Translations under genes and position numbers: made by a program | NCBI RefSeq assembly: GCF_056746865.1 | Contig: NZ_JBWKMP010000003.1 | Source: a plasmid | Length of the DNA: 64,000 nucleotides | Reading direction: 5' to 3' (one strand) | Shown here: positions 1 to 64,000 of the stretch, one piece after another | Position numbering within the stretch: position 1 is the first letter of the stretch | Layout of the letters: every line of letters begins with the position of its first letter | Notes under the pieces: model-generated | The model's database searches: none | Told to the model about the DNA's origin: nothing | Seen by the model: the letters and a program-made list of their open reading frames with translations, nothing else

Positions 1-99
1 AAGATAGAAGCTCAATTACGAAAGGAGCAGCGTCAGTTGGTGGCGATGACTAACCAGCTATGGAACGCCGCTGTGAAAAAACGTGAGGCTTCCCTATGA
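1..99 (+). CDS. 3' end of an upstream ORF truncated by the window start
   Basis: Frame open from base 1 to TGA at 97-99; the stop overlaps the next ATG as ATGA. Sits in the slot P1 uses for lpa, but there is no motif evidence. Confidence 0.3.
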   Translation, partial: KIEAQLRKEQRQLVAMTNQLWNAAVKKREASL

Positions 100-1460
100 C
101 GTTAATTAACTGGGAAGCGCATCGAGCTAAGTTCCTGGAGTTAAGAGAAGAAACCGGGATCACCATAAAAGAATATTGCGAGCAGCATGACCTCAGCTTT
201 AACACCGCCAGAAAGCATCTCAATATGAAAAAAAATGAGGTTAAGGCGAAAGCTAAGGCTACCGGGAAAAGTACAAAACAGCGCGCAAAAAGCAGCGCCA
301 CCGGCTCAAAAAAAGAGCAAAAAAAGGCTAATAAAAGCACAGAATTTACAAAAACTGACAAATCGTTGGCTGGTGGACGGTTCCGCGCCATGCCGCAAAA
401 ACAAAATGCGGATCACAAAGAAAAGCCAAGTAATAACAACAAGATACACAAGGATGTGAAGGGATCATTTTGTGATGAAATGGGAGAAATGATCCCTAAA
501 AGCAGCGATAAAGCCCAACGAAACAAGGGATCATTGCAAATGATCCCTGATTCATCAGCTCAAAGCACCACTTTGCCTGCCACCAACGTCGCCCGTGAGA
601 TGATGAAGAACGGCGCGACTGAACATTTACGACTTGCGATACAGATGGCGCAGGAACGAGCAATTCAGTATCAGGCTATCGTTGACCAGGAAGCGGAGCG
701 ACTACAGGAAGAGATTGACGCCCTCGGTGATACACAGCCAGAGGGGATGCACCCAGGGCAGCGTCTTCTCGGACTGATCAGCGATGCGGCCTACTACATG
801 AATGACTTTATCACCAGGCTGGCAGCCATCTATCAGAACGAGCAGAAGCTACGCCAGGGGGATGAAAAACTTGCGCAGGGCGCGCGTCAGCAGGCATTCA
901 GGGAGGCTGAGGCCAGAGAAAAACTGGCGATTGCCCGCCTACAAGCCGAGCAGCGTGGCAAGGAGATTGAGTATCGCATTGGCGCTGACGCACGCGCCGC
1001 CAGGGTTATCGCCGCCGCTATACGTATGCGTGAGCGCGAGGAGCTGGATGATATAGGTGTTGCTGAATATATCGAGCGGCAGGGCGTCAGTGTCCCGGCT
1101 ATCCTGGCGGCACGAGCGGCAAAAGCGATCTCACTTCTGGAGCCTCCGGTTTCTGACGTTAACGATGTTGATGATGAGCAACTGGATAAAGAGGCGAAGC
1201 AGTTTGCCGAGCAACAAGCTGGACTCCCACAATGGCTTGCACAACGCCGGGCTGAAGTAGCGAAAATCGTTGATAGGCTTGGGATGGGGGATTACGACCG
1301 GAACGGAGAACGTAAAGCCGGTGAATTTGAGGCCAATGATGAAGACCTGAATATAGACCCTTCCGCGACGGCTGATATCTACGGTGATTATGACGCGGGG
1401 GATACCGGTTTTGATGCTGTAGATGACGAGATTGCGATAGACCAGCCGGAGGATGACTAA
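96..1460 (+). CDS. pacA: terminase small subunit (PacA-like)
   Basis: ATG at 96 with GTGAGG Shine-Dalgarno; N-terminal HTH-like segment; stop overlaps the start of the large-subunit gene (TAATG); contains the GATC-rich repeat cluster. Confidence 0.6.
   Translation: MTLINWEAHRAKFLELREETGITIKEYCEQHDLSFNTARKHLNMKKNEVKAKAKATGKSTKQRAKSSATGSKKEQKKANKSTEFTKTDKSLAGGRFRAMPQKQNADHKEKPSNNNKIHKDVKGSFCDEMGEMIPKSSDKAQRNKGSLQMIPDSSAQSTTLPATNVAREMMKNGATEHLRLAIQMAQERAIQYQAIVDQEAERLQEEIDALGDTQPEGMHPGQRLLGLISDAAYYMNDFITRLAAIYQNEQKLRQGDEKLAQGARQQAFREAEAREKLAIARLQAEQRGKEIEYRIGADARAARVIAAAIRMREREELDDIGVAEYIERQGVSVPAILAARAAKAISLLEPPVSDVNDVDDEQLDKEAKQFAEQQAGLPQWLAQRRAEVAKIVDRLGMGDYDRNGERKAGEFEANDEDLNIDPSATADIYGDYDAGDTGFDAVDDEIAIDQPEDD
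461..547. other. candidate pac site: four GATC-containing 9-mers in inverted pairs
   Basis: GGGATCATT at 461-469 and 527-535; AATGATCCC at 488-496 and 539-547; each carries a Dam site; lies in the 5' part of the small-terminase gene, as P1 pac does. Confidence 0.4.
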
Positions 1461-2968
1461 TGGCTGGTGGTCGTAAGATTAAGTGCGTCACCAGTGATCC
1501 ACGTTGGCGCGATATGGTTATCAGGTATCGATACAACTTTACCCAGGCGGTTGTCGATATTTTTGGGATGTTCCCCTCCCACCAGCAGCAGCAGATCATT
1601 CAGTCAGTGCAGGAGACGGGGAGCAGGACGACCGTTACGTCCGGACACGGAACGGGTAAGTCGTCCCTTACCGCGATGTTGCTACTAATTTTTATGATCC
1701 TGTTCCCCGACGCCCGCGTCATTATTGTTGCGAACAAAATAGGCCAGGTAAAAACAGGCGTATTCAAATACGTGAAACAGTTTTGGGCGAATGCTGTTAA
1801 GCGCCACGGCTGGTTACAGACCTATTTTGTCCTGTCTGACACCATGTTTTATGAGCGTTCCCGTAAAGGGATATGGGAAGTGCTCTGTAAAGGTTATCGA
1901 CTCGGTAACGAAGAGGCACTGGCGGGGGAGCACGCGGAGCATTTACTGCTAATCCTTGATGAAGCATCGGGCATATCCGATAAGGCGATTAACGTCATGA
2001 CGGGGGCGTTAACGCAGAAAGATAACCGTATGCTCATGCTTTCCCAGCCTACGCGTCCAAGCGGTTACTTTTATGAATCTCACCATTCAAGGGCAAAGGC
2101 AGAAGGCAATCCGGAAGGTGTCTGGACGGCAATAGTCCTTAACTCTGAAGAATCACCATTCGTTGAACCGAGCTTTATTCGTGAGAAATTGCTGGAGTAC
2201 GGCGGCAGGGATTCGCTGGAGTACATGGTTAAGGTGCTGGGCCAGTTCCCGCGTGCAATTAACGGGTATTTGCTTGGTCGTGATGAGTGCGACCGCGCCG
2301 CACGGCGTAAAGTGTTGCTGGAGAAAGATTGGGGCTGGGTAGCGACCGCTGACGTCGGTAATGGTCGCGATAAATCGGTGCTCAATATATGCAAAGTATC
2401 CGGTTATCGTGAGAAACGACGCGTTGTGAACTTTAAGATACTGGAGATGCCAGGCACTATGGACCCGTTGGCTTTTGCCGACTTTATCTATAACGAATGC
2501 ACTCCTGATAAATACCCGAACATCACCATTGCTGTGGATGCTGATGGCTTTGGTTCAGATACGTGTGCGCAGCTTGTCCGCCGTGGTGCTAATCCCGTTC
2601 GCATCCGTTGGGGTAAGCCTATGTTTGCGCTAAGAGACAGAGAACGCTTTGTCAATCAGCGTGCTTACGCCAATATTATGGCAGGGGATGCCATTAAATC
2701 CGGGCGTATGCGTATCGATAGTGACCCCAAAACCGCAGATCAGGCATCAAAAATCCCGTATATGCTTAACGAAGAAGGGAAGGTAGCGATGATGCGCAAG
2801 GAGCACATGCGGCAGAAGTTAAACATCAAGTCACCGGACAGATGGGATACCTACTGCTTCACTATGCTGGTGGATTACGTGCCTGCTAATGAAGACATTG
2901 GCGCAGAACTCGCAACATTCCGCGATCAGGTGTTGGCAGAAGTGGATATTCCTGATATTGACATTTAA
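1460..2968 (+). CDS. pacB: terminase large subunit (PacB-like)
   Basis: Walker A (TSGHGTGKSS) and Walker B (LLILDEASGI) motifs; 502 aa; translationally coupled to pacA. Confidence 0.75.
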   Translation: MAGGRKIKCVTSDPRWRDMVIRYRYNFTQAVVDIFGMFPSHQQQQIIQSVQETGSRTTVTSGHGTGKSSLTAMLLLIFMILFPDARVIIVANKIGQVKTGVFKYVKQFWANAVKRHGWLQTYFVLSDTMFYERSRKGIWEVLCKGYRLGNEEALAGEHAEHLLLILDEASGISDKAINVMTGALTQKDNRMLMLSQPTRPSGYFYESHHSRAKAEGNPEGVWTAIVLNSEESPFVEPSFIREKLLEYGGRDSLEYMVKVLGQFPRAINGYLLGRDECDRAARRKVLLEKDWGWVATADVGNGRDKSVLNICKVSGYREKRRVVNFKILEMPGTMDPLAFADFIYNECTPDKYPNITIAVDADGFGSDTCAQLVRRGANPVRIRWGKPMFALRDRERFVNQRAYANIMAGDAIKSGRMRIDSDPKTADQASKIPYMLNEEGKVAMMRKEHMRQKLNIKSPDRWDTYCFTMLVDYVPANEDIGAELATFRDQVLAEVDIPDIDI

Positions 2969-2969
2969 A

Positions 2970-2995
2970 AGCCCCGGCGATTCGGGGCTTGTGGG
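2970..2995. terminator. hairpin between convergent pacB and the leftward immunity-slot gene
   Basis: AAGCCCCG-gcgatt-CGGGGCTT stem-loop; a short T-run follows only in the minus-strand reading. Confidence 0.4.
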
Positions 2996-3005
2996 TGGCT
3001 TGCGA

Positions 3006-4043
3006 TTACCAGAGTTTTGCCGCGTACATCGTTTGTGTGAATGTGTACCCATAGCGTTCTTCAACGCTTTTACCGTATTTTTTCCTGGCTTCAGTAAGGC
3101 GGATGCCTGTCAGGTCATCGCCGGAGGCAATCATAACTTCCAGTAGTTCCAGGTCCATTTTATCCAGCCTTGCCATTGCATCTTTAGCCTCTTGAATTTT
3201 CCGGCTAACGATCTGGTGTATGGCTGGATCGGCTTCGGCCAGCATTTTATCTGATTTGTTTTTTAAACTCTGATTGCGGATATCAATGTTTCTCAGGATA
3301 TATGACTTCACGACGTAGCTTGGCTGCTGCTTTTCCAGATCACGAACCCGATAAAGGTCAAATTCGCCGAGAAGTCCGCACGGAAGCGGTTTAATGCCAG
3401 TGTAAATGGTAAGGGTGCGGCGCTCACCAACGTTGTTAACAACGGGAATCTCTGTGTTTGCTTTTTTTGCAAAGATCAGCGCACCGTGCGTACCCACTCT
3501 GAAGCGTGAAAGTCCATTGTTGCCCTCAATATTGGTGGTAATCACCACATCGGTATAACCTTCTTTTCTTGCGCGGTATACCTCGCCCTCACGTTCAGCG
3601 GCGAAGAATCTGCGTTCTTCTTCAAGCGCACCGACAACCTGTGAAAATATCCTGTTTTTCATGCTTTTCTTTATAGTTTTATCGTATTTTTTCAGCAGGT
3701 CTTCGCGCGTAAATGTTCTCGTTGTGGTTGCGCTTTGCATAACGATGTGCGTACTCTGATTAGTATCCTCAACAATGAATGGGATCGGTAAATAAACCGA
3801 CTCAACAATGTTTGAGGCTTTGTCATCATCCTTGCGACACAGATCAACAAAGGCTTTCCATTCGGCTATGCATTTTTCAGCTTCTTCTAATACAGCCGGA
3901 TCATGTGTTAATGCAACATGGCGAAATTCCTCGCCAACATAACTGGTATCATGGAAAACAGAGTTTGCGACCACCAGCTCTTTCCACCTTTCAGCGGTTT
4001 GCAGGAACCGTTTGTACTCATTCTCGATCGACTTCTTACTCAT
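3006..4043 (-). CDS. hypothetical protein in the c1 immunity-repressor slot
   Basis: Start taken at the internal ATG (plus 4041-4043) with AGGAA Shine-Dalgarno; operator-like motifs lie just upstream; position between pacB and rox/dre matches P1 c1; no recognised domain. Confidence 0.5.
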   Translation of the reverse strand: MSKKSIENEYKRFLQTAERWKELVVANSVFHDTSYVGEEFRHVALTHDPAVLEEAEKCIAEWKAFVDLCRKDDDKASNIVESVYLPIPFIVEDTNQSTHIVMQSATTTRTFTREDLLKKYDKTIKKSMKNRIFSQVVGALEEERRFFAAEREGEVYRARKEGYTDVVITTNIEGNNGLSRFRVGTHGALIFAKKANTEIPVVNNVGERRTLTIYTGIKPLPCGLLGEFDLYRVRDLEKQQPSYVVKSYILRNIDIRNQSLKNKSDKMLAEADPAIHQIVSRKIQEAKDAMARLDKMDLELLEVMIASGDDLTGIRLTEARKKYGKSVEERYGYTFTQTMYAAKLW

Positions 4044-4060
4044 TATTCCTACTCGATTTA

Positions 4061-4157
4061 GTTTTCTAACATAAAAGTCCTGTGACAAATTTATGCTGAA
4101 TAACAAGGTGAGTAAAGGATAAAACCGCTTTTTTTTGATTGTTCCTATTAGAAAATG
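4061..4157. promoter_or_regulatory. two operator-like motifs upstream of the immunity-slot gene
   Basis: GTTTTCTAACA at 4061-4071 and ATTAGAAAATG at 4147-4157; same motif family as the palindromes at 24565 and 35913. Confidence 0.4.
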
Positions 4158-4239
4158 TAACCAGGAGCGGCTACCGCATGGCTGACGGATTTGCGAAGTG
4201 ATCTGGTCGGTGTTTTTTTGGGAAAAAAGTTCCGATTTC

Positions 4240-4271
4240 TAACTTTAAATAATTGGCATTATTTAAAGTTA
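4240..4271. other. rox recombination site (Dre target)
   Basis: TAACTTTAAATAAT-TGGC-ATTATTTAAAGTTA: perfect 14-bp inverted arms around a 4-bp asymmetric spacer; its reverse complement matches the rox site as I recall it; 152 bp upstream of dre. Confidence 0.85.
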
Positions 4272-4423
4272 GGCTATAATCTCCAGTAAACAGGCAGTAT
4301 TGACAAGGATGAAAAATCATGCCTCGAATCAAAGGCTTGAATTTTGAAAATTAACTTATAACTACCCTGTCAGTTTTCTATTTTTCACGTAGCGTTATCT
4401 GTATATAGAGGTTTAATAGTTTC

Positions 4424-5452
4424 ATGGGTGAACTAGTTATCTCCGGCGGTTCTGGTGGTTTTCTGCGCGATATTGGCACCGAATACCAGGAAGCTGCAAA
4501 AAACTTTATGCAGTTCATGAACGACCAGGGAGCTTATGCTCCAAATACGCTTCGAGATCTCCGTCTGGTGTTTCATTCCTGGGCGCGGTGGTGTAATTCG
4601 CGCCAGCGCCCCTGGTTCCCGATTACGCCGGAAATGGCCCGCGAGTATCTTCTCCAGTTGCATGAGGCCGATCTGGCCTCGACCACCATTGATAAGCACT
4701 ATGCCATGCTTAACATGCTGCTTTCGCAATGTGGCCTCCCGCCGCTGTCGGACGATAAAAGTGTGTCTCTGGCCATGCGGCGCATCCGGCGCGAAGCGGC
4801 AACGGAAAAAGGCGAGCGAACAGGCCAGGCTATACCGTTGCGGTGGGATGATCTGAAATTGCTCGACGTGTTGCTGTCCCGTTCCGAGCGGCTGGTGGAC
4901 CTGCGCAATCGGGCGTTTCTCTTCGTGGCATACAATACCCTGATGCGTATGTCAGAAATCTCGCGCATCCGCGTCGGAGATCTGGACCAAACAGGTGACA
5001 CTGTAACGCTGCATATTTCACACACGAAGACCATCACGACCGCCGCCGGACTTGATAAGGTGCTTTCTCGTTACACTACCGCCGTACTGAACGACTGGCT
5101 GGAGGTGTCCGGACTTCGAGAACATCCGGACGCGGTGCTATTCCCGCCAATACACCGCAGTAATAAGGCCAGAATCACGACAACGCCCCTTACTGCACCT
5201 GCAATGGAGAAAATATTCAGCGATGCCTGGGGGTTGCTGAACAAACGAGATGCCACGCCGAACAAAGGAAGATACCGGACGTGGACAGGCCATAGTGCGC
5301 GTGTTGGTGCGGCAATTGATATGGCTGAGAAACAGGTGTCAATGGTCGAGATCATGCAGGAAGGTACATGGAAAAAGCCCGAAACACTTATGCGATATTT
5401 GCGCCGTAGCGGGGCATCCGTTGGTGCAAATAGTCGCCTGATGGACTCATAA
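4424..5452 (+). CDS. dre: Cre-family tyrosine recombinase Dre
   Basis: 342 aa, colinear with Cre from the N-terminus; RHR and catalytic-Tyr region present (TGHSARVGAA..LMRYLR); paired with the rox site. Confidence 0.85.
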   Translation: MGELVISGGSGGFLRDIGTEYQEAAKNFMQFMNDQGAYAPNTLRDLRLVFHSWARWCNSRQRPWFPITPEMAREYLLQLHEADLASTTIDKHYAMLNMLLSQCGLPPLSDDKSVSLAMRRIRREAATEKGERTGQAIPLRWDDLKLLDVLLSRSERLVDLRNRAFLFVAYNTLMRMSEISRIRVGDLDQTGDTVTLHISHTKTITTAAGLDKVLSRYTTAVLNDWLEVSGLREHPDAVLFPPIHRSNKARITTTPLTAPAMEKIFSDAWGLLNKRDATPNKGRYRTWTGHSARVGAAIDMAEKQVSMVEIMQEGTWKKPETLMRYLRRSGASVGANSRLMDS

Positions 5453-5498
5453 ATTAATTTTCTAACAACCTTTTTAGACAGTGCATTTTAATGTAAAG

Positions 5499-5527
5499 TA
5501 CCCTCGCCTATTGCGGAGGGTACTTTG
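5499..5527 (+). terminator. intrinsic terminator after dre
   Basis: GTACCCTCGCC-tatt-GCGGAGGGTAC hairpin followed by TTTG. Confidence 0.5.
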
Positions 5528-5629
5528 CACAATCGTATTACGGAATCAAAACGCTTCACTGTTGACGGTTACACCATAACCTTCACTGCGGGCGTTAAGC
5601 GCGACCAGGCGGTCGTGGTGTTCGGTGTT

Positions 5630-5869
5630 ATGACCGGACTTGATGCCGTTCCCGTATTTACCCTCGAAAAAAACTGGCGAAATCTGGAGGAAGCTGAACG
5701 CTACGTCCGGAAAGTAACCGTCATTGCTGCTGAAAAACTCCTGGCCCACTATCAGGAAAATTATCGCGCTATGACCGAGAAAATTAACCATGTTTTCACT
5801 CGCCCCACCAGCGGCTTCATTGCCCCTGATGCGAATGCCGGGCGCTATCCGGCAAGGGGGCGCAAATGA
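5630..5869 (+). CDS. hypothetical protein (start uncertain)
   Basis: The ORF track's TTG start at 5525 overlaps the dre terminator, so the first in-frame ATG at 5630 is used; stop overlaps the next gene. Confidence 0.3.
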   Translation: MTGLDAVPVFTLEKNWRNLEEAERYVRKVTVIAAEKLLAHYQENYRAMTEKINHVFTRPTSGFIAPDANAGRYPARGRK

Positions 5870-6354
5870 AAACTTACTACCCATCCCTGAACTGTTATCC
5901 AACCACTAATCCTGAGCTGTCAGGGAAACTTCTGTCCCTCCTGGCTGATAGTCCTGATGAATGGCATAAGCCTGGTGATATCAACACACAGTTCCCTGAG
6001 TACGGGTGTATCCGCACCCGAAATGAGCTGAAGAACCTCATTGCTCACGGTTTTGTCCGTCACCGTAGCGGGAAAGGCTATCAGTTGGCTATCCCACAAG
6101 GAGAGGCAAGAGAACTCTTTGGCTATCGAGAAAGCCAGACGCAAGCGCGGGTGATCGCAGAAATTATCCGTAATGGCAGCGTCTATGCCCGCAAATTCTG
6201 GCTGTCTGGCGGTGGTGATGCATCACAGTTCTTGCGTGCTGTGCGATCGCTGGAGGAACAAGGTGTTATCGAGAATACCTGCGTCTCCGTTCCGACCGCT
6301 CCGCATATCAAACGCCGGATTTATACATTTACCCGGAGAGCTAAAAAGCAATGA
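5866..6354 (+). CDS. hypothetical protein
   Basis: ATG with AAGGGGG Shine-Dalgarno; stop overlaps the dut ATG (ATGA). Confidence 0.5.
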   Translation: MKTYYPSLNCYPTTNPELSGKLLSLLADSPDEWHKPGDINTQFPEYGCIRTRNELKNLIAHGFVRHRSGKGYQLAIPQGEARELFGYRESQTQARVIAEIIRNGSVYARKFWLSGGGDASQFLRAVRSLEEQGVIENTCVSVPTAPHIKRRIYTFTRRAKKQ

Positions 6355-6845
6355 TTAACGTGAAAGTGAAACGCCTTCATCCGGCGGCAAAACTCCCCGT
6401 TTACGCCACCGCCGGATCGGCGGCGATGGATTTTGTTGCTGTTGAAATAACGCCGGGTATCGATAGCAACGGCGCTATTTCCTCAAGCTGGTGGGTGCAT
6501 ACCGGCCTCGCTATGGCGATCCCTCCTGGCTGGTGTCTGAAACTTTATCCTCGTTCCGGATTGGGCTGCAAAAAGCATACGCGCCTGGCTAACTGCGTAG
6601 GAATTATCGACTCCGATTATCGCGGTGAAATCAAAGCAAAACTGATTACAGATCCCGGTGGTGAAGGCGTTTGCCTCAAGCCAGGAATGGCGGTCATGCA
6701 AGGCATTTTTGAGCGTGTTGAACCGGTATCGCTGGTAGAAGTTGATGAACTCGATGAAACAGAGCGAGGTGCTGGTGGCTTTGGTAGCACATCGGAAGAC
6801 CGCATTGAAATCAAGCGTACACCGCTTCAGTACGCAAAGTTTTAA
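6351..6845 (+). CDS. dut: dUTP diphosphatase
   Basis: Trimeric dUTPase motifs: AGSAAMDF, YPRSGLG, GIIDSDYRGE, RGAGGFGSTS. Confidence 0.85.
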   Translation: MINVKVKRLHPAAKLPVYATAGSAAMDFVAVEITPGIDSNGAISSSWWVHTGLAMAIPPGWCLKLYPRSGLGCKKHTRLANCVGIIDSDYRGEIKAKLITDPGGEGVCLKPGMAVMQGIFERVEPVSLVEVDELDETERGAGGFGSTSEDRIEIKRTPLQYAKF

Positions 6846-6859
6846 GTAGAGGAAAGGCT

Positions 6860-7510
6860 ATGAATAACATGCCAACGAAAGAGCTTTTTAAGTTCCTTCC
6901 CAAATACAAAGCTCACAAAAACGTTAGTGCATCGAAAATTAAAAATGTTGTTATTTTCGGAGTAACTGATGCCCCACTTTGGGGCTGCATCGAACTCGTT
7001 GAACCAAAAGGGGCAACAGTTTGTGTTGACGCAATGTTTTTACAAAAACACCGACCAAAAACTGGCGGGTATCTGATCGTTTATGAAAACGGTTATCTGT
7101 TCTATGCCCCGGAGAAACCATTTGAGGAATGCTATGGCCTGGTTAACGACGCCTCCAAAAATGGAACCACGGTCATCATTACGGATGACAACGGCGTGAT
7201 GATTAATCTTACTGGGAGCGTAACTATTTCTGCTGGTGGCATCACCACCCAGCAAGAAGAAATCGACCTTGAAGCAGCCGACTTCTCTGATGCGCTAATG
7301 TGGTTGAAGGAAGGCAAGAAAGTTGCCCGACGCGAGTGGAAAGGCGAAAAGCAATTCTGCTGGTTAGTTCTCGCTGGAAGCGTCAATTTACACGGCATTC
7401 ACGTTCCTTATGGTGACCATTTTGTATTGAAAGATGCACAAAATATGGACAGCGTTTGGTTGCCGTCTGTGGATGATTTACTGGCCTGTGACTGGTTTGT
7501 TGTGGAGTGA
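6860..7510 (+). CDS. fusion protein: unknown N-terminal domain plus C-terminal DUF2829 (Tad2-like) domain
   Basis: C-terminal ~75 aa (FSDALMWLKEGKKVARREWKG...WLPSVDDLLACDWFVVE) matches the DUF2829 pattern as recalled; GAGGAAAGG Shine-Dalgarno. Confidence 0.55.
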   Translation: MNNMPTKELFKFLPKYKAHKNVSASKIKNVVIFGVTDAPLWGCIELVEPKGATVCVDAMFLQKHRPKTGGYLIVYENGYLFYAPEKPFEECYGLVNDASKNGTTVIITDDNGVMINLTGSVTISAGGITTQQEEIDLEAADFSDALMWLKEGKKVARREWKGEKQFCWLVLAGSVNLHGIHVPYGDHFVLKDAQNMDSVWLPSVDDLLACDWFVVE

Positions 7511-7516
7511 TTTAAC

Positions 7517-8323
7517 GTGGAAAATACCAAGAACATTCAATATCGCTTGCGTAACGGCCTGCTGGTGGATGTAAACGATGATATGTCCCTGCCCTTTGCC
7601 ACCATTGAGCGAACCATCCTTACATACCTGGGCTTAGACGAAGAGTTAGATAGTGAGAATGGCATTGCTATCTGGCGTGACGGAAAAACGGGAGTCAGAC
7701 GTTTTATTACGGCAAGAGGCATTCAGTGCACACAGGAAGAATTGTTTGAACTGGCGCAGTCTTATGGATGCATCGCGTTAGATCCCCTGTATGACCCAGC
7801 CATAGCACAACAACTCATTCGAGAGCTGTCGCTTTCGGTCACGCCAATAATCTTCCGCCAGGGAACCTTAACCGGCACATGGCGTGTAGAACGCATCTCT
7901 AAATATCAGCCATATAATATCCATTTGAACGGCACTATTACTGGTGTGGATCAACCAGTAGCAGGTGAAAACAAAGACCTGGAACTTGCAGTAATGATGG
8001 CAGCTTGTCGCGTGCTTGGCCTGGGCAAGCAGATGTTTATCCATTTCCCAAACGGCGCGGAAGGCGAAGTAGAGCTGATTTCCTGCGACTTTTCCTTAAC
8101 CTGGATGCTTGATGAATTCCTGGACAAAACAGTATTCCGTGCTGAAGAACTGGATATGTATGTCACCTCAAGTATTCCTAATGACGTGAAAGTTGAGGCC
8201 ATCGCTACAGCCAGGGCGAAATGCCGTGCGGCGATTGCAGAACAGGCCAAAGAAGAACAGTCCGATGAAGTCGCGGCAGATGTGGAGGCAGAGGTAGCGG
8301 AGGATGCTGATGCTGACGCCTAA
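7517..8323 (+). CDS. hypothetical protein with acidic C-terminal tail
   Basis: GTG start with GGAG Shine-Dalgarno; 268 aa; ends in an Asp/Glu/Ala-rich tail. Confidence 0.45.
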   Translation: MENTKNIQYRLRNGLLVDVNDDMSLPFATIERTILTYLGLDEELDSENGIAIWRDGKTGVRRFITARGIQCTQEELFELAQSYGCIALDPLYDPAIAQQLIRELSLSVTPIIFRQGTLTGTWRVERISKYQPYNIHLNGTITGVDQPVAGENKDLELAVMMAACRVLGLGKQMFIHFPNGAEGEVELISCDFSLTWMLDEFLDKTVFRAEELDMYVTSSIPNDVKVEAIATARAKCRAAIAEQAKEEQSDEVAADVEAEVAEDADADA

Positions 8324-9410
8324 AAACATCACCGAATTACCAGAGTGGAGAGAGCTGGTAAGCAAATATAGCCATGACTGGGCATTAGCAGCAGAAGAGT
8401 TGATGGGTGTTAAGTTAACCCACCAGCAAAAGCTAATTGTTGAGGCGATTCAACAAAAAGGTTCAGCAGTCAGCGTCACCACTCCTGAAGGGATAGGCCA
8501 AAAGACGGTTATCGCTATAATTAGTATTCTTTATACAATCCTGATGCCTGAGTCTAAAACGGTTATTGTTTCCCCAAAGTTCTATAATTGTCGCAGGCAA
8601 GTTATCCAATACATAAGTACGTATTGGGATAGAGTCAGTAACAGAATCCCATTGCTGGGAGAATATTTTAAAGTCGACGGAAACGGCATCAATCATCGTT
8701 ACCGGGAATATTGGGGCTGCGAAATTAAGCCATATCACCGAAATTATGAGGAAGGTTTCGGTGGATATTATGCTGAACATCTTTTAATCATTGTTACGGA
8801 GGCGGCTCTTGCTGGCGATCGGCTATTCAGCATGTTAAGAGCATCGTTAGTAAGTGACGATTCACGTATACTTTTAATGTCCGCTCCTTCAGAGGAGGAG
8901 CATGGACACTTTTACGATTCCCATCATGGTCGTGCAAAATCAGAAGAAAATCCATGTGGTATTTATACAGCCATCAAGCTGAACGCAGAAGATACCCCCA
9001 TTATTTCACAAGGTTATCTTGATAACATTGCAGAAATATATGGTGGTAAAAACAGCGATTACTACCGTCGCATGATTCTTGGTGAGTTTCCAGGTATTAG
9101 GGAGGCTGTTCTTGAATCAGATATGCCGAAAACAATGCGCTTTTCGATGCCTGATGGTAGTGAATGGATAATGCCATTACGAGTGATAGCCCGGCATCAT
9201 GCACAGCACCACGCCAAAAAACATGGCGTTACAACATTGGAGTGGTTGAAATCGCACACCATTCCACTCTTCACTGCAGATCACAATGCTATCGTTGAGT
9301 GGGCAAAAACAATTCCGTGGGAGAATGTCGCTGAATACGCCCACATGCTAAAACCGCCGAAAGACAGGCAAGAAATTAGCTGGCTGACAGCAGAAAAAAT
9401 CATTGAGTGA
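8304..9410 (+). CDS. terminase-large-subunit ATPase-domain paralog with degenerate Walker motifs
   Basis: Clear similarity to the 1460-2968 ATPase domain (THQQKLIVEAIQ.. vs SHQQQQIIQSVQ..; FYDSHHGRAKSEENP vs FYESHHSRAKAEGNP), but Walker A reads TTPEGIGQKT and Walker B IVTEAA; no nuclease-domain counterpart. Confidence 0.6.
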   Translation: MLMLTPKNITELPEWRELVSKYSHDWALAAEELMGVKLTHQQKLIVEAIQQKGSAVSVTTPEGIGQKTVIAIISILYTILMPESKTVIVSPKFYNCRRQVIQYISTYWDRVSNRIPLLGEYFKVDGNGINHRYREYWGCEIKPYHRNYEEGFGGYYAEHLLIIVTEAALAGDRLFSMLRASLVSDDSRILLMSAPSEEEHGHFYDSHHGRAKSEENPCGIYTAIKLNAEDTPIISQGYLDNIAEIYGGKNSDYYRRMILGEFPGIREAVLESDMPKTMRFSMPDGSEWIMPLRVIARHHAQHHAKKHGVTTLEWLKSHTIPLFTADHNAIVEWAKTIPWENVAEYAHMLKPPKDRQEISWLTAEKIIE

Positions 9411-9416
9411 TAGTAG

Positions 9417-9447
9417 GAAGCCCGCCTGGTTGAGCGGGCTTCTTTTC
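9417..9447 (+). terminator. intrinsic terminator after the rightward dut operon
   Basis: GAAGCCCGC-ctggttga-GCGGGCTTC hairpin followed by TTTTC. Confidence 0.5.
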
Positions 9448-9826
9448 AAATATTGGAACCATATAGTTCACGTAGTTTATCCGCTACTGAAGATACGGGG
9501 ATTTCACCAGTTGCAGCCCCCACCGCAAGTTCCACCAGCACGGGAGAATCATATACCTGTATACCGTTACGGCGTAGAAATAGCAGCGCACTGTTTAGCG
9601 CGGTACGCTTATTGGCATCATTGAATATATGCCCTCTCGCTGTAGCCACCAGGTAGGTGGCGGAGACTTCGAAAAGGTCGGTGATCTCTTCGTAGGCAAC
9701 TCTGGCCTGAACTCTCCCGATAATGGCCTCTGCCCTGCCCGGATCTGACATGCCAGGCAGGCCGCCGTAGCGGCTTATATTCGCATCATGAAGCGCAATA
9801 AGTTCTTCCGGTGATATATGCCTCAT
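9446..9826 (-). CDS. doc: Doc toxin (Fic/Doc family kinase)
   Basis: 126 aa; Fic motif HIFNDANKR; close match to P1 Doc as recalled; overlaps the phd stop. Confidence 0.9.
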
Positions 9827-10047
9827 TATCGGTTAACCAGTTCCTTGTTGGTGGAGTCCAGGGTGTCAAACAGGGATGCAAATTCAGCATCCAGCGCCGC
9901 TTTTTTGTAGGCTTCGAAAGTAGCCTTGCTGACAATTACTGCTGGCTCACGGCCTCTGCGGGTGATTTCAACCTCTTCCCCGGCTTCAACATTGTTGAGC
10001 ACTTCAGAAAGGTTGCCACGCGCGGTACGGAAGTTAATGGATTGCAT
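9826..10047 (-). CDS. phd: Phd antitoxin
   Basis: [32 protein letters not shown]...; start taken at the second ATG of the track ORF. Confidence 0.85.
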
Positions 10048-10119
10048 AAACACCTCGTGTACTCGTTATGTGTACACAATTATAAACTTCACAGGCATAA
10101 AGCACCAGCACTTTGCAGC

Positions 10120-10509
10120 TTAAATAACCGGACAATCATCAAATTCCCCACTTCGGGCATCATTGATGACATGAGTGATCACACCAAAAACAGCATTACT
10201 GCCCGTGTATCCATCGTCATCTACTGGTAACGCCTCTTTCTTCCCGGTGCTTAAGTCCTCCAGGTGCTGGCGCGGATACTTCCTGTATCTCTTTATGCGA
10301 TATTCACCCTCCATAGCGCACACAAGCAGAGAACCATCAACCGGAGTAAGCGAGGAATCAACCACCAGCAAAGCACCCTGCAATATTCCCTCACGGTGAT
10401 GGCTATCAGCTGCCCGCATGAAGTAGGTCGCTGAAGGATGTCTAATTATCTGCTGATCAAGAGAAATTCGGCTTTCAACATAATCCGCCGCAGGAGAAGG
10501 GAAGCCCAT
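10120..10509 (-). CDS. humD: UmuD'-like SOS mutagenesis protein HumD
   Basis: 129 aa; S24-peptidase/UmuD-like core (..RAADSH...LLVVDSS..RIKRY..); same neighbourhood as humD in P1. Confidence 0.75.
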   Translation of the reverse strand: MGFPSPAADYVESRISLDQQIIRHPSATYFMRAADSHHREGILQGALLVVDSSLTPVDGSLLVCAMEGEYRIKRYRKYPRQHLEDLSTGKKEALPVDDDGYTGSNAVFGVITHVINDARSGEFDDCPVI

Positions 10510-10632
10510 AGCGTTTTACCTCAATGATACTGTTTATTCATACAGTATACATTGAAAAGGCATAGTTTGTGAAAGCGGGGTTTGTAGGCGCGCCACGCTG
10601 GGGGCTAATCACATTTCTCCCCCATCTTGCCG

Positions 10633-10884
10633 TTATTTTTTTGGTGCATCCTCGTTCTGATACACCGGATCGCTCCCTTTTGGCAACTGGAGGCTTAACT
10701 GCCGATAGTGCCGTAACCGTTCCATGAAATAGGTGCGCAGATTCTCTGGTTGCTCGCGGGCTACCTGTTCAGCTATGACAGGTATGTTCAATCGCTCTTT
10801 GTACGCCACACCGCTGGCAGCCAGATCAACGTTAACCTTATCCCGTTCTTCCTGACTTTTAGCTGCAATATTCCAGTCGCTCAT
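10633..10884 (-). CDS. hot: DNA polymerase III theta-subunit homolog (Hot)
   Basis: [36 protein letters not shown] closely parallels the HolE theta sequence. Confidence 0.7.
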
Positions 10885-10886
10885 AT

Positions 10887-11153
10887 TTAAGGCTCACATT
10901 TCCAGATGGTATTCTGAACACCCGAACCGGGCGCAAGATTAGGGTTGGCGTTCGCGCTATGCTGATATACTGCTTTAGACTTCCCATATTGCTGACAGGC
11001 TTTATCTGCGGTTTTTTGCAGGCTATCCAGGCCATACCAACCATCTGACTGTATGCTTACCTTTTCACCGTCGTTGTATTGCACCATTGCACACCCAGAT
11101 ATAGCCAGTATCGCACCGACAATAACGCTTTTCCATAAAACTCTATGCAACAT
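10887..11153 (-). CDS. putative lipoprotein
   Basis: Signal peptide with lipobox (LAISGC); GAGGGGA Shine-Dalgarno; start at the ATG rather than the track's TTG. Confidence 0.45.
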
Positions 11154-11198
11154 ATACAAAAATCCCCTCTGTGAATTGAGGGGATTTTAGCATGGTGA

Positions 11199-11834
11199 TC
11201 AGATATCGGCCTTATTCGGAATTTTATCAGCCACCAGCGGCAATAAAGCCTTCGCCATTTCATGAACCAACATGGCATCAATGACGCCTAGCGTATGGCC
11301 CGGTTTAATGTTTAATGCCGCCTCAAGATGACTCCTTTCCAGGCCGCTTTTCTCGGCTTGTTTATGACGATCTGGTGTAATAACTTCGCCCAAAACGCGG
11401 CTAATTTTTTCTCGTAATTGCTGGGTGCCAGCACACTTGATCGCTGTATCGTGGAGACGGTTAACCAGTTCGCGATAAACATGCGGCTTAATGCGGATAC
11501 GTTCACCGGTGACGCCCTTTCCTGGCGCTGGCACCGAACTATCCGGATAGTTGCCAGCCTCGTAAGCTACCCGCAGCCAGTGCATGAATGTTTCAGTGGA
11601 CACACAACCACAGTCCACATCGATTTTTCCGCGTTGCTGTTCCAGCCACTGCTCAAAATTCAATCTACACGTATTACTTTCATGTTGCTCTTTTTGTCTC
11701 AAGGCCAGCATCTGCTGGGCTATTTCCAATACTTCATCTGCCGTATATCCAGCACCGTGACCATACATTTCGATACGGGAAATAATCTCTGATATACGCT
11801 CTTCAGTGATTCTGGTCATTTCTTTTTGCGCCAT
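11199..11834 (-). CDS. hypothetical protein
   Basis: 211 aa; C-terminal segment (HVYRELVNRLHD..GTQQLREK) is shared with the C-terminus of the DUF4406 protein at 23758-24369. Confidence 0.45.
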   Translation of the reverse strand: MAQKEMTRITEERISEIISRIEMYGHGAGYTADEVLEIAQQMLALRQKEQHESNTCRLNFEQWLEQQRGKIDVDCGCVSTETFMHWLRVAYEAGNYPDSSVPAPGKGVTGERIRIKPHVYRELVNRLHDTAIKCAGTQQLREKISRVLGEVITPDRHKQAEKSGLERSHLEAALNIKPGHTLGVIDAMLVHEMAKALLPLVADKIPNKADI

Positions 11835-12187
11835 TTCTTTTCACATTCCTTAGTCCATTTTTCAATGTTCATTTTGGCAATATCAGTCATTCCATCACCT
11901 AAGAAATACTTTTTCCGGTATGTCTTGCACTTAAACCACACTACAACAGCCACCAGCCAGAAAATAAAAGGCCATACAGCAATACCAACGACAGCCGCGA
12001 TAAAGCCCAATAGCCATAAATGAAGCTCTCCAACTTCTGTTTCCGGCAATATTCTTAAAGAATTAAACAGCAGGCTGAACGAATGGTCGTATGCATTGGC
12101 GGTATAAGACATGCAATCCATATAATTAAAGTCATAGCCTGCGGCTGCCGCCCATAATGGGCGGTCAAGAAAATGTTTTAGTGTCAT
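11816..12187 (-). CDS. putative membrane protein
   Basis: Two strongly hydrophobic segments (LWLLGFIAAVVGIAVWPFIFWLVAVVVWF); short overlap with the downstream gene. Confidence 0.4.
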   Translation of the reverse strand: MTLKHFLDRPLWAAAAGYDFNYMDCMSYTANAYDHSFSLLFNSLRILPETEVGELHLWLLGFIAAVVGIAVWPFIFWLVAVVVWFKCKTYRKKYFLGDGMTDIAKMNIEKWTKECEKKWRKKK

Positions 12188-12196
12188 TATATAAAT

Positions 12197-12490
12197 TTAA
12201 GGTTCAGACCAGTTATCTTCAATAGCAATGCTTAATCTTTGTAGCCATTCTGCTAATTTCAGCATTGCTTCTCTTTCGCTTAAACCACGAGGAAAATCAT
12301 CAAGCGAAATTGTTGGCTTGAATCCCCCGCAATTATCCATTTCAACTGTCAGATTTTGTTCCAGCACGGTATTTCTTACGCGGCTATTGTGCCGAAGCAA
12401 ATATACTGAGCGTGATTTATTGGTTTTGTGGTCTAGCTTATATTCGGTAAGTATCATCTGGCTTTTGCCATGATTATTACCTCTCCACAT
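12197..12490 (-). CDS. hypothetical protein
   Basis: Start at the internal ATG with GTGAGG Shine-Dalgarno; the upstream part of the track ORF is the alternate frame of a separate small ORF. Confidence 0.4.
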   Translation of the reverse strand: MWRGNNHGKSQMILTEYKLDHKTNKSRSVYLLRHNSRVRNTVLEQNLTVEMDNCGGFKPTISLDDFPRGLSEREAMLKLAEWLQRLSIAIEDNWSEP

Positions 12491-12497
12491 ACTTACC

Positions 12498-12620
12498 TCA
12501 CTTAATAAAACAACTCCATGCGTAGTTGATGATTTTTTCCCACGTAATATAAATCTGCACTCCGGCAGTAAAACCAAAGCCAACAATTGCTGAAAAAATC
12601 AAAACATTTACTTTTGACAT
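12498..12620 (-). CDS. small hydrophobic peptide (40 aa)
   Basis: MSKVNVLIFSAIVGFGFTAGVQIYITWEKIINYAWSCFIK; ORF found by eye, below the track's size cutoff. Confidence 0.25.
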   Translation of the reverse strand: MSKVNVLIFSAIVGFGFTAGVQIYITWEKIINYAWSCFIK

Positions 12621-12668
12621 TATAAATTTTCTCTCGGTGTCGTAGGTGATAGCACCATAATTGATAAT

Positions 12669-12902
12669 TTAGTGAGTTAGCAGTTCCATTTTTTTGATGA
12701 TTTCCGCATGAGCATCATCGTTATCAACACTTAGCTCGTTTAATGCTTCTCGCACTACATCAACTTCTTCAGGCTGAAAGAAGTCGTCGCGGTAATCACC
12801 AAATAGAACCGAAACCAGCCTGCCACCAGCAACATCAAGATTGGCGCTAACAGGTGGCTCTTTGCCATCCTCAAATTCGACTACAAAAGTTAATTTTCCC
12901 AT
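12669..12902 (-). CDS. hypothetical protein
   Basis: 77-aa acidic ORF in the operon frame chain. Confidence 0.4.
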   Translation of the reverse strand: MGKLTFVVEFEDGKEPPVSANLDVAGGRLVSVLFGDYRDDFFQPEEVDVVREALNELSVDNDDAHAEIIKKMELLTH

Positions 12903-12978
12903 CGTTACCCCCAGAAGATAAAAATAGCGGCAATCGCCATAGCTACGCCTACAATCGCAAATGCTTCAGGCCAGCTTA

Positions 12979-13239
12979 TTACCTCACCTCCAGTCTCCAT
13001 ACCGCCTGACCAATCCGGCTGGCATGGGTATCTTTGGATACTGTTCCATCTTTAGCCAGCTCCATAAGAATTTTGCGCAAATCTGCCGAACGCCATTCTT
13101 CATCAGGAAATTCCTTCTCCATTGCCAACCGCAGATTCCAGGTTGCTATCGTGAATGGATATTCCCCGCCGAGAGCTTTCTCTTGCAGGGCAGCACGGGA
13201 ACGTATCACCTGCAAAACCTTCTCTTTTACATCCATCAT
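12979..13239 (-). CDS. hypothetical protein
   Basis: Start at ATG with AGGAGG Shine-Dalgarno (MMDVKEKV..); overlaps the stop of the upstream gene. Confidence 0.35.
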   Translation of the reverse strand: MMDVKEKVLQVIRSRAALQEKALGGEYPFTIATWNLRLAMEKEFPDEEWRSADLRKILMELAKDGTVSKDTHASRIGQAVWRLEVR

Positions 13240-13934
13240 TTTGCCTCCTGCGGCGGTTCTGGTAGCGGCATCCAGTGTGATGGTATCCACGACGCACCAG
13301 GTATTACCCACCCATCATTAGCGTCAGGATGCCCCGGGATGTAAGTCGCCCATTTCATTCGCCAGTCACCTTTCCTGTCAAACTCCCTGGCAACAAGAAC
13401 GGCTGTTTTGGTATCCGGCATTCGCTCACTACAGCTTATCCAACTATCCGGAATTACCGGATAGTTGCCCGACAGCTTGTTCAACTTGTAAGTCTGGCTT
13501 ACAGGTTTGGCACCATGAAGCATGGCGTCGCTCCGCTCTATGCCATCCAGCGCGATTCGCAGTGCCTGAATTGTGGTAGAGCTATCGTTTGGGGCTATTC
13601 CATATCGCTCGAATACAGCTAAATGGTTGCGCATAATCTCAGGCGTAAGCTCTTTGTAAGCATAAGCAAGAGACTCTGATGCATTATCCGGCACAACCGA
13701 CGCAAGCGCGGCAGCATAAACAGGAATAACGTCCACTTGCTCTTTATTGCTTTCATCCGTTAAAGCCCAGAATAATTTCCCGGCCGGATGTTTGAAAATA
13801 TAAGCAATTGGTTCTGCTTCCAGCGATGCCAGAGCAATTTCATACGACCGTCGCTCAATATTGTCTCGCACGTCCAGGCTGCTGATACGCTCTTTGATTT
13901 CTTTAATCAGTTCTTTGTCGGTTAAAGTGGTCAT
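13236..13934 (-). CDS. DUF551-domain protein
   Basis: C-terminal segment (TAVLVAREFDRKGDW...WIPSHWMPLPEPP) matches the DUF551 signature as recalled. Confidence 0.5.
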   Translation of the reverse strand: MTTLTDKELIKEIKERISSLDVRDNIERRSYEIALASLEAEPIAYIFKHPAGKLFWALTDESNKEQVDVIPVYAAALASVVPDNASESLAYAYKELTPEIMRNHLAVFERYGIAPNDSSTTIQALRIALDGIERSDAMLHGAKPVSQTYKLNKLSGNYPVIPDSWISCSERMPDTKTAVLVAREFDRKGDWRMKWATYIPGHPDANDGWVIPGASWIPSHWMPLPEPPQEAK

Positions 13935-13944
13935 AAATTATGCC

Positions 13945-14181
13945 TCAGTTGTATCCGATTGGATTAACCGCAACAAGAACGCCATCCGCGAACAAATCTT
14001 TAATGAGGTGTTCGCTCGGCTCGCCTTTTTCGTACTCTTCAATAAGGTAAGTGTCTCCATCTTCATTGATATAAACAGGAAGGATGGAGCCGTTGATAAA
14101 GTAGGTTCCGTTGTTATCGAGGATTTTTGCCTCGGCGATTTGTTTTTTGGTAAAACGCTCTTCTTTTGTCAAAGTTGCCAT
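13945..14181 (-). CDS. hypothetical protein
   Basis: Start at the internal ATG (MATLTKEERF..). Confidence 0.35.
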   Translation of the reverse strand: MATLTKEERFTKKQIAEAKILDNNGTYFINGSILPVYINEDGDTYLIEEYEKGEPSEHLIKDLFADGVLVAVNPIGYN

Positions 14182-14182
14182 A

Positions 14183-14401
14183 TCAGCTTTCCTTATATGG
14201 GTTGATTTTGTTGTGCAATGTGTTGAACGACGCCCATACCACGTCGTTATACAATTCAATAACTGGCTCAATTATTTTCCCGATTCCCCATACCAGAATT
14301 AACGGGGATATCGGTATCATCAACACGATAAACAGAATGAGAAACAGAAATTCTGTTATTCGGCTTCTTTGCGGATATTCTTTTCTGAATAATGTTGGCA
14401 C
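14183..14401 (-). CDS. small membrane protein
   Basis: GTG start after AAGGAGAG; hydrophobic core ITEFLFLILFIVLMIPISPLILVWGIG. Confidence 0.35.
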   Translation of the reverse strand: MPTLFRKEYPQRSRITEFLFLILFIVLMIPISPLILVWGIGKIIEPVIELYNDVVWASFNTLHNKINPYKES

Positions 14402-14402
14402 A

Positions 14403-14624
14403 TCACTCTCCTTTGCCCGCAGCTTTCGCCTGCTCTTTAGCAAGTCGCTCCGCTTCTCTGAAATCCCAATCCACTCGATGTGCGATATCAATTGCAGAAC
14501 GCACGGTTCGTTCAATTAGCGTATCCAGGTTATCAATTGTCATTGCCATATCTGGATTTCGAGATAAAATCTCCGCCCTCTGAATCTGCCAGTTGTTACA
14601 GGTTTCAAGTAATGAGTTAGCCAT
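14403..14624 (-). CDS. hypothetical protein
   Basis: ATG preceded by AAGGAGA (MANSLLETCNNWQ..). Confidence 0.4.
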   Translation of the reverse strand: MANSLLETCNNWQIQRAEILSRNPDMAMTIDNLDTLIERTVRSAIDIAHRVDWDFREAERLAKEQAKAAGKGE

Positions 14625-14625
14625 A

Positions 14626-14814
14626 TCACTCTCCTTTAGTGCGCAAGTGGTTTTTCCAGCGGTTTTGCGCCGCGCTGGGCTTTTTGCAAAAACCACAATC
14701 CATCATCCCGTAATATTTCATCAACCCCATCCGTCGGTTGCTGAGTCTCACCCACTGCCAGACGCCAGGAGCGTTTCTACGAACTAACAGAATCTTTGCT
14801 TTACGGTTTTTCAT
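14626..14814 (-). CDS. small basic protein (MKNRKAK family, copy 1)
   Basis: 62 aa, Lys/Arg-rich, with CGFC; start overlaps the stop of copy 2 (ATGA). Confidence 0.4.
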   Translation of the reverse strand: MKNRKAKILLVRRNAPGVWQWVRLSNRRMGLMKYYGMMDCGFCKKPSAAQNRWKNHLRTKGE

Positions 14815-14987
14815 CTTACAGCGTACCCTTTCTTCCGCCTGTTCTGTGACGCAGTAGGCTTACGCTTTGCGGCAAAAGCCACCTGACCAAATGGATGGAG
14901 TACCGCTATCTTATGGTTGCTAATAACCAGCTCCACCACACGCACAGGTCGCTGTAAAAAAAGTCGTTTTGCCTTACGGTTTTTCAT
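14811..14987 (-). CDS. small basic protein (MKNRKAK family, copy 2)
   Basis: 58 aa (MKNRKAKRLFLQRPVRV..); AGGAGAG Shine-Dalgarno; found by eye, below the track cutoff. Confidence 0.35.
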   Translation of the reverse strand: MKNRKAKRLFLQRPVRVVELVISNHKIAVLHPFGQVAFAAKRKPTASQNRRKKGYAVR

Positions 14988-15079
14988 CGCTTTGCTCTCC
15001 TGCGTCTCTTTGCTGCTCGTCGTGCCGCTGCAATACCGGTATGGCGGCGCTTTGGTGCCGGGATGATGTTGTCAGCCAT
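14984..15079 (-). CDS. tiny Arg-rich ORF (31 aa)
   Basis: MADNIIPAPKRRHTGIAAARRAAKRRRRAKR; stop overlaps the next ATG; no clear Shine-Dalgarno. Confidence 0.2.
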   Translation of the reverse strand: MADNIIPAPKRRHTGIAAARRAAKRRRRAKR

Positions 15080-15159
15080 CAGGACATACGGCTTTGCAAT
15101 TAGCGCAGAAGCCCAAAAACGAGTCGGGTACGGTAACAAGCCGATACATGCCACACGCA

Positions 15160-15912
15160 TTACTCACCTCCTTTGATGCGAATGCCTGCGGCGCGGATTG
15201 CAGCGATGACTTCAGAAACTTTGTATGCCATTACCGTTTGGTAATCATCGTGAAAATCTGTTCGATGAAGCATGCTGCTACGTTCCGGGAGCGATATTTC
15301 CCGAGCATCCAGTTCCTTAACGCGTTCCTCCAGTTCGTAGACCCTGCATTGTTCTCTATCATCAATCAGATATACCCCAAGACATTCGCTTTCTACCCAA
15401 CCGCCAAAATCATGATCGTAACGCTCACATGAAAACTCACCGTCACCGTCCTTTGTTGGAATGGTGTAACTATCTAATGGGCCACCATATGTCGGCACAT
15501 TTCCCAATGTTGGATGCTCAATCCACATGAAAAATGCACGTCCGGTTATTGGGCAAATATCTGGCCGCCATTGGTTACGAACAGCCTTGGTTTCGGATAA
15601 TTCTTCAGCGTGTTGTTTTACTTCCTCAAGCTCAACTCTCAGCTTCCCTACCGTTAGCGCAATATCCTCGTTCTCCTGATCGCGGCGTTTTATGTATTGC
15701 TGGTTTCTTTCCCGTTCATCCAGCAGCGCCAGCACGGTTTCTGGTCCGGTCAGAAATTTGAAGGCGTTGAGCGCATCAATATCCACACCGTAATCTTTAA
15801 GTTCCTGTTCACTTAACAAATCATCATCAGCTGGCAACATTAACAGGCGTTCCATTGCTGGAATTGCACGTTCCGCCGCCTCACGCAGTGCCTGGTAATT
15901 AATTTCGCTCAC
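15160..15912 (-). CDS. Ea22-like family protein
   Basis: Contains [35 protein letters not shown] and the C-terminal [10 protein letters not shown] typical of Ea22-like prophage proteins; GTG start overlaps the upstream stop. Confidence 0.6.
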   Translation of the reverse strand: MSEINYQALREAAERAIPAMERLLMLPADDDLLSEQELKDYGVDIDALNAFKFLTGPETVLALLDERERNQQYIKRRDQENEDIALTVGKLRVELEEVKQHAEELSETKAVRNQWRPDICPITGRAFFMWIEHPTLGNVPTYGGPLDSYTIPTKDGDGEFSCERYDHDFGGWVESECLGVYLIDDREQCRVYELEERVKELDAREISLPERSSMLHRTDFHDDYQTVMAYKVSEVIAAIRAAGIRIKGGE

Positions 15913-16571
15913 TGGTTGCCTCCTTTGCGAAGCTGGGCAGCAAAGTCAACTAACCACTCAGTCATTTCAACCTTCCCTACCAGGTCGGAACCAGGGTGCA
16001 TACAGCAATCACTCTGCGCCGCTTTGAAATCCTTACACTCATATTCTTTGGCCACCAGATTTTTTGCAGCTTCTATAGCAGCATCCACCCCCTGCGCCCG
16101 CACTTCAGCCAGAAAAGCATCGGTAGCTGGAGTTTCGCTGTGGTGTAGGGCATCGTTGATAATCATTGCAGCAACACCAGCCTGCCCTGCATCCGTGACC
16201 GACACATGCTCAAGAGTTACGGCCATTGCGTGTTTCAGCCCAGCGTTCTCTGCCACCAGCGCAGCGATATTAGTCTCAAGCTCTGAAATTCGGCACGTGG
16301 CATCAATATTTGTGTCCTCCAAGCACTTAATTTCACCAAGCAGCTCCAGTGCAACCTTTGGGTTGAACGCGGCAACATGACGAGCGTTGTTCTCTGCATT
16401 TTTCTGTCCATCAAAGCCGGTCCATTTGATAACGTCTTCACATCGTTCATCACCGGGCGTGTGCACCGCATAAGTACCAGTATCCGTCGAAATAAATGCG
16501 ACCCATTCGTCTGGTGTTGCCTTTTCTGCCGCCTCACGCAGTACCTGATAGTCAATTGTCATTCTCGCCAT
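15909..16571 (-). CDS. accessory protein, [13 protein letters not shown] / QLRKGGNQ paralog family
   Basis: Shares the TDAFLAE(V/I)RA motif and C-terminal QLRKGGNQ with 21036-21803, 22951-23454 and 17200-17439. Confidence 0.5.
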   Translation of the reverse strand: MARMTIDYQVLREAAEKATPDEWVAFISTDTGTYAVHTPGDERCEDVIKWTGFDGQKNAENNARHVAAFNPKVALELLGEIKCLEDTNIDATCRISELETNIAALVAENAGLKHAMAVTLEHVSVTDAGQAGVAAMIINDALHHSETPATDAFLAEVRAQGVDAAIEAAKNLVAKEYECKDFKAAQSDCCMHPGSDLVGKVEMTEWLVDFAAQLRKGGNQ

Positions 16572-17203
16572 CCTTCACAGTTGTAATCACTACAGCCTTC
16601 AAAATCATATGGGCTGTACTGCCAGGTTATTTTTCCGCAATGCGGACAATTCCAACGCACCTTCCCGCTTCGCGACTTCTTTCTTCTGTTCTGCTCTTTC
16701 AACCAGTCAGGCATGATCAAACCTGCGCCCTGAACCATTGTTCTGCGGTTAAAGTTATTGATATTGAACGTCCGGCGCTTTGCTGCATCAGCAATGGAAA
16801 ATGGCAACCAAACTATTCCTGGTTCGTTTTTGTTGGCGACGCTAAAGATGGTCGCTTTACTGAAGTCATCTGTTGGCAATCCACCGTGTTGAAGCCAGTA
16901 AACATCGTTGCCGTTCCAGCTACCTTTTTTGTAGGCCACATACGCAGTGCAATCTGACTCAATCAGGCTTTCTGTAGGGATGTACTGGCAATCAACGTGC
17001 CACACAGCCATTGCATCCACGCTATCAGCGCAAACAGGCTGATCGATATCTCGCCCACAATTCCAGGCTTTTTGGGCTTCTTCCAGCGTGTAAACATGAG
17101 CGCGATCGATATCAGAGCTATAACCATTGCCGTTATGGCAATGGAATGAGGCGTTATTACCCACAGTTTCACGCAAGCACATCATGTAAAAACGGTTACT
17201 CAC
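16559..17203 (-). CDS. zinc-ribbon protein
   Basis: GTG start overlapping the upstream stop after AAGGAGG; C-terminal CPHCG...CEGW zinc ribbon. Confidence 0.45.
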   Translation of the reverse strand: MSNRFYMMCLRETVGNNASFHCHNGNGYSSDIDRAHVYTLEEAQKAWNCGRDIDQPVCADSVDAMAVWHVDCQYIPTESLIESDCTAYVAYKKGSWNGNDVYWLQHGGLPTDDFSKATIFSVANKNEPGIVWLPFSIADAAKRRTFNINNFNRRTMVQGAGLIMPDWLKEQNRRKKSRSGKVRWNCPHCGKITWQYSPYDFEGCSDYNCEGWRE

Positions 17204-17439
17204 TGGTTGCCTCCTTGGCGGAGTTGCGCTGCGATGCATGAAAAAAAAGACTCCCGAGTGTGACAGTTAAGAGCTGGTGCGAACGCCGCGTTAAGAACGG
17301 CGGCATCACAGCCGTCATCAATATAGAGCGCAATTTTTTTCTCCAGGCGCGCTTTGGCTTCCTGCAACTGCATACCCCGGCACGCACGCGGGATATAATC
17401 AGCAATTTGAGCGATAGCTTTTTCGTTCTGTTTAAACAT
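17200..17439 (-). CDS. small protein with C-terminal AAQLRQGGNQ
   Basis: 79 aa; its conserved C-terminal codons double as the Shine-Dalgarno for the next gene. Confidence 0.45.
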   Translation of the reverse strand: MFKQNEKAIAQIADYIPRACRGMQLQEAKARLEKKIALYIDDGCDAAVLNAAFAPALNCHTRESFFSCIAAQLRQGGNQ

Positions 17440-17635
17440 GCTTCACCTCGATAGGCTTGATGGTGTCTAACAGCAGTCGGCGGCGCGTATTTTCTGCAAA
17501 ATGGCGGCGTCCAGTTTCTTTGTGGTAAAACTCGTTTTTGCCGACGACCCACATCCGCTCTGTTTGGTGCAGTTTTTTTACCTTCGGGCCATCTTTGGTG
17601 ATCACGGTACCGGTATGGGTTTTTACGATTGTCAT
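17432..17635 (-). CDS. hypothetical protein
   Basis: 67-aa basic ORF within the operon chain. Confidence 0.35.
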   Translation of the reverse strand: MTIVKTHTGTVITKDGPKVKKLHQTERMWVVGKNEFYHKETGRRHFAENTRRRLLLDTIKPIEVKHV

Positions 17636-17718
17636 GCCACTACCTATTCGAACAGATGAACGAGACAGGCCGATGCTCGTCCACCTGAAAAACTGACGAT
17701 TTGATGCATACTCACGGT

Positions 17719-18447
17719 TTATTCCTGAATGCGCTTAAACTCGATTACCCACACCCAGGGATTAGCGTTCCAGCTTTCTTCACCATAGATGGATTCCCAC
17801 AGGCGCTGGAACGCAACCTTGGCCATTGCGAAATCCCCCTTGGGAGTAAGGAATGTTCCCGGGTGATCAGGAAGCAAACTTCCAGCAGGCGGAACGCCCT
17901 CAGCCCTTGCATCGCATTCGCTGATATCGTTCAACCGTTCAACGCGCACGTTGGTAATTTCCAACAGAATGCGTGATGCCCATCGCGGCATGTGAATTGA
18001 TGGACGCCACCCACCATCAAACTTTTCATTCACAGTGTGAGGTTTCCAGTCGGCATCATCGGGTATCGACCATAAGCCGTAATCACCAGGTTTTTGCTCG
18101 CAACTGGCCCGATAAATCCTTGCTGCGTTCTTCTCATCGCCACGACAAAGGTTGTCGTTCCAGTCCACACTGCAACCATCCTCATTGCCTAATATCGCCC
18201 ATGTTTCACGAACCCAAATTCGATCGCCGACGATACCAAATGGGCAATTGAAAACACTGCTTACACCATCAGCCCCGTACCACTGAAAACCTGCACCAAT
18301 TTTTCTAACCATCACTGGTGCTTCTGGACCAACTTCCGCAGGCTGATTTTTCATTATCCGCCGCGTCTGCGTTTTCCTTCCTTCGAGGATGGCCCGGACC
18401 ATCTCATCGTTAAAAATCATCCCGCGTTCTTTCATTTTTTGATCCAC
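17719..18447 (-). CDS. ASCH-domain-like protein
   Basis: N-terminal FNDEMVRAILEGRKTQTRR and C-terminal WVWVIEFKRI resemble YqfB-type ASCH proteins. Confidence 0.45.
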   Translation of the reverse strand: MDQKMKERGMIFNDEMVRAILEGRKTQTRRIMKNQPAEVGPEAPVMVRKIGAGFQWYGADGVSSVFNCPFGIVGDRIWVRETWAILGNEDGCSVDWNDNLCRGDEKNAARIYRASCEQKPGDYGLWSIPDDADWKPHTVNEKFDGGWRPSIHMPRWASRILLEITNVRVERLNDISECDARAEGVPPAGSLLPDHPGTFLTPKGDFAMAKVAFQRLWESIYGEESWNANPWVWVIEFKRIQE

Positions 18448-18451
18448 TCCA

Positions 18452-19447
18452 TCAGTTATTGAACGTGATCACTCCGCGCTCGATGGCGAAGTCGAAAAGC
18501 TGGTTGGCGGCTACGTAAAGGCGTATGCCATGTGCTTTTTCCCATGCCCGGACATCGTTTTCTGCGCTTCTGGCGCATTCATCGCAAAGAGGAACGGCCC
18601 AGCGATCGTGTTCGTTTAACGAGCGGGCGCGGTACATGAACGGGTGATTAACTTTGCCTCCGCATCCGATGCACGGACGAGAAATCACAAACCGGAGATA
18701 AGCCGGGCTTTTACCGAGAACCGCTTTTGGTCGGCGCATATACAGCAGGCCGGAATCCTCATCTACAGACAGGTTGACGATCTGCTCTGCGGTTATGTCC
18801 ACCAGCTCACGGGTGCTGTGCTCCCAGGTGATATCCGATTCTTTCAGTGTGCCGGTAGGGATTTCCTGTTTTGGCTGACAAAATGCAATGCGACCGGCTT
18901 CATCTGGCAGCTCGTCTTTCAGATTCCGGCGAATGGCCCAAAAAGTGAGTTCAACCATGCTCAGATCGCGTTCTGGCGGTAGTTTTAACTCGCTCGCAGC
19001 CCAGTTCATAACCCAGTTGGCACGATTCAGGGATAACTGGTCATCCAGCTTGCCGTACCCCTTCATCATGTATTCCGCATCATGCTTCCAGCACAGGCGA
19101 ACGGCAGAGCCGTTATAGAAATGAGTGGTTAGCTGGTGGCTGCAATCGCGCTTATCGTGCGCCTGGCAATCGTGGATATTGGAACTTACCCAATGAACAA
19201 GCGAATCTTCACCGCCTAATGCGTTAAATACGCGCTCGCTTTGAAAAAATGCTTTCAGAGACTGGTTGGCAACCAGCGAATAGTTCAGATCCACTACGCC
19301 ATCTGGCGTGTTTTCAGCCTGTTCGCGCGGAAGTGGAGAGATAATGAAACGGCGACCTGCGCCAATGTAGTTGCTGGTGGGCTTGTCTACCGGAAAGACA
19401 GCCACACCAGCTCCGTTTACGAAATGAGGTGTGATTATTGCACTCAT
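18452..19447 (-). CDS. DUF968-like protein with a C-terminal Ref/HNH-like Cys-His cluster
   Basis: RPCIGCGG..H....VPLCDEC at the C-terminus, similar in pattern to the ref-like gene at 24641. Confidence 0.45.
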   Translation of the reverse strand: MSAIITPHFVNGAGVAVFPVDKPTSNYIGAGRRFIISPLPREQAENTPDGVVDLNYSLVANQSLKAFFQSERVFNALGGEDSLVHWVSSNIHDCQAHDKRDCSHQLTTHFYNGSAVRLCWKHDAEYMMKGYGKLDDQLSLNRANWVMNWAASELKLPPERDLSMVELTFWAIRRNLKDELPDEAGRIAFCQPKQEIPTGTLKESDITWEHSTRELVDITAEQIVNLSVDEDSGLLYMRRPKAVLGKSPAYLRFVISRPCIGCGGKVNHPFMYRARSLNEHDRWAVPLCDECARSAENDVRAWEKAHGIRLYVAANQLFDFAIERGVITFNN

Positions 19448-19490
19448 AATGTATACCGACTCTGTTTTGTTCCGAGCGGTAAAATAATAT

Positions 19491-19520
19491 GTTAGAAAAT
19501 TAAAATCAATATTCTAACAC
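19491..19520. promoter_or_regulatory. operator-like imperfect palindrome (internal promoter region)
   Basis: GTTAGAAAAT..ATTCTAACAC between the phosphatase gene and the DUF968-like gene. Confidence 0.4.
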
Positions 19521-19551
19521 GGTTTTGAGTGCATAAACGATGTGTTCAGGA

Positions 19552-20238
19552 TTACGGCTGGCCTCCCTTCACCTGCTTTAGCGTCAGATTTCCGCAAAAA
19601 ACCGCGCCAGTGTCTATGTAGTGCTGGTTCCAGAAAGATTTCGGGCTGTTTACTGGCGTATGCCCGAAAATAAAGCTATCTGCACCAGTGATCATTCCAC
19701 CAACACCATCAACCGCGTCATAAAATCGCTCACGCCGCCAGGTAACATTGAGATCGCTAACAGGTTTACCAAACTGGTATTCGTTATCAGGATAGTCGGC
19801 ATGGGCTATAACGATAGTTTCATGCCCGGTGTTCAACTCAATGATATAGGGTAAACGTCTTACCAGCTCCACCAGCGCCCTGGCTAATATTTCCCGATCA
19901 GCGTCCAGCATGAAGAACCATTGGCCGCCATTCATTAGCCAGTTATTCACGTTGCCTGCGGGGCTTAACGCATCGATCATTAATCGCTCGTGGTTTCCCA
20001 TAACCGACCGAAACCAGGGCATCTGCAATAGCTCCAAGCATTCAACATTTTCGGTGCCGCGATCGATAAGGTCGCCAACCGATATCAGTAAATCCTGTGT
20101 CGGGTCAAAGTCCACACGATGAAGTTCAGACATCAATCTGGTGTAGCAACCATGCAGATCACCAACAACCCATATGTTTCTGTAGCCTGAACCATCAATA
20201 CGGCCATATAAATTCACTTCATGCAGCGCCTGGGTCAT
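19552..20238 (-). CDS. Ser/Thr protein phosphatase (lambda PP / NinI-like)
   Basis: Metallophosphoesterase motifs GDLHG, GDLIDRG, GNHE; start at the internal ATG. Confidence 0.75.
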
Positions 20239-20546
20239 GCGGCAACCTTCTCCCGCAGCCAGATACAAACCGGGCCATCTTCAGTGTCATGAATAGAGCC
20301 AACAAACCATCCTTCGCCCTCTGGTCGCTCTGGTTCCCAGGCGGCAATATCGGGACCATCTGCGTCCAGATTAAAATGATCTTCATCCATACTGCGAATA
20401 GTCCACTGAAGATTATTATCCTTCATCCAGGCGTCAAATTCCTCAGTGGATATATATTCACGACCTGCGCAAAACTTTTCATATTCCGGATGTGTCCAGC
20501 AGCCATATTCATCACGTTCTACCGGCATTTCTTTAATGATGCTCAC
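20235..20546 (-). CDS. hypothetical protein
   Basis: 103 aa; start and stop overlap the neighbouring genes. Confidence 0.4.
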
Positions 20547-20767
20547 TCTTCATCCTCCAAGTCGGCAACGGCCTCCATCACATCAGAACCGCGAATAACC
20601 TCAAAAGCACGGCAGGCCATTTCAAACACCTGTTGTTCTTGCGGATGCGGTGACTCCCAATACTTAAAACCAGGTCGATGCTCGTAACCCAACATGGAAT
20701 AAAAATCGCCAGCAAGTTCAATCGCTGCATCAACAAGTTCGCGATTTGTCATCGTCTGTTCTGTCAT
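20543..20767 (-). CDS. hypothetical protein
   Basis: 74-aa acidic ORF in the operon chain. Confidence 0.4.
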   Translation of the reverse strand: MTEQTMTNRELVDAAIELAGDFYSMLGYEHRPGFKYWESPHPQEQQVFEMACRAFEVIRGSDVMEAVADLEDEE

Positions 20768-21039
20768 TTTGTTTTCTCCTGTCTGAACATCACTATCATC
20801 AGGTCGCCTTTTGTCGCTATCCTGGCTGTTGTACCTGGTTCAATGCGGCTAAGCTCAAATGCGTCATAGAACGCTTCTAATGCCTTCTGGCGTAGTTCCT
20901 GTTTGCGCCGTTTTTTCCACTGTTTTAGGAAAATGGAACCCAGCCATCGCCATGTACGGGACATGATGTAAAGCCAACCGAGAAGTGCCAGACCGGTATT
21001 TAGGAGCGTATCGATCGTTATTGTCGTGTCGATATTCAC
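20764..21039 (-). CDS. small membrane protein
   Basis: GTG start overlapping the upstream stop after the conserved AAGGAGG; one hydrophobic helix. Confidence 0.4.
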   Translation of the reverse strand: MNIDTTITIDTLLNTGLALLGWLYIMSRTWRWLGSIFLKQWKKRRKQELRQKALEAFYDAFELSRIEPGTTARIATKGDLMIVMFRQEKTK

Positions 21040-21803
21040 TGGCTGCCTCCTTTGCGAAGCTGGTCGGCGAACAAACGTACACTAGACGCTTCACTGCGTA
21101 GAAACTTAACGGCATAATCAAAACCACCTCGTTCTGCGTCGTCTGCTCCGTTGTCGAGGTTATCTGCGTACATCTCTACCCCCTGCGCACGTACTTCAGC
21201 CAGGAAAGCATCGGTGGCTGGGGTATCAACACGGATACTGTCGCGCAAGATGAAAAATGCATTGAGCATTCCAGTCTCTGGCACTTCATCCTGATGCTTC
21301 TCATACGCATCAAGAGCCTTCATCATCTCAGCTCCGAATGGTTGAGGGTGCACAGACTTCAGCTCCGCATTCTCCGCCGCCAGCACCGCGCGTTCGCTCT
21401 CCAGTTCTGTAATGCGCCGTCTTGCAGCATCCAGTTCAATCGACAATTTTCCCAACTGCTCTTTATGCTTCTTGTATTCCTGATATGCGTGCCAAGACTG
21501 ACCTTTGCGCACACTATCCGTGATATCAGTAATCTGTTCTGGTGTTAGCGTGGTCAGTGGCTGTGCTGGGAAAATCAGCACTTTCCCAGCATCCCAATCA
21601 AAACCCACCTGAATTGACTGAACCTCAACTGATGGTGTTGAACCGATGCGACCAGGCGAATGAACAACGATCGTTACATCCATATCGCGACGATGGCTGT
21701 GGTTGTTGGACAAAATACGATTCACCAACTCCGAGAATTTGGAAAATTTCATGCTGATTCCCTTTGCTCTTCCTGGATAATGTTGTTGCAATCTTTCACG
21801 CAC
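21036..21803 (-). CDS. accessory protein, [13 protein letters not shown] / QLRKGGSQ paralog family
   Basis: 255 aa; motif shared with 15909-16571. Confidence 0.5.
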
Positions 21804-22072
21804 TCGTTGCAGATGAAAACGTTGTCCCCGGCAATTAACTTTTTAACGGTGTGCTGGGATTTGTTGCAGAAGCTGCAATAAAGCGTTGGACTGGCTGATA
21901 TGGATGGTGCGCCAGATGTCAGCCGCGCGATGTCGTTCTTGCGACGCAATATCACACGGCTGCACTCGACCAGCATCTCCGGGGATATATCCTCCTCCGT
22001 GGCGAGCGCCTCCAGACGTTCGAGCAAGCGAAATACTTTTTCCTGGGTGATTGCAGAATGCGATGTGGTCAT
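21749..22072 (-). CDS. ClpX N-terminal zinc-binding-domain-like protein
   Basis: [36 protein letters not shown] closely mirrors the ClpX C4 zinc-binding domain; AAGGAGAG Shine-Dalgarno; no AAA+ module. Confidence 0.5.
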
Positions 22073-22073
22073 C

Positions 22074-22724
22074 TCACTCTCCTTTGATGCGAATGCCAGC
22101 GGCACGGGAGTCATTCCATCGCTTTACTTCTTCACGAATTACGTCAATGCATTCTTTCGAATCCATTAGGTAATCTTCATCAAAAAGCCTTTCCTGTTCG
22201 TTTTCTATCGCAACAATGATTGCTTCAACTAACTTTTGTGCCTGAGAACCACTTTCTAACTCTGCAATGCGCTTCTCTGCGGCTTCCAGCTTCTCGCGCA
22301 TATCGTCAACGTACTCGACCAGAGATCCGCCAGCAGGAATTTCGCACTCCTCGACCAGTTGGAAGTAGATATCAGCTGCGGCCCGTGTGTTGCTATGCCT
22401 AGCGTCGCCCATCTCACCTTCACGAAGAGCATCGCGTTCGGCGGTAAGATTGGCTATTTTGCTGTCTTTGCCTTCAAGCTCAACGCGCAGCTTCCCTACC
22501 GTTAGCGCAATATCCTCGTTCTCCTGGTCGCGGCGTTTTATGTATTGCTGGTTTCTTTCCCGTTCATCCAGCAGCGCCAGCACAATGTGTGGCGTTATCA
22601 AGGACTCAAATTCGGCAACAGCTTGCTCACCTCGCTTGTAATTCTTAATCCCACCTAAATCTTTCGCGTTCTGTGCCGCCTCACGCAGCGCCAGTGTGTC
22701 GATGTCGATGTCGATGTTGCTCAT
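22074..22724 (-). CDS. Ea22-like family protein
   Basis: Shares the [35 protein letters not shown] block and C-terminal AAGIRIKGE with 15160-15912. Confidence 0.55.
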
Positions 22725-22954
22725 TGTGCCTCCTCGATTTCGTCCCATTCCACCCAGGCATTCTCTCCATCAGCATCGATTTCACCTTTGTGACCGCATT
22801 TGGAACAAACGGCCTCATCACCCGCCCACAAAGAATCTTTGGTTACCGACCATCCTGTTACCCTGGCTTTGCCGTGCTGGCACCTAGGGCAATCATCAAG
22901 CCATTCGACTTCGACCGTTGAAGGACCAAATCCATGTTCAGTTCGGATGCTCAT
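22721..22954 (-). CDS. zinc-ribbon protein
   Basis: CPRCQHG...CSKCGH; AAGGAG Shine-Dalgarno; overlaps the upstream stop. Confidence 0.45.
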   Translation of the reverse strand: MSIRTEHGFGPSTVEVEWLDDCPRCQHGKARVTGWSVTKDSLWAGDEAVCSKCGHKGEIDADGENAWVEWDEIEEAQ

Positions 22955-23454
22955 GACTGAACTCCTTTGCGAATCTGTTCCGCCCATTCTTCAAGGGATT
23001 TCTCCGCATATTCACCGGACAGGCCATCAATCGGATGCGGTTCATTAGCCAACTCTTCTTTCGCTGACAAAATCATGCGTGTAACGTCGAAAACTTCACG
23101 CAAAGACTTATTGATAAATCCGTGATTGAACGCAGCAGCAAGACGGCTTGCGGTGTAGTTAATCCCCTCGTTGCGTGCCTCCGCACGTATTTCAGCCAGG
23201 AAAGCGTCGGTGGCTGACATATTTCCTGTTGCCTTCATGGCCTTCAAAATAACCAGAACGCCATCTTGCCCAACCAACTCGGAGATAATCTCAGTGTTGT
23301 CGCCAACAACCTCACAGAATGCCTGAACAGCTTTACGAGCAAGTGCATTCTCCGCCGCCAGCGCCGCGCGCTCTTTCTCAAGTCGGGAAATTTCCGTTAC
23401 ATACTCAGCGTTACGCTCTGCCAGTTGTGCGGGCGTTAAACCTTCAGACTTCAT
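22951..23454 (-). CDS. accessory protein, TDAFLAEIRA paralog family
   Basis: 167 aa; motif family as 15909-16571. Confidence 0.45.
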   Translation of the reverse strand: MKSEGLTPAQLAERNAEYVTEISRLEKERAALAAENALARKAVQAFCEVVGDNTEIISELVGQDGVLVILKAMKATGNMSATDAFLAEIRAEARNEGINYTASRLAAAFNHGFINKSLREVFDVTRMILSAKEELANEPHPIDGLSGEYAEKSLEEWAEQIRKGVQS

Positions 23455-23728
23455 GCACTCTCCTTTCGAAATAAACGTACTGATTAATCATGCCCAGGGG
23501 CATTTCGAACTTTTCTGCGATCTCACGGCGGGGAACGCCACACTGATGAAGCTGCCGCGCCAGCTCTATATCGCTCTGCCGGTATTTGGCTGACTGGTGA
23601 AAGTCACCTTTCAGAATCATGCTGATCCGCAATTGCCGCGCTTTAGTCCTGACAGCACCACCGGTACGCCCGATCAGTCTCCCAATACCCTCGACTGTCA
23701 TAGTCCCGGCGCACTGGCGGAGTATCAT
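23444..23728 (-). CDS. putative DNA-binding protein
   Basis: Two helix-turn-helix-like repeats (GRLIGRTGGAVRTKARQL and GVPRREIAEKFEMP). Confidence 0.35.
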   Translation of the reverse strand: MILRQCAGTMTVEGIGRLIGRTGGAVRTKARQLRISMILKGDFHQSAKYRQSDIELARQLHQCGVPRREIAEKFEMPLGMINQYVYFERRVHEV

Positions 23729-23757
23729 GATTTCTGCCCTTCCCCATCCCCGCCAGC

Positions 23758-24369
23758 TCACGCAGAACTCCTTCTAACCAAAAGAACGCCATCTTCAGAA
23801 ACAACGTTGCAGGACTTCAGGTAATTCATTGCCTCTTTCGGTAATGGATTCTTTGGATCGGCGCTTGCCAGGGATTTCGATAACCTCATGATAAATTTGA
23901 TCATTACCTTCTGACGGAGCTTGTGCTCATGGGATGCAGACAGGTAATAGGAAATGGTATGGGCTAAACGCTCACGAAGCTGTTCTGTGCCGTGATATAC
24001 AGCAGCGATATCACGCAGTGCATTGACCAGTTCCCGGTAAATATGCGGAGCAACCTGGCATTCAATGTTGGTTGGTGACTCATAAATTACATTCAGCCCC
24101 AGCTTTTGAGCCAGCTCGTGCTCTGCACGAGCGCCAACTGATTCCTCCCACCCCTTGAGCAAATAGACCGCATTAGCCGAACGCACCATTGCAAGGCAAA
24201 TATCCATGTATTCGCTCTGGCAGAGGCCAGCAGGTAACAGCGCCGGATTCAGAACAATATGCCCTACCTCCATCAGCTCTTTTGCTTTCGAAAAAAACGC
24301 TGTGCGGTTGTAGTCGGGATAACCAGTCATCGGACCCGCGATGTAAATTTTCATAATGCGTTTTGACAT
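23758..24369 (-). CDS. DUF4406 (nucleoside 2-deoxyribosyltransferase-like) protein
   Basis: MKIYIAGPMTGYPDYN N-terminal signature; start at the internal ATG. Confidence 0.55.
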   Translation of the reverse strand: MSKRIMKIYIAGPMTGYPDYNRTAFFSKAKELMEVGHIVLNPALLPAGLCQSEYMDICLAMVRSANAVYLLKGWEESVGARAEHELAQKLGLNVIYESPTNIECQVAPHIYRELVNALRDIAAVYHGTEQLRERLAHTISYYLSASHEHKLRQKVMIKFIMRLSKSLASADPKNPLPKEAMNYLKSCNVVSEDGVLLVRRSSA

Positions 24370-24521
24370 CAAAGTTTCCCCAGGAACGTTACGCAAAAGT
24401 TAATGAGAGCAAAGAGTTCAATGCCCAGCTCAAACAACGCCAGGACAGTGAAAAACAGGGCATATAGCAACCCAATTTCTGTACCGGATTGCTGGTGGAT
24501 TGCACTTATTGCGACAAGCAT
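24369..24521 (-). CDS. small hydrophobic peptide, first gene of the leftward operon
   Basis: 50 aa; GGAGG Shine-Dalgarno; stop overlaps the DUF4406 ATG (TGATG). Confidence 0.3.
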   Translation of the reverse strand: MLVAISAIHQQSGTEIGLLYALFFTVLALFELGIELFALINFCVTFLGKL

Positions 24522-24564
24522 CATGACCTCCTGATATAGCGTCTGAAAAAAGTATCTTCATTTT

Positions 24565-24596
24565 GTGTTAGAAAATCAATTTTGATTTTCTAACAC
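24565..24596. promoter_or_regulatory. palindromic operator in the divergent promoter region
   Basis: GTGTTAGAAAATCAA-tt-TTGATTTTCTAACAC; 15-bp arms, perfect apart from the centre. Confidence 0.55.
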
Positions 24597-24640
24597 TTTT
24601 GATCAACCATAGCGGCGATGTAGACAAACCGGGTATTTCT

Positions 24641-25216
24641 ATGAAGCAAAGCTATTGGGAGAAACAGACACAAAAAGCCCTGCAAAAACTGGCTGATCCG
24701 AAATGGCGGGAGGAACAAAGGGCAAAGCGTCTTCAGCAAGCTCAACGCCAGCAGCAGCGTGCGCGAGAAAAAGCCGCATCGCCTGAATATCGGCAAAAGA
24801 AAATTGAAAAAGCGAAGCAATATGAACAGCGAAGAAAAGAGAAGGCCGCTTCTGCTCCTGTCAAAAAAACTCGCGCGTCACGCGGCCTGAAAGGCAGAAC
24901 ACTCACAGCAGATGAGCGCCGGATACAAACTGCCATCGGTGCTCTCCCCTGCATTGCCTGCCATATGCACGGACAGCATAGCCCTGTGGTATCCCTGCAC
25001 CACATCTTCGGGAGAACAGCAGAAAACGCGCATAAATACGTCCTCCCTTTGTGTAAATGGCACCATCAACACGCAGCGCCAGCAGAGATCCGCGAGCAAT
25101 ACCCCTGGTTGGTTCCTGTTCATGCTGATGGAAAAATAGGCGGCAAAGCAGATTTCAGGCGGCACAATGCTGATGAAATGACGTTGTATCAGATGGTGAC
25201 TGAATTAATAAATTAA
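24641..25216 (+). CDS. ref: Ref-like HNH endonuclease (recombination enhancement function)
   Basis: Highly charged, basic N-terminal region followed by a Cys/His HNH-like core (CIACHMHG...LPLCKWHH); start at ATG 24641, not the track's TTG. Confidence 0.5.
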   Translation: MKQSYWEKQTQKALQKLADPKWREEQRAKRLQQAQRQQQRAREKAASPEYRQKKIEKAKQYEQRRKEKAASAPVKKTRASRGLKGRTLTADERRIQTAIGALPCIACHMHGQHSPVVSLHHIFGRTAENAHKYVLPLCKWHHQHAAPAEIREQYPWLVPVHADGKIGGKADFRRHNADEMTLYQMVTELIN

Positions 25217-25547
25217 TTTTCTAACATTTTAAGTTGAATTGTGAAATTCGCCGTTGTACATTCACAACCGATTGGTACACCGGTCAACTTTTTGAGACAA
25301 ACCGTTTGGTTTTTCGTATGATTGCCGCCGCCATACCAATGGCGGTGCAATATAGGTGGCTGAAAAGCCCCCGTTGACTCACGGTGTTCCAACCTTTATT
25401 GCGCCGCCACCAGACCGTGGAACAGTCGATGGCGGCTCCGAAAGCAAGGAGTCACTACACTATGAACAGCTACTGTCTTTTCCCATCACTCGTTATCCGC
25501 CACTCACGCGATAATCTGCATTCTTTACTCGCGCTGGGGGTGTCAAA

Positions 25548-25715
25548 ATGACCGTTCGCTATCTCAACTTTCAAATCCAGAACATCACTGGCGGTTGCTA
25601 TGACTGGTTTGTCACTCTCGGAAAAGAAGTGATCACCGGGAAGCTGGATGAAGTGAAAGCTAAAGCAATGGCCTACGCCTGCAAGCAAGCCCAAAAGAAG
25701 AAAAGAAAAGCATAA
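25548..25715 (+). CDS. small ORF (55 aa) with Lys-rich tail
   Basis: GGGGGTG Shine-Dalgarno; found by eye. Confidence 0.25.
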   Translation: MTVRYLNFQIQNITGGCYDWFVTLGKEVITGKLDEVKAKAMAYACKQAQKKKRKA

Positions 25716-25818
25716 GAAAACACACAGTTGCGCCCTGGCATTATCGTGGGGTATATTTCTACGGCACCTTAGAAAAACGGGTGCCGGGATTGGAACCCCG
25801 GATAATGTCAAAGGCGAC

Positions 25819-25846
25819 ACAGACGCCGAACGCGTCTTTTTTTGTG
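25819..25846 (+). terminator. hairpin with T-run between target site 1 and the c4-like RNA
   Basis: AGACGC-cgaac-GCGTCT followed by TTTTTTGTG; short stem. Confidence 0.35.
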
Positions 25847-25892
25847 TCATGCCATCGCACAGCCATACTTAGCGTTTAGCTCAGAGATCAAT

Positions 25893-25972
25893 GGTAGTGC
25901 TGGCTGGGCTGCCGAAAGGCAGGCCGGTTCCCTTTGACGCCGGTAGTTCCAACCCAGTCAGTGCTACCGCCA
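25893..25972 (+). ncRNA. c4-like antisense regulatory RNA (immI-type)
   Basis: About 80 nt; acceptor-like stem GGTAGTGC / GTGCTACC followed by G-CCA; internal GNRA hairpin CTGCC-gaaa-GGCAG; single-stranded CCCTTTGAC and GTTCCAACC complementary to sites at 25787-25814 and 25975-26020. Confidence 0.4.
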
Positions 25973-26028
25973 TTGAGATTGGAACCTCACGCGGTAGCTC
26001 CTTAACTTAGTCAAAGGAGGCTGCCAAT

Positions 26029-26244
26029 ATGGCTACTATCCCTACCCCAACTCATTCTGAATTTATCTGGCGTTTCTATTCCTGCCAAAAACACCTTTAT
26101 ATCTGCGTAATGGCTGCTACCGAAGCAGAGGCGCGCTCATACCTTCCCGAAGAACCCTGCATTTTTGCTGCTCGCTTCACTCTTGATGCGATGGAGATCC
26201 TCAATTACTGGAATCTGCCAATGAACTGCGTGGAGGTGCACTGA
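26029..26244 (+). CDS. Icd-like small protein, translationally coupled to ant
   Basis: 71 aa; AAGGAGG Shine-Dalgarno lies inside the predicted antisense target; stop overlaps the ant ATG. Confidence 0.45.
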   Translation: MATIPTPTHSEFIWRFYSCQKHLYICVMAATEAEARSYLPEEPCIFAARFTLDAMEILNYWNLPMNCVEVH

Positions 26245-27185
26245 TGAATCTGTCCATCTCTCAAAAAGCGACAATGACCAGCATTGAGATCGCGGAACTG
26301 GTAGGAAGTCGCCCAGATAGTGTGAAGAGAACTATCGAAACACTGGCTAAAAAGAGTGTGATTCAATTTCCACAATCTGTGGAAATTGAAAATAAACAAT
26401 CAGTTGGCCCTCGTCGATTTTCCAAGGCTTACATCTTTGAAGGCGAACAAGGAAAACGAGACAGCATCATTGTCGTCGCGCAGCTCTCTCCGGAATTTAC
26501 CGCCCGGCTGGTGGACCGCTGGCGCGAACTGGAGAATGCCCGGGTACAGTTAAAATCCAAAGCCGAAATCCTGGCCGAAATGGCGCAAATGCATCTTGAG
26601 CATGAACGCCGGATCAACGCCGTTAATGCCCAGGTAGCCGAAGTATCGGCACAAGTGTCCAGGGTCACCGAAACACTTGAGCAGATCAAGAAAGGCAATA
26701 TTCCAGAAGGCTACATTGGCTATCGCCAGTTGGCGGCAAAATGCGGCCTGACTGAAGCCAAATGCCGCAACCTGGTCAACGCTTACCGGATACCCACTGA
26801 TACGCATGAGTTTTTAACTCCCGACGGTTTGCTTGCGCGACGCTCCATTGTGGCCCTGGCCCCCTTCCGGAAAGCCTTTAAGCAGGTTATGTCGGAGGCA
26901 GAACCACGTAACAAACGCTGGTATCATCCCAGGATGGGGCTATTTCAGGCCATTCACCATCCTGTGCCTGAAAGTCCAAAGGCAAACCTGTCGTTGCATA
27001 CCGCCAGAGAGAAGATTAAAACAGGGTATGCAACCGTATGCCGTCGAGCATCCTGGCCTGAAAGTGTCTGGGTATGGCCCGAAAGAGGCTCACGGAAAAA
27101 CTGGCGCACCATTCGCGACGGCAAGATCTGTGCGATTGATTTACAGCCAGAAGATGTAGCAGCGACCGACTGGATTGTTAGTTAA
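26244..27185 (+). CDS. antirepressor-like protein (Rha-type N-terminal domain)
   Basis: N-terminal TSIEIAELVGSRPDSVKRTIETL resembles the Rha / phage-antirepressor N-domain; occupies the ant position. Confidence 0.55.
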   Translation: MNLSISQKATMTSIEIAELVGSRPDSVKRTIETLAKKSVIQFPQSVEIENKQSVGPRRFSKAYIFEGEQGKRDSIIVVAQLSPEFTARLVDRWRELENARVQLKSKAEILAEMAQMHLEHERRINAVNAQVAEVSAQVSRVTETLEQIKKGNIPEGYIGYRQLAAKCGLTEAKCRNLVNAYRIPTDTHEFLTPDGLLARRSIVALAPFRKAFKQVMSEAEPRNKRWYHPRMGLFQAIHHPVPESPKANLSLHTAREKIKTGYATVCRRASWPESVWVWPERGSRKNWRTIRDGKICAIDLQPEDVAATDWIVS

Positions 27186-27191
27186 TAGATT

Positions 27192-27215
27192 TGCCCCGGT
27201 CATGCCGGGGCTTTA
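27192..27215 (+). terminator. intrinsic terminator after ant
   Basis: GCCCCGG-tcat-GCCGGGGC followed by TTTAAC. Confidence 0.45.
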
Positions 27216-27223
27216 ACTACTAA

Positions 27224-27562
27224 GTGACCGGACACAGCAAAATGTATGCCACGAAAAAAATTGATTTCACTTATTCTTCCGCCACAATTGAGCGGCGCTT
27301 CACCCTCATTAGAGAGTTGGAACTGTCAAAAGTCTGGTATCAAATTCTACTGGATGAAGAGTTCTCACTGATGATAATGGCTGAAAAAGAAGCAATGCCG
27401 AATGACCGGCATAAAGTCATTGCCAGCCTTGACCTGGTGACAAACAGATACTGGGAGACAGAGGAACTGCGTGAAGCGGGAGTAATTCGTGACCTGATGG
27501 AGAGTTCCGTTCCCCGCCGCTATCGTGCGGGAAACGAAATCTCCGTGATTAAAGGGGCTTAA
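27224..27562 (+). CDS. hypothetical protein (start uncertain)
   Basis: 112-aa track ORF; the true start may be the ATG at 27242. Confidence 0.35.
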   Translation: MTGHSKMYATKKIDFTYSSATIERRFTLIRELELSKVWYQILLDEEFSLMIMAEKEAMPNDRHKVIASLDLVTNRYWETEELREAGVIRDLMESSVPRRYRAGNEISVIKGA

Positions 27563-27951
27563 AGCTCACCAGCACGCTGTTTTTCAAGCGTAGATTTAAC
27601 ATTGGGCGCTTTCCCTTTAAAAGAATGGAAAGTGCCACATTTTTCTGTTTTAACCTCGCGCAGAGCTTCGCCATCGGCGTTCTGCCATTGATGAGATAAC
27701 GTCATATCACCGCGAGAAGGAACATCCAGCGAGTACAACGTGTAAGTTCCCCCCATCTCGGCATACTCCTGGAACACATAGCTCATTACGTCAGATTCAG
27801 TTTTCCGGTGCGCGTTATCGACCTTATTCCCATTCAGAAATATGGCGTTCGGATAGATTTTTATATCAAACCTACCGCACTTCACTTGTAAATTCCCGGC
27901 GTGAGCGATCAAAGGGAAAGCTGCCAATAAAGCAATAGCTAATCTTTTCAA
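27559..27951 (-). CDS. secreted protein
   Basis: N-terminal signal peptide MKRLAIALLAAFPLIAHA. Confidence 0.5.
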   Translation of the reverse strand: MKRLAIALLAAFPLIAHAGNLQVKCGRFDIKIYPNAIFLNGNKVDNAHRKTESDVMSYVFQEYAEMGGTYTLYSLDVPSRGDMTLSHQWQNADGEALREVKTEKCGTFHSFKGKAPNVKSTLEKQRAGEL

Positions 27952-27971
27952 TTCTGCCTCCGCTGCGTAAC

Positions 27972-28592
27972 TTATTGCCCGTATTGTTTACACCATTGCT
28001 CTGCCATTTGTGGGGCTAAAGGCCCAGCCACTGCGCTGTATTCTGCTGTTTTGCTTTGCACGCATGAGGCAGATGGTTTTTTATTGCGCTGTTCCTTGAG
28101 TTGTTTTTCATAGGCAACGATGGCATCGAAACCAGCTACATCTTCCTCCCTCATGAACCCTTTCTTGATCAGAAACTGCTGACCTTCCGGCACCAATGCT
28201 AGAGCATACAACGGCTGCAACAGCTCCCCCAATCCTTCCCGGCTATAAACTTGAAACTGCATCCAGCTTTTACTTAACGCTGTCATAGTGTCTTTGGTGG
28301 AATAGCCAGCCTTGCGTATAGCCTTGTCTAATCGATCTGCTGAATACGCAAACAAACAGAAATCGCCCTTTCCTGTAAACCCCGGTTCAACCGGTTGCAA
28401 CGTGATATTTTCTTTTTCGCAAAAGTCTATAAATTCATCAGGTCTATCGGTTTTATAGTCCCGCAATACCTTCAGTCCAGCCTCATACTTTGCAGGTAAC
28501 GCGCCTGCATAGGCAGCATTAAGAGAAACTCCCCCCAATATAACCGCGAGCACTGCTCCCAAAACCCTTAACTTCACAAAACCATCCTTCAT
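27972..28592 (-). CDS. secreted protein
   Basis: Start at the internal ATG; signal peptide MKDGFVKLRVLGAVLAVILGGVSLNAAYA. Confidence 0.5.
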   Translation of the reverse strand: MKDGFVKLRVLGAVLAVILGGVSLNAAYAGALPAKYEAGLKVLRDYKTDRPDEFIDFCEKENITLQPVEPGFTGKGDFCLFAYSADRLDKAIRKAGYSTKDTMTALSKSWMQFQVYSREGLGELLQPLYALALVPEGQQFLIKKGFMREEDVAGFDAIVAYEKQLKEQRNKKPSASCVQSKTAEYSAVAGPLAPQMAEQWCKQYGQ

Positions 28593-28802
28593 GTAAACAA
28601 ACTGAAGTTTTATGTTACAAAAGCAAACATCTACGCCAAAATGACTTAGGCCAAATTCAGCGCGAATAAAAAAATCAAAAAAATTGTTGACACTATTCTG
28701 GAAATCACAATCTGGACAAAATCCATTGCGCAAACGGCTCCCGTTGAAGGTTCTTTTGACGACTAACTTTCAGCCGATGCGCGGTAGGGAGTCATAACGC
28801 CA

Positions 28803-28832
28803 AAGCAGGCCGCCATGTGCGGCCTTTTTTTG
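28803..28832 (+). terminator. intrinsic terminator with no upstream plus-strand ORF
   Basis: AGGCCGC-catgt-GCGGCCT followed by TTTTTTTGTG. Confidence 0.5.
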
Positions 28833-28857
28833 TGCCTGCTATCGTGGAGTAAAAGCC

Positions 28858-29511
28858 ATGCAAAAGATCGCAATATTCAGTCTTTCTACTAACAAGCCGC
28901 TGATGGCTACGGCAGTCCTGAAAGACGGCGCGCTTGTAATTGACAAAGTAAAGCCGCTCCCTGCATCTGCTATTGAACAAAAACGAAAAATTCCACCAGC
29001 AATTGCCGAGCTGCGTAAAAGTGAATTTAAGGTGCTGGTTGACGAAATCACGCCAACCATTTCAGCCGGTACAGGTGCCAGCCAGGTAACATTAAAAACA
29101 CGGCACGCCGACGGCAGAGCAGCGATCATTGTCGGCATGGAGAGATACCGGGAGCTGAAACTACAAAGGCTGCTATCCCTGCCTGACAAGAACAAAGGGG
29201 CATTTGAGATCCCCGACTCTATCGTCGATACCGAATACAACGGCAACGGTGAAGAGGTTTATCGAGTTAACTGGCAAGATATCCGACCAGAGCACATCCT
29301 GATGATTCTGTGCTGCTATGCAACGGTATACCACAATGTTGCCAGCGCGGATTACCTGAAACAAATGACAGGAGCGGTAGAGAAAGAAAACAAAGCAGGG
29401 ATAATGGCCTCGTTCCTGTCCATTATCAGCGATCAAAAAGCTAAAGCAGGAAATACCCAACCAAAATCGCTGGCCGGGCAAGTAATTGATGAAGATACGG
29501 TGATACTTTAA
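28858..29511 (+). CDS. hypothetical protein
   Basis: 217 aa; ATG with upstream GGAG. Confidence 0.5.
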   Translation: MQKIAIFSLSTNKPLMATAVLKDGALVIDKVKPLPASAIEQKRKIPPAIAELRKSEFKVLVDEITPTISAGTGASQVTLKTRHADGRAAIIVGMERYRELKLQRLLSLPDKNKGAFEIPDSIVDTEYNGNGEEVYRVNWQDIRPEHILMILCCYATVYHNVASADYLKQMTGAVEKENKAGIMASFLSIISDQKAKAGNTQPKSLAGQVIDEDTVIL

Positions 29512-29842
29512 TCAACTCAGTAGCTTTGTTAACTCCCTTAATACCAGGTAGAAGAGTAACAAAAATACTAACGCCAGTATTTGCGTGGTCAACGAGGCGT
29601 TCATAAACAGAACAATTAGCTTTAACAATTCGAGAATAACGTCCATGTCATTCACACTATTTAATTTTTAATCTACAGCCAGCAAACAATGAAGCTGGCC
29701 CCCGCATAAAGATTAATGAAAGTCACTTGTCACCAGTGAGGGGATTTATGAACCACATCCCCCTGAACTGGTGGACTGTCTGTTTCTCGCATTTCACACC
29801 CTGCATACAGTTCCCCCCAGGTTATGACTGTGAGGAACTGTT

Positions 29843-30172
29843 ATGAGTTACAGCAGGCTCGACGATCGATGCATTGAAGACGATGTGCTGCGCGCACTAT
29901 TCCATCAGGAGATGATCAAGCGGGTATCGGAGTACCACTCCGATAATTTCCAGTACACGATAAAAATTGATGAGGTTTATCGCTCAGACCTGGCGGCCTA
30001 TCGCGCCTATGGCAACGCTGATTTGCGCTGGGTATTTCGCGTGCTGGTGGGCCATGAGTCAGAAATGGAAGAAATGCCGGTCGGGACAACGTTAACTCTT
30101 CCTGACGCAGCATGGCTAAGAAACAAGATTCGCGATTACGCTGGCTCGGCACCGGAGATAGAAAATGCCTGA
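29843..30172 (+). CDS. hypothetical protein
   Basis: 109 aa; stop overlaps the next ATG. Confidence 0.45.
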   Translation: MSYSRLDDRCIEDDVLRALFHQEMIKRVSEYHSDNFQYTIKIDEVYRSDLAAYRAYGNADLRWVFRVLVGHESEMEEMPVGTTLTLPDAAWLRNKIRDYAGSAPEIENA

Positions 30173-31361
30173 CTTCCTGAAAAATCAGGACGGGCGATAT
30201 ATCACTGACGGCCTGTCCTCTAAGGATTTCACACGCGTATTTGAACTCATCAGGAAAGAGCAAAACCGCAAACGCCGCCAGGCGAACAGGACACTCACGC
30301 CGGGCAGGCTTAGGAATAAATCAGCCGAAGACATTCTTAAGCTGGGGAAAAAGAAAGGCGGCACGTTCTTTACGCGTGACGATCTGAAAGGCTTCGAAAA
30401 GCTGCGAAGCAAAGCACGCGAAAAATATGACAGCAAGACGGCTGGCATTACATACGCACAACTGGTAGCGTCCAGCCAGGCTATCGATATTAAGCGAGCA
30501 AATAACGCCGTAGACGACGGTTCTGGTATCAAAAGAGCTACGCCCGTATCTCTTCGTCACAATGTGATTAATATCCGCGTGGAAGCGTCCGATATATCCG
30601 TTCACCAGCACCACATTGTCCGGGTACGTTTTGAAGAATGGGATCAGATGGTCGATGACATCGCAGAAGACGATAAATCAGCCCTGAAAGTCACAAAATC
30701 ACTGTGTGCCGGGCGAGTGTCTTTCGACTGTGACTGCGGTCGCCATCAATACTGGTATCGCTACATCGCCACTGCGGGTAACTTTGCCCTGGCCCCGCCA
30801 AAAGAATACGCCTATCCAAAAGTTCGCAACCCTAAGCTGCAAGGCGTCGCCTGTAAACATGTGATCCACTCAATGACACGACTACAGTCTGCCAGTTGGC
30901 AGATGAGTATTGCTCGTGCGCTACAAAAGGCTGCAACGCAAATTGCATTTGGTGACGATCGCCGCCGTACAACCAAACACTTCTCAAAAGAAGACGAGAA
31001 GGAGTTTAATCGCAATCGTAGCAGTAAAACGAACGTTGAAGCCGCCAAACGCGAATGGAGGCTCTATCAGAAGCGCCAGGCAGCTTTAAGTACAAAACTG
31101 GCGAAGGACAACGGCAAGATCGACAAGCTACGTGACCAACTGACCAGGGCCAGAAAGTTGTCAGACGCACAGAAAAAACGAGCGGCAGCAAAAGAAGCGG
31201 CCTTGCAACGTGAGAAACAGAAAAACAAGGAGCTTCAGCAACGCCTTGCCGATCAGTTCGCACTGAAGAAGCAGGCGTTCATTGATGCGCTGGTCATGGC
31301 AGGAACGTCACCTGGGCAAGCTGAAAAAATGTTTATGGAGTACGTGAAGAAAGGTTCTTGA
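30165..31361 (+). CDS. SWIM-zinc-finger-like protein with basic coiled-coil C-terminus
   Basis: CDCGRHQYW...CKHVIH fits the CxCx(n)CxH pattern; C-terminal ~120 aa Lys/Arg/Gln-rich. Confidence 0.45.
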   Translation: MPDFLKNQDGRYITDGLSSKDFTRVFELIRKEQNRKRRQANRTLTPGRLRNKSAEDILKLGKKKGGTFFTRDDLKGFEKLRSKAREKYDSKTAGITYAQLVASSQAIDIKRANNAVDDGSGIKRATPVSLRHNVINIRVEASDISVHQHHIVRVRFEEWDQMVDDIAEDDKSALKVTKSLCAGRVSFDCDCGRHQYWYRYIATAGNFALAPPKEYAYPKVRNPKLQGVACKHVIHSMTRLQSASWQMSIARALQKAATQIAFGDDRRRTTKHFSKEDEKEFNRNRSSKTNVEAAKREWRLYQKRQAALSTKLAKDNGKIDKLRDQLTRARKLSDAQKKRAAAKEAALQREKQKNKELQQRLADQFALKKQAFIDALVMAGTSPGQAEKMFMEYVKKGS

Positions 31362-31395
31362 TTGACAACAAAGGCGGTCATACAGACCGCCGAAC

Positions 31396-31776
31396 TCATA
31401 CACCAACCAGGCTTTCAAGAGGAATGCCAAACTGGGAATGTAAACGACGAATCATAGGTAACGTTAAATTTCGTGTTCCATTTAGCACTTCGTAAACACG
31501 ATTTGACTTACCAATCGCCGGTTCCAGATCCTTCACGGTCAGCCCTTGCTGTTCCATACGGAATTTAATGGCCTCAATAGGTGATGGTGGCTCAATTGGG
31601 TAATGTTTTTTCTCGTACTCCTCAATGAGAAGACACATGACCTCAAAGAAATCACCTTCCGGGGTGTTCATTTCCGGTTCGTTATCGAACATCGGTTCGA
31701 CCGCACGCAGTGCGGCCTCATAATCTTGTTCTGTACGGATAGGTTTAATGTTCATTAATTCCAAAGGAAAGCCCAC
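31396..31776 (-). CDS. HigA/YgjM-like HTH protein (extra antitoxin-like regulator)
   Basis: MNIKPIRTEQDYEAALRAVE.. N-domain plus C-terminal HTH (GKSNRVYEVLNGTRNLTL). Confidence 0.5.
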   Translation of the reverse strand: MGFPLELMNIKPIRTEQDYEAALRAVEPMFDNEPEMNTPEGDFFEVMCLLIEEYEKKHYPIEPPSPIEAIKFRMEQQGLTVKDLEPAIGKSNRVYEVLNGTRNLTLPMIRRLHSQFGIPLESLVGV

Positions 31777-31805
31777 TTGTTAAGTGGGCTTTTTGTATGT
31801 GTTTA
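31777..31805. terminator. bidirectional-looking hairpin
   Basis: AAAGCCCACTT-gtta-AAGTGGGCTTTTT. Confidence 0.35.
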
Positions 31806-31811
31806 ACTATA

Positions 31812-32150
31812 TCAGGCTGCTTTTTTATTCAGGTTCCGCTGAGAAATAAATTTTTCAGCAGTATTGATACGACTTAACTCTTCCTGAACGCGCATATCAT
31901 TTTCGACTTCCCACAGGTCTACTGCGGTCTGAAGATTAATCCAAAAATCTACAGAAGTATCGAATGCTTTTGCCAGGCGATATGCCATATCCATCGTTAG
32001 CTTACGATTGTTATTAACAAGAGCACTTACGGTGTTACGATGAACATGAAGTATTTCTGCTAACTCGTTGATCTTAAGCTCTAACGGCTCCAGGTATTCG
32101 TACAGCAGGATATCACCTACAGTCGTCGGTTTTCTGGTTGCCTGTTTCAT
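31812..32150 (-). CDS. higA: HigA antitoxin (HTH_XRE)
   Basis: TVGDILLYEYLEPLELKINELA...DFWINLQTAVDLWEVEN follows the HigA pattern; immediately downstream of higB. Confidence 0.7.
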   Translation of the reverse strand: MKQATRKPTTVGDILLYEYLEPLELKINELAEILHVHRNTVSALVNNNRKLTMDMAYRLAKAFDTSVDFWINLQTAVDLWEVENDMRVQEELSRINTAEKFISQRNLNKKAA

Positions 32151-32221
32151 TTTTTGCCCTTACTAGCGTGCGTATTAAGTGGACTCTGGTCAGTACCTGG
32201 CCCATCCGCCGGGTATTTGTT

Positions 32222-32524
32222 TTAGTATTTGTGAGGGTCGAGATACAAGTCCTCGGCCTTTCCGTTAACCCACTTAAAAATTAACCTGTATTGCTTATTC
32301 ACCCTTATTGATGAATAGCCGTTTAGCTTCCCTGACAATTCCTCATACCGATTACCTGGTGGTGATCTCAAGTCCTTCCAAGTAGTTGCAGCATTGATAA
32401 TATCCAGCTTCCGCAACAATGTAATCTGAATATCAGAAGGTATCTTTTTGTGTGGTATTGAAAATTCAAAAAAATCATCAAGCCACTCATCCCTGAAATT
32501 CTTTATGTTAATCTTTTTGCTCAT
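32222..32524 (-). CDS. higB: HigB toxin (RelE/ParE superfamily)
   Basis: 100 aa; C-terminal RVNKQYRLIFKWVNGKAEDLYLDPHKY matches the HigB pattern. Confidence 0.7.
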   Translation of the reverse strand: MSKKINIKNFRDEWLDDFFEFSIPHKKIPSDIQITLLRKLDIINAATTWKDLRSPPGNRYEELSGKLNGYSSIRVNKQYRLIFKWVNGKAEDLYLDPHKY

Positions 32525-32687
32525 CGATCATTTTATCCTCCATGATTATTAATGAATGTCATAATGATAGCGCACTGTTGCACCGTGCGCAAGTGCATAT
32601 TGTAACAATTCCCCTCCTCCATCCAAAATCACAATCTCCCGAAAATCTTCCTTTCGATACCTGATAAATCGACCTTTGAGGACGCTT

Positions 32688-33482
32688 ATGGGCCGTTTTG
32701 ATGAATGGCTTGCTGATGATGCAAGCCTGATGAGAAAGGGAACAGAACATGACAGCACGCAGAGAGAAGAGACAACGACGGTTGAAGCGAATGAAGGAAG
32801 CACAACGGAAAATGGGAAGGTCAGTACAGGGCCATTCAGTATTCTGGAAGAACACGCTGCCACCGAAGCAGATAGCCGCCATGATAATTGGCCTGATAAT
32901 GCTGGTGACTCTGTTACGGAAGTGATTGAACCTGACATCGCCCCCCTACCGGCATCGCTCGCTAACAGAGAACCAAACCAGCAGCTTAAAACCCGATATA
33001 ACGGACACAAAGCGTTCAACGACCAGATCCGCGCCGATTGGATGCTCATTATTGAATCAAGCCCTGACGCATTCGAGGCGCTTTTATATCGCCCGGCTGA
33101 TGGCACCTATGGCGTCGTAAACGATGAAACAGGTGAAGAGTCATTCACGCAACTGGACAACAACCAGCGTGAGCTTACCTATCTGGAACCGGAAATCGTA
33201 TACGTCCTGGACAACCCGGACGGAAGGGATTCGTTTCATGCCATTGATGCCGATGGAGAACAGGATGGTCTTGCTGATGAAGTGCTAATCCTGCGTATTG
33301 CTGCAAACAACGTACCTGTTGGTTCAATCCTGGAATGGAACGAAGAAATGGCGAATGGCCTCGCCCGCCGCTGGTGGTACGTGCACCGAATCTTCAGCTA
33401 CGGAACACAACACGTCGGCTCCCTTTATTACTGCATCCCGGCCAGGAACTTTGATACCACTCAAAACGGAGTGATCGAATGA
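32688..33482 (+). CDS. hypothetical protein (virion module)
   Basis: Start at ATG 32688 rather than the track's alternative start; first gene of a four-gene overlapping chain. Confidence 0.4.
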   Translation: MGRFDEWLADDASLMRKGTEHDSTQREETTTVEANEGSTTENGKVSTGPFSILEEHAATEADSRHDNWPDNAGDSVTEVIEPDIAPLPASLANREPNQQLKTRYNGHKAFNDQIRADWMLIIESSPDAFEALLYRPADGTYGVVNDETGEESFTQLDNNQRELTYLEPEIVYVLDNPDGRDSFHAIDADGEQDGLADEVLILRIAANNVPVGSILEWNEEMANGLARRWWYVHRIFSYGTQHVGSLYYCIPARNFDTTQNGVIE

Positions 33483-34246
33483 CATCCAACAAAACTCTCC
33501 TGTCCCGCATTGGCGAGTGGCAGACAACGCGTACTGGAAAATTCCAGACAACTGGTCTGGAAAGAGTGGATAACGCTTTTGCTACGCTAATCAGTGACAT
33601 TTTTTCTGACGTAACGCTGGTGGAACCAGCAAAAGAAGAAAGGCGCTTTGCATCATTCCTGAGTCGCCCACCAGCGGAGCGTGTTTATGTTGCCCGTTTT
33701 GATAACGCGGTCGAGTTCCTTAAAGCGGTTCGCCGTGCTAATGCCGGGCAAGGGAGAAAGCCAGAGAATCCGAACATTAATCGCGATGCGCTCCCTCTGA
33801 TTAATATCTCGCGCTCAATGGATATCAGCTATATCAACAATGACCAGCAGATAGACCGCAAAAGCTGTGATCACTTCTGCGAACCTGGCAGCGGTATGCC
33901 TTTAGTAGCCCTGGAATACACCCAGGCAAATCTGACGTATGACGTTACATTAATGGCGACGGATAAGGCGACCATGAGTCTGATGTGTAATTCGCTAGGA
34001 GCACGTCTTCGCTTGATGGCAGGAACGCAGTTTGAAGCAACAACCCCGCTGGTACGAGTACCCGTCCCGCTAATTTGCGCGATTCAGGATGCTAAAGACA
34101 TCAGTTTTACTGATGTTTCAGCCCCAATTGGGGAAGAGCGTATTTATGCTGCACAAACGGCAATTAGTGTTATAGCAGACGTGATCACCGCCTGGGAGCT
34201 GGACGCGAAACGAATTATTACTGAAACCTCTCTGAGAATGGGGTAA
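33479..34246 (+). CDS. hypothetical protein (virion module)
   Basis: ATGA overlap with the upstream stop; 255 aa. Confidence 0.45.
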   Translation: MTSNKTLLSRIGEWQTTRTGKFQTTGLERVDNAFATLISDIFSDVTLVEPAKEERRFASFLSRPPAERVYVARFDNAVEFLKAVRRANAGQGRKPENPNINRDALPLINISRSMDISYINNDQQIDRKSCDHFCEPGSGMPLVALEYTQANLTYDVTLMATDKATMSLMCNSLGARLRLMAGTQFEATTPLVRVPVPLICAIQDAKDISFTDVSAPIGEERIYAAQTAISVIADVITAWELDAKRIITETSLRMG

Positions 34247-34249
34247 GCC

Positions 34250-35230
34250 ATGTCCCAGGAGCTACAGCAATACTTTCTACAGTCCGTTACCATCAACGGA
34301 AACAAAGTACCCAGGGAGTGGATATTCACTGCCGTATATGTGGAAAAGGCAAACCTGCGTGCACCATTGCTGAAACTGGAAATTCACGACATTACCGGCA
34401 CCATAATTGATGACTGGAAAACAAAATACGGCGCAGCACTGGTTGCAGAGATGGGAGATCCACAAGGCAATTCAGGCACGTTTAAAACAACTTTTTTCGT
34501 AACATCTGCGGTGCTGGCTGGTGATGTCATCACGGTCATTGCAGTCAGTGAAGACGTTCGGATATTTAAGATCCCCGCCATACGGGCTAACCTGCATACA
34601 AATAAAACGCCTGATACCATTTTCAAGACGTATACCGGTACACTGAAAATCGCCTCCAGCGCATTGAAACGAAGCTGTACGTACCATCTTTCCGCCGGGG
34701 AAAAACCCTCCAAAATGCTATCTGAAATGGCCCGCGATAAAGGCGCTTTATGCTGGGCCTGCCGTGGTCAGTTTAACTTTTATACATTAGCTGACCTTAT
34801 GAAAGCCAAACCATCATTCACCTATGAAGGGAACAACCCCAGGGCGGAATACACGATTTCAAAAATGAGGCTTATACAGCAAGAGTATGCCGTTACGGCA
34901 AATACTCAGTATCGATTTACCGGCTATTCAATGACTGAAGGCTATGTCGAATATGGCGATAGCTCACTTCCAATACGCTATATATCCGATCCGGATATGG
35001 AAACTCTGCGCAATATGCAATTGTCGCTCGTACCCAAAATGGATATTGAGGTCGCGGGTAATCCCGACATCACGCCGGGAATGGTTATTGAGATCCTCGT
35101 GTATCGTTACGACCAGGAAAATAAGCTGGACGAATCGTTGCCTCGTAAGCTGTTGGTGAAAAACGTAGCCCATTTTGAGGACCGGATCGGCTATACAACA
35201 CGAATGATATTAGGAGTACCCAACCAGTGA
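34250..35230 (+). CDS. hypothetical protein (virion module)
   Basis: 326 aa; tightly packed with its neighbours. Confidence 0.45.
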   Translation: MSQELQQYFLQSVTINGNKVPREWIFTAVYVEKANLRAPLLKLEIHDITGTIIDDWKTKYGAALVAEMGDPQGNSGTFKTTFFVTSAVLAGDVITVIAVSEDVRIFKIPAIRANLHTNKTPDTIFKTYTGTLKIASSALKRSCTYHLSAGEKPSKMLSEMARDKGALCWACRGQFNFYTLADLMKAKPSFTYEGNNPRAEYTISKMRLIQQEYAVTANTQYRFTGYSMTEGYVEYGDSSLPIRYISDPDMETLRNMQLSLVPKMDIEVAGNPDITPGMVIEILVYRYDQENKLDESLPRKLLVKNVAHFEDRIGYTTRMILGVPNQ

Positions 35231-35904
35231 AACGCAGAGCGCAAATCGTAGGGACCAAACACCCTGCCGGACTTATGCGAGCGCAGGTCCGCATACTGCC
35301 TGACTGGAACGGTGTACCGGATGAAGACCTCCCATGGGCAGAGTATCAAATGCCTATCGGTAACGCCTTTACACCTACAGTCAGCGGCGATTTAGTCTGG
35401 GTCGAATTTCCTTATCTGGATGCTAAAGGCAGGATAGACACGCGCCGACCTTTAATCGTTGGCGCGGCGCAGGATGCCCCAGGAGGCGTACCAAATGTGC
35501 CTCCGGAAGCCTCCGGACAAGGAAACGGATGGTCGCCAGAAGAAGTTGATGGTGCTCCTGCCCGCCCCCAGTTTTCGGCGACTGAAGATTTTGTTATTCA
35601 CCGAAACAATATCCTTGAGGTCAGAACGGCTGGCGGTGGCTATGAAATAGCAAACACCGCCGCAGGATCAAGGATAGGGATGAACGAATCCGGCCAGATT
35701 TACATAATCGGCCCGGCGAATATAGTGCTTAATGCTGGAGGTGAGGTTAACGTCAAATCAAGCAGCAAAACCAATGTATCCTCAGATGGAGACGTTAATG
35801 TAAAAGGCAGCAATGTAACCGTCGCCGCTGATGGTGATATAGCCCTGAAAGCTGGTGGCGCGCTAAAAGCAACAGCGAGCAATTTCTCCTTTGTGAAGGG
35901 ATAG
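35227..35904 (+). CDS. putative baseplate spike (gpV-like)
   Basis: GTG start overlapping the upstream stop; C-terminal beta-helix-like repeats (NVKSSSKTNVSSDGDVNVKGSNVTVAADGDIALKAGGALKA). Confidence 0.35.
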   Translation: MKRRAQIVGTKHPAGLMRAQVRILPDWNGVPDEDLPWAEYQMPIGNAFTPTVSGDLVWVEFPYLDAKGRIDTRRPLIVGAAQDAPGGVPNVPPEASGQGNGWSPEEVDGAPARPQFSATEDFVIHRNNILEVRTAGGGYEIANTAAGSRIGMNESGQIYIIGPANIVLNAGGEVNVKSSSKTNVSSDGDVNVKGSNVTVAADGDIALKAGGALKATASNFSFVKG

Positions 35905-35912
35905 CAAAATGC

Positions 35913-35956
35913 AAAACTGTGTTAGATAATTGAGTTTTATTTTCTAACACAGTTTT
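35913..35956. promoter_or_regulatory. palindromic operator upstream of rdgC
   Basis: AAAACTGTGTTAGA ... TCTAACACAGTTTT: perfect 14-bp arms with GTTAGA / TCTAAC cores. Confidence 0.5.
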
Positions 35957-35963
35957 GCGAAAC

Positions 35964-36869
35964 ATGAGATTAGTCGCCTTTAAAAACATATACGTCTATC
36001 GCCTTGCCCGCGAAATTAAACTGGACTCAACCACCGTTAGTGATGCCTTAAGCCAATTCACATTCACTCCATGCGCATCACAAGAAATGGCAAAAGTCGG
36101 ATGGGTGCCGGTTCTGGCTGACAACCTGATCCATGAATACCACGGTTTTCTACTTCTCCAGCAACAGCGAGAAATTAAGCTCCTGCCCTCTCATGTCATT
36201 AAGGAGGAAGTGCAGAAAAAAGTGGAAAAGCTCGAAAATGAGCAATCTCGTAAGCTGAAGAAGTCGGAAAAAAACACCCTGAAGGATGAAGTTCTCCACT
36301 CTTTGTTGCCTCGCGCATTCACTCGCAAATCATTGTCGCGAATCCTTATTGATCGCGACAACTATCTGGTCTTCGTAGAAGCTTCCAGCGCCAGAAAAGC
36401 AGAAGAAATGCTGGCGCTCTTACGTAAATCACTTGGCAGCCTGCCAGTGATTCCATTCACGCCGATAGAACCGCTCGAAATGACTATGACCGAATGGTTC
36501 AAGTCAACATTTCCTCAAGGCTTTAAAGCAGGCGAAGAAGCCATATTGAAATCTCTGTTCGATGACGGCGGCGCAGTTCGTTGCAAGAAAGTAGACCTAC
36601 AGTCAGAGGAAATAATGACTCATATTGAAGCCGGAAAAGTTGCAACAACAGTTGCAATCAACTGGCAGGACCGCGCGACCTTCAGGTTAAACGATGACAT
36701 GAGCATCAAAGCACTGACGTTTTGCGATGATCTCTATGACCAGAACGATGACATCGACCGTGAAGATGTTGCCCAGCGATTTGATGCTGACTTCATTCTG
36801 TTCACAAGCGAATTATCCGCGATGTTTAGCTCGCTGGTGGAGGCCATTGGCGGTGAAGCAGAGCATTAA
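35964..36869 (+). CDS. rdgC: recombination-associated protein RdgC
   Basis: Colinear with E. coli RdgC throughout (KEEVQKKVEKLENEQSRKLKKSEKNTLKDEVLHSLLPRAF...); ATG at 35964. Confidence 0.85.
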   Translation: MRLVAFKNIYVYRLAREIKLDSTTVSDALSQFTFTPCASQEMAKVGWVPVLADNLIHEYHGFLLLQQQREIKLLPSHVIKEEVQKKVEKLENEQSRKLKKSEKNTLKDEVLHSLLPRAFTRKSLSRILIDRDNYLVFVEASSARKAEEMLALLRKSLGSLPVIPFTPIEPLEMTMTEWFKSTFPQGFKAGEEAILKSLFDDGGAVRCKKVDLQSEEIMTHIEAGKVATTVAINWQDRATFRLNDDMSIKALTFCDDLYDQNDDIDREDVAQRFDADFILFTSELSAMFSSLVEAIGGEAEH

Positions 36870-36885
36870 TAACCGACCGCTGGCG

Positions 36886-37533
36886 GTGAGTCTTTGTGAT
36901 TATACAGGGAATATGGTTTCCCCCTGGCTGGAACACGGCATTGATGCAGTCATTGTCGATCCGCAACACCAGGAGTCCGGCAGCCAATTGATGGAGTCAG
37001 GTGCTGTACTCACACGTATCAGCGCAATTATTGACAGTGATGAGGTCTACAATTTCCTTCGGAAAAATTTGCACAGAGTTGTATTTTTAGCCGGTTTCCC
37101 TCCATGTACTGACCTGGCTGTATCTGGCGCACGCTGGTTCGCAGATAAAGCAAAAAAAGATCCGGTTTTCCAGTTCAAAGCAATGCAGGTTGTCTGGCAG
37201 TGTTACGACATTGCAAAGATGATTGGTTGCCCGTACATGATTGAAAACCCGGTCAGCCAAATATCGACATTCTGGCGTAAACCTGATCACATATTCCATC
37301 CTTATCACTTCACTGCATATTGCAAGGAAGACAATTACACCAAAAAAACATGCCTGTGGAGCGGACAAGGATTCATCATGCCAACTCCGCGAATCGACAA
37401 GTCGTTAGGTGATCCAGATAACCGAATACACAAGGCACCGCCAGGGCCTGAAAGAGCGAATTTTCGTAGCGCGACACCTTACGGTTTTGCAAGAGCTGTA
37501 TTTGAAGCAAATAAGGAGGGAATCCGTGGCTGA
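36886..37533 (+). CDS. DNA cytosine-5 methyltransferase-like protein (start uncertain)
   Basis: PC-type motif GFPPC and ENP(V) motif; GTG at 36886 chosen as the first start after the rdgC stop; overlaps the dam start by 8 nt. Confidence 0.45.
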   Translation: MSLCDYTGNMVSPWLEHGIDAVIVDPQHQESGSQLMESGAVLTRISAIIDSDEVYNFLRKNLHRVVFLAGFPPCTDLAVSGARWFADKAKKDPVFQFKAMQVVWQCYDIAKMIGCPYMIENPVSQISTFWRKPDHIFHPYHFTAYCKEDNYTKKTCLWSGQGFIMPTPRIDKSLGDPDNRIHKAPPGPERANFRSATPYGFARAVFEANKEGIRG

Positions 37534-38285
37534 TATTGGTGCTAAATTTATTTCTTATAGCGACAATCATCGTCCTGCGGCGGAAGCCACTATCAGCCAT
37601 ATGCGACGTATTCGCTCGGAGGACGAATTTGATCGCCCAGTCTTTAAGTGGGTCGGCGGCAAATTTTCTGCACTGCCCATTATCTTCGAACACCTGCCCC
37701 ACGGAAAACGGTTGATAGAACCTTTCGTTGGAGGTGGCGCTGTTTTCACTAATGCCGGATTTAAAAGCAACCTGCTGAACGATATCAATAATGACCTGAT
37801 TAACTTCTATCAGACATTGCAGCGTGAAGGGCATTCTCTTATCACACTGGCATATCGTTTTTTTCAGGATTACAACTCTGCTGATGCATTTTTGAATGTT
37901 CGCAATGCATTCAACAATGGTGCTTATGATTCCCTTCACCATGCAGCGGCGTTCCTGTATCTCAATCGTCATTGTTTTAATGGCGTCACTCGCTATAACC
38001 GTAAAGGAGAGTTCAACGTCGGATATGGAAAGCAGAAATCACCCCACTTCCCTCTCGCGGAAATGGAGGCGTTCCTGGCTGACGATATTTCAAAGTATTC
38101 GGAATTTGTGTCCGGCGATTTTGCTGGTGTAATTGAGGCTGCCGGGAATGATGATGTGATTTTCTGCGATCCCCCCTATGAACCATTGCCTGACACTACC
38201 GGATTTACAAATTACTCAGGGCATAGCTTTAGGTTTGAAGATCAACAACGGCTGGTGTCACTGCTGGTGGATGCTGGATTTGCCC

Positions 38286-39191
38286 CTATATTTCCAGACA
38301 CCTGTTATCACTTAACCCATTACTGGCCCGCTGCCGTAGATATTCCCGTGGCGAGCGATAACCCAGTGCACTATGCGGATGCCATTCGTTATAATGCTCG
38401 AACGCCTCTGCAAGGTTCTTTGCTGCCGTTAACCCGTCTGGTTTAGGCATGATACTGATGTAGTCACGCTTTATCGTTTTCACGAAGCTCTCTGCTATGC
38501 CGTTACTCTCCGGACTCCGCACCGCCGTGTTCTTCGGTTCAAGCCCCAACATCCGGGCAAACTGCCGTGTTTCATTAGCCCGGTAGCATGAACCATTATC
38601 CGTCAGCCACTCTACTGGAGACGCCGGAAGCTCGTTGCCGAAGCGGCGTTCCACCGCTCCCAGCATTACGTCCTGTACTGTTTCACTGTCGAAGCCGCCC
38701 GTAGTGACTGCCCAGTGCAGTGCCTCACGGTCACAGCAGTCCAGCGCGAACGTGACTCGCAGTTTTTCTCCGTTATCACAGCGGAACTCGAACCCGTCAG
38801 AGCACCATCGTTGATTGCTTTCTTTCACGGCCACTTTGCCAGTATGTGCCCGTTTCGATGGCGGTACAGCGGTTTTTCGCTCAAGCAACAGCGCATTCTG
38901 GCGCATGATCCGGTAAACACGTTTGGCATTGATCGCAGGCATACCATCAAGTTCGGCCTGTCTGCGAAGCAGCGCCCATACCCGACGATAACCATACGTG
39001 GGCAGCTCTCCGATAACATGGTGTATACGGAGAAGCACATCCGTATCATCTGAGTGACGGCTGCGGCGACCATCTTTCCAGTCATCGGTTCGTCTGAGAA
39101 TGACGTGCAACTGCGCACGCGACACCCGGAGACAACGGCTGACTAAGCTTACTCCCCATCCCCGGGCAATAAGGGCGCGTGCGCTATCCAC
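38286..39191 (-). CDS. insD: IS2 transposase InsD (orfB)
   Basis: 301 aa, very close to IS2 InsD as recalled ([38 protein letters not shown]..). Confidence 0.9.
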
Positions 39192-39514
39192 TTTTTTGCA
39201 CGCCCGTATTCAACGGCTTCTTTAAGGAGTTCATTTTCCATCGTTTTTTTGCCGAGCAGGCGCTGGAGTTCTTTAATCTGCTTCATGGCAGCAGCAAGTT
39301 CAGAGGCAGGAACGACCTGCTCTCCTGCGGCCACAGCAGTAAGACTTCCCTCCTGGTATTGCTTGCGCCAGAGAAATAACTGGCTGGCTGCCACACCGTG
39401 TTGCCGGGCAACAAGGGAGACCGTCATTCCCGGTTCAAAACTCTGCTGAACAATAGCGATCTTTTCCTGTGTAGTACGCCGTCTGCGTTTCTCCGGTCCT
39501 AAGACATCAATCAT
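39149..39514 (-). CDS. insC: IS2 InsC (orfA)
   Basis: [26 protein letters not shown]..; start at the internal ATG of the track ORF. Confidence 0.85.
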
Positions 39515-39780
39515 CTGCTCTCCAATGACTAGTCTAAAAACTAGTATTAAGACTATCACTTATTTAAGTGATATTGGTTGTCTGGAGATTCAGGGGGCCA
39601 GTCTAGATGCCCACAGACGCGGAGCGAAAATTGTGATAACAAACAGTGGTGCGCCTAACATTCGCGAACTTTACGTTGGCAATGGCTTCAAGGTGTATCC
39701 TATGCCATCCCGTCGCTCTGTATCCTGTAAAGCATCAACGCGAATGATAGCTAACGACATTATAGCCACACTTAATTAAG

Positions 39781-39808
39781 AAAAGCCCCATATGGGGCTT
39801 TTATAACA
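39781..39808 (+). terminator. intrinsic terminator after the dam 3' fragment
   Basis: AAAAGCCCCA-tat-GGGGCTTTT. Confidence 0.5.
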
Positions 39809-39836
39809 TCAAACAAGCACCGTTACGGTACACTAA

Positions 39837-39903
39837 CAACACCATTCTGGTACTAAAAAGGAATCAAAGTAGCCTCAAAATAACACATGGACCCAAAACG
39901 GTG
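39837..39903. repeat. repeat block flanking the ParA/ParG-like operon (left copy)
   Basis: CAACACCATTCTGGTACTAAAAAG and AGCCTCAAA..CAAAACGGTG recur at 40993-41055. Confidence 0.45.
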
Positions 39904-39914
39904 TCATTCCGGCG

Positions 39915-40202
39915 TCATTTTGTATCCTCAGACTCTGCAAGCATGAGGATAGCATGGCGGATCATATTCAATTTGCTGCGATTATGCTTTTTGCTTAACG
40001 CATCAAGTACCTGGTACTCGTATTCATTGAAGCCAACACGAATGGATTTAAAATCACGTGGGGCGTCCTTATCGAGCACTTTGTTGTCTTCTGGTTGCTC
40101 ACCCGGCACCAAATCAGCTTTGCTGGCAAAAGCCTCAATTCGGCGTTCAAGATCGAGGTCTTTTACTTCGGGGGCTTTTACCGATTTACGAGGCTTAATC
40201 AC
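39915..40202 (-). CDS. ParG-like small partition protein
   Basis: 95 aa, directly downstream of and overlapping the ParA-like ATPase gene. Confidence 0.45.
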   Translation of the reverse strand: MIKPRKSVKAPEVKDLDLERRIEAFASKADLVPGEQPEDNKVLDKDAPRDFKSIRVGFNEYEYQVLDALSKKHNRSKLNMIRHAILMLAESEDTK

Positions 40203-40836
40203 TTAATAACTCCTTAACCAACATCTGGATTTCACCTTTAGCTTTCCCGTTGTCCATCTCAACAACGCCCTTCCCTTCAGCCATACAATCGCGGTAAACC
40301 TTGCGATCGCGAATGATGGTTTTCAGCAACTTCAGTTGCGGATATTCAGCCAGGTACTCTTTGGCCTCATTGGCTTCATTCACAACCGGATTGGATGGGG
40401 CCATTGTTAAAACTGCGCACGCCTTAATGCTAGGATTAGGCATCAGATCCAAAGCCTCTTCAAAGACTTCAACAAAATGCGCCAGCGTGTCTAAATCTGG
40501 CTGAGATGGCCTGAATGGAACAAGCAAAACATCCGCCGCAGTAATACCGGTGCGCATCTCTTTGCTATCACGACCAGCGGTATCAACAACCACAAATTCA
40601 TAACGCTTGTCCAGATCAAGAAGTGTTTCACGAATATTCCCAAACTTCTGGACGCAATGAATTACTGGAGAAACCTCTGCCGCATTACGGTCCGATGCCC
40701 AACGGGCAGATGTTCCTTGCTTATCTGCATCAAGTAGAACTACGTCCTTATTTGCGCGGGCAAGCTCCGCACAAATGTTTACGCTGGTGGTTGATTTGCC
40801 ACAGCCACCTTTTTGGCTGGCTACCAATATAATCAT
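40195..40836 (-). CDS. ParA/ParF-type partition ATPase
   Basis: Deviant Walker A SQKGGCGKSTT; 213 aa, small-ParA size. Confidence 0.7.
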   Translation of the reverse strand: MIILVASQKGGCGKSTTSVNICAELARANKDVVLLDADKQGTSARWASDRNAAEVSPVIHCVQKFGNIRETLLDLDKRYEFVVVDTAGRDSKEMRTGITAADVLLVPFRPSQPDLDTLAHFVEVFEEALDLMPNPSIKACAVLTMAPSNPVVNEANEAKEYLAEYPQLKLLKTIIRDRKVYRDCMAEGKGVVEMDNGKAKGEIQMLVKELLSD

Positions 40837-40992
40837 ATCCGTCCCTCGGTGTTATTTTGGTATCAAAATGGCTCCAAACAGAAGCCTTATTGATGCGGTT
40901 TTGGCTCTATAGTGGAGTCACTATGCTTTGCAAAAGTATAACACTAAACACTCGAAATTTGCCCTCTGTTGCATCCTGTTTAACACGAAGTC

Positions 40993-41055
40993 AGCCTCAA
41001 AGTGGAACCAGACACAAAACAGCACCACAACAACACCGTTTTGGTACTAAAAGAG
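40993..41055. repeat. repeat block flanking the ParA/ParG-like operon (right copy)
   Basis: AGCCTCAAAGTGGAACCAGACACAAAACAGCACC and CAACACCGTTTTGGTACTAAAAG; related to 39837-39903. Confidence 0.45.
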
Positions 41056-41121
41056 CACCAAATTAGAACCATAACAGTATAAAAAAGGCTGCAAATTGCA
41101 GCCTTTGAAGATGTAGATTTG

Positions 41122-41487
41122 TTAATCAGGGAGTGAGTTTGCCAAATTCTGTGCAGAGCGGCTTTTCGAAACGCCAGGTTTTTTAACATCCGCTGAGGCT
41201 GAGGGGTTTCCTTCAGGGTTTTCCCGAACTTCAGGCGAAATTTCAAGAAATGAAACCAGCATTTTTCTGATCACTTCAGGGCTATTATCACCGGATAAAA
41301 GCGATGCCAACATGGGAGGTAATCTGCTATCAACCTCGCCAAGAGCGATACCTGCAAGCATCGCTGTGCGCGCCATATCATTGCGATCTCTTAATGGATG
41401 GCCCTCAAGTTTTGCATCAGCATATTGCTCACTGGCGTTAAGACCAGGACGAAGATAAAACAATACTTTTCGACGTTCCTGAGACAT
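41122..41487 (-). CDS. parR: ParR-like centromere-binding protein
   Basis: RRKVLFYLRP...RNDMARTAMLAGIAL parallels R1 ParR; immediately downstream of parM. Confidence 0.6.
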   Translation of the reverse strand: MSQERRKVLFYLRPGLNASEQYADAKLEGHPLRDRNDMARTAMLAGIALGEVDSRLPPMLASLLSGDNSPEVIRKMLVSFLEISPEVRENPEGNPSASADVKKPGVSKSRSAQNLANSLPD

Positions 41488-41497
41488 GGCAACCTCA

Positions 41498-42454
41498 TCA
41501 ACCGATAGATTTTAGACCATAGACAAGAGCAAGTTGTGGATCATCAGCAACGAAAAACCTATCGTCACGAATGTTTACCTGCTCACGGATAGCATCAGCA
41601 ACAAGCGGCGCGCCGCCACCAATGACCATAACATGCGTGTATCCTTTGAAATCACTGATCACATCCAGTACGCGTGTACGGAGTCGTTCTATGCTTGACG
41701 AAATGGCTTTCTTAACATCATCAATAGCAGACGGATCGTTAATATTGTCGGTCAAATAATCCTCATCATCACGATTAATGATTAATTGATCGACATTATA
41801 ATTAGAGGTTTCGGTATTCGCTTTTGCAAGTGCCTGTCTGACCTCTTTAGTTACCAGCGAAACGCCGAGATTAGAATCGCCAAATACGCGAGAAACGGCG
41901 GTCATTTGCCCGGCGACCATCGACACATCCAGAGTAGTCCCACCAAGATCAACAATAAGCACAGAATGCGCTGGCACAAGGCTGTCGCACAGACCGATCC
42001 CTGCGGGTATTGACTCCGGGCGCACAGTCACTTTTTTGATAGTAAAAACCTGACCTTTGTTAAGGGTGACTGGTCGCATCAGGCTGGCCTTTTTCCGCTC
42101 AATATTTTTCATGTTGTATTGTGCGTCGTCGTCATAAAACTCTGCCAGTGGCAACGTGACAACTATTTCCACTTCTTGAGGCTCAATGCCACTTGTAAGC
42201 AGGGCATGATGAACAGCAAGCACATTAAGCGGGCTGTATTGCCATTCAACGTTATTCGTCGGCAGCACATCCGGCGAGATCAAGTCATATGAATATTTTT
42301 CGTCATCAATGATGTAGTTAAACGGCTTTCCTGCGCCAAATGTGGCGGACCATCCACGTTTAAAACTGTTCGGACAGATATGGGTTCGAGTTTCCCCGTC
42401 TTGTTCCCACAGCATTTTGATATTGGTAGAACCATCGTCGATAAAAATGCGCAT
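41498..42454 (-). CDS. parM: ParM (StbA) actin-like partition ATPase
   Basis: MRIFIDDGSTNIK..HICPNSFKR..AVHHALLTSG..IVDLGGTTLD..YTHVMVIGGGA is colinear with R1 ParM; start at the second ATG. Confidence 0.85.
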   Translation of the reverse strand: MRIFIDDGSTNIKMLWEQDGETRTHICPNSFKRGWSATFGAGKPFNYIIDDEKYSYDLISPDVLPTNNVEWQYSPLNVLAVHHALLTSGIEPQEVEIVVTLPLAEFYDDDAQYNMKNIERKKASLMRPVTLNKGQVFTIKKVTVRPESIPAGIGLCDSLVPAHSVLIVDLGGTTLDVSMVAGQMTAVSRVFGDSNLGVSLVTKEVRQALAKANTETSNYNVDQLIINRDDEDYLTDNINDPSAIDDVKKAISSSIERLRTRVLDVISDFKGYTHVMVIGGGAPLVADAIREQVNIRDDRFFVADDPQLALVYGLKSIG

Positions 42455-42555
42455 CATATTGCTCCACTTCTGAGACACATTTGAGAAAGAATTGAATTTT
42501 ATATGAGAAAACAAAATAAGACCAGAAGTTAGATAGCGTAAAAAGCATCAAACAA

Positions 42556-42644
42556 GAGACGTAAGAGAGACGCAAAAGAGACTTAGATGATACATGATGT
42601 ACCCACGATACCCGTTTGAGACAAATCAGAGACAAATGTGAGAA
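42556..42644. repeat. parC-like centromere iterons
   Basis: GAGAC / GAGAA cores at 42556, 42567, 42578 and 42618, 42629, 42640 with 11-bp phasing; two triplets flank a ~35-bp core upstream of parM. Confidence 0.5.
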
Positions 42645-42706
42645 GTAAGAAATCTGAAGAGTGAAAATCACAAAGTGGAGAAGATTTAAGAAAAAGGAGG
42701 TGTTAG

Positions 42707-42991
42707 ATGAGTGCAATAGCGACCAGTGACACAGTTTGTTCTGGTCATGGAGGATTCCCTCCGCGACCTGTAGCAGAAACAGTTTCCTGGTTTACCGTAA
42801 ATGGAAAGCCAGTGGTTGTAGATGGGGGAGCGTTCCCCAGCCATACAGACGGAAATAGCGCGCACCCCGGATCAGCCGTATCGACGCGCTCATGGTTTGC
42901 AATAGGCGGGAAAGGAGTTGTTTGTGTGGGAGATCCCCTTTCTTGTGGCTCAGTCATCGCCAATGGTGAGGCAATTTTTCAGGTGTCATAA
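42707..42991 (+). CDS. PAAR-domain spike-tip protein
   Basis: 94 aa; PAAR-like pattern (CSGHGGFPP...VNGKPVVVDG...GDPLSCGS); strong AAAAAGGAGG Shine-Dalgarno. Confidence 0.55.
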   Translation: MSAIATSDTVCSGHGGFPPRPVAETVSWFTVNGKPVVVDGGAFPSHTDGNSAHPGSAVSTRSWFAIGGKGVVCVGDPLSCGSVIANGEAIFQVS

Positions 42992-43785
42992 TGCTTGATT
43001 CAATCGCTGAAGTTAATGCATTCAAAATTCTAAATGCATCAGGCACAACTACGCCTGCATCTATCACGCTAAGTAAAACAGCGTCATCCAATGCCAGTTC
43101 TCTGGAAGAGAATATCCAGGCTCTTATCCTGAAGGATAAAGCATACCCGGCGTCGGTGGTTTCATGGGTCAATCAGCTTTCTGTCTTTTCAGAACAACTG
43201 AAAACTGTCAGTGCAGAAGCAACCAATTTAGCCGACTCGCTGTCTCCGTATACTTCGCCAACTGAATTACTTCAGATGAAAATTGGCTGGGAATGTTACG
43301 TCAAAGGTAATGAGTTATCTCCTGCGCCAGAATTTGCTCTCGTAACAGTTATGGGAGATACCCTGCATCCGCAATCGCTTATTGACGCGTTGGCAGCATT
43401 TGAACTGGTGCCAATCACTTCAGCCATGACCGCTATAAATGCAAAAGTTCAGGCGTCAAGCGGGGAGGCTTCAGGCAACGGAAGTTCCACCGGAACAACA
43501 CAGCAACCAGCACTAACAGAAGAAGAGATCAAAGCACTAAAAGACGCTGTGGAAGCAGCAACAGAACAAATAAATGCAATAAACAACACGAGCAGTAGTC
43601 TCTCAACACTTGTACAGCAAGTTAAGGACTCTACCGGAAAAGCCAAACAGGGACTGGAGAATGCTGTAGCTATTACGTTAACCGGTTCTCTACTGGGCGA
43701 TGAAGTAATGAGTCCGGCAATCAGTTTGATCATGCCACAAGGTGTGATCGATGCGCTCCAAAACAACACTAAAAAGGAACCATAA
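42991..43785 (+). CDS. hypothetical protein
   Basis: 264 aa; ATG overlaps the PAAR stop. Confidence 0.45.
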   Translation: MLDSIAEVNAFKILNASGTTTPASITLSKTASSNASSLEENIQALILKDKAYPASVVSWVNQLSVFSEQLKTVSAEATNLADSLSPYTSPTELLQMKIGWECYVKGNELSPAPEFALVTVMGDTLHPQSLIDALAAFELVPITSAMTAINAKVQASSGEASGNGSSTGTTQQPALTEEEIKALKDAVEAATEQINAINNTSSSLSTLVQQVKDSTGKAKQGLENAVAITLTGSLLGDEVMSPAISLIMPQGVIDALQNNTKKEP

Positions 43786-43855
43786 CCACACCATTTAAGC
43801 CCATAAATGGTTACAAATTGGTACACATATCACACCAACAAAAAATCTGAAGAGG

Positions 43856-44314
43856 ATGGTTTTGAAAAAGATAATTTTGATAGTAGTTGCGCTTTTAGCC
43901 ATTTATGGAATTTACCGTACTACGGCGGCAGTTATCGATCACATCAGGTATATCCGTTCCCTGGAAGACTCAAAATCACAACTTGAAAGCGAGAACAACA
44001 CGCTTTCTACCGCATTGCAGTTAAGTGAAAAATCGCGATCTGCCATGATGGCTGAAAACGAAAGAATTAAAACACTGGAGAAGGAGTACCAGCGCAAAAC
44101 AGCAGAACTGAATACCAGCCTGATCAAACAACGGGAGGAAAGCCAGAATGAAATCAATCGTCTTGAAACTGCGTTACGCAATGCCGGGGTTAATGATGTG
44201 CGTGTGCCTGATGACGTTATCAGGATGCAGCGGGAACGGGCAAAAGAAATCAATCAGCGTGCCAATGCAAATTACCGTAGAAGCCACCAGCAAACCGCAG
44301 GGAAATCTGATTGA
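43856..44314 (+). CDS. Rz-like inner-membrane spanin candidate
   Basis: N-terminal transmembrane helix followed by coiled-coil-rich sequence. Confidence 0.45.
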   Translation: MVLKKIILIVVALLAIYGIYRTTAAVIDHIRYIRSLEDSKSQLESENNTLSTALQLSEKSRSAMMAENERIKTLEKEYQRKTAELNTSLIKQREESQNEINRLETALRNAGVNDVRVPDDVIRMQRERAKEINQRANANYRRSHQQTAGKSD

Positions 44315-44528
44315 TTATACCCCTTGCATAGTGCCAGAGGACACGCCTGTGCTGTTAAACAAGTATCCGGCATACACTGAACAGTTATTCAGCACTATCG
44401 ATGAATGCAACCAACGAAACGCACTGAATAACCAAAGGAATAGGGAGATTTGGGAAGGGAAGGGGGTTAAGGCTCCTGAAGCCAGATGTCCTGGCTGTCA
44501 GCTTCTTCGAAACCGTGACAGACGTTAA
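44148..44528 (+). CDS. Rz1-like outer-membrane lipoprotein spanin candidate
   Basis: Starts inside the Rz-like gene in another frame; lipobox LSGC. Caveat: its 3' end overlaps a convergent ORF by about 60 bp. Confidence 0.35.
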   Translation: MKSIVLKLRYAMPGLMMCVCLMTLSGCSGNGQKKSISVPMQITVEATSKPQGNLIDYTPCIVPEDTPVLLNKYPAYTEQLFSTIDECNQRNALNNQRNREIWEGKGVKAPEARCPGCQLLRNRDRR

Positions 44529-44949
44529 AGTCACTCAAGCGATACTGGCGCTGACGGCCTCTATTTCGCTCATGCCAATGCATATATCCACCAGCAAATG
44601 CCAGCGGACAATCGCTATAGTCGATGTAGCCAATACCATTACCCAAACGCGCTTCGCGCGCCCCGGCTTTCCAGGACAGCAGAAAAGAGTCACGATCTGC
44701 CAGCATGACTACAAAATCATCCAGATCGCCTATGCAGTGAAGAATGCCTGCCTTGCATAACTGTTTGAGTGCCTTGGACTGACTCAGGATGTCTTCACCG
44801 TAATACTGAAAACAATCATCAACAATAGCGGGATAGCCAGCGGGTGGATTCAGGCTGGTTGGTATAGCTGACGCGATAGCCAGCATTAAACGATATTGTG
44901 TTTTCGATGGGTTCGCGTGACTCATGTTTCCTCTACTCACTGTCTCCAT
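44467..44949 (-). CDS. hypothetical protein
   Basis: 160-aa ORF, second gene of a leftward pair. Confidence 0.4.
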   Translation of the reverse strand: METVSRGNMSHANPSKTQYRLMLAIASAIPTSLNPPAGYPAIVDDCFQYYGEDILSQSKALKQLCKAGILHCIGDLDDFVVMLADRDSFLLSWKAGAREARLGNGIGYIDYSDCPLAFAGGYMHWHERNRGRQRQYRLSDFNVCHGFEEADSQDIWLQEP

Positions 44950-45329
44950 GCATTTTTCAGCTCCGGAATATCAGCCATTTCAACCAGCTTCCGAAGCCCC
45001 GCGCTGACCTTCCCATTACCAACCGCAGCAAGCCAATCCCTTACTGACTTCGGCATATAAAGAGTGGTCGTTACAGGATCTTCCACTCTTACAGGCGTGC
45101 CAATTTGAGGCCACTTAACAGATGCCAAAACGTCAGAAGGCGGGGTAAGCGCGGGAACATTAAGAATAGCCTTTCCTGAATGGAGAATCACGATTCGTTC
45201 AGCCAGGGAAAGAATGTCTCTTTCAGTAAGGATTGATGACAGTTGAGCTTCTACAAGGCATCTGCTGCTTGTATTCAGAGAATGGCTTTTAGCACCATTT
45301 TTGTATGAAACGAAGATCTTGTACGCCAT
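44937..45329 (-). CDS. hypothetical protein
   Basis: 130 aa; ATG at plus 45327-45329; operator-like motifs lie immediately upstream. Confidence 0.45.
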   Translation of the reverse strand: MAYKIFVSYKNGAKSHSLNTSSRCLVEAQLSSILTERDILSLAERIVILHSGKAILNVPALTPPSDVLASVKWPQIGTPVRVEDPVTTTLYMPKSVRDWLAAVGNGKVSAGLRKLVEMADIPELKNAWRQ

Positions 45330-45330
45330 T

Positions 45331-45411
45331 TGTTCTAATGTTTTATGTTAGAAAATTAAGATTAAACCATACTAACACAAGATTGTTAACGAAAATTATT
45401 TTTCTAATGCT
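45331..45411. promoter_or_regulatory. divergent control region with three operator-like motifs
   Basis: TGTTCTAATG (45331), GTTAGAAAATT (45347), TTTTCTAATGC (45401); TTGACT -35-like hexamer at 45412. Confidence 0.4.
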
Positions 45412-45488
45412 ATTGACTAAATAACAAAGTGAGTATTGTCACCTCGTCAAAAGAATCTTCACGCCGCGCCCGAATTTAGGGTTTAACC

Positions 45489-47186
45489 GTGAACAAGAAC
45501 ATTGAGCCAGCTCGTAAGCGCGAGCGCGAGATTATGAATCGGGCGGCAAGCGTCATGGCTATGACCGTCGATCCAACCACTGATGCTGCCGGTAACATGA
45601 TTACCGACAACGAAGTGATGATGGCTAACCTGGAAAAAGCTATCCAGAAAGAGCCAATGTTTGAAGGCGTTGGACCAGAAGCAGCTCGCCAGATCATTGG
45701 TAGCTGGGCCATGTCTATTCATGAATACAAACGCCAGCATGGGCATTATCCGGCAAGCGATGTATTAGCCAACGCCCATGTAGCACTTGAGCGCCTGATG
45801 ATGGAGTCCGCTAAAGAGACGCATGAAGGCGCTGGCAAAGCCATGTTTGAATCAGTAGCCAAGGACATGCGCACCTCCGATGGTGTAATGAAGGTTGCAC
45901 AATATGCCGCACTGATCCTGCCTGCTTCTCTCGGCGCAGCCACCAGCGACGCATGTACGTTTATCCCTTGTGATCGTGATGAAACCAATATTTACGAGCT
46001 GACCAACGTTGCTGGTACAAAATTCGGTACATTCGAGCAGGGCGATGAACTGAACATGCAGTCTGCTGGCGTGTATTCGCAGATGAAACGCCTGTACATC
46101 CTGACCGAAAAAGGCGATGGCAGCAAAACCACCTTCCAGTTTGATATCCAGAACTTCGAAGGCCAGGCCTGCCCGCTGCGCCAGGGCTACAACAAACTGC
46201 TGATTAACCGCAAACCGTCCAAAGTAGATGATGGTGACGGCAACCTGTATTTCAACGACAAAGACGTCAACGGCAACTCTTTCTCTGCTACAGCAAAAGT
46301 TAAATACGATACCGGCGTTATCGATATCACCTTTAATGAAGCACCAGCAGAAGGCACAGAAATCGCTGTTCAGGTTGAAATCAACATTGAACGCAATCCG
46401 AGCCTGATACCAGTCATTAACCAGTCCATGCGCAATTACGCCCTGCGCCCGTCGCAGTACGTGATCGCATCCGAACATACGGTTATGACAGCATCTGACC
46501 TGAGCCGTGAACACGGACTCGAACTGGCAGCATTGCAATTCTCCGCAATGCGCAACTGGATTTCCCACGAAATCGATATGATGCGCCTGCGCACTCTGGT
46601 ATTCCACACAGTTTACGGTCGTGAATTTGATGTGGCACTGCCAGAAGCGCAGAACTACGAATCGTGGGTTGGTTTAATTCGCCATGTAGTGAACGCGCTG
46701 TCACAGGACATGGCTGACCGCACCCTGACTACCGGTATCCGTGGTGGCTTTGCTGGTGGCGATGCTGCTAACTTCCTGCGTTCCTTACCGCCGCAGCACT
46801 TCCAGTTGGCACCGGGCTATGTACAGTCGCCGTACATTCAATACATCGGCACCCTGTTTGGTTCCATTCGTATCTACGAAGTGCCGAAGCCTATCTGCAA
46901 ACAATTCCAGGAACATGGCTACGACTTTGGCCTGGACGACATCTACTTCTATGGTCGTGGCGAAGGCATTGGTAAAGCTGGCCTGGTCGCTGGTGATGCT
47001 GTGCCTGCTATTCCGTATGTCCACGAAACAAATCCAGCCCTGGTAAACCGCACCACTCTTTGGGGTACAGCAATCAACGATGTGCATCCGCGCAACGGTG
47101 AGAACTATTTCACTCGCCTTCGCCTGACACGTTCGAAAGAAGGTGCGATTGACATGTTGAGCGGGCAAATCAACGAAAAAAAGTAG
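45489..47186 (+). CDS. putative major head protein
   Basis: 565 aa; GTG start; first gene of the late structural block. Size and position fit P1 gp23, but no motif evidence. Confidence 0.4.
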   Translation: MNKNIEPARKREREIMNRAASVMAMTVDPTTDAAGNMITDNEVMMANLEKAIQKEPMFEGVGPEAARQIIGSWAMSIHEYKRQHGHYPASDVLANAHVALERLMMESAKETHEGAGKAMFESVAKDMRTSDGVMKVAQYAALILPASLGAATSDACTFIPCDRDETNIYELTNVAGTKFGTFEQGDELNMQSAGVYSQMKRLYILTEKGDGSKTTFQFDIQNFEGQACPLRQGYNKLLINRKPSKVDDGDGNLYFNDKDVNGNSFSATAKVKYDTGVIDITFNEAPAEGTEIAVQVEINIERNPSLIPVINQSMRNYALRPSQYVIASEHTVMTASDLSREHGLELAALQFSAMRNWISHEIDMMRLRTLVFHTVYGREFDVALPEAQNYESWVGLIRHVVNALSQDMADRTLTTGIRGGFAGGDAANFLRSLPPQHFQLAPGYVQSPYIQYIGTLFGSIRIYEVPKPICKQFQEHGYDFGLDDIYFYGRGEGIGKAGLVAGDAVPAIPYVHETNPALVNRTTLWGTAINDVHPRNGENYFTRLRLTRSKEGAIDMLSGQINEKK

Positions 47187-47315
47187 CAGTGGCGAACGTG
47201 TCAGTTTCACCAACGGCAATTGAAGTAAACGAAGGTGAAACTATCGCCGCAAGCACTTCAAAGACACGAAAAACACCCAAAAAGAAGTAAGACAAGCCCC
47301 TGAATAGGGGGCTAT

Positions 47316-47606
47316 ATGGAGGAAAAAATGGCTGATATTCAGGTAACTATTACCCCACCAAATGCGACAGATAAAACTTTCACTGTCGAATCCGATCATC
47401 CGGAAATTGTGAGTGTTGATGGAACCACATGCACCGCAGTATCTGCTGGTACTGCGGTACTAACCATCAAAACTACAGATGGAAATAAAACCGCAACATG
47501 CACTGTAACGGTTAATGAAGCCGCAGTAAGTGTCAACTCTGTCAGCGTTGATCCGTCAACCAAAGAAGTGACGGTAGGTGACAGCTTCACGGTCGGCGAA
47601 GCCTGA
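47316..47606 (+). CDS. Big_2 (bacterial Ig-like) domain protein
   Basis: TFTVESDHPEIVSVDGTTCTAVSAGTAVLTIKTTDGNKTATCTVTV matches the Big_2 pattern. Confidence 0.55.
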   Translation: MEEKMADIQVTITPPNATDKTFTVESDHPEIVSVDGTTCTAVSAGTAVLTIKTTDGNKTATCTVTVNEAAVSVNSVSVDPSTKEVTVGDSFTVGEA

Positions 47607-47609
47607 TAA

Positions 47610-47640
47610 AAGCCTCCCCATGCAAATGGGGAGGCTTCTC
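47610..47640 (+). terminator. hairpin after the Big_2 gene
   Basis: AGCCTCCCCA-tgcaaa-TGGGGAGGCTT followed by CTCTC. Confidence 0.4.
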
Positions 47641-47671
47641 TCATCCGCTCGATAAAGAGGAAAAGAGCAGC

Positions 47672-49327
47672 ATGAATAAAATTGGTTTTTCTGTTGGTCA
47701 GGCGGCGGGCGTTGCGGTAGCGGACGTAAATGCCGATGCTATTCTGTCCAACACATCTGGCGGTGCTTCCGTCTTTGCCGGGCTGGTGATTTCCCGCAGA
47801 GGAGCACCAGGCAAGGTTTTGCAGGTTACAGCAGCCAACTATCAGAGCGTGTTAGGTTCACCTCTTCACCCGCGCACCGGGGCCGCATTTGAACCATATC
47901 GCCACGTTGAACGCGCAGTAAAAGGCGGCACCGGTTATGTGGTTCGCGTATGCGCAAAAGACATGAAAGTACCGGGCATTGCCGTTTCTGTTCAGGCCAG
48001 GTCGAAAAGCACCAAGTCAGCAAAAACTCTGCAAATTGCTCCGACCGAAGCAACGGTAAATATCGGCGATACACTGACCGTTCGTGCCGTTTCTGGAGCC
48101 ACTTCTCCGGTAACTTTCGCTGCAAGCGAAACACCTGAAATTTCCGGCAGTGAACTGGCTATTTTCTACATAAAGGACGGTGATGCTTCGACAAACCGCA
48201 CGTTATCACTGACCCGTGAGGACGAAGAAAATGACCTGTTCACTCTGGAACTGAAAGAGACACAGACCGATGGTTCTGTAGAAACTTTGGAAAGCTACCA
48301 GGTTTCTTTCGATCCGGATGCAACGAACGATATGGGCCAGCCAGCATGGATTCCTGCGTTGTTAGAAAGTCAGTCCTCCAGGCTTGGAGCTGTACTGGCT
48401 GATGGTGCCGAAGACTCCGCTCACTTGCTGACTTTCGAAGATGTAGCGTTTGAAGGCGGTACAGATGGCGATCTGTCCTCAATTGACGCTGATGATTATC
48501 TGAAAGCGTTAGAGGTTCTCGAAGCGTCAGAAGTTAATTATACCGCACTGCTTTCTATGGGCTGCTACGACGCATCCGTGCTGGCAAAAATTAATTCGCT
48601 GGCAGAAGACGTTCGCGTGGATATGTTCTACGACCTGAAATGTGCTCAGACTGGTGATAACGCTATCGCGGAAGCTAAATCACATGGTTTCGGCAAATCC
48701 CACCAGGCTGCACGTTATCACTTCCCGTACTCATGCCGTGACACTTTCAGCGGTATGAATGTGGTTTACGGAATCAGTTGTGATGCGTTCGTGGCAAAAG
48801 CGAAAGGCGTTGCGCTTGTGTCTGATGTAGGCGGCTGGCATTACGCCCCGGCTGGTCTGTCTCGCGCAATCATTGATCGCCAGAACATCACCAGACTCTC
48901 CGGAATTGGCACAATCGATCGTGAAGCGTATGTGACCGCTCGTATTAACCCTGTAAGCGTTGCAGCGGATGGTTCTGTCTACATCGACGACTCCCTGACG
49001 ACATACAGCAAAAATAACTATCTGCGATTCCAGCACGTTTCATCACTGATGAATGCAATTGCCCGCAATTTCTATGAAGTTGCTCAGGCAATCAAGCATG
49101 AACCTGATGGCGTTACGCAGGAAAGTCTGACTAACGCACTGACAGATCTTCTGGACCGTTTTTATGCGGCTGGTGCGCTGGTTACACCACGCGATGAATC
49201 TCAAGGTTCTGACCCTTATGTGGTCAAGGTAACTCAAAAAGACATCGACTTGTGGGAAGTGGAATGGTCCGTGTGCCCAACAGGCACTGCCCGTCGAATC
49301 CTCGGCAAACCAATCCTGATGCGTTGA
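47672..49327 (+). CDS. putative contractile tail sheath protein
   Basis: 551 aa; N-terminal region has sheath-like character; sits beside tube candidates. Confidence 0.45.
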   Translation: MNKIGFSVGQAAGVAVADVNADAILSNTSGGASVFAGLVISRRGAPGKVLQVTAANYQSVLGSPLHPRTGAAFEPYRHVERAVKGGTGYVVRVCAKDMKVPGIAVSVQARSKSTKSAKTLQIAPTEATVNIGDTLTVRAVSGATSPVTFAASETPEISGSELAIFYIKDGDASTNRTLSLTREDEENDLFTLELKETQTDGSVETLESYQVSFDPDATNDMGQPAWIPALLESQSSRLGAVLADGAEDSAHLLTFEDVAFEGGTDGDLSSIDADDYLKALEVLEASEVNYTALLSMGCYDASVLAKINSLAEDVRVDMFYDLKCAQTGDNAIAEAKSHGFGKSHQAARYHFPYSCRDTFSGMNVVYGISCDAFVAKAKGVALVSDVGGWHYAPAGLSRAIIDRQNITRLSGIGTIDREAYVTARINPVSVAADGSVYIDDSLTTYSKNNYLRFQHVSSLMNAIARNFYEVAQAIKHEPDGVTQESLTNALTDLLDRFYAAGALVTPRDESQGSDPYVVKVTQKDIDLWEVEWSVCPTGTARRILGKPILMR

Positions 49328-49370
49328 TTTATCTTCCCCGCTGAAACGCGGGGATGAATGAGGTTTCCTA

Positions 49371-50117
49371 ATGAAAAACTATTCTGTTGTTGATCCATTC
49401 ATGCGCGCGCTATTTGCAGGCAAAACAGCCGATAACGCAGATACAGCCATACTGGAAAGCGCCAAAGATTCTGGTTGTTTTGAAAGTGGCGATAACGCCA
49501 TCCTGGAAAGTGCCAAGAATGGAACCGATGGCGCGGATATCGAAGCCGCAATGATGGAAGCGGTGGAATCCCGTGCACAAAGTGACATCCGCAGTCTGGC
49601 AGCTTCAATGCTGGCGAGCTGGGTAGAAGATGGCGACCCTGAAGCGGATTCATTTGATGCGCTGGCAATCACAATGGCTGGCCTGGCCGACATTGACGAA
49701 GACACAGAACTGACCGACGAACAGGTTGACGCATATAACGACGCACTCGCGGCGTTGGCTAACGCGGCTGTGGCCCTGGGCGCTGATCAGGACGACGTCA
49801 CCGAGATGATCGATGACGAAGATGACGCGGCAGCAGAACGCGTATTTGACGCACTGTCAGAAAGCGATAGCGAAATGATGGAAGAAGCCATTGCGATTTA
49901 CACCGTTGCTGGTGGCAATGCCGCAATGCTCGAAGCTGTCAGCAAAAAAGTCGTTCGTGATGGCAAGGTTACTATCATCCGCAAACGCCCGCGCCCGCGT
50001 CGCATGACGTCCTTACAAAAGCAGGCGCTGAAAAAAGCTCGCCTTAAGGCGCATACGTCGATAGCTAACACTCGCCGCCGCAAGTCTATCCGCATTCGCA
50101 AAAAACGCGGTCTGTAA
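49371..50117 (+). CDS. acidic protein with basic C-terminal tail
   Basis: Asp/Glu/Ala-rich body ending in RKRPRPRR..RRRKSIRIRKKRGL. Confidence 0.4.
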   Translation: MKNYSVVDPFMRALFAGKTADNADTAILESAKDSGCFESGDNAILESAKNGTDGADIEAAMMEAVESRAQSDIRSLAASMLASWVEDGDPEADSFDALAITMAGLADIDEDTELTDEQVDAYNDALAALANAAVALGADQDDVTEMIDDEDDAAAERVFDALSESDSEMMEEAIAIYTVAGGNAAMLEAVSKKVVRDGKVTIIRKRPRPRRMTSLQKQALKKARLKAHTSIANTRRRKSIRIRKKRGL

Positions 50118-50135
50118 TGATGTAAGCCACCTGTA

Positions 50136-50753
50136 ATGGTGGCCTGTTTGGGAGAAATAGCAGTGATTTGCGGCGCTAACGTTGCGGACGGAATCAGTCC
50201 GCTAATGAAAGCATACATCATATCAAGCGAGGATATGGTCATCGGATATATCGGCGAAGGTTCCTCTGCCGAATTAACGTCTCTGTGGCAGTCGCCATTT
50301 GAAGATAAAGCGATGGGCAGCATGTTAGGCGCTATTAGCGAGGCGGCATCATCTCTTGCAGGCATCGTGCAGACATCATCAGGGTACACGAGTAAAAGCC
50401 GGTTCAACTCCACCCTCGTGTGGGAAGGGCAACAACCGCCGGAATTTACCCTTGTACTGGATTTTTTAGCGATGTCCAACGCCAAAACGGAAGTGAATGA
50501 CGCCATCACGACGTTGCTGAAAATGGCATCGCCAGAACTAAACGACATTACGCCTTTTGGTCGAGTCCCGGAGGCCGTAACGATAAATATCGGCAGGAAC
50601 GTGATGTTAACGAACGTTGTGATCAAAAGCGTCAGCTATCAGCTTGACGCCCCGCGCACATCGGAAGGCTATTTCACCCACAACACGGTCACTCTGCAAT
50701 GCAGTGGTAACACATCTATTAACCGCAGCAATATCTCATCTGTTTTTGTTTAG
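50136..50753 (+). CDS. putative tail tube protein (start uncertain)
   Basis: About 200 aa; a GTG at 50163 with GGAGA Shine-Dalgarno is an alternative start. Confidence 0.3.
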   Translation: MVACLGEIAVICGANVADGISPLMKAYIISSEDMVIGYIGEGSSAELTSLWQSPFEDKAMGSMLGAISEAASSLAGIVQTSSGYTSKSRFNSTLVWEGQQPPEFTLVLDFLAMSNAKTEVNDAITTLLKMASPELNDITPFGRVPEAVTINIGRNVMLTNVVIKSVSYQLDAPRTSEGYFTHNTVTLQCSGNTSINRSNISSVFV

Positions 50754-50761
50754 GAGTAATT

Positions 50762-51253
50762 ATGGCCGGTTTTTCAAACACAAAAGCCGATCTCGCCTTC
50801 CTGAAAGCCAGATTCAACAAGAACCTGGCAGCAGGCGAAAAATTAATTGGCACTGAATATTGGATGACCATTAAGGGATACGAAAATCTGTCAGTGCTGA
50901 TCCGCACCGCGCAGTTACCGGAAATGACGCGTGAAGACGTAGAAGATTACGCTCCAGGCGGTATGAAGTTCAACCAACACGGCCCGCTGCGTAACTCAGG
51001 TGAATTTCAGGTTACCTGTGCGGAGACGATTGAAGGTGTTGTACTCGCTGCCGTCAAAGAGATGGTTTATCAGAAGAAATATCTGGATATCTCTTTCCAG
51101 GCTGCCGCTGAATCTAACAGCGGTGACAGCAAAGGTCTGTCACGTACTTACTCACACTGCAAAGTGTATTCCGATGCCGTTGATTTCTCATCAGAAGATG
51201 TAACGGCGGTTGTCAGACCGACCCTGCGTATTGTGTACAACTGGGTTGAGTAA
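50762..51253 (+). CDS. hypothetical structural protein
   Basis: 163 aa; AGGAG-like Shine-Dalgarno. Confidence 0.4.
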   Translation: MAGFSNTKADLAFLKARFNKNLAAGEKLIGTEYWMTIKGYENLSVLIRTAQLPEMTREDVEDYAPGGMKFNQHGPLRNSGEFQVTCAETIEGVVLAAVKEMVYQKKYLDISFQAAAESNSGDSKGLSRTYSHCKVYSDAVDFSSEDVTAVVRPTLRIVYNWVE

Positions 51254-51304
51254 TACCGATCCCGCTCAAAAGAGCGGGATTATCCCCCTCCGTCCGGAGT
51301 ATTT

Positions 51305-51856
51305 ATGACACCTTCTGAACTATTAGAAAGCGTTAAAGCGCGATTCAATCCTCTTCTTGTACGGGAAGAGGAAACACTGAAAGCATTCCTGCTCAAAGCG
51401 TTGACTACTTACCAGGACAGGGCAGGCGTAGTTAAGGCGTTAAAGCTGGAGAAATCAGACGGCACGGCGATCCCTGTTCCGGATGATTATCTGTCTCTGG
51501 TCCACGTCACTGACCACAACGGGCTTCTGGTTTACGCCGACGAGATTGCCGGTTTTGTCGAACTTGAGCTTACCGGTTCTGAACGCTGGCCTTTCAAGAT
51601 GCAATACCTTGTAAATCTCCGCGATCGCAACCTGGATGAGTGGCAAGTGCCACCTGCGATTATCGGAATGCTTGAGGAATATCTTGAAGCACTTATCAAT
51701 GTCCGCAACGTTGCCCGCCAGCGAAGGGCGTCAATTGATGGCAAGTTTGATTACTCCGATCTTCCTGATGAGGCGACGCTCTACGCGCGTGTTCAGGAGA
51801 TAGAAGAAAAAATGGCAGCCAACCGGGCCATTATCCCTGGTGCTACCATTTTTTAA
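51305..51856 (+). CDS. hypothetical structural protein
   Basis: 183-aa ORF in the structural block. Confidence 0.4.
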   Translation: MTPSELLESVKARFNPLLVREEETLKAFLLKALTTYQDRAGVVKALKLEKSDGTAIPVPDDYLSLVHVTDHNGLLVYADEIAGFVELELTGSERWPFKMQYLVNLRDRNLDEWQVPPAIIGMLEEYLEALINVRNVARQRRASIDGKFDYSDLPDEATLYARVQEIEEKMAANRAIIPGATIF

Positions 51857-51869
51857 CACGGAGGGCTAC

Positions 51870-52577
51870 GTGAGTATTTTTAGTGCTACAACGCAAACGC
51901 TAGCCAGTGCGGTATCGTTTAGCGCGAAATCGTTCACCAGCAACCTTATCAGCGACATTCTGGATAGAGCGGTGTCTGGCAGTGGCGTTAGTGGGAGCTA
52001 CGGCAATGACATCGCTTACGGAAAGAACGTAGTTGCTACGGCTATGCGTATCCGCTATGCCCAGGGCTGGCAGTGGACGGTAGACGTAGACGGATTAAGC
52101 GGCTTTGATATGTTCGTTAAGGACATCACTTACAGTAGCGGGAATATTGAAACAGAAAGCAAAATCATTGGTAGCGTCGAGTTCAATAAGCCAACGCACG
52201 TAACCGCCGGGCCGGTAACAATGACGGTCAGAGACACAGAAGACGGCAAAATAATGAATTGGTTCAAAGAGCGCCGCGCTCGTGTAACCAATAGCGATGG
52301 TACGCTAAACCTGCCGCCAGATTATCTCATGAATATCAGGCTATACCGCGTTACACAGGAAGGCGGGAAAGAGCTGGAAGAGGAAATGCGTGTATTTCCG
52401 ACTCAGATAGGAGAGATCAGCCGCTCACGTGATCAGGTGTCCGAATTCTTGTCCTATCCGATCACGTTCCAGCGATACACATCTGCCGGTTCCGGCCTGT
52501 CCGCATTAGTCAATGGAGCTGCTGGTTTAGCAACAAGCGCACTTAAAAGCGCCGCCAGCAACGTGATCAAGTTTTGA
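51870..52577 (+). CDS. hypothetical structural protein
   Basis: GTG start after GGAGGG. Confidence 0.35.
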   Translation: MSIFSATTQTLASAVSFSAKSFTSNLISDILDRAVSGSGVSGSYGNDIAYGKNVVATAMRIRYAQGWQWTVDVDGLSGFDMFVKDITYSSGNIETESKIIGSVEFNKPTHVTAGPVTMTVRDTEDGKIMNWFKERRARVTNSDGTLNLPPDYLMNIRLYRVTQEGGKELEEEMRVFPTQIGEISRSRDQVSEFLSYPITFQRYTSAGSGLSALVNGAAGLATSALKSAASNVIKF

Positions 52578-52619
52578 AATGCAATATTAAAGTGCGAGAA
52601 GGTGGGGAAGGGGCAAACT

Positions 52620-52910
52620 TGAGGGCAATATCTACACCTGCTGTTTACGTCAATGATGGCATTTTTTACACATCACAACAAAATCAACGCGTTACAACCA
52701 TAAAACATTCAACAGTAGTGCGATAAAAATAGCTATAGCATACGATGCCATCTGAGGGTGATTTTTACACATTCCTTATTAATCAATAAATTACAAATAA
52801 TGTTAGCCGTTAAAGATCCAACCAACTAACTAATGATGTAAGAATTGCCCTCAATCTCCCATCTTTAAGGGCAAATCCTACACCTACAGAGAGGTGTAGA
52901 AATTGCCCTT
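52620..52910. repeat. incA-like iteron cluster downstream of repA
   Basis: About five ~21-bp copies in both orientations, for example TTGAGGGCAATATCTACACCT (52620) and TAAGGGCAAATCCTACACCT (52868). Confidence 0.5.
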
Positions 52911-53664
52911 AAGACTGCTGATAGGTGAATTTTATTTTTGTAACTCTGCCACCTTCTGTAACCTCTGAGAAAACTATTTTCATTTTTGTGTTTTTTTCGA
53001 TTTCAGCTACAGCTTTTGCCAGAAAGCTTCTCTTAAATTCGGCGTACCGTTGATAGCTTTTGGGAAGACCATAACGCTCCCGCATCCATTCAACGCCAAG
53101 TATAGCGAAGCCGCTCCCATCATCCTTTCTATACTGGCATAAGGACTCATAAAGCCGCATAGAATAAGGGTTTGTCAGGCGAGACACTTCAGTAAAATTC
53201 AGCCTCGTGAACCTCTTATCAAGCAGAGTAAAAAACGGCATGAGATATGGATTCAGATGAATAATGTAAGTCCCCCGGCGTGGTGAGTAAGCCTCCTTAA
53301 TCATCCAGGGATAAGACTCATAACTGTCTTCTGATTCGGTTGATTCATCAGGGTTATATATCGTGACTTTCTTCTCACTAAGTCCGGAGATAGCTTTACG
53401 AATATCCTTGCTGGCTTCAGCAGAGGGCAAATTATACATCTCTGCATATTCGTTGACCGTCAACTCACAGGCACCTGAACCAAGAACGCCATCCTTAGAA
53501 GCATAGCGAAGTCTTCCCACCACAATAAACAACAGTCGCTTTTGGTCGCGTGTCAGGTGATAAGCCGCCTCTGTGATCTCATTGGCCTGCGCCAAGCTAC
53601 GGCTAATTGGTGTCGCTGATTCAATCAGACTGACGGCTTTTGCCGTTAATTCCGCTCTGTTCAT
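52909..53664 (-). CDS. repA: RepA-type plasmid replication initiator (start uncertain)
   Basis: Call is contextual: no sequence motif was checked; sits between two iteron clusters with a DnaA box and AT-rich tract upstream. About 250 aa from ATG 53664. Confidence 0.55.
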   Translation of the reverse strand: MNRAELTAKAVSLIESATPISRSLAQANEITEAAYHLTRDQKRLLFIVVGRLRYASKDGVLGSGACELTVNEYAEMYNLPSAEASKDIRKAISGLSEKKVTIYNPDESTESEDSYESYPWMIKEAYSPRRGTYIIHLNPYLMPFFTLLDKRFTRLNFTEVSRLTNPYSMRLYESLCQYRKDDGSGFAILGVEWMRERYGLPKSYQRYAEFKRSFLAKAVAEIEKNTKMKIVFSEVTEGGRVTKIKFTYQQS

Positions 53665-53688
53665 AACCCTGTGTGATCCTTCAAATGG

Positions 53689-53807
53689 TGAGGGCAATTT
53701 TTACATCACTTTGAGGGCAATTACTACACCTTTTGAGGGCAAATCTTACACCTGCTGAGGGCAAATCTTACACCTCAATAGCTTAATTGAGGGCAAATCT
53801 TACACCT
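53689..53807. repeat. origin iterons (incC-like): five direct ~21-bp repeats
   Basis: TGAGGGCAA(A/T)T(C/T)TTACACCT at about 53689, 53711, 53733, 53755 and 53787. Confidence 0.55.
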
Positions 53808-53839
53808 TGGTCCTCTACAAGCCCCGCCACCCCTGGCCT

Positions 53840-53960
53840 CCGCGATGCCTAAAAAGGATCTAAAAAGGATTAAAAAGAGAAAAAGGTTTATAAAAATACT
53901 CTGTGGATATGTGAATTGCGTCACTTAAGGTGTAAAAATCACCCTCAATAGTTGCTGTTC
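53840..53960. other. AT-rich region with DnaA-box-like site and one inverted iteron
   Basis: AAAAAGGAT repeats; TGTGGATAT at 53902-53910 (reverse complement ATATCCACA); inverted iteron near 53929; GATC sites. Confidence 0.4.
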
Positions 53961-54050
53961 GATCGACAAAGATCCTTATTCAATACTCCCACAAATCACA
54001 CACTCCCTATCCTCTGAAAAACTAACTGAACCTAGCTTTCGGAGGAATCC

Positions 54051-54875
54051 TTGAACATTCCCAAATTCCCATTGCCTTCACAGCCTGAAATAGAAATTCA
54101 GTTTCATGCACCTACTGTGAAAGATGCCCTGAAATATTCAGACATCAATCCGGCAGAAGACGAGGCAACCACAACAGAATACCTCAATGCTATGCAAGAC
54201 GGCGAAATTAACGACAGCTCAAACTGGACAGTTCAGGATCGCAGAACCGCGCTTTGGTGGATCTTTGTTAATTCCAGGCCTGATGCCGTCATGACTTACT
54301 CATACGAGTGTGGTCACTGTGGAAACGTTCATCACGCAGATATTAACCTTTCAGACCTTGCCGAAACGGTAGAAATCCTGACTGTCCCGCCGTTTATTAA
54401 AACTATGGTCCCTATAAACGGAGTACCAACCGAGTGGACGCTTAAACCACTAACAGGGAAAGGAGCTGAATTGCTTGAGCGTATGCGCGCCACTTTGCCT
54501 GATATGAAAACTCCAGAGTACAGTGCTGAGGTTGCTCGTCTCCGCATAGCTGAGTTGGCCTTGTGTACATCTCTGAACGACGATCCAGAAGACTTCACAC
54601 AAGCTGCAAACAGACGATTCGATATCATTGAAAACATGGCTCTGGAAACCGAGTTTACCCCTCTGGTAGCTCGCATTCAGCTCATGCAGAAAGACCTTCG
54701 CCACGGCTTAAAAATGGCTATTGAACGAGGCACAAGCCGCCTGATCCTACCGCCACAACGCTGCAAAAACGCTAAGGAGGGTGCAGACGTGACTACCACG
54801 CTGTACGCCCCATTTCTCAATAGAGAGTTTATCCCATCAATTAGATCTGAATGGATGGCTAACCATTATCAATAA
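54051..54875 (+). CDS. hypothetical protein
   Basis: 274 aa; TTG start after GGAGG; contains CGHCG. Confidence 0.35.
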   Translation: MNIPKFPLPSQPEIEIQFHAPTVKDALKYSDINPAEDEATTTEYLNAMQDGEINDSSNWTVQDRRTALWWIFVNSRPDAVMTYSYECGHCGNVHHADINLSDLAETVEILTVPPFIKTMVPINGVPTEWTLKPLTGKGAELLERMRATLPDMKTPEYSAEVARLRIAELALCTSLNDDPEDFTQAANRRFDIIENMALETEFTPLVARIQLMQKDLRHGLKMAIERGTSRLILPPQRCKNAKEGADVTTTLYAPFLNREFIPSIRSEWMANHYQ

Positions 54876-54926
54876 CCTGACGTTATACGGCTACCAGCCA
54901 GTTAGTGACGTTGAACAATTACCGCA

Positions 54927-57900
54927 GTGGCGGGCACTCCATATGGAAAAAGCACTGGAAGAGAAATACAAAGCCCACGCCAAAAAAACAGGGTGATCAC
55001 CGCCGATGTAAGTGAGGTTATTTTGAACGATAAAAAAGACCGAATAGCGATAATCGACGCAATACAAACGGCAAACGCGAAAGAGCTAGCTGCGCTTTCA
55101 GAAATAAAAAAAGCACTTGAGTCTTACGGACGCAATCCTGATACCAGCGACGCACCACAAGGACGCGTAAGTCGTCGCCTGGCCCGAACAGGGAAAGCAG
55201 GGGCGCAACGCAACAGTTTCACACAGGGGCCGTATAAAGACCGGCTCCCTACCAGGAAACAGAGATTACGTATAAACAACACTAGCGAGATAGATAATCC
55301 GCAAAAAGCAGCAGCAGATCACCGCACCGCTCATTCGGAATCAAAAACAGCACCGCTGGCTGAAGGCAAAGCCACGAAGTCATCACCTGAGCGCATTCAA
55401 TCGCTCACTCCTGACATTCAGCCTGCAAGGCAAGAACAACCAGTTAGAGAAAACCAGAGCATCGCTGGTGCACCGTTACGGGATAGCAACGGACGATTTG
55501 CCTCTCAGAAAAAAAACGAGGATCTCGCACGCCAGAATGAGCTACGCGCACAGGCAAAACTACAGGTTGGGTTCCTGCGAAAACTCGGTTCCATTATGGG
55601 GGTTGATGGTTCAGGGAAAGCCGACGATGGAGCTGTAACCGATGCTGCCGGGGTAGGGGCTGGTGGTCCACTATGGATGGCAGCACGGGGCGTATTTGAT
55701 ATCAGCCGCGAGATTACTGGTAAGGCTAAATCATTGAAAGAATGGATAGATAATGGCAACGACAAGGCGGCTGGCGCACCGGTGGTCGCAAAAGCCCCCG
55801 CCATTACTTACCCGGCACCTGACAATGAAAGGAAGACTCCAGATAACGCGCCCGGTTCAGCAAAGGCATTTACTGAAGCCGTTAAAGAAAAATCTGTGCG
55901 TGCGATCGAAGAACAAACGAAAGTTCTTCAACGCAACGACAGCCAGATAATTGATGAGCTGGAAACTGTATCCGAAGAGATCCGGAAGCTAAGAAAGTCC
56001 CAGGAGAGTGGGCTAAAACTGAGCGACCTCCTCGGCGGTGGCAGATTACGCACCAAAATATCCCCTACACGCGGTCGTAGCAGTGCACGTGGTGGCAACA
56101 CGGGCCGCACTGGAGACAGTAAAGAAAACAAGGGCAAGAAGGGAAAAAACACCAGCAAACCTACTGAGACGGGCAGGAGTCAGGAAGGCAAAGAGGGGAA
56201 AAAAAATCAGCCAGGCAAAAACAACAGTGCGGGCGAGGAAAAAAATCGGACAAAAAATGCTGGTGGGAACGAGGGTAGTACCTCACCAAAATCATCGGGT
56301 GATAAATCTTCAGTTAAAACCAGAGCAGGTAAGGTCACTGAAGAAAGTGTAGCCAAAACGGCGACTGGTGGAGCGGCAGGGAAAGACGCTGGTAAAGCGG
56401 CAACTTCCGCTGGGGAAAGCCTTACCAGGAAAGAGGCGGGTAAGGTTGCCGTTGCCACTGGTGAAAACATCGCGAAAAAAGAAGCTGGAAAAGTGGCTCT
56501 CAAAGCTGCCGGAGGTGTTGCCGCAAGGGCCGGATTCAGGGCGATTCCAGTCATCGGCCAGGTGGCTATGGTTGGTTATGATGCCGTAGACGGCTACAGC
56601 GACACAGAAGCGCAGAGGGCGACTTATAACCTGAAGGAAGGGCAGGACGTTACAACACAGCAAAAGAGCGCCTACGCCGCTGCTAACGTCCTGGATATGG
56701 GCGGTCTGGTGACGGGAGCGGCTAACCTCATTGGCGAGGGGATGTCCGCGCTAGGCTTTGAAGGTGTCGGACAAAAACTTCAGAGTCTTGATACCAGCAA
56801 TATCGCTCGCGGCATAAATAGTTCTATCGACGCGTCGAAGAACGCATTCAGCAGCCTAAAAGAATCGTTCTCATCAAGCAGCGAAGGCACTGCGCAGGTT
56901 AAGAAAGCCGTTGAAGATGGCACCAAGCAAACGGTAGCCGCAATTAATGATCTGGCCCGACAGCTACAGGGCGGGCGCAGAGGTGAGGATGGCGTGGGTG
57001 AACACGGCTACAAATCGCCAGACGAATTTAAAGCGCCTGAAAAAAATACAATAACGGCTGATCTGAATATAGGCGGAAGCAACGCCAAGAACAGGAATTA
57101 CCGGAATAACAACCTGGGGAACCTGGTTTTTGCAAATCAGGAGGGGGCGGTACTGGAAGCGCCGAACGCGAAAGGCGAACAGCGTTTTGCGCGGTTTAAT
57201 ACGCCCGAAGAAGGGATTCGGGCATTGGCAAACCAGGTATCGAGTTATTACAACGGTACAAGTGCTGCCGCCGGGTATCAGAAGCTGCAAACAGTATCCA
57301 GCATCATTTCAAAATGGGCACCACCAACAGAGAACAACACCAATCAGTACATTGAAAACGTCAGCAAATATCTCGGGGTATCCCCCAACGATAAAATAGA
57401 CGTTAGCAACCCTGAAGTTATGACGCACCTTGTTCGCGCCATTGCGACGAAGGAGGGGGGTAACCCGGCGGTTAACAACAATTTCATCAAAACAGCTCTT
57501 GGTTCATTCAACGCTAAAACTGGGCGTTGGGAAGGGCAATTCAATGATGAAACGCTGGAACACATTAATAAAATCCAGAAGGAAAAGGGCGGTCCTCTAA
57601 TCGCTCGCAACTCCCAATATAGTGTCGGTAGCAAAGTCAAATACGCCAACGGCTCATCTTCTGCTATTCCTGCGTCAAGCGTAGCCCAGGCTGTAATGCC
57701 TAGCCCTACTGACGTGGTTCAACACGCACAGGCAGCTAAAAAACCGAAGGCAGCTCAACAGGAAAATGCCCAAGCGATCAGCCACGCGAAAGCTAGTGGC
57801 AATTCTTCCGCCGCAGCCGGATTGACGGAGCGGTTAATGAGTGCAGACGGTGTTGGGGGCGTCATCGCCGGGATAGTTGGGGGAGATCCCAATATGGGGC

Positions 57901-58790
57901 TAAATCTCGGCCCTGTCAGTTCTCCGGAAGAGATGTCCTCGTTAGCAGCAAAAGCCAAGCAATTGGATAAGTTTCTTGTTGAAAAAATATCCAGAGCAAC
58001 GGGCAAAAACTTTAGTTTCCAGAAGGCGGAACAGATCGCCGATATCACTACGGCTATACAGCAAAAGCGCAACGTTAACCGCGATACAGAAACCATTGGC
58101 CTGCTTCCGGAGAGTCCGGCAACCATCAGCGAGAAGCGTGCCACATCGACACCGGCGGGTGTGCAGATGTACGACAACGGCTACAAGGTGGTTGAAGGTG
58201 AGGACAGGGGCTTCTTTGGCTCGCTATTTGATTCAACTGTGTCAGGGCTTAACCAGGTAGGCTCCGCCGTCCTCCCCGCCGTTGGAGATAACCTCTCGCG
58301 ACTTGTGGGCGGTATTGATAGCACCGGAATGTTAAATGACTTTGTATTGCAGTCCTCTGGACAGAATACCGATGTTGCTCGCGCTATTAGTCCGTTAACA
58401 AGGAGTGTTGGCGGTTGGCTGAATGGTGGCATACAGAAAACGGCGGATACGATCAGGGACACAACTGGCGCAATCAATCAAAGCCTGTTTGCTTCGGGCG
58501 TGGCTGCTAAAGAACCGTTCCTTGCAATGCCTCCGCAGCTACCAATCGTCACGGACCTCGCACGAAGCGGAATAAGGCAGATGCTAACAACAGATACCGC
58601 AAATAACGATCCGGCTATGTTGAAAGCACTGGAGAACGTTTATTCCGTTCTTAAAGAGATTCTTGGCGTAAGCAAAGACAACCGCAAAGGCGATCAGGAC
58701 AAAGTTGTGAACACATCACAACCACAACCTCGTCAGCGTGCCAGCACGACTATCAATGACCCATCTCTTGACAAATTACTGGAGGATTAA
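54927..58790 (+). CDS. large virion-associated protein (tape-measure or injected-protein candidate; start uncertain)
   Basis: 1287 aa; central Gly/Lys-rich low-complexity tract; conserved-looking block NLGNLVFANQEGAVLEAPNAKGEQRFARFNTPEEGIRALANQV; no in-frame ATG near the 5' end. Confidence 0.45.
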   Translation: MAGTPYGKSTGREIQSPRQKNRVITADVSEVILNDKKDRIAIIDAIQTANAKELAALSEIKKALESYGRNPDTSDAPQGRVSRRLARTGKAGAQRNSFTQGPYKDRLPTRKQRLRINNTSEIDNPQKAAADHRTAHSESKTAPLAEGKATKSSPERIQSLTPDIQPARQEQPVRENQSIAGAPLRDSNGRFASQKKNEDLARQNELRAQAKLQVGFLRKLGSIMGVDGSGKADDGAVTDAAGVGAGGPLWMAARGVFDISREITGKAKSLKEWIDNGNDKAAGAPVVAKAPAITYPAPDNERKTPDNAPGSAKAFTEAVKEKSVRAIEEQTKVLQRNDSQIIDELETVSEEIRKLRKSQESGLKLSDLLGGGRLRTKISPTRGRSSARGGNTGRTGDSKENKGKKGKNTSKPTETGRSQEGKEGKKNQPGKNNSAGEEKNRTKNAGGNEGSTSPKSSGDKSSVKTRAGKVTEESVAKTATGGAAGKDAGKAATSAGESLTRKEAGKVAVATGENIAKKEAGKVALKAAGGVAARAGFRAIPVIGQVAMVGYDAVDGYSDTEAQRATYNLKEGQDVTTQQKSAYAAANVLDMGGLVTGAANLIGEGMSALGFEGVGQKLQSLDTSNIARGINSSIDASKNAFSSLKESFSSSSEGTAQVKKAVEDGTKQTVAAINDLARQLQGGRRGEDGVGEHGYKSPDEFKAPEKNTITADLNIGGSNAKNRNYRNNNLGNLVFANQEGAVLEAPNAKGEQRFARFNTPEEGIRALANQVSSYYNGTSAAAGYQKLQTVSSIISKWAPPTENNTNQYIENVSKYLGVSPNDKIDVSNPEVMTHLVRAIATKEGGNPAVNNNFIKTALGSFNAKTGRWEGQFNDETLEHINKIQKEKGGPLIARNSQYSVGSKVKYANGSSSAIPASSVAQAVMPSPTDVVQHAQAAKKPKAAQQENAQAISHAKASGNSSAAAGLTERLMSADGVGGVIAGIVGGDPNMGLNLGPVSSPEEMSSLAAKAKQLDKFLVEKISRATGKNFSFQKAEQIADITTAIQQKRNVNRDTETIGLLPESPATISEKRATSTPAGVQMYDNGYKVVEGEDRGFFGSLFDSTVSGLNQVGSAVLPAVGDNLSRLVGGIDSTGMLNDFVLQSSGQNTDVARAISPLTRSVGGWLNGGIQKTADTIRDTTGAINQSLFASGVAAKEPFLAMPPQLPIVTDLARSGIRQMLTTDTANNDPAMLKALENVYSVLKEILGVSKDNRKGDQDKVVNTSQPQPRQRASTTINDPSLDKLLED

Positions 58791-58795
58791 GACCG

Positions 58796-59170
58796 ATGCT
58801 TTATGAGATTGATGCCCGCCTTCAGACAAACGAGAGCGGGGTGGTGATCGCTGAAGGCGACACAAACGCCTGGATAGCCCGACTCGATGAATGGCTACGG
58901 ACACCAAATGGCAGCGTTTACGGATTTCCGTCATGGGGGAATCCGATGGAGGAGTTCAAACACGAACCCTTCGGTTCTGATACGTCACACATTGTTGAAG
59001 TGGCGATTGAAGCGCGAATGATGACGAAGCTACAGCAGGACTTACCAGGGCTTGGACTCCAGGCGATCCGCTGCGCGACTGTCTCTGAAGACCAGTTACT
59101 AATTAGCTTCCAGGCAAAAGGAGGCACCGTGAATGTTGTTATGCAGAAAGATAGCGGAGATACAGCGTGA
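58796..59170 (+). CDS. putative baseplate protein (gpW/gp25-like by position)
   Basis: 124 aa; stop overlaps the next gene. Confidence 0.3.
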   Translation: MLYEIDARLQTNESGVVIAEGDTNAWIARLDEWLRTPNGSVYGFPSWGNPMEEFKHEPFGSDTSHIVEVAIEARMMTKLQQDLPGLGLQAIRCATVSEDQLLISFQAKGGTVNVVMQKDSGDTA

Positions 59171-60597
59171 GTATTACCGAATTACTGGACAAGTTTAATG
59201 CCAAGCTGAACGAAAACCCCTGGTGGGCGCGATTTGTAAACAGCCAGTTTATTCAAATGCAGTCCGTTTTGGGCGCGCAGATTGTTTATATTGCGCGTAC
59301 ATTTGCAAGCCGTGCACTTACAGAAGGATTCATTTCCACCGCGACGCGTAGAGCAAGTATTCTCGCGGCAGCGGAAGACCGTGGCTATGTCGGTCGTTTG
59401 GTCGATGCGTCATACGGCACTGTTTCCATCACCAACAAAACCGACAGGGATATTACTCTACCCGGAGGGGCTGAATTACTGACAAGTGACCAGACACCAA
59501 TTGCAACCAGCAGTAGTGTTGTTATCCCTGCTGGTGAAACAGTACCCGGCATAGAAGTAAAACAGCATGAAGCAGTCAGCGTAACGTTCGACGTGGTGCA
59601 AGAAACACCATTCTTGACGCTGTTACTTTCCCGTGAGTTAACAGCAGAAGTCGCCAGCCTGGAAGTTGTCGTGATAACTAATGGTGTCGAGGAAAAATGG
59701 ACACATAACCCCCTGTTCCGCATGTCCAGGGATAACAGTAAACATTATGTGTTGGTTTATAAGCCGACAGAACAGATCGGCGTGCGCTTCGGTGATGGAT
59801 CAATGGGGATGATGCCAGCGGCAGGGAGTCAGGTACGCATTGATATTATGGCAAGCCTCGGTGATTACACGCTGGCTGAAGGCCAGAAACTTGAACCAGC
59901 AGGGAACATCTCCGGGTATGTCGAATCACTGGAAGTAAAAACCGATTCGATCATTTCTGGCGGTGGTGGCATGGAAACTACCGAGGAAACCCGAAACAGG
60001 GCGCAGTATTATGTGGCCTACGATGAGCAGGTTGTTTGGGGCGGTGATTACCGCCAGTTCATTCAGAACGTGGTCAGTGGCACGTCATGGCTTAACGTGT
60101 GGGGGGAGGCGCTACAGGAGAAAATCACGGGCTTTGATGTGCGTAATATCAACAAAATTTTCTTTTGTGGGCACAAGCCCGGCGTAACACAGGAAGCTCT
60201 GAAAACAGAGATATTATCAGCCCTTGAGAGTATCCCTAATGAGCTGAATAAGAAGTTCGAATACGTCGCCACCAATGAACAGCCGTTCAACATCAAATTT
60301 ACCGGTATCGTAAAAAAGAGTGTGCTGGTGGATGACGCGCTAACTGCAATTAAAGCGGCACTGGAGGAGAACTTCGGTAAAGACTCCATGTCATTTAGCC
60401 AGCTATTGCAGAGTGATGACGATTCACAGCAATGTTATGCACAGGTCAAAGTAAAAGATATCTGGCGAGTAATCGAATCGCTGGATATGTTCCTGTCTTA
60501 TGACGTGGCTACGCAGAACATGAAAGAAGCTGTGTACTTTAATGATTTTGTTTATCTGGACGTGGAATCATCAACGTTCAGCATAACCTATCCGTAA
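59167..60597 (+). CDS. putative baseplate J-like protein
   Basis: 476 aa; GTG start overlapping the upstream stop; placement between W-like and tail-fibre genes. Confidence 0.35.
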   Translation: MSITELLDKFNAKLNENPWWARFVNSQFIQMQSVLGAQIVYIARTFASRALTEGFISTATRRASILAAAEDRGYVGRLVDASYGTVSITNKTDRDITLPGGAELLTSDQTPIATSSSVVIPAGETVPGIEVKQHEAVSVTFDVVQETPFLTLLLSRELTAEVASLEVVVITNGVEEKWTHNPLFRMSRDNSKHYVLVYKPTEQIGVRFGDGSMGMMPAAGSQVRIDIMASLGDYTLAEGQKLEPAGNISGYVESLEVKTDSIISGGGGMETTEETRNRAQYYVAYDEQVVWGGDYRQFIQNVVSGTSWLNVWGEALQEKITGFDVRNINKIFFCGHKPGVTQEALKTEILSALESIPNELNKKFEYVATNEQPFNIKFTGIVKKSVLVDDALTAIKAALEENFGKDSMSFSQLLQSDDDSQQCYAQVKVKDIWRVIESLDMFLSYDVATQNMKEAVYFNDFVYLDVESSTFSITYP

Positions 60598-60606
60598 GAG
60601 GTCACA

Positions 60607-61449
60607 ATGCAGAATAACTGGCTAAAAGAGCGTCTGACGCAATTTAAACAGGATTCTAAATTGTGGGCCGCCTTTGTTGATACGATTCAGGACGTGTGGA
60701 ATGAATCGGTTGAACCTATTCTCACGCGAATAAGCAACCGTAAATCGTTTTTCACAATGGCAAGGGAGGATATGGACACTCGCATTGCTGAATATGGTCG
60801 TTTCTTTGTTATCACAGAAACGGACAAAACACGCAGGCCAATGCTATTAGCTCAACGACTGGATGAGGTGCACTTCAAAGGAACAGTAAGGCCGATAGAG
60901 CAAACGTTCTGGCGTGAATTTGGCACAATCCCCGTCTCATGGGAACCTTTGTATGCGCCTGTCGATACAGAAAAACATCCCTATGGTTCATTCTTCGCGA
61001 CCGCAAATGAAATACCGACCGCTCAGGCACAATATGGTGAGTTTTTCCTGACATCCAGAGGGCTGGTTGTCGTCAACCAAAATAAGCTGTATCGAGCTTA
61101 TGATAGCGATGACCGAGACGTTGCTGTACAGAAGCTACTTGCTGATTTTGATACGGTTATAGCGCCGCTATTGCCATTGCATATCGTGTTTGATGGTGTT
61201 TCTTTCCAGTTAAGCGCAACATTGCCGGAAATGGCGGAGATCCTGAATTGCTTATCTGCGGAAGTGTCCTTTATTGAGGGGGTGTACACGACGCAAGAGA
61301 TGGTCGATGAGCTATCTATTAGCGATACGATCATTCAAATAGGCGGCATCCAGTTCGCAGGAAGGCCAGACCGGACGACGGAAAGAGTGCTTCATCTCGA
61401 TGAACTCCCGCTCGACGCCTGGGCGCTGGATTATAATTTTGCACCTTAG
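60607..61449 (+). CDS. putative tail protein
   Basis: 280-aa ORF. Confidence 0.35.
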   Translation: MQNNWLKERLTQFKQDSKLWAAFVDTIQDVWNESVEPILTRISNRKSFFTMAREDMDTRIAEYGRFFVITETDKTRRPMLLAQRLDEVHFKGTVRPIEQTFWREFGTIPVSWEPLYAPVDTEKHPYGSFFATANEIPTAQAQYGEFFLTSRGLVVVNQNKLYRAYDSDDRDVAVQKLLADFDTVIAPLLPLHIVFDGVSFQLSATLPEMAEILNCLSAEVSFIEGVYTTQEMVDELSISDTIIQIGGIQFAGRPDRTTERVLHLDELPLDAWALDYNFAP

Positions 61450-61565
61450 CAAACCAGGCCCCGCCAACCTGGGTGGGGCCATTTCTCAAAACAAAAGACC
61501 ACTGGAAATCACAAACTGAACATACTGCCCTTCGATTTATTGCTTGTTAAAGGGGCTATGTTCGT

Positions 61566-62012
61566 ATGGCTGAAACTTTAAAATCCCAAAGCGATTCCAG
61601 TATTTACAAGGCGCAACTCCTTTCTTACTACTACTCTCGCCGTGCAGAGTCTGCAATCGGCAGAGGTGAGCGTTTTGTTATGACAAAGGCTTATTGGTGC
61701 AAGTCCGATCTTGTGACGGTAAATAGTGCTGGTGGCTGGACTATTTCTGATATTCCGCTCGACTTCAAGTTAAGTGATGCACAGCATTTTGCTGAATCCA
61801 ATCTCATTCTTTCCAGCCTCGATGGTGTCATTACGATTAATGCCGCTTTTCCACAAGAAACGATGCCGGACGATACACCTTACGATTTCAATACGCTGGT
61901 TCTCGTAGATGCAGAGGATCAGGCTTTTGGGGTTGTTTGTACTCAACAGGACACCTTATTCAAAGGTAAGCGATACAGCTTGCTCATGACCATTGAACAG
62001 GTCGAGGGATAA
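61566..62012 (+). CDS. hypothetical protein
   Basis: 148-aa ORF immediately before the tail-fibre gene. Confidence 0.4.
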   Translation: MAETLKSQSDSSIYKAQLLSYYYSRRAESAIGRGERFVMTKAYWCKSDLVTVNSAGGWTISDIPLDFKLSDAQHFAESNLILSSLDGVITINAAFPQETMPDDTPYDFNTLVLVDAEDQAFGVVCTQQDTLFKGKRYSLLMTIEQVEG

Positions 62013-62014
62013 TT

Positions 62015-64000
62015 ATGTGCGCAGATAAAGTAAAGAACATTGTCACCTTATCTTCGGACATTTCCGCTCCACTAATTGCAGACATGCAATACTTTGAGCT
62101 GTATAGCACCGAAGCTCTAAACAGGAAGATGAAAAATATCGTTCTGCCCGGTGTGTACTGTGGGTTTGAACCGGTGCCAGGGGATGGCCTGTTTGTGCGG
62201 ATTACATCCGAGAAAACAGAGGGAAGAGGGGCGGCTTCAGTTGACGTGGGTAAATGTCAGATATCCGTGCAGCAAGTCAGTGATGTTGTTGTTCCTGTAG
62301 AAGCAGGTGTAACGACAATCATCGTTCTTGAAGCTAATTACGAACATGGAGTGAAAACCAGCCAGGTAGATAGTTCATCGGATATTAGCGCAGCGAGAAT
62401 TATAGCTCTCGTTGATGAGGGCATAGCATCTAACCAGATTGAGCTATGCCGAGTGATCGTGCCTGACAATGCTCAAGCCGTTACCGCAGATATGATTAGC
62501 ACTAAATATCGCGCTAATCGTGCTGTAGGTGTTGAGTTCTCCAGTGCTTTGGATAGTGACGAAGAATATAAAGCTGCAACCCCCCTTGCTATCAGCACGT
62601 TAAATAAACTTAAAGCTCCGGTTGATAGCCCGGAATTTATAGGTATCCCTACATCTCCAACTCCGGAACAAGGTACAAACAGTACACAAATCGCAAACGC
62701 TGCCTTTGTTCAGGCCGCTATAACCGCACTTATTGATGGTTCTCCTTCAGCGTTGGATACGCTGAAAAAAATTGCAGATGCAATAAACAATGATCCCCAG
62801 TTTAGCCAGACGATTAATGATGCTTTAGCTCTTAAAGCGCCGTTATTAAGCCCGGCATTTACGGGGGTTCCAACAGCTCCTACGGCGTCACAAGGTACGA
62901 ACAACACTCAGATTGCAACAACCGCTTATGTTCGTGCCGCTATTTCTGCATTGGTCGGCTCATCACCAGAAGCTCTTGATACTCTTAATGAGCTTGCTGC
63001 GGCGCTGGGCAATGACCCGAACTTTGCGACTACAATGACAAATGCCCTGGCAGGTAAGCAGCCTCTCGACGCAACCTTAACCGCGCTCGCTGGCCTGGCG
63101 ACGGGGGCAAATAAATTACCGTACTTTACCGGAACAGACACTGTAGCCCAGACTGATTTAACGTCAGTCGGTCGCGATATTCTTGCTAAAACAAGCACAC
63201 TGGCTGTTATCCAATACCTTGGTTTAAGAGAACTCGGAACCAGCGGAGAAAAGCTCCCCCTGTTGAGCACAGCTAATACCTGGAGTGCACGCCAGACTTT
63301 CAGCGCGGGGATCACTGGTACGCTGACCGGGAACGCCGATACTGCGACGAAATTAAAAACAGCCAGAAAGATTAACGGTGTGGCATTTGATGGGTCGGCA
63401 GATATTACTCTGACCCCTGAAGATCTTGGCTTAACGGATATTGCTTCTCAAGCTGGTAACGCAGTTCAGCGTTCTGGCGACACAATGGGGGGGCAGCTAA
63501 AAATTGGCACAATAAATGCCCTTCGAATATTTAACCAGGACTTTGGCCTTATCTTCAGGAGATCCGAGGAATATCTTCATCTTATCCCGACAAATGAAGG
63601 GGAGGGTGAAAATGGTGACATCGGGCCATTAAGACCATTTTCTATAAACTTAAGAACTGGGTTGGTGTCCATCGGTAACGGCGTAAAAGTTGGCGGTGGT
63701 ATTACTGGTAATTTGACGGGAAACGCAGATACTGCCACAAAGCTCAAGACAGCTCGAACGATCGGCGGAGTGTCATTTGATGGCAGCGCCAATATCGACC
63801 TGCCTGGCGTGAATAAAACAGGTAATCAGAGCACTACCGGCAATGCTGCAACCGCAACGAAACTTCAGACGGCACGCACAATCGGCGGAGTGTCATTTGA
63901 TGGCAGCGCCAATATCGACCTGCCTGGCGTGAATAAAACAGGTAATCAGAGCACTACCGGCAATGCTGCAACCGCAACGAAACTTCAGACGGCACGCACA
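62015..64000 (+). CDS. tail fibre protein (3'-truncated by window end)
   Basis: ATG with GAGGG Shine-Dalgarno; open for 662 codons to the window edge; repeated tail-fibre motifs (SPxFTGxPTAPTAxQGTNNTQIA, GxLTGNADTATKLKTAR..GVxFDGSA). Confidence 0.7.
   Translation, partial: MCADKVKNIVTLSSDISAPLIADMQYFELYSTEALNRKMKNIVLPGVYCGFEPVPGDGLFVRITSEKTEGRGAASVDVGKCQISVQQVSDVVVPVEAGVTTIIVLEANYEHGVKTSQVDSSSDISAARIIALVDEGIASNQIELCRVIVPDNAQAVTADMISTKYRANRAVGVEFSSALDSDEEYKAATPLAISTLNKLKAPVDSPEFIGIPTSPTPEQGTNSTQIANAAFVQAAITALIDGSPSALDTLKKIADAINNDPQFSQTINDALALKAPLLSPAFTGVPTAPTASQGTNNTQIATTAYVRAAISALVGSSPEALDTLNELAAALGNDPNFATTMTNALAGKQPLDATLTALAGLATGANKLPYFTGTDTVAQTDLTSVGRDILAKTSTLAVIQYLGLRELGTSGEKLPLLSTANTWSARQTFSAGITGTLTGNADTATKLKTARKINGVAFDGSADITLTPEDLGLTDIASQAGNAVQRSGDTMGGQLKIGTINALRIFNQDFGLIFRRSEEYLHLIPTNEGEGENGDIGPLRPFSINLRTGLVSIGNGVKVGGGITGNLTGNADTATKLKTARTIGGVSFDGSANIDLPGVNKTGNQSTTGNAATATKLQTARTIGGVSFDGSANIDLPGVNKTGNQSTTGNAATATKLQTART
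63761..64000 (+). repeat. 120-bp tandem repeat within the tail-fibre gene
   Basis: 63761-63880 is repeated identically at 63881-64000 (ATCGGCGGAGTGTCATTTGATGGCAGCGCC...), encoding a 40-aa unit. Confidence 0.8.

Follow-up and report, generated by a model that had tools for sequence, protein, structure and literature searches.

The start of a plasmid-borne stretch of 64,000 nucleotides (hereafter the window, with positions counted from its first letter) contains a cluster of short, Dam site-bearing repeats inside a gene for DNA packaging, raising the question of whether this cluster is the pac site at which the element begins to package its DNA. A sequence-only reading of the window had proposed this by likeness to P1.

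Because of its DNA, PacA and PacB identities to D6, we assign the window element to the D6-like phage-plasmids, in a clade that these comparisons separate from D6 itself. Its DNA shares ~80% identity with phage D6 across pacA-pacB, its PacA is 74% identical to D6 PacA vs. 24% to P1 PacA, and the corresponding values for PacB are 92% and 56%. Seven Escherichia plasmids of ~90 kb are at least 98% identical to the window and carry the ORF at 96–1460 under the label 'DNA pacase A subunit'; among 5,426 complete E. coli genomes, the clade was found in 16 and was plasmid-borne every time. The relevant genes of the first 5.5 kb are the following:

within the first 5.5 kb: end of an lpa-like gene
96–1460, plus strand: pacA homologue (small terminase or pacase A subunit, 454 aa; PHROG 1711 'terminase', E 2e-167)
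1460–2968, plus strand: pacB homologue (large terminase or pacase B subunit, 502 aa; large-terminase PHROGs)
within the first 5.5 kb, minus strand: c1-like repressor
within the first 5.5 kb: Dre-like tyrosine recombinase, 342 aa

The repeats had been said to lie inside the small-terminase gene, and the ORF that contains them does encode a PacA homologue (PHROG 1711, 74% identical to D6 PacA). In this protein, an N-terminal HTH is followed by a variable Lys-rich linker (~codons 45–165) and then by a conserved C-terminal part.

Within the pacA ORF (96–1460), GGGATCATT is present on the plus strand at 461–469 and 527–535 and its complement AATGATCCC at 488–496 and 539–547. Each of the four copies contains GATC, in agreement with the original description of a 9-mer and its complement occurring twice each within 87 bp with a Dam site in every copy. 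The copies form two convergent pairs, the first with 10-bp arms (GGGATCATTT ... AAATGATCCC) and 16 bp between them, the second a perfect 21-bp palindrome with a 3-bp centre. Because a fifth Dam hexamer, overlooked earlier, and an IHF-like 13-mer belong to the same unit, this unit is larger than 461–547 and extends from ~409 to 547. The resulting candidate site of ~139 bp corresponds to pacA nt 314–452 of 1,365 and is composed as follows:

409–415, minus strand: H1, CGGATCA (TGATCC on the minus strand), a 7-nt run that is invariant in three clades and present at pacA nt 316 in 26 of 26 unique D6-group sequences
434–446, plus strand: IHF-like 13-mer TAACAACAAGATA, with two mismatches to WATCAANNNNTTR
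461–470, minus strand: H2, GGGATCATTT (AAATGATCCC on the minus strand), left arm of the first convergent pair, with GATCATT invariant
487–496, plus strand: H3, AAATGATCCC, right arm of the first pair, a 10-nt invariant run among the longest of the linker
527–535, minus strand: H4, GGGATCATT, left arm of the second pair, with GATC invariant
539–547, plus strand: H5, AATGATCCC, right arm of the second pair, a 9-nt invariant run

The five elements are arranged as 1 + 2 + 2, with gaps of 46, 18, 31 and 3 bp, GATC offsets at pacA nt 316, 368, 396, 434 and 447, and spacings of 52, 28, 38 and 13 bp between adjacent GATCs. Measured from centre to centre, H2 and H3 are 28 bp apart, a spacing that is kept in the Enterobacter clade, and H4 and H5 are 13 bp apart. 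All five elements read TGATC on one strand with C as the sixth base (TGATCC), and neither TGATCA nor TGATCG occurs in the array. No distal hexamer cluster was found between pacA nt 64 and 315. On the minus strand at 156–162, where pacA encodes the HTH (codons G-I-T), GGGATCA is present in 26 of 26 unique D6-group sequences and absent in the Enterobacter and Pantoea clades; it may be a distal sixth pac element or merely conserved coding sequence, and its conservation is uninformative because it lies inside a conserved coding stretch.

We compared the cluster with dinucleotide-preserving shuffles of the window. In 0 of 300 shuffles did any 9-mer, in either orientation, occur four non-overlapping times within 87 bp. 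When overlapping copies were allowed, 16 of 200 shuffles were positive, a number inflated by low-complexity k-mers, and the non-overlapping count was used instead. The 9-mer itself occurs five times in the 64-kb window vs. 0.54 expected; the fifth copy, AATGATCCC on the plus strand at 62789–62797, stands without partner copies in a long ORF running off the window end and is probably due to chance. The sole other 9-mer cluster of this kind in the real window is an iteron array, which together with an adjoining initiator gene constitutes the plasmid replication origin:

52909–53664, minus strand: RepE-like initiator gene
53689–53806: five direct iterons, TGAGGGCAAATCTTACAC-like, with a period of ~22 bp

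The repeat array is also the densest GATC cluster of the window. Over 64 kb, GATC density alone is not significant (four GATC within 90 bp were reached in 94 of 200 shuffles, five within 140 bp in 49 of 200), which would suit a chance grouping of short, functionless repeats. Such a grouping has next to no probability in our view and is effectively refuted by the 9-mer shuffles, by the cross-clade conservation of the sites (P 2 × 10−7) and by a family-wide GATC enrichment, the latter two being described below. The signal comes from the repetition of an extended motif, from where it lies and from its conservation, not from GATC density.

To these counts we added a three-clade alignment of the PacA linker (pacA nt 133–495, without indels) comprising the window, D6 and an S. 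dysenteriae plasmid (L014). The linker DNA is ~60% identical between pairs (~61% for the window and D6), and 174 of 363 columns (48%) are invariant in all three. The five GATCs contribute 20 bases, every one of them invariant (hypergeometric P about 2 × 10−7), and four of the nine invariant linker runs of at least 5 nt are GATC elements, namely CGGATCA, GATCATT, AAATGATCCC and AATGATCCC. Conservation in relatives, on which the proposal depended, was thus observed as five GATC sites at identical pacA offsets in three D6-group clades. All five sites are intact in 24 of 26 unique D6-group sequences, the two exceptions being single GATC-to-GACC changes. What is conserved is the unit RGATCW/TGATCC, a GATC core flanked by T or A, and not the whole 9-mer: the flanks of H4 differ between clades (GGATCT in D6, AGATCA in S. 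dysenteriae), and because the D6 9-mers are degenerate (AGATCATT, GGATCTTC), the perfect fourfold 9-mer is particular to the clade of the window.

Two further observations concern the same linker. The invariant islands AATTTACA and TGACAA at 343–361, within its variable part, code for a conserved FT.xD peptide, and no promoter-like −10 element was seen downstream of them. In IMG isolate genome 2537562191, two contigs (end of L052, start of L042) break in a D6-type pacA at nt 320–329 with a 10-bp overlap, directly after the first Dam hexamer; as a single draft-assembly break, this was discounted as evidence of a physical DNA end.

Conserved repeats in a coding region could reflect selection on the protein, in this case on the PacA peptide KGS[FL]...MIP, with the DNA motif as a by-product lacking any cis function. 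The repeats do encode a repeated peptide (KGSF...EMIP and KGSL...QMIP), as had been noticed from the sequence, and each of the three clades has two conserved copies of MIP. The two orientations of the motif are reverse complements, however, and encode unrelated peptides in different frames: the same element is read as D-H, as G/R-S (GS, frame 1) and as M-I-P (frame 2), covering three reading frames. At two sites, Gly and Arg are exchanged (GGA/AGA) with the GA of GATC retained. The surrounding linker protein is hypervariable, and other clades keep GATC arrays that encode quite different peptides, such as GDH/NDH repeats. The wobble bases within the GATC cores are invariant in 5 of 5 cases, most adjoining wobble bases vary, and a whole-codon synonymous test was not significant (4 of 8 inside vs. 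10 of 22 outside, P 0.57). Selection on the protein would not be expected to place one 9-mer in either direction and in more than one frame; from this and from the alignment we conclude that selection acts on the DNA of the array, and we give the peptide explanation very little weight.

The inverted arrangement could alternatively form an mRNA hairpin or a DNA cruciform that controls pacA/pacB translation or serves as a structural signal. In the window, the arms are perfect over 10 bp and 9 bp, and the RNA fold of 440–570 has a z-score of −3.35; part of this pairing comes free, however, because GATC is self-complementary. In a six-sequence alignment, compensatory changes were seen in 0 of 19 arm pairs, departures in the D6 clade always break a pair on one side only, and H1 has no partner. 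Given one-sided breaks only, without covariation, the hairpin or cruciform was dropped as a highly improbable explanation.

Because tblastn of PacA against the phage collection matched D6 only and missed P1, we located relatives through PacB (plasmids and phages) and through a PacA alignment (IMG/VR), resulting in 66 unique loci. Across these 66 PacA-family loci, pacA nt 130–500 contain 447 GATC vs. 88.9 expected from the flanks, with a minimum of four per locus, and 95% of the linker GATCs are in a TGATC/GATCA context vs. 53% outside this region. Clusters of TGATC-type Dam hexamers were present in the same part of pacA in every PacA-family clade examined, P1 included, with the following layouts:

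P1: 4+3(+1)
Pantoea: six or seven TGATCA with an exact 12-bp period, plus two distal
Citrobacter: 6+2
Enterobacter: 3+5, three at a 12-bp period and five including a D6-type GGATCA-N22-TGATCC pair
D6 group: 1+4, without a distal cluster

The survey identifies Dam-site arrays inside pacA as a hallmark of the whole P1 superfamily, with layouts that are clade-specific. P1-related phage-plasmids of Pantoea, Enterobacter and Citrobacter (e.g., pPSP-26e, pJBIWA008_2 and pRHBSTW-00697_3) share the GATC-hexamer arrays in the pacA linker with the D6 group, and the Enterobacter clade also shares the D6-type pair and the IHF-like element. The periodic distal cluster, in contrast, is missing in the D6 group. 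By this clade-by-clade comparison, the D6-type site is identified as a derived, compact layout, and the Enterobacter clade is seen to join a 12-bp-period cluster of the P1/Pantoea type with a D6-type cluster.

In Pantoea pPSP-26e (L004, 1319–1385) and IMG/VR loci L054–L073, the 12-bp-period TGATCA array encodes a (G/S/N/H)DH/DQ repeat (GDQSGDHNHDHSGDHASDHQNDH); in this Pantoea-type array, a DNA signal clearly imposes a repeat on the peptide. A Vibrio alginolyticus plasmid has a distant gene in the pacA position with two groups of three GATC each, ~120 bp apart (L006, 1451–1650), and the two-cluster layout may therefore reach Vibrio P1-like plasmids. Remoter pacB-linked genes of Aeromonas, V. 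vulnificus and Pseudomonas showed no clear array; their annotated starts are doubtful, and they were left out of the counts.

The known reference for such an array is the pac site of P1, reportedly the subject of work by Sternberg and Coulby (1987–1990) and Skorupski et al. (1994). In the P1 record (NC_005856), four TGATCA hexamers are located at pacA nt 195–234 and three TGATCA/G hexamers at nt 325–353, and the IHF site and the primary cleavage points are annotated in pacA between these clusters. P1 pac spans 161 bp, within which lie seven TGATCA/G Dam hexamers (HEX4 and HEX3) and an IHF site, the cut being central; its cleavage needs PacA, PacB, IHF and HU and is controlled by methylation, and synonymous recoding of the hexamers lowered packaging ~9-fold (PMC10028697).

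The likeness to P1 pac proved real in that the experimentally mapped P1 site is also a Dam-hexamer cluster in the same region of pacA. According to protein alignments, both arrays fall within the 5′ third of pacA, in the Lys-rich, variable linker that comes right after the HTH. Clustered Dam-site elements with a TGATC core, a similar size (~139 bp here, ~160 bp in P1), an IHF-type 13-mer (a candidate site here) with the same AACA-core deviation, cognate PacA/PacB, a Dam-family methylase gene and the order lpa-pacA-pacB-c1-recombinase are likewise shared. The two sites differ in the sixth base, which is A or G in P1 (TGATCA being palindromic) and C here (TGATCC, asymmetric), and in the number and arrangement of elements, with seven as 4+3 in P1 and five here as one single element and two convergent pairs (1+4). 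In the clade of the window, the elements extend to 9–11 bp (AATGATCCCT) and are read in three frames, whereas those of P1 are mostly in frame 0 (Asp-His/Gln), and the PacA proteins are only 24% identical. The ~90-bp central cleavage region between the P1 clusters is missing here, leaving no obvious place for the cut. The earlier proposal is supported, in that a conserved Dam cluster occupies the location of P1 pac, with the qualifications that the whole 9-mer is not the conserved unit, that the unit is larger than 461–547 and that the architecture of P1 is not matched.

The comparison with D6 and D6-like plasmid prophages (AY753669, MF356679; reportedly described by Gilcrease and Casjens, 2018) revealed the same five GATC sites at identical pacA offsets; the IHF-like element and the order of genes also agree. 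The linker DNA of D6 is only ~61% identical, and its 9-mers are degenerate. No pac feature is annotated in the D6 GenBank records, and the literature searched, which did not include the D6 genome paper, contained no description of a D6 pac or mapping of D6 virion ends.

The IHF-like 13-mer TAACAACAAGATA has the AACA core in common with the annotated IHF site of P1 pac, AAACAAAGAGTTA, and within it ATAACA (433–438) forms an invariant island. Of the matches with at most two mismatches, it is the only one at the same aligned place in four clades, those of the window, D6, S. dysenteriae and Enterobacter, and all four have the AACA core; about one match with two mismatches is expected by chance in such a region. 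These features suggest 434–446 as a candidate IHF site, on evidence that is weak when taken alone. H1 and H2 are ~27 and ~24 bp from the centre of the 13-mer, distances at which an IHF-type bend could bring the two elements together.

A source of GATC methylation is available in host Dam and/or in a Dam-family gene of the element itself, which is broken by IS2 in the window and intact in D6:

37601–38446, plus strand: ORF for a Dam-family DNA adenine methyltransferase (TIGR00571, 206 bits vs. a cutoff of 115)
38266–39606, minus strand, ends approximate: IS2 insertion (IS2 TnpB, 508 bits; 95–99.6% identity to IS2 copies over query 1467–2807)

The TIGR00571 match spans only profile positions 2–212 of 267, and the gene is broken by IS2 after ~codon 222; the D6 orthologue, orf63, is intact with 301 aa. 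In D6, a glnS-like gene adjoins orf63 and is seemingly missing in the window. Because its own dam gene is interrupted by IS2, methylation of the array in this copy would depend on host Dam. The hosts, E. coli and other Escherichia, are Dam+.

A conserved cluster of Dam sites is also what would be expected of a regulatory element that senses Dam and SeqA, acting on pacA/pacB timing or on the sequestration of new DNA, with pac located elsewhere. The cluster does consist of Dam sites conserved at the DNA level, and P1-family plasmids use GATC clusters elsewhere, e.g., in origins. SeqA clusters, however, are made of GATC pairs on the same helical face, spaced near multiples of 10.5 bp and at most ~31 bp apart, in a promoter or origin. 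The adjacent spacings of 52, 28, 38 and 13 bp are not helically phased for cooperative SeqA binding, and the array lies within a coding region in which no promoter-like features were seen. It sits, moreover, where the mapped pac of P1 lies, and recoding the hexamers of P1 lowers packaging (PMC10028697). We therefore regard the regulatory explanation as unlikely.

Because the repeat is not due to chance, selection acts at the DNA level, the location is that of P1 pac, GATC is enriched across the family and Dam-family genes are available, we consider it probable, as a prediction by homology, that 409–547 is the pac site of a D6-like phage-plasmid, a P1-type pac in rearranged form. The four 9-mer repeats are most likely its core.

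If 409–547 is pac, the PacA/PacB pacase would make the first cut in the replicated concatemer at this site, inside its own pacA gene, and thereby start headful packaging. That PacA and IHF bind here, that cleavage depends on Dam, where the cut falls and which way packaging runs are all inferred by analogy with P1. PacA would bind through its N-terminal HTH to the five Dam-methylatable TGATCC-type elements, i.e., H1 and the pairs at 461–496 and 527–547, while host IHF may bind the 13-mer at 434–446, and the bend would bring the elements together in a single nucleoprotein complex. PacB would then cut within or beside the array, and packaging would run towards the region of pacB, c1 and rox/Dre. 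Two more precise positions for the cut, one 8–17 bp past the IHF site by analogy with P1 (~454–463) and one in the 31-bp gap at 497–526, were not favoured, and neither region is conserved. Whether a bound site is cut would depend, as in P1, on how its GATCs are methylated (fully, hemi or not at all), and this gating would confine cutting to a small number of pac copies in each concatemer.

The mechanism itself would not be new; the sequence and geometry of the elements are what differ in the D6 group. If the assignment is true, the packaging start is located for the D6-like phage-plasmids, a common kind of 90-kb plasmid in E. coli, Salmonella and Shigella. One could then design phagemids or transducing particles based on D6 and orthogonal to P1, predict which sequences of chromosomes or plasmids are wrongly packaged during generalized transduction, and disable self-packaging by synonymous recoding, as already done for P1.

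We also put forward, tentatively and with more doubt than confidence, that the D6 lineage rebuilt its pac: symmetric TGATCA arrays would have given way to asymmetric convergent pairs of 9–11 bp (AATGATCCC), the distal cluster would have been lost and the PacA HTH would have diverged, such that P1-type and D6-type pacases no longer recognise each other's pac. Were this the case, phage-plasmids sharing E. coli hosts would possess naturally orthogonal, Dam-gated packaging systems, and the Enterobacter clade, in which both types of cluster occur, would represent an intermediate in evolution. The array would then also provide a clear example of a cis-acting DNA signal that dictates peptide repeats in the very protein that reads it.

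Follow-up and report, generated by a model that had tools for sequence, protein, structure and literature searches.

The C1 repressor of the phage-plasmid P1 has been under study since the 1980s and occupies its operators as one molecule per site. In P1 and P7, C1 is a protein of 283 aa (NCBIfam NF041318, phage_rep_C1; PHROG 1678), and its partners in P1 are the antirepressor Coi, encoded upstream of c1, ImcA/B and the corepressor Lxc. Many asymmetric 17-bp operators, single and paired, are dispersed over these genomes, with the c1 gene itself, ref, the hrdC-dmt region and lpa under C1 control. In P1, the control of ref by C1 has been described (PMC4713147), as has the mechanism of the immI antirepressor module (PMC8546580). 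A second system, phage D6, encodes a C1 that GenBank has annotated as prophage repressor since the 2004 record. As far as could be found, that annotation was made by similarity, and we know of no biochemical, binding or repression work on the D6 protein.

We found that the 345-aa protein encoded at positions 3006-4043 of a 64,000-nucleotide stretch of plasmid DNA (the window; contig NZ_JBWKMP010000003.1) very probably serves an Escherichia plasmid prophage of the phage D6 kind as its C1-type master repressor of lysogeny, which is the best explanation overall. The identity of the gene is in itself ordinary, since a repressor is what one expects at the immunity position of such an element. D6 C1 (AAV84948.1 / ASR76322.1; AY753669, MF356679) has the same length of 345 aa and the same position between pacB and rox/dre, and the c1 genes of P1 and P7 share genome position and orientation with the window gene. 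The features of the locus are as follows.

96-1460, plus strand: pacA
1460-2968, plus strand: pacB, convergent with c1
2970-2989, between the convergent pacB and c1: G+C-rich hairpin AGCCCCG-GCGATT-CGGGGCT, read from the sequence, a likely terminator
3006-4043, minus strand: c1 reading frame of 345 codons and a stop, very probably a D6-type (long-form) C1 master repressor
4047-4050, minus strand: c1 Shine-Dalgarno AGGA, read from the sequence, identical in D6
4057-4073, minus strand: proximal candidate C1 operator TATGTTAGAAAACTAAA, 24.5 bits, 14 bp 5' of the c1 ATG
4060-4088, minus strand: promoter-like TTGTCA-17-AAAACT, a weak candidate that overlaps the operator, 8/12 consensus, conserved in D6
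4144-4160, plus strand: distal site in inverted orientation that weakly resembles the operator, core TATTAGAAAA with one mismatch, <10 bits in the window
4240-4271: rox-type recombination site of 32 bp, bounding the immC-like region, identical to the annotated D6 rox
4424-5452, plus strand: Dre-like recombinase gene

The slot had been recognised correctly in the preliminary description, since c1 lies between pacB and the recombination site and is read toward pacB, as in the immC region. D6, P1 and elements of E. coli, Leclercia and Citrobacter, three further plasmids among them, all keep the order pacA-pacB-c1-site-recombinase. Only ~170 bp separate c1 from the rox-type site, whose 15-nt arms form a perfect inverted repeat (4239-4253 and 4258-4272). 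Immediately 5' of c1, a block of ~75 bp that includes the operator is nearly identical to D6, and the spacer beyond it has diverged. On the other side of the gene, the hairpin is followed on the c1 strand by TTTAAAT, which falls under the T-run threshold of the terminator scan.

The sequence and its translation place the ATG of the leftward c1 reading frame at 4043 and the end of its stop codon at 3006, in agreement with the earlier boundaries, and 3 nt (ATA, 4044-4046) lie between the Shine-Dalgarno and the ATG. No stop interrupts the frame upstream as far back as a TTG at 4106, which would give 366 aa; this start is unlikely, because D6 C1 and the other homologs begin at an MSKK/MKK methionine and because the operator and the Shine-Dalgarno would fall within the extension. 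The open reading frame is a real gene. Comparison with D6 c1 gives dN = 0.123 and dS = 1.20 (dN/dS ~0.1), indicating purifying selection, the length of 345 aa is constant across C1 alleles of 30-100% identity, and an identical C1 protein is already present on a public E. coli plasmid.

The preliminary description had called the protein unrecognised and had proposed alignment to known C1 proteins together with profile and structure searches. Upon alignment, C1 is 80% identical to D6 C1 over 345/345 aa without gaps, the 20% of residues that differ being densest in 181-240 and 271-300. With P1 C1, BLASTP yields a match of E 1e-7 and 21% identity, residues 7-237 against 8-242, and thus detectable homology over a conserved core of ~245 residues. 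PHROG 1678 is matched at E 5.9e-159 by the window protein and at E 2.6e-140 by P1 C1. NF041318 is matched weakly (E 1.8e-5 over 9-244) with 24.4 bits against an equivalog cut-off of 500 bits, so the protein is a relative within the family and not a P1 C1 equivalog. All C1 homologs carry the precomputed family label PF27008, and the family is small and phage-plasmid-associated, with 110 representatives among 1.84 billion proteins. Compared with P1 C1, the window protein has an additional C-terminal helical extension of ~100 aa; all long-form homologs can be aligned through this extension, and the P1 protein lacks it. The term "unrecognised" was therefore too strong, given that the D6 ortholog has long been annotated and that the RefSeq name of near-identical plasmid copies is "phage repressor protein". 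The accompanying statement that no domain could be recognised holds for Pfam-A, in which the sole match was a meaningless coiled-coil (E = 1), but not for PHROG 1678, the PF27008 label and the weak NF041318 match.

Two readings had been offered at that stage, a divergent master repressor and an unrelated cargo gene, with homology to an unrelated enzyme family named as a sign against the former. No enzyme family matched C1 in the Pfam, NCBIfam or PDB searches, and neither the protein nor the family profile retrieved anything relevant from the PDB sequences. A cargo gene or enzyme that came to occupy the c1 slot by chance would fit the absence of a Pfam-A domain and of a helix-turn-helix motif; it conflicts with the significant homology to both P1 and D6 C1, with the lack of any enzyme match and with structural neighbours that are DNA-binding proteins, and we reject it as having practically no likelihood. 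In favour of the divergent master repressor are the D6 C1 ortholog, the remote relationship to P1 C1 and an upstream motif that behaves as an operator would.

Next, we investigated this motif, which had already been noticed directly upstream of the gene. The predicted operator is a 17-mer, TRTGTTAGAAAAYTAAW, and it occurs 11 times in the window, far above the expectation of 0.2 (weight matrix, >=16 bits; 0.23 sites in composition-matched shuffles). The matrix was trained on the window sites themselves; D6, which lay outside the training, gives ~15 sites. The exact 10-mer TGTTAGAAAA is present in 8 copies in the 64 kb, with only a Chi-derived word commoner, and the most frequent 10-mers of the window are the operator motif and Chi-derived words; in D6 the same 10-mer ranks first, with 10 copies. 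The two elements thus share one operator core, and their proximal c1 operator and ribosome-binding region are identical. At operator position 13, T is preferred in the window, whereas several D6 sites have C. The P1 operator ATTGCTCTAATAAATTT, in contrast, has 0 matches at <=3 mismatches in the 64-kb window. The candidate sites beyond the c1 locus are listed below, with the genes beside them.

5453-5469, minus strand: operator candidate just past the recombinase gene and upstream of an orf117-like gene (5525-5869), 22.5 bits
19488-19521: bivalent operator candidate, two abutting inverted 17-mers, 27.3 + 19.7 bits, D6 ortholog 80707-80740
24564-24597: bivalent operator candidate upstream of a ref-like gene, 26.1 + 24.7 bits
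25212-25228, minus strand: operator candidate heading the immI-like operon (c4 RNA, icd, ant), 25.3 bits
25887-27185, plus strand: presumed antirepressor module, made up of the c4 antisense RNA, icd and ant
28611-28627, plus strand: operator candidate upstream of a mat-like gene (28858-29511, mapped to D6 mat), 20.4 bits
35918-35951: bivalent operator candidate upstream of an hrdC/rdgC-like gene (35955-36869, PHROG 724), 21.3 + 24.9 bits, D6 ortholog 64114-64147
45344-45360, plus strand: operator candidate between an orf52-like gene and the major capsid gene, 26.2 bits, D6 ortholog 54203-54219

The bivalent site at 19488-19521 precedes a pdcB-like HNH gene (18452-19447, minus strand), and the site at 45344-45360 has the orf52-like gene (44937-45329, minus strand) on one side and the major capsid gene (45489-47186) on the other. 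The ref-like gene corresponds to the ORF at 24599-25216 (PHROG 2321), its D6-equivalent start lying near 24638. Within the antirepressor module, the C4 antisense RNA spans 25887-25974 (Rfam RF01695, 77 bits), icd 26029-26244 and ant 26244-27185 (PHROG 63). D6 has an additional candidate operator upstream of lpa.

Judging from sequence, these candidates have the traits of the P1-type operator set, namely many dispersed, asymmetric sites of ~17 bp, single or paired, with c1 and early lytic genes among those that have a site upstream. Their putative targets match the P1 C1 targets c1, lpa, ref and dmt (PMC4713147, PMC8546580), and an immI-type c4-icd-ant module accompanies them, as in P1 and P7. 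The three pairs are formed by abutting inverted sites of 34 bp in total, whereas the paired sites of P1 Oc1ab overlap in 28 bp. The site at 4057-4073 would serve autoregulation, and that at 4144-4160 is tentatively a possible second autoregulatory site, with a weak D6 counterpart at 111-127 (11.9 bits). We infer the promoter candidate at 4060-4088, which is not significant by itself; sigma-70 scans around the operators likewise gave weak matches (8/12), which we did not rely upon.

Upon examining the relatives, we observed that elements with a 66%-identical C1 (the allele of pHX138.33gt_1) retain the core TGTTAGAAA, and that elements with a 30%-identical C1 (Leclercia- and Citrobacter-type) carry TTCTAAGGCTT instead, at three orthologous positions. 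Among these are the site past the recombinase gene (D6 ortholog 89946-89962) and the spot equivalent to 35918-35951, where the relatives have their own motif. A different motif at the same positions in the 30%-identity relatives indicates that operator and repressor co-vary. Being dispersed, asymmetric, placed before its own gene and lytic genes, and co-varying with the protein, the upstream motif appears to behave like a C1 operator, a supported conclusion. The analysis defines operator sets for two types of element, TRTGTTAGAAAAYTAAW for D6-type and TTCTAAGGCTT for Leclercia- and Citrobacter-type elements, and the matched pairs of repressor and operator constitute a natural series in which the evolution of immunity specificity can be followed in phage-plasmids, themselves carriers of resistance genes among Enterobacteriaceae.

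The analysis shows synteny, homology, motif enrichment and operator-repressor co-variation, and from these we infer the following mechanism. C1 would bind the asymmetric 17-bp operator, probably as one molecule per site, by extrapolation from P1 C1 and from the replication terminator protein Tus, at positions spread over the genome as single sites or as 34-bp pairs. Binding would repress its own promoter, the early lytic genes ref, hrdC/rdgC, pdcB and mat, to which D6 adds lpa, and also the antirepressor operon c4-icd-ant, so that the plasmid prophage state would be kept and immunity conferred. The specificity of C1 is expected to be unlike that of P1 and P7 and the same, or almost the same, as that of D6. 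Derepression would probably proceed through the Ant antirepressor, since Coi and Lxc are absent; that the c4-icd-ant module acts on the window C1 is suggested by analogy with P1 immI.

Using tblastn, no homolog of P1 Coi, ImcA, ImcB or Lxc was found in the window or in D6; no match was better than E 0.076, a value that arose by chance over 13 residues with the ImcB query (32 aa). The regulatory circuit therefore differs from that of P1. D6 orf13 sits in the lxc slot after ulx, yet it has no similarity to Lxc, and the C-terminal extension of C1 is not Lxc-like either, as Lxc shows no resemblance to it. The missing Coi and Lxc partners, a circuit clearly unlike P1 (PMC6799933), and the two icd/ant modules and other small regulators of D6-like elements could also mean that this C1 homolog is no longer the master switch, having turned into a decaying remnant or into a factor with a secondary part in immunity or exclusion, while another regulator controls lysogeny. 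We consider this highly improbable in view of the strong purifying selection, the steady length across divergent alleles and an operator set that is maintained and co-varies with the protein; furthermore, no second C1-like gene was seen in the window, and the operators cover the same functional gene classes as in P1.

Under the master repressor reading, the absence of a classical DNA-binding motif calls for an account of how asymmetric sites are recognised, and the predicted fold offers one. Tus acts as a monomer and grips its asymmetric site by means of beta-strands placed in the major groove. The AF2 model of C1 reaches a pLDDT of 95.3 and a pTM of 0.83, and a Foldseek search of this model against the PDB returned Tus (PDB 1ECR, 4XR0-2) as the only significant match, with E 1e-7 to 1e-6; no solved C1 structure was present in the PDB copy searched. 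Against AFDB50, the C1 relatives are followed by dozens of Tus-family models (E 1e-8 to 2e-6), and among the best 50 matches Tus is interleaved only with proteins named "Uncharacterized" and with no other named family. The resemblance is that of a predicted model, with modest TM-scores of 0.40-0.48 and 9% identity in the structural alignments, and on this basis C1 is predicted to have a Tus-like fold.

At the level of sequence, C1 and Tus have no significant similarity. The Pfam Ter family (PF05472), the only family weakly matched by more than one C1 relative, was hit by 2/94 relatives at E <=0.1 (best 0.027) and had no match to the window C1 itself, and the C1 family HMM recovered no Tus from the PDB sequences. 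The hhalign comparison of the C1 family with Tus gave a probability of 5.5% with a shallow Tus alignment and of 14.9% once plasmid Tus homologs were added, both in the same register and both below significance. We accordingly claim a resemblance of fold and not membership of the Tus family.

According to the model, the conserved core shared with P1 C1 (residues ~1-245) would adopt the two-lobed alpha/beta Tus fold. R41, R157 and R159, basic residues that are invariant and lie on predicted strands, would make the DNA contacts. The C-terminal ~100 residues, which have no counterpart in Tus, are modelled as a long helical hairpin (233-307) and a small three-helix unit (316-342); our best guess is that they pair molecules at bivalent or distant sites or provide a docking site for the antirepressor. 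We put forward, with the case about evenly balanced for and against, that the C1 family of P1- and D6-like phage-plasmids consists of structural and probably evolutionary relatives of Tus, which would bind their operators as single molecules through inter-domain beta-strands, with the D6-type extension as an added module in place of functions that separate proteins perform in P1, such as Lxc or Coi docking. A Tus-like fold would explain DNA binding without a helix-turn-helix or other classical motif and makes a testable account of it. No publication linking Tus with the C1 repressor or P1 was found in the literature searched. If true, the proposal would connect Tus/Ter, a system of narrow distribution, with a lineage of phage-plasmid repressors and hint at the origin of Tus.

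The two proteins differ in role, which is polar fork arrest for Tus and, as the sequence context suggests, transcriptional repression for C1. With Tus as the only structural relative outside the C1 family, and with sites that are asymmetric and dispersed like Ter sites, C1 might be thought to act primarily as a Tus-like fork barrier or a replication or partition factor whose sites arrest or organise replication and not transcription. Several observations make this a highly improbable reading. The sites are intergenic and lie directly before c1 and before lytic and early genes of the kind repressed by P1 C1 (PMC4713147, PMC8546580), the homologous P1 protein is an experimentally established repressor, and no Ter-like sequence and no Tus family membership were found. 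By inspection only, the single sites of the window and of D6 were not oriented in any obvious fork-trap arrangement, and such a pattern was dropped because there are few sites and they point in mixed directions.

Finally, with C1 read as a repressor, existing database entries could be corrected, since the PHROGs label of the C1 family is "unknown function" and "hypothetical protein" is the name of many plasmid copies in RefSeq.

The open reading frame on the minus strand (ATG 4043, stop 3006, 345 codons) is as the preliminary description gave it, and of its two alternatives for the product, a divergent master repressor or an unrelated cargo gene, the first proved right: it is the C1 master repressor of a D6-type phage-plasmid, an ordinary identity of a known kind with near-identical copies in public records. 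The alignments to P1 and D6 C1 that had been proposed give 21% identity to the 283-aa P1 protein (BLASTP, residues 7-237, E 1e-7) and 80% ungapped identity to the D6 protein, which is annotated as 'c1: phage repressor protein' (AY753669) and as 'prophage repressor, similar to P1 gene C1' (MF356679). E. coli plasmid NZ_CP069647 encodes an identical protein and an E. marmotae plasmid one that is 99.7% identical, with the D6-type allele (80-90% identity) on about 96 plasmids and other C1 alleles at about 66%, 56% and 30% identity. The earlier statement that no domain could be recognised holds for Pfam-A, where the library search gave no match, and fails for other collections: PHROG 1678 is matched by both window C1 and P1 C1 (E < 1e-140), PF27008 is the precomputed label on all homologs in a large protein collection, and NF041318, the NCBI equivalog model for P1 C1, is matched weakly (E 1.8e-5). 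Since this last match reaches 24 bits against an equivalog cut-off of 500 bits, window C1 is, judged by sequence, a relative within the P1 C1 family and not an equivalog. PHROG 1678, the family with the experimentally characterised P1 C1 repressor, is labelled 'unknown function' in PHROGs, and many plasmid copies of the gene are labelled 'hypothetical protein' in RefSeq. Only 110 family members turned up when 1.84 billion representative proteins were searched with a profile, and about a dozen of these have the long form of window C1 (345-380 aa); the remainder (250-285 aa, like P1 C1) align to residues 1-245, so that the D6-type protein consists of a C1 core with an extension of ~100 aa.

The neighbours are also those described previously, with pacB on one side and the recombination site on the other:

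96-1460, pacA
1460-2968, pacB, convergent with the c1 ORF
2970-2989, G+C-rich hairpin between pacB and c1
4047-4050, Shine-Dalgarno AGGA upstream of the c1 ATG
4240-4271, 32-bp site identical to phage D6 rox
4424-5452, recombinase gene, protein 94% identical to D6 Dre

The c1 reading frame stays open upstream as far as a TTG at 4106. A longer product from this codon was rejected, as all homologs begin at the equivalent of the ATG, and it is further disfavoured because the conserved operator and Shine-Dalgarno would fall within the extension; the 345-aa product is therefore correct. Comparison of c1 with its D6 counterpart (dN 0.123, dS 1.20) shows purifying selection, and as dS is similar for pacB and pacA, the locus is no outlier in divergence. 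The window covers ~64 kb of a D6-like Escherichia phage-plasmid, with its first 20 kb being 95-98% identical to ~90-kb E. coli and E. marmotae plasmids, and phage D6 is its sole relative in the phage collection (~79% DNA identity across c1). At 8304-9410 (+) the window also encodes a PacB large-terminase paralog of 368 aa, which shares 33% identity with PacB across the ATPase half (E 1e-51), has a degenerate Walker A region (PEGIGQKT vs GHGTGKSS) and lacks the nuclease half; its counterpart in D6 is annotated as resembling P1 pmgU.

Next, we defined the set of candidate operators, which goes beyond a routine assignment. The P1 operator consensus ATTGCTCTAATAAATTT (PMC8546580) has no match in the window at up to three mismatches. 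Among the commonest 10-mers of the window, along with Chi-derived words, is TGTTAGAAAA (8 copies), with the extended 17-nt consensus TRTGTTAGAAAAYTAAW. A weight matrix, trained on the same 11 window sites that it then finds, scores these at 16 bits or more, against 0.23 sites in shuffles. The D6 genome provides an independent check: TGTTAGAAAA is the commonest 10-mer of the complete sequence (10 copies), and about 15 sites are found by the matrix at 14 bits or more. An operator-like motif directly upstream of c1 had been noticed before, and it is recovered here as the first site:

4057-4073, candidate operator, single, 14 bp upstream of the c1 ATG
4144-4160, weak inverted site, upstream of c1
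5453-5469, candidate operator, single, just past the recombinase gene, before an orf117-like gene
19488-19521, candidate operator, pair, upstream of a pdcB-like HNH gene
24564-24597, candidate operator, pair, upstream of a ref-like gene
25212-25228, candidate operator, single, head of the isrK-like RNA / C4 antisense RNA / icd / Ant antirepressor gene region
28611-28627, candidate operator, single, upstream of a mat-like gene
35918-35951, candidate operator, pair, upstream of an hrdC/rdgC-like gene
45344-45360, candidate operator, single, between an orf52-like gene and the capsid gene

All three pairs are inverted 17-mers that abut exactly (34 bp in total), and D6 has further sites upstream of lpa and pmgS. 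In P1, 22 dispersed asymmetric operators control c1, lpa, ref, dmt, the immI operon and others (PMC4713147, PMC8546580, PMC1934351), which are the same classes of target as those of the window and D6 sites. The ~75 bp upstream of c1, including the operator, are near-identical between the window and D6, and the spacer beyond is heavily diverged, a pattern that reads as a footprint of function. We consider it very probable that the protein is the master repressor and acts at these sites. Position 13 of the 17-mer is T in the window and C in D6 at three orthologous sites (19488 vs 80724; 25212 vs 75978; 45344 vs 54203), and C in both at the c1-proximal site; the change could be neutral drift at a tolerated pyrimidine or the beginning of a specificity shift.

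When comparing three related plasmids of the same gene order as the window, from E. coli, Leclercia and Citrobacter, we observe that changes of operator accompany changes of repressor, with positions fixed. Where C1 is 66% identical, in the E. coli plasmid, the TGTTAGAAA core is retained (14 copies in 41 kb) with TGTTAGAAATT favoured, and sites precede c1, rdgC, ref, the pdcB-like gene and lpa. For the other two plasmids, from Leclercia and Citrobacter, C1 is only ~30% identical, yet of the 345-aa form, and the TGTTAGAAA motif is absent; instead, TTCTAAGGCTT is present in 5 and 7 copies (at most one mismatch), in both cases at three orthologous positions, namely in front of c1, in front of rdgC and just past the recombinase gene. 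This co-variation across C1 alleles is the best evidence, short of experiment, that this protein family reads these sites. TCTAA is common to the P1, D6-type and Leclercia-type motifs and may reflect contacts by conserved residues, a single 5-mer being weak evidence. The Leclercia and Citrobacter elements (L009 19851; L010 19816, 23836) share a second recurrent word with GTGATCA (e.g. TGCGTGATCAC), which lies upstream of c1 and, in L010, of pacA as well, and may be the binding site of another regulator.

The regulatory circuit also differs from that of P1, in which Coi and Lxc take part; the window and D6 have neither, and a C-terminal module is added to the repressor. By tblastn, no homologs of P1 Coi, ImcA, ImcB or Lxc were found in the window or D6, and the distance from c1 to rox is only about 170 bp, leaving no space for coi. 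D6-like elements have been described as missing Lxc and carrying a second c4/icd region (PMC6799933). Lxc does not resemble the C-terminal extension of window C1, nor is it detectably similar to D6 orf13 (86 aa; 11549-11809 (-), outside the window), which occupies exactly the P1 lxc slot, right after ulx and darB; orf13 could be the positional counterpart of the C1 corepressor, or have no relation to it. A c4-icd-ant module is present, with two Rfam matches above the gathering score:

25764-25842 (+), isrK Hfq-binding RNA, 61 bits
25887-25974 (+), C4 antisense RNA, 77 bits

Both RNAs immediately precede icd and the Ant antirepressor gene and make up with them an immI-like module that has an operator upstream, and derepression would proceed mainly through Ant.

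The profile and structure-based searches suggested in the preliminary description yielded C1 family relatives and then a Tus-like predicted fold. By sequence, neither window C1 nor its family profile matched a solved structure. An AlphaFold2 model from the 94-sequence family alignment is confident (mean pLDDT 95.3, pTM 0.83), with residues 1-232 predicted as alpha/beta (long helices 3-26, 49-72 and 113-148; long strands 99-112 and 155-171), followed by a helical hairpin (233-270, 273-307) and three short helices (316-342). Against the PDB, Foldseek gave four significant matches, all of them Tus, the replication terminator (E 1e-7 to 1e-6, probability 1.00), with the best match thereafter at E 0.1. 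In AFDB50, C1 relatives fill ranks 1-19, among them models called 'Repressor protein C1' and 'Primary repressor of lytic functions'. From rank 20 onwards the named models, dozens in number and from diverse Gammaproteobacteria, are all 'DNA replication terminus site-binding protein' (E 1e-8 to 2e-6), the entries between them being 'Uncharacterized' proteins, with no other named family in the top 50. At the sequence level the link is sub-threshold: Pfam Ter is the only family weakly matched by more than one of the 94 relatives (2/94, best E 0.027), and the hhalign probability for the C1 family against Tus is 5.5% when the Tus alignment is shallow and 14.9% once plasmid Tus homologs are included, in the same register (C1 82-195 vs Tus 142-272). 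We therefore claim a Tus-like predicted fold, and not Tus family membership; the resemblance is compatible with distant homology and with convergence alike.

Tus binds an asymmetric site as a monomer, by way of inter-domain beta-strands, and P1 C1 is reportedly monomeric in the older literature. The resemblance thus makes functional sense, as P1 C1 binds asymmetric operators (PMC1934351). Across the 94 sequences R159 is invariant and R41, P88 and G187 are conserved in at least 90%, with R157 and H186 being invariant only among the nine sequences of a smaller alignment (A1) that includes P1 C1. R41, R157 and R159 lie on predicted strands, and H186 and G187 in the turn between predicted strands 178-182 and 188-192. 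On the model, the core is rather likely to be truly Tus-like in fold and DNA-binding mode. For the whole C1 family this predicted fold is a testable lead, unreported as far as we have seen; no paper linking Tus with the C1 repressor or P1 was found in the literature searched, whose coverage is incomplete.

Finally, several other repeats were observed. The 22-bp tandem repeats TGAGGGCAAATCTTACACCTTT (3.9 copies, 53689-53775) and a short 11-bp array (53849-53877) look like the iterons of a plasmid replication origin, and the same words occur in D6 just upstream of a repA-like gene. Two words of 13-14 nt, with 3 copies each in the early-gene region (5827-5839, 15174-15186, 22085-22097; 15875-15888, 16528-16541, 22675-22688), probably mark paralogous small genes, ead/Ea22-like or similar. 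The commonest 9- to 11-mers, alongside the operator motif, are words containing Chi (GCTGGTGG, reverse complement CCACCAGC), which occur across the whole window (e.g. 8420, 10362, 12823, 28993, 44284, 44588). The same is true of D6 and of the three related plasmids, with individual 9-mers there present in as many as 14-23 copies in 31-41 kb.

Follow-up and report, generated by a model that had tools for sequence, protein, structure and literature searches.

A dispersed asymmetric 17-bp motif as the probable C1 operator set of a D6-like plasmid prophage

Introduction

Which regulator reads an operator-like motif that recurs at intergenic positions across a plasmid prophage? The stretch of DNA analysed here (the window, 64,000 nucleotides of contig NZ_JBWKMP010000003.1, assembly GCF_056746865.1) belongs, judging by its sequence, to a D6-like, P1-type plasmid prophage, and a preliminary description had noted in it a repeated, dispersed motif resembling the scattered C1 operator network of P1 but with a different consensus, naming the protein encoded at 3006–4043 as the candidate binder. 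D6-like plasmid prophages occur widely in E. coli, Salmonella and Shigella, and an operator description for their immunity circuit was not found in the searchable literature, the papers on the D6 genome (PMC5800970) and on D6 immC (PMC534624) lying outside that search. P1 has 22 C1 sites with the consensus ATTGCTCTAATAAATTT (PMC8546580). Its C1 has no recognised DNA-binding motif, and the way in which the protein reads an asymmetric site is a long-standing question. Here we argue that the GTTAGAAAAT motif is very probably the operator set of this element's own C1 repressor, with binding predicted from sequence.

Results

A 17-bp site confined to non-coding gaps

The motif GTTAGAAAAT occurs seven times exactly in the window against 0.15 expected (100 shuffles, maximum 1), a frequency above that given by base composition, so the repeated and dispersed character first attributed to it stands. 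Allowing up to one mismatch, 17 matches were found in the window versus 4.8 expected, 11 of which fall at the coordinates originally picked out (4061, 4147, 5457, 19491, 19509, 24567, 24585, 25216, 35921, 35939 and 45347). The six remaining matches (13790, 18300, 22251, 30157, 48361 and 51848) lie inside long ORFs, score at most 11 bits, lack the extended consensus and fit the chance background. An asymmetric 17-bp site, TGTTAGAAAATTAAWWT, has GTTAGAAAAT as its core, and the position weight matrix search proposed in the preliminary description, once run, gave 10 half-sites of at least 22 bits in the window, spread over seven loci of which three (19490–19519, 24566–24595 and 35920–35949) are 30-bp inverted pairs, as well as the held-out D6 sites described below. 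All members of the family in the window are in non-coding gaps, in agreement with the intergenic or promoter placement first reported. The sites are:

4055..4071, minus strand: single candidate operator, 11 nt upstream of the c1 ATG, TGTTAGAAAACTAAATC, 22.6 bits
4146..4162, plus strand: degenerate candidate site in the c1-rox gap, TATTAGAAAATGTAACC, 8.0 bits
5451..5467, minus strand: single candidate operator across the dre stop codon, with the next ORF 58 bp further on, 28.2 bits
19490..19519, no strand assigned: bivalent candidate operator in the ppp-like/pdcB-like gap, 27.3 + 23.6 bits
24566..24595, no strand assigned: bivalent candidate operator in the divergent gap between the early operon and ref, 26.6 + 25.7 bits
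25210..25226, minus strand: single candidate operator overlapping the ref stop codon, 28.2 bits, conserved
35920..35949, no strand assigned: bivalent candidate operator upstream of rdgC/hrdC-dmt, 22.8 + 23.5 bits
45346..45362, plus strand: single candidate operator in the gap that separates the major capsid gene (45489) from a divergent small gene (ATG 45329), 26.5 bits
45393..45409, minus strand: weak inverted auxiliary site in the same gap, CATTAGAAAAATAATTT, 12.4 bits

Some of the details first reported needed adjustment. The palindromic pairs hold for the three 30-bp loci, but the capsid site is single, its supposed second arm (45361–45377) scoring −1.7 bits, being unconserved in relatives and having been rejected. 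The string common to the ends of dre and ref is indeed shared but is 19 nt rather than 18 bp long (ATAAATTAATTTTCTAACA, at 5449–5467 and 25208–25226, each copy overlapping the TAA stop codon of its gene). The member at 4147 is degenerate, at 8 bits, but its core TTAGAAAA is unchanged across the window, D6 and pHX138 amid DNA that is otherwise unalignable, and we regard its membership of the family as uncertain. The c1-dre gap in which it lies spans about 380 bp and contains rox together with regulatory sequence; a TTCTAAC at 4237 was rejected as a family member, being part of the rox recombination site.

The placement of several sites recalls that of P1 operators. The site before c1 sits in an autoregulation slot like that of P1 Oc1, its core is kept in D6 and pHX138, and a conserved TTGTCA stands 16 nt upstream of the GAAAAC within its motif. 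The dre site is kept in D6, pHX138 and a remnant in plasmid pK91 and, in the same slot, in L013-L015, and both the pair at 19490..19519, 42 bp upstream of the pdcB-like start, and the capsid site at 45346..45362 are kept in D6, pHX138 and pMUB-MIN14-1. The pair at 24566..24595 occupies the P1 Oref slot, next to a small ORF of the divergent early operon that starts at 24524, and stands out as unchanged sequence in a spacer that has otherwise diverged strongly. The ref stop-codon site stands at the head of the C4 RNA-icd-ant immunity operon, in the P1 Omat/Oc4 slots, the C4 antisense RNA following at 25887–25974, and P1 Omat is likewise at the ref 3' end. The pair at 35920..35949 takes up most of a 67-bp gap in the slot of P1 Odmt, which lies upstream of uhr-hrdC-dmt, and three genomes agree at 22 of its 22 core positions. 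At 45393..45409 the string TTTATTTT.CTAA is conserved, and the pHX138 equivalent scores 20.3 bits at the same place.

Inverted pairs might instead be read in RNA, as hairpins or bidirectional intrinsic terminators. A scan did flag 24565–24596, with a 14-pair stem followed by TTTTGATCAA, and T-runs come after several sites. However, single half-sites, which cannot pair, make up four of the seven loci and are equally conserved; in seven of nine inverted pairs the arms differ, uncompensated, at 2–4 of 13 positions (those of 19490..19519 among the uncompensated); the stems are A/T-rich, with only four G-C pairs; and the genes on either side of 24566–24595 diverge, leaving no transcript to terminate there. 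An Rfam scan gave no match over any of the sites. We consider this explanation extremely improbable and rejected it on these grounds.

Conservation and held-out sites in relatives

The window and phage D6 are related, with 80–90% identity over most of the window's length, and the two share all operator loci at orthologous positions. A copy of IS2 is also present in the window. Searching D6 from 4.2 to 31 kb (the part outside the window) with the matrix trained on the window, at a threshold of at least 17 bits, gave five held-out sites against 0.05 expected, upstream of lpa, repL, icd-ant and pmgR/S. Coding sequence makes up 89.8% of the D6 genome, yet all 11 of its loci fall outside it (P ~1e-11), and core positions were invariant in 96 of 109 cases (88%) compared with 315 of 561 (56%) in the rest of the same gaps (p = 3.7e-11). 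A full plasmid with an identical C1 carries 17 half-sites of at least 16 bits; the C1 of pMUB-MIN14-1 is 100% identical to that of the window. The conjugative plasmid pK91 holds only a c1-dre remnant, without lpa, ant and most of the phage, and retains both flanking sites.

A site upstream of the capsid gene raises the question of whether the motif could be a late-promoter element read by the activator Lpa. P1 late promoters carry an inverted repeat (PMC10695390), and D6 Lpa is 31% identical to P1 Lpa, so that its box could differ. All 11 P1 late promoters, when extracted, had a 9-bp inverted repeat, AAGTNACTT, at −22, then 4 nt and a −10 hexamer, and the motif described here shares neither this sequence nor this geometry. 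Sites are found, moreover, at early and immunity genes (c1, ref, rdgC, repL and icd-ant) and upstream of lpa itself, and ATAACAAAGTGA, a distinct late-box-like word, precedes the capsid gene in the window, pmgS and upfC in D6, and the PAAR/upfC gene in pHX138. The sole clean P1-type late box in the window is at 29720. With both the sequence and the gene placement at odds with it, the late-promoter reading was rejected, and we give it next to no weight.

The sites change with the C1 lineage

The putative binder of the motif, assigned by homology, is encoded next to the first of the sites:

3006..4043, minus strand: c1, C1-family prophage repressor, 345 aa

The window C1 is 80% identical to D6 C1, of which it is by sequence a distinct allele, and aligns with P1 C1 at its N-terminus (21% identity over 241 aa, BLASTP E 1e-7). 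The window and P1 proteins are both full-length members of phrog_1678 (5.9e-159 for the window C1), PF27008 Phage_P7_repressor_C1 is present on all homologues, and the NCBIfam C1 equivalog gives 24 bits for the window C1 versus a cut-off of 500. The core TGTTAGAAAA goes with C1 proteins of 43–100% identity, the core CCTTAGAAT with a Leclercia C1 of about 30% identity, where it fills the same slots and 11 of 12 occurrences are intergenic, and the core ATTGCTCTAAT with P1, whose C1 is 21% identical. A matrix of P1 operators gave no match of at least 15 bits in the window (best 11.6) compared with 21 in P1, and none in D6 and pHX138, and the D6-type matrix gave none in P1; P1-type and D6-type sites are thus mutually exclusive. 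Since the P1 consensus is unmatched in the window, the system, although P1-like, forms a separate specificity group, that is, one of the expected kind with a new recognition sequence.

The likeness to P1 and P7 extends to the homologous repressor, of the same PHROG and Pfam family, and, for P1, to asymmetric 17-bp operators, single or in overlapping inverted pairs, dispersed over a plasmid prophage of about 90 kb. Slots of the annotated P1 operators Oc1, Oref, Omat/Oc4 and Odmt are filled in the window, and those of Olpa, OrepL, Oc4 and OpmgR in its relatives. The differences are a C1 of 21% identity that is 62 residues longer at the C-terminus, an operator of the TGTTAGAAAATTAAWWT type rather than ATTGCTCTAATAAATTT, inverted pairs of 30 bp instead of 28 bp, and sites at the dre 3' end, in the ppp-pdcB gap and upstream of the capsid gene for which P1 has no annotated counterpart. 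Homology, architecture, slots, mutual exclusivity and lineage change together favour the scattered network with its own consensus, and with the 3006–4043 protein as binder, that had first been suggested.

Some other regulator, an element protein or a host factor, might bind these sites in place of C1. The change of site with C1 lineage is confounded with divergence of the whole element, the window and D6 encode further putative regulators (orf71 and orf72), and another co-evolving regulator is, strictly, conceivable. Against this, the slots are those of P1 operators annotated as C1-bound, at eight kinds of gene; the asymmetric 17-mer and the overlapping-pair architecture are those of C1; and the pK91 remnant has kept c1 and two flanking sites in the absence of lpa, ant and most of the phage. 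As for the host factor IHF, the sites mismatch its consensus WATCAANNNNTTR when the two are compared by eye. We therefore judge a regulator other than C1 to be quite improbable.

Discussion

A proposed model of the C1 regulon

Our inference is that C1 reads these sites as a monomer and represses by occluding promoters. In the lysogen, C1 would bind the asymmetric 17-bp site TGTTAGAAAATTAAWWT, probably with one monomer per site, and overlapping inverted 30-bp sites would probably take two monomers, covering short divergent or compact promoter regions. The regulon held down in this way would comprise c1 itself, ref with the divergent early/accessory operon, the C4-icd-antirepressor operon, the operon of rdgC and dmt and the promoter region before the capsid gene; beyond the window it would extend to lpa, pmgR/S, repL (lytic replication) and a further icd-ant operon. 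An operator on lpa would keep the late genes silent indirectly, as in P1. A strict sigma-70 scan placed a canonical promoter over none of the sites, a −35 hexamer stands at the right spacing from the motif GAAAAT at only a few, and two strong sites are on the stop codons of dre and ref, away from any obvious promoter.

These two stop-codon sites may act, instead or additionally, as roadblocks or loop anchors. C1-mediated looping has been reported for P1, and the L5 gp71 repressor of mycobacteriophage uses asymmetric 'stoperators' as roadblocks; both precedents, the shared 19-nt string on a stop codon, the pairing of each site with an operator across its gene (4055 with 5451, and 24566 with 25210) and the bracketing of ref by Oref and Omat in P1 would suit such a role, as would the tight, possibly polar, clamp suggested by the predicted fold described below. 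The ref 3' site is, however, upstream of the C4-icd-ant operon, and may simply be its operator, with a conserved −35-like hexamer (TTCACA, TTTACA or TTTGCA) 18 nt away. On balance we think it rather unlikely that C1 works at these two sites as a roadblock or loop anchor in place of covering a promoter. L5 gp71 is comparable in being monomeric and in binding a short asymmetric site at many dispersed intergenic positions, some downstream of genes, but is an unrelated helix-turn-helix protein with a 13 bp site, in an integrated prophage of actinobacterial hosts.

A predicted Tus-like fold

A fold like that of Tus, the replication terminator of Enterobacterales, is predicted for the window C1 (AF2 model, pLDDT 94), and Tus-Ter DNA complexes were, unexpectedly, the sole significant structural matches of the confident models of both the window and P1 C1. 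TM-scores against Tus of 0.38–0.47 indicate, at the level of the models, the same topology with a different placement of domains. Sequence similarity between C1 and Tus fell short of significance in hhalign (probability 8.8%, E 0.0038), although the alignment joined C1 85–197 with Tus 145–269, the same central region. Tus is a monomer, and Ter, like the P1 operators, is asymmetric. Ter is a 23-bp site (PMC8707476). The host range of Tus-Ter is the same as that of the present system, whilst C1 differs in that it represses transcription and has at least a dozen sites per 90 kb. It is a possibility, which we advance tentatively on the strength of the models, that P1- and D6-like C1 proteins are Tus-fold monomeric clamps sharing ancestry with Tus, that their operators are read like Ter, that the dre and ref 3' sites are also orientation-dependent roadblocks to transcription or replication and that the operator variants form a recognition code. 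If so, the variants ATTGCTCTAAT, TGTTAGAAAA and CCTTAGAAT with their matching C1s would constitute that code for the Tus fold, and the model would suggest that a phage repressor and a host replication terminator may be linked in evolution. The graded series of C1 proteins and operators, with a confident Tus-like model, makes the manner in which P1 C1 reads its asymmetric site testable.

The 17-bp operator and its regulon map would make immunity groups of phage-plasmids predictable from sequence alone and provide a basis for reporter and ChIP design. They also allow direct comparison with the lysis-lysogeny circuit of P1, here apparently without the corepressor Lxc, which was reported undetected in a D6-like plasmid (PMC6799933). 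Relatives of the window C1 were present in 152 PLSDB plasmid records.

A dispersed asymmetric motif

The word GTTAGAAAAT matches the window exactly seven times over the two strands, against 0.15 matches expected and a maximum of one in any shuffle, and 17 times when up to one mismatch is allowed (4.8 expected). The preliminary description had noted a dispersed operator-like motif, and these counts confirm that it is over-represented. Eleven of the 17 one-mismatch matches are at positions listed there, and the other six, which lie within long ORFs, lack the common flanks and score no more than 11 bits with an extended matrix, are chance background. Three of the listed elements need amendment: the supposed second arm at the capsid site (45361-45377) is unconserved, scores -1.7 bits and was rejected as a site, the TTCTAAC at 4237 is part of the rox recombination site, and the site at 4147 is degenerate yet conserved.

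When all sites were placed in one orientation a longer asymmetric consensus emerged, TGTTAGAAAATTAAWWT. Four genomes together gave 32 distinct half-sites, which show no variation at positions 1, 3-6 and 14; thirty of them have T at position 17. Here a half-site is one 17-bp site, referred to below as D6-type, and a pair is two overlapping inverted half-sites. The window holds ten strong half-sites (22-28 bits by matrix score) at seven loci.

Strong D6-type sites in the window
4055-4071: single site
5451-5467: single site, dre 3' end
19490-19519: inverted pair
24566-24595: inverted pair, between divergent genes
25210-25226: single site, ref 3' end
35920-35949: inverted pair, upstream of rdgC/hrdC-dmt
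45346-45362: single site, capsid site

A match at 27176 (15.7 bits) was left uncounted, as it is in the last codons of ant, directly before a terminator hairpin. The 3' ends of dre and ref do share a string, as had been noted, although it is 19 nt long (ATAAATTAATTTTCTAACA) rather than 18 and overlaps the TAA stop codon of both genes instead of following it.

The palindromic pairs could be read as hairpins or terminators, and a terminator scan flagged one palindrome as terminator-like. We rejected this reading, given that four of the seven loci have single half-sites, that seven of nine pairs have uncompensated arm differences at 2-4 of 13 positions, that the stems are A/T-rich and that the 24566-24595 pair has divergent genes on its two sides; Rfam placed no family over any site. 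IHF binding was likewise rejected, the motif sequences not fitting WATCAANNNNTTR.

Enrichment, placement and conservation

Dispersed 10-mers were ranked without bias: P1, as a positive control, gave the known C1 operator as its top word, and the window, phage D6 and pHX138.33gt_1 (hereafter pHX138) gave TGTTAGAAAA. In a held-out test, a matrix trained on window sites alone, applied to the part of D6 outside window coverage (4.2-31 kb), found five sites of at least 17 bits against 0.05 expected. None of the 14 D6 half-sites (11 loci) falls in coding sequence, which makes up 89.8% of that genome (P ~1e-11). Conservation was assessed by aligning seven orthologous gaps between the window, D6 and pHX138 (C1 66% identical), and invariant positions made up 96/109 of the 11-nt cores vs 315/561 of the remainder of the same gaps (Fisher p = 3.7e-11).

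The element and its C1 homologue

Over most of its length the window shares 80-90% identity with Escherichia phage D6, a circular plasmid prophage of P1-like type, and at its left end the match is to the immC region of D6 (lpa-pacA-pacB-c1-rox-dre). Unlike D6, it carries an IS2 copy (~38274-39605), which shares 95-99.8% identity with many IS2 records and has inserted downstream of rdgC, in the methyltransferase region. Its c1 homologue is the ORF at 3006-4043, and the product shares 80% identity with D6 C1 and 100% with that of E. coli plasmid pMUB-MIN14-1. Identity to P1 C1 is only 21% (E 1e-7, N-termini aligned), and the window C1 falls far under the NCBIfam C1 equivalog cut-off (24 bits vs 500); window C1, P1 C1 and a homologue from a Leclercia phage-plasmid are all full-length members of phrog_1678. 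PF27008 (Phage_P7_repressor_C1) is present on C1 homologues, and a local copy of Pfam-A gave no domain for C1. The family is small, with 57 clusters among 1.8 billion proteins.

Correspondence with the P1 operators

All P1 C1 operators and late promoters were extracted from the GenBank P1 annotation. The P1 operators are asymmetric 17-mers (ATTGCTCTAATAAATTT), some forming overlapping inverted 28-bp pairs (Oban, Oc1ab); the window sites have the same design, but with 30-bp pairs, and D6-type sites occupy the same slots as P1 operators.

Slots shared by D6-type sites and P1 operators
upstream of c1: window 4055; P1 Oc1
upstream of ref: window 24566-24595; P1 Oref
on the ref 3' end: window 25210; P1 Omat
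heading C4 RNA-icd-ant: window 25210 (C4 at 25887-25974 by Rfam); P1 Oc4
upstream of rdgC/hrdC-dmt: window 35920-35949; P1 Odmt
upstream of lpa: D6 4632, pMUB-MIN14-1 80769/80782; P1 Olpa
upstream of repL: D6 22467, pMUB-MIN14-1 62929, pHX138 26296; P1 OrepL
second icd-ant operon: D6 21260, pMUB-MIN14-1 64138; P1 Oc4
pmgR/S: D6 10315 and 9066, pHX138 38866 and 40133, pMUB-MIN14-1 75746 and 76992/77005; P1 OpmgR

Matrix scans found no P1-type operators in the window, D6 or pHX138 and no D6-type sites in P1, the mutual absence that heteroimmune relatives should show. The D6-type and P1 sites can be aligned on either of two strands, through a shared AATTAATTT 3' arm or through a TTAGA core on the opposite strand, and because site orientations at orthologous slots are mixed neither alignment was chosen. 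P1 C1 binds 22 dispersed operators and controls RepL and Lpa (PMC8546580), and by analogy this logic fits the present element.

The homologous repressor, common slots, common design and mutual exclusivity support the earlier suggestion of a P1-like C1 operator network with a different consensus, and we consider it very probable that the sites are C1 operators. The kind of system is known, being that of the P1 C1 operator network; the present element is a heteroimmune member of it, whose own operator and regulon are now defined. A literature search found nothing on the motif string or on D6-type operators, though an operator list may already exist in print.

A reading of the motif as a late-promoter element was rejected. 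In the 11 P1 late promoters extracted, the late box is AAGTNACTT, followed by 4 nt and the -10 hexamer, and is unrelated to the motif; the motif sites are found at early and immunity genes, lpa itself included; and a separate late-box-like word, ATAACAAAGTGA, exists. The latter resembles P1 aACAAGTGAC and precedes the window's capsid gene, pmgS and upfC of D6 and the pHX138 PAAR/upfC gene.

The word (A)ATAACAA(A/G)GTGA (window 4100-4114 and 45421-45435; D6 ~10305 and ~56905; pHX138 ~70510) resembles the -22 region of P1 late promoters (aACAAGTGAC) and recurs before the capsid gene, pmgS and upfC/PAAR as well as in the c1-rox gap. It may be a D6-type Lpa box, with a spacing to the -10 hexamer unlike that of P1. 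The only clean P1-type late box in the window is a palindrome at 29720-29728 (AAGTGACTT / AAGTCACTT) between mat and gene 26, the position of the bidirectional LP26/LPpmgL of P1, and is conserved in D6 and pHX138.

Site variants follow C1 lineage

The TGTTAGAAAA core accompanies C1 proteins 100%, 80%, 66%, 50%, 48% and 43% identical to that of the window, in the same slots and with all matches intergenic, whilst the A/T-rich 3' part drifts. In pHX138, operator position 10 is often T (TGTTAGAAATTT), including in both arms of the ref pair, which may represent a small shift in preferred site alongside the diverged repressor. The Leclercia phage-plasmid (C1 ~30% identical) has no D6-type sites by matrix scan; its c1, recombinase 3', rdgC and ref slots instead hold cCTTAGAAT(T/C)N, with 11 of 12 occurrences intergenic in a plasmid that is 84% coding. 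In P1 the site is ATTGCTCTAAT. A TTAGA core is common to all three variants, on the opposite strand in P1 (ATTAGAGCAAT).

Recognition of the sites by a regulator other than C1 is disfavoured by their slot correspondence with the P1 operators and by plasmid pK91 (NZ_CP029871), a conjugative multidrug-resistance IncFIB plasmid of Salmonella Typhi. Its D6-like phage remnant (59977-67834; hot, humD, phd/doc, dut, dre and c1) keeps the c1-dre fragment with exactly its two flanking sites, both intact.

In the metagenomic relative with a 50% identical C1, the called c1 ORF starts ATGTTAGAAAAATCAATT (10001-10018), and an 18-bit operator-like word therefore overlaps the start codon.

A predicted Tus-like fold for C1

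Tus, the Ter-binding protein, binds as a monomer, and Ter is asymmetric. We found no solved structure for any C1 relative. An AlphaFold2 model of the window C1 was confident (pLDDT 94.4, pTM 0.81), and its only significant matches among solved structures were complexes of E. coli Tus with Ter DNA (Foldseek E 7e-8 to 2e-6, probability 1.00, ~305 aligned columns). A separate P1 C1 model (pLDDT 95.4) gave the same Tus-Ter matches (E 3e-9 to 3e-8, TM 0.44-0.47). Sequence comparison of C1 with Tus by hhalign was not significant (probability 8.8%), yet aligned the same central region and laid the C1 strand with R157 and R159, both near-invariant, over the KIKRPVK strand of Tus. Long strands in the C1 model span residues 99-112 and 155-171. 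A Tus-like clamp, if the models are correct, would explain asymmetric C1 operators that can be used singly. Ter measures 23 bp, and most Enterobacterales have a resident tus gene (PMC8707476). No link between C1 and Tus was found in the searchable literature, although it may be noted elsewhere; the predicted fold and the graded series of C1 and operator variants add interest beyond the operator network itself.

Probable mode of repression

The sites occupy short gaps of 67-160 bp, with 11-46 bp between an operator and the nearest start codon, so that promoters must overlap or adjoin the operators. At c1 a conserved TTGTCA stands 16 nt upstream of the motif's GAAAAC, and the operator would form the -10 region of the c1 promoter, giving autoregulation. 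The left arm of the rdgC site is GATAAT in all three genomes. A general role for the motif's GAAAAT as the -10 of every target promoter was rejected, a good -35 at 16-18 nt being limited to c1, the ref 3' end and a small number of further sites, and a strict sigma-70 scan found no promoter over the sites. With neither pattern general, we infer from operator position and the P1 analogy that C1 represses by promoter occlusion.

Each of the sites on the dre and ref stop codons has a partner operator at the other side of its gene, as ref is bracketed in P1 by Oref and Omat, and these stop-codon sites may be roadblocks or loop anchors. The one at the ref 3' end also stands at the head of the C4-icd-ant operon.

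Downstream of ref and just upstream of icd-ant, Rfam identified an isrK-like sRNA (25764-25842) and the C4 antisense RNA, the mark of an ImmI-like immunity region. After the rox site TAACTTTAAATAATTGGCATTATTTAAAGTTA comes a near-consensus promoter, TTGGCA-16-TATAAT (11/12 matches; window 4237-4280), with its -35 hexamer inside the rox spacer; it presumably drives dre. A conserved inverted repeat, AAAGTACCCTCGCC-TATT-GCGGAGGGTACTTT (5495-5526), stands between the operator at the dre 3' end and the ORF that follows and, having no T-run after it on either strand, is not a typical terminator. In the window, D6, pHX138, P1 and the Leclercia plasmid alike, no dispersed 10-mers are more over-represented than Chi (GCTGGTGG) and overlapping words, with window positions including 8420, 10362, 12823, 24489, 44284 and 46750.

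Follow-up and report, generated by a model that had tools for sequence, protein, structure and literature searches.

A Dre/rox recombination module in a D6-like plasmid-prophage of Escherichia, with a predicted dre promoter overlapping rox

The window, a 64,000-nucleotide (64-kb) stretch of plasmid DNA, contains the gene order pacA-pacB-c1-rox-dre-orf-orf-dut, which is identical to that of phage D6. The terminase genes pacA (96–1460, + strand) and pacB (1460–2968, + strand) are open reading frames with a colinear 79% nucleotide match to pacA/pacB of D6, and they are located upstream of the recombination module as they are in D6 and P1. They are followed by a divergent gene on the − strand (3006–4043), which lies left of rox and encodes a c1-like prophage repressor of 345 aa counted from its ATG. 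The product of this gene matches PHROG 1678 over its full length with an E value of 6e-159, and the gene is syntenic with c1 of D6. A match to the NCBIfam family phage_rep_C1 is distant and lies below the cut-off. The C1 proteins of the window and of D6 share 80% amino acid identity. The recombination site rox (4240–4271) and the recombinase gene dre (4424–5452, + strand) come next. The gene dut (6351–6845) is located after dre and two small open reading frames, as in D6. The whole c1-dre-dut region shows about 81% nucleotide identity to D6.

The sequence-only reading had described a 32-bp palindrome with a TGGC centre, 152 bp upstream of an open reading frame for a 342-aa Cre-family protein. 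This description is accurate: the site occupies positions 4240–4271, the gap to the ATG of dre positions 4272–4423 and the reading frame positions 4424–5452. The site, to which no strand is assigned, consists of the left arm TAACTTTAAATAAT (4240–4253), the spacer TGGC (4254–4257) and the right arm ATTATTTAAAGTTA (4258–4271). The spacer is asymmetric and reads TGGC on the dre strand. One additional base pairs at either end of the site in the window, so that the perfect inverted repeat has 15-nt arms and occupies 4239–4272. The 32-mer TAACTTTAAATAATTGGCATTATTTAAAGTTA is present in a single copy in the 64-kb window when up to three mismatches are tolerated, and none is expected by chance according to shuffled sequence. 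No second rox or pseudo-rox with up to three mismatches over the full site was found in the 64-kb window. The only other arm-like match in the window, at position 12186, has two mismatches and is at chance level.

The wild-type rox site has been published as 5′-TAACTTTAAATAATGCCAATTATTTAAAGTTA-3′ (PMC4777119), and the site in the window is its exact reverse complement. On the dre-coding strand it is identical to the misc_recomb feature 4909–4940 of the D6 immC record AY753669, which is labelled 'region of crossover (rox) site for Dre recombinase'. A rox target is defined by an asymmetric 4-bp GCCA/TGGC between 14-bp inverted repeats of TAACTTTAAATAAT, and the sequence at 4240–4271 agrees with this definition exactly. 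The palindrome had been named as the rox site of the Dre recombinase of phage D6, and the comparison with the published sequence and with the GenBank annotation confirms this identity. The reverse-complement orientation that had been noted is correct with respect to the printed sequence; it reflects a printing convention and is not a real difference, as the ATG of dre follows rox at the same distance of 152 bp in D6, with the site in the same orientation as in the window. The spacer was correctly given as 4 bp in rox and 8 bp in loxP, the sites being of the types 14-4-14 and 13-8-13, respectively. The statement that the arms match loxP at 10 of 13 positions depends on the register. It agrees with the literature, where rox and loxP are said to have three differences among the 13 bp of a half-site (PMC7438526), and this count is made in a register shifted by one base. 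If the 13-bp loxP arm is compared strictly with the rox arm plus its flanking base, both arms of the window match at 9 of 13 positions, and 10 of 13 is reached only by the left arm of D6.

The 32-bp site is 100% conserved between the window and D6, while the adjacent dre genes share 87% nucleotide identity with a dS of 0.70 and a dN/dS of 0.04. By simple arithmetic, the probability that 32 neutral positions would all survive at a pS of 0.46 is of the order of 1e-9. Recent common ancestry alone therefore cannot explain the unchanged site. The dN/dS value indicates that dre itself is under strong purifying selection.

The dre gene encodes a 342-aa tyrosine recombinase of the Cre family, which is an ortholog of Dre. 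Its product is identical to D6 Dre (AAV84949) at 322 of 342 positions (94%), with the same length and no gaps, and shares 41% identity with P1 Cre. An identity of likewise 41% has been reported for Dre and Cre (PMC7438526). Alignment to both proteins, which had been suggested as a check, thus places the recombinase far closer to Dre than to Cre. It also falls into the same 90% cluster as the Dre proteins of D6 type. The best PDB matches of the protein are Cre structures (E 4e-72, aligned over Cre residues 21–340), and its Pfam domains are PF02899 (SAM-like N-terminal) and PF00589 (catalytic phage-integrase). All catalytic residues are present, namely R175, E178, K202, H290, R293, W316 and Y325; R175, H290, R293, W316 and Y325 are the catalytic residues given for Dre in PMC4777119. 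The protein therefore has the R-E-K-H-R-W set with the tyrosine nucleophile and the two-domain architecture of the Cre subgroup. The selectivity of Cre is switched from loxP to rox by the exchanges K43R, R259P and G263K (PMC7438526). The Dre protein of the window carries R44, P259 and K263, which is the Dre state. A chromosome dimer resolvase of the XerC/XerD type was also considered and rejected, the scores being 31 and 23 bits against NCBIfam equivalog cut-offs of 335 and 330, respectively.

Fifteen of the 20 substitutions that separate the protein from D6 Dre are located within residues 1–102, and none of the 20 affects a catalytic or rox-specificity position. One of them, H102Q, aligns with R101 of Cre, a residue located near the DNA backbone. 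These substitutions, H102Q in particular, might be taken to mean that the recombinase has shifted in specificity or has become inactive and that the rox palindrome is kept for another reason, the more so as the target specificity of a recombinase in this family reportedly does not follow from its sequence in a straightforward way (PMC10250229). We regard this as very unlikely. The site is unchanged at a synonymous divergence of 0.70, the dN/dS of dre is 0.04, and the catalytic residues as well as the three known specificity residues are all kept. Furthermore, the exact protein (UPI0003917F37, named 'tyrosine-type recombinase/integrase') is found on 584 contigs, and a perfect rox site is always present in the lineage of the window (L006–L010). 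The D6 Dre protein recombines rox and not loxP (PMC7438526; for Dre/rox see also PMC4777119). From the identity of 94% we infer that the Dre protein of the window would have the same activity, acting on pairs of rox sites and not on loxP.

Comparison of the window with the D6 genome aligned 48,253 of the 64,000 bases (75%) in 11 large colinear blocks with 73–91% identity and a mean of about 81%. Only 6,362 bases (10%) could be aligned to P1, mostly in the phd/doc/humD block. The proposal that the element is D6-like rather than P1-like thus holds at the scale of the window, with the qualification that it is a relative of D6 and not D6 itself. Phage D6 itself, in the sense of the same species with a genome identity of about 95% or higher, is ruled out, as the 75% of the window that can be aligned has a mean identity of 81%. 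The D6-like phage-plasmids of the P1g2 group are characterized by genome-wide colinearity to D6 rather than to P1, and the window shows this feature. Elements of the D6 type were designated P1g2, a sister group of the P1-like phage-plasmids, by Pfeifer and Rocha (PMC10879196, PMC11165635). About 16 plasmids of 89–95 kb from E. coli and E. marmotae share 99% identity with the window. Of the 157 occurrences of the rox-dre region in complete genomes of E. coli, plasmids of about 90 kb account for 152 and chromosomes for five. The five chromosomal matches could stem from D6-like elements that have been integrated or assembled into the chromosome. In the representative plasmid NZ_CP104667 no rox feature is annotated, and dre carries the generic name 'tyrosine-type recombinase/integrase'.

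A candidate pac site was found at 461–547 (no strand assigned), inside pacA and about 3.7 kb from rox. It consists of the octamer GGGATCAT, which includes a Dam GATC sequence and is repeated four times as two inverted pairs within 87 bp; four of the five copies of the octamer in the window are located there. No cluster of the P1-type pac hexamers TGATCA/G was found in pacA of the window, where the cluster of GATC-containing octamers was found instead. By analogy with P1, it is plausible that this cluster is the pac cleavage and recognition region. Several further features were noted in the window. The region from 8 to 18 kb is poorly covered by D6. It contains a 368-aa open reading frame (8304–9410, + strand) that matches PHROG 5902, a family of unknown function, over its full length. 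The N-terminal half of its product shows a weak likeness to the ATPase of terminase large subunits (phrog_2, E 1.6e-10), and the protein looks like a PacB-like paralogue. The doc/phd/humD block (9456–10562) is 94.5% identical to P1, although an alignment to P1 is obtained for no more than 10% of the window. This suggests that the addiction/SOS module has been exchanged recently between the P1 and D6 lineages. Two Rfam matches above the gathering score, the isrK Hfq-binding RNA (25764–25842, + strand) and the C4 antisense RNA (25887–25974, + strand), represent the immI region, which confers immunity and is typically present in phages of the P1 and D6 types.

That dre is a phage integrase inserting the element at a chromosomal attB, and not the resolvase and cyclase of a plasmid-prophage, could be argued from the Pfam Phage_integrase domain, the PHROG term 'integrase', the RefSeq GO term 'DNA integration' and the five chromosomal matches among the 157, but it is scarcely credible given that the other 152 lie on plasmids of about 90 kb, that a simple inverted repeat of the 14-4-14 type, without arm-type sites, serves as the target, that the closest characterised proteins, Dre and Cre, use identical partner sites, and that the element has the plasmid-prophage functions phd/doc and immI C4 RNA.

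We therefore consider it very likely that a D6-like plasmid-prophage (phage-plasmid) of Escherichia carries an intact Dre/rox recombination module at this locus, with P1-type roles in cyclization and dimer resolution that are assigned by analogy. In the Cre/loxP system one monomer occupies each arm, two sites are brought into synapsis, and the strands are exchanged via a Holliday junction without accessory proteins. In P1, Cre/lox turns the terminally redundant DNA into circles on infection and also resolves dimers of the plasmid. Following the Cre/loxP model and published work on Dre/rox (PMC4777119, PMC7438526), one Dre monomer would bind each 14-bp arm of rox, two rox sites would synapse, and the strands would be exchanged across the central region via a Holliday junction, again without accessory factors. 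Infecting linear DNA with rox in its terminal redundancy would be circularised by Dre, and plasmid dimers would be resolved to monomers, so that the low-copy prophage would segregate faithfully. The resolution of multimers in P1 is also cited in PMC10879196. The roles in cyclization and dimer resolution are established for P1 Cre/lox, and no report of them for D6 or its relatives was found in the literature searched, which did not include the original Dre and D6 genome papers. By analogy, the biological roles of Dre would be those of Cre in P1.

The site also overlaps a putative promoter. A predicted sigma-70 promoter reading into dre (4253–4280, + strand) is composed of the −35 hexamer TTGGCA (4253–4258), a 16-bp spacer and the −10 hexamer TATAAT (4275–4280). 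With 11 of 12 positions matching the consensus, it is the best sigma-70 match in the region 3950–5600. The predicted −35 overlaps the rox spacer and the inner bases of the arms, the 16-bp promoter spacer consists mostly of the right arm, and the predicted −10 starts four bases past the right arm. The promoter was surveyed in the window, in D6 and in 35 of the 36 IMG/VR loci encoding Dre relatives; locus L039, the upstream end of which is cut off, was left out. The same promoter position was top-scoring in 35 of the 37 loci, which are all 35 loci with a Dre identity of at least 69%. In the two most distant loci, with a Dre identity of 55–56%, the match is TTTACA-16-TATAAT, and its −10 falls within the left arm of the site belonging to each locus. 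In the alignment of the relatives the TATAAT hexamer is an island of identity amid diverged flanks. In P1, the annotated promoter P4cre is located immediately left of lox and reads through it, and no promoter-like match with the −35 inside loxP was found. Nothing relevant on promoter activity of rox was found in full-text literature searches, which did not extend to the original Dre, D6 genome and P1 genome papers. Judged from the sequence, dre is probably transcribed from this promoter with its −35 in the rox core. Dre bound at rox would occlude the predicted promoter, and autorepression of dre is thus a reasonable prediction. In that case Dre acting on rox would repress its own synthesis.

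The promoter is followed by the dre leader (4281–4423, + strand) of 143 nt, in which several blocks are kept even in relatives with a protein identity of no more than 55%. The blocks shared across lineages include TCAAAGGCTTG, CTACCCTGTCA, CGTAGCG and TATAGAGG. The distance from rox to the ATG is 151–153 bp throughout the relatives, even at 55% protein identity. No significant RNA structure was detected in the 143-nt leader (z +0.87), and no Rfam family matched it. A conserved block left of rox, TTAGAAAA, has no further copies in the window that would mark it as a dispersed operator motif. At the other end of the gene, a hairpin formed by GTACCCTC and GAGGGTAC (5499–5524) lies just past the dre stop codon and overlaps the start of the next open reading frame (5525). 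A weak terminator may be formed by this hairpin, although its short T-run kept the scan for terminators from calling it.

Natural variants of rox occur among the relatives. One of them is an asymmetric site with an A9G change, which has the left arm TAACTTTAGATAAT and a canonical right arm and precedes the Dre start by about 184 bp. It is found in the loci L011, L016, L020, L026, L028, L030, L031, L034 and L035. The variant is tied mainly to one type of left flank, on the c1 side, and in L011 it stands beside a Dre protein identical to D6 Dre. Dre has been reported to tolerate several half-site mismatches (PMC10250229), which fits the persistence of the A9G sites. Other changes affect the spacer. 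Locus L038, with a Dre identity of 69%, has the spacer TAGC; L036 has the spacer TGGA together with an A-to-G change in the inner arm; and L021, represented by a single contig, has the spacer GGGG, which is possibly a sequencing error. The loci L040 and L041, with Dre identities of 55–56%, carry a 14-6-14 site, ATAACTTTATATAA-TGTCAG-TTATATAAAGTTAT, the arm triplet of which, TAT, is intermediate between TAA of rox and CGT of loxP. The sites of L036, L038, L040, L041 and L021 all lie about 151–153 bp upstream of the recombinase ATG. The changes in the variant arms are located in the triplet that separates rox (TAA) from loxP (CGT).

The rox site also marks a junction between differently related sequences, as seen from the identities of the 150 bp on each side. 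Locus L011 and D6 (L001) are 54% identical left of rox and 95% identical right of it. Loci L034 and L011 share 95% on the left and 72% on the right, and L034 and L035 share 35% on the left and 99% on the right. For the window and D6 the values are 42% and 82%, respectively. In the comparisons of L011 with D6, of L034 with L011 and of L034 with L035 the similarity switches inside the 32-bp site. The identities of C1 and Dre are incongruent among the relatives, matching the discordance of the left and right flanks. Breakpoints inside rox are expected if the site serves as a natural crossover point. Exchange at rox between co-resident relatives may thus yield a mosaic of the immunity (c1) side and the dre side. 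It is also possible that the mosaic arose from homologous recombination anchored on the conserved rox.

Since a near-consensus promoter overlaps rox and the neighbouring −10 is conserved along with it, the palindrome might be assigned a purely transcriptional function, either as a promoter or operator of dre or as a bidirectional terminator between c1 and dre, with no role in recombination in this element. We consider such an exclusive assignment highly improbable. In many published systems Dre needs no more than these 32 bp as its substrate. A promoter needs only its hexamers, yet all 28 arm positions are conserved, and the mosaic breakpoints of the relatives fall within rox. It fails, however, only as an exclusive explanation, as regulatory and recombination roles are compatible. 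The Dre/rox recombination module may be extended to include both. In this extension rox would serve as the crossover site and as the −35 of the dre promoter, the occupancy of the site by Dre would make the Dre dose self-limiting, this arrangement would be a conserved design of the Dre clade, Dre-mediated exchange at rox would shuffle the c1 and dre sides, and variant sites would be tolerated or co-evolving. We put this proposal forward tentatively, and its chance of being correct as a whole seems to us somewhat below even.

Dre/rox is already a standard genome-engineering tool alongside Cre/loxP, and its presence here is no discovery. The results nevertheless type an unannotated family of Escherichia plasmids of about 90 kb as D6-like phage-plasmids, and they mark a rox site that public records leave unannotated. 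The natural Dre variant, with 20 substitutions and the same site, and the rox variants could inform the engineering of specificity and of heterospecific sites. Both the overlap with the promoter and the mosaic pattern add a little that can be tested. If true, the overlap of rox with the promoter hints at how the phage keeps recombinase levels low. It also matters to users who place rox in bacterial constructs, as rox together with a downstream −10-like sequence may fire transcription.

The pair described here is an uncharacterised member of a thoroughly known system, located in a relative of D6 rather than in D6. With Dre/rox of D6 (AY753669, MF356679) it shares the 32-bp rox, its orientation, the distance of 152 bp, the gene order and the catalytic and specificity residues. 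It differs from D6 in the sequence left of rox, which is unrelated in the window (42% over 150 bp). With Cre/loxP of P1 (NC_005856) it has in common the fold family, the catalytic residues and the presumed biological roles. In both systems the site lies immediately upstream of the recombinase gene and beside c1, at a distance of about 4 kb from pac (a candidate site in the window), and a promoter at or beside the site, predicted in the window, feeds the recombinase gene, the P1 counterpart being P4cre left of lox. The pac site of P1 is also located inside pacA and contains hexamers with GATC, 4.0 kb from lox, but the octamers of the window differ from them in sequence. The pair shows neither the Cre-level identity nor the 13-8-13 site that define Cre/loxP of P1: loxP is of the type 13-8-13 and rox of the window 14-4-14, with a further difference between their arms at the CGT/TAA triplet. 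Furthermore, P1 contains cra between lox and cre as well as coi and imcAB between c1 and lox, neither of which is found in the window. Dre/rox and Cre/loxP are reported not to cross-recombine (PMC7438526). Vika/vox, Panto/pox, Nigri/nox, VCre, SCre and the YR series likewise combine a Cre-like recombinase with a lox-like inverted repeat nearby on a phage or plasmid (PMC4957104, PMC3553980, PMC3082901, PMC10250229), but their proteins are much more distant and their sites are different.
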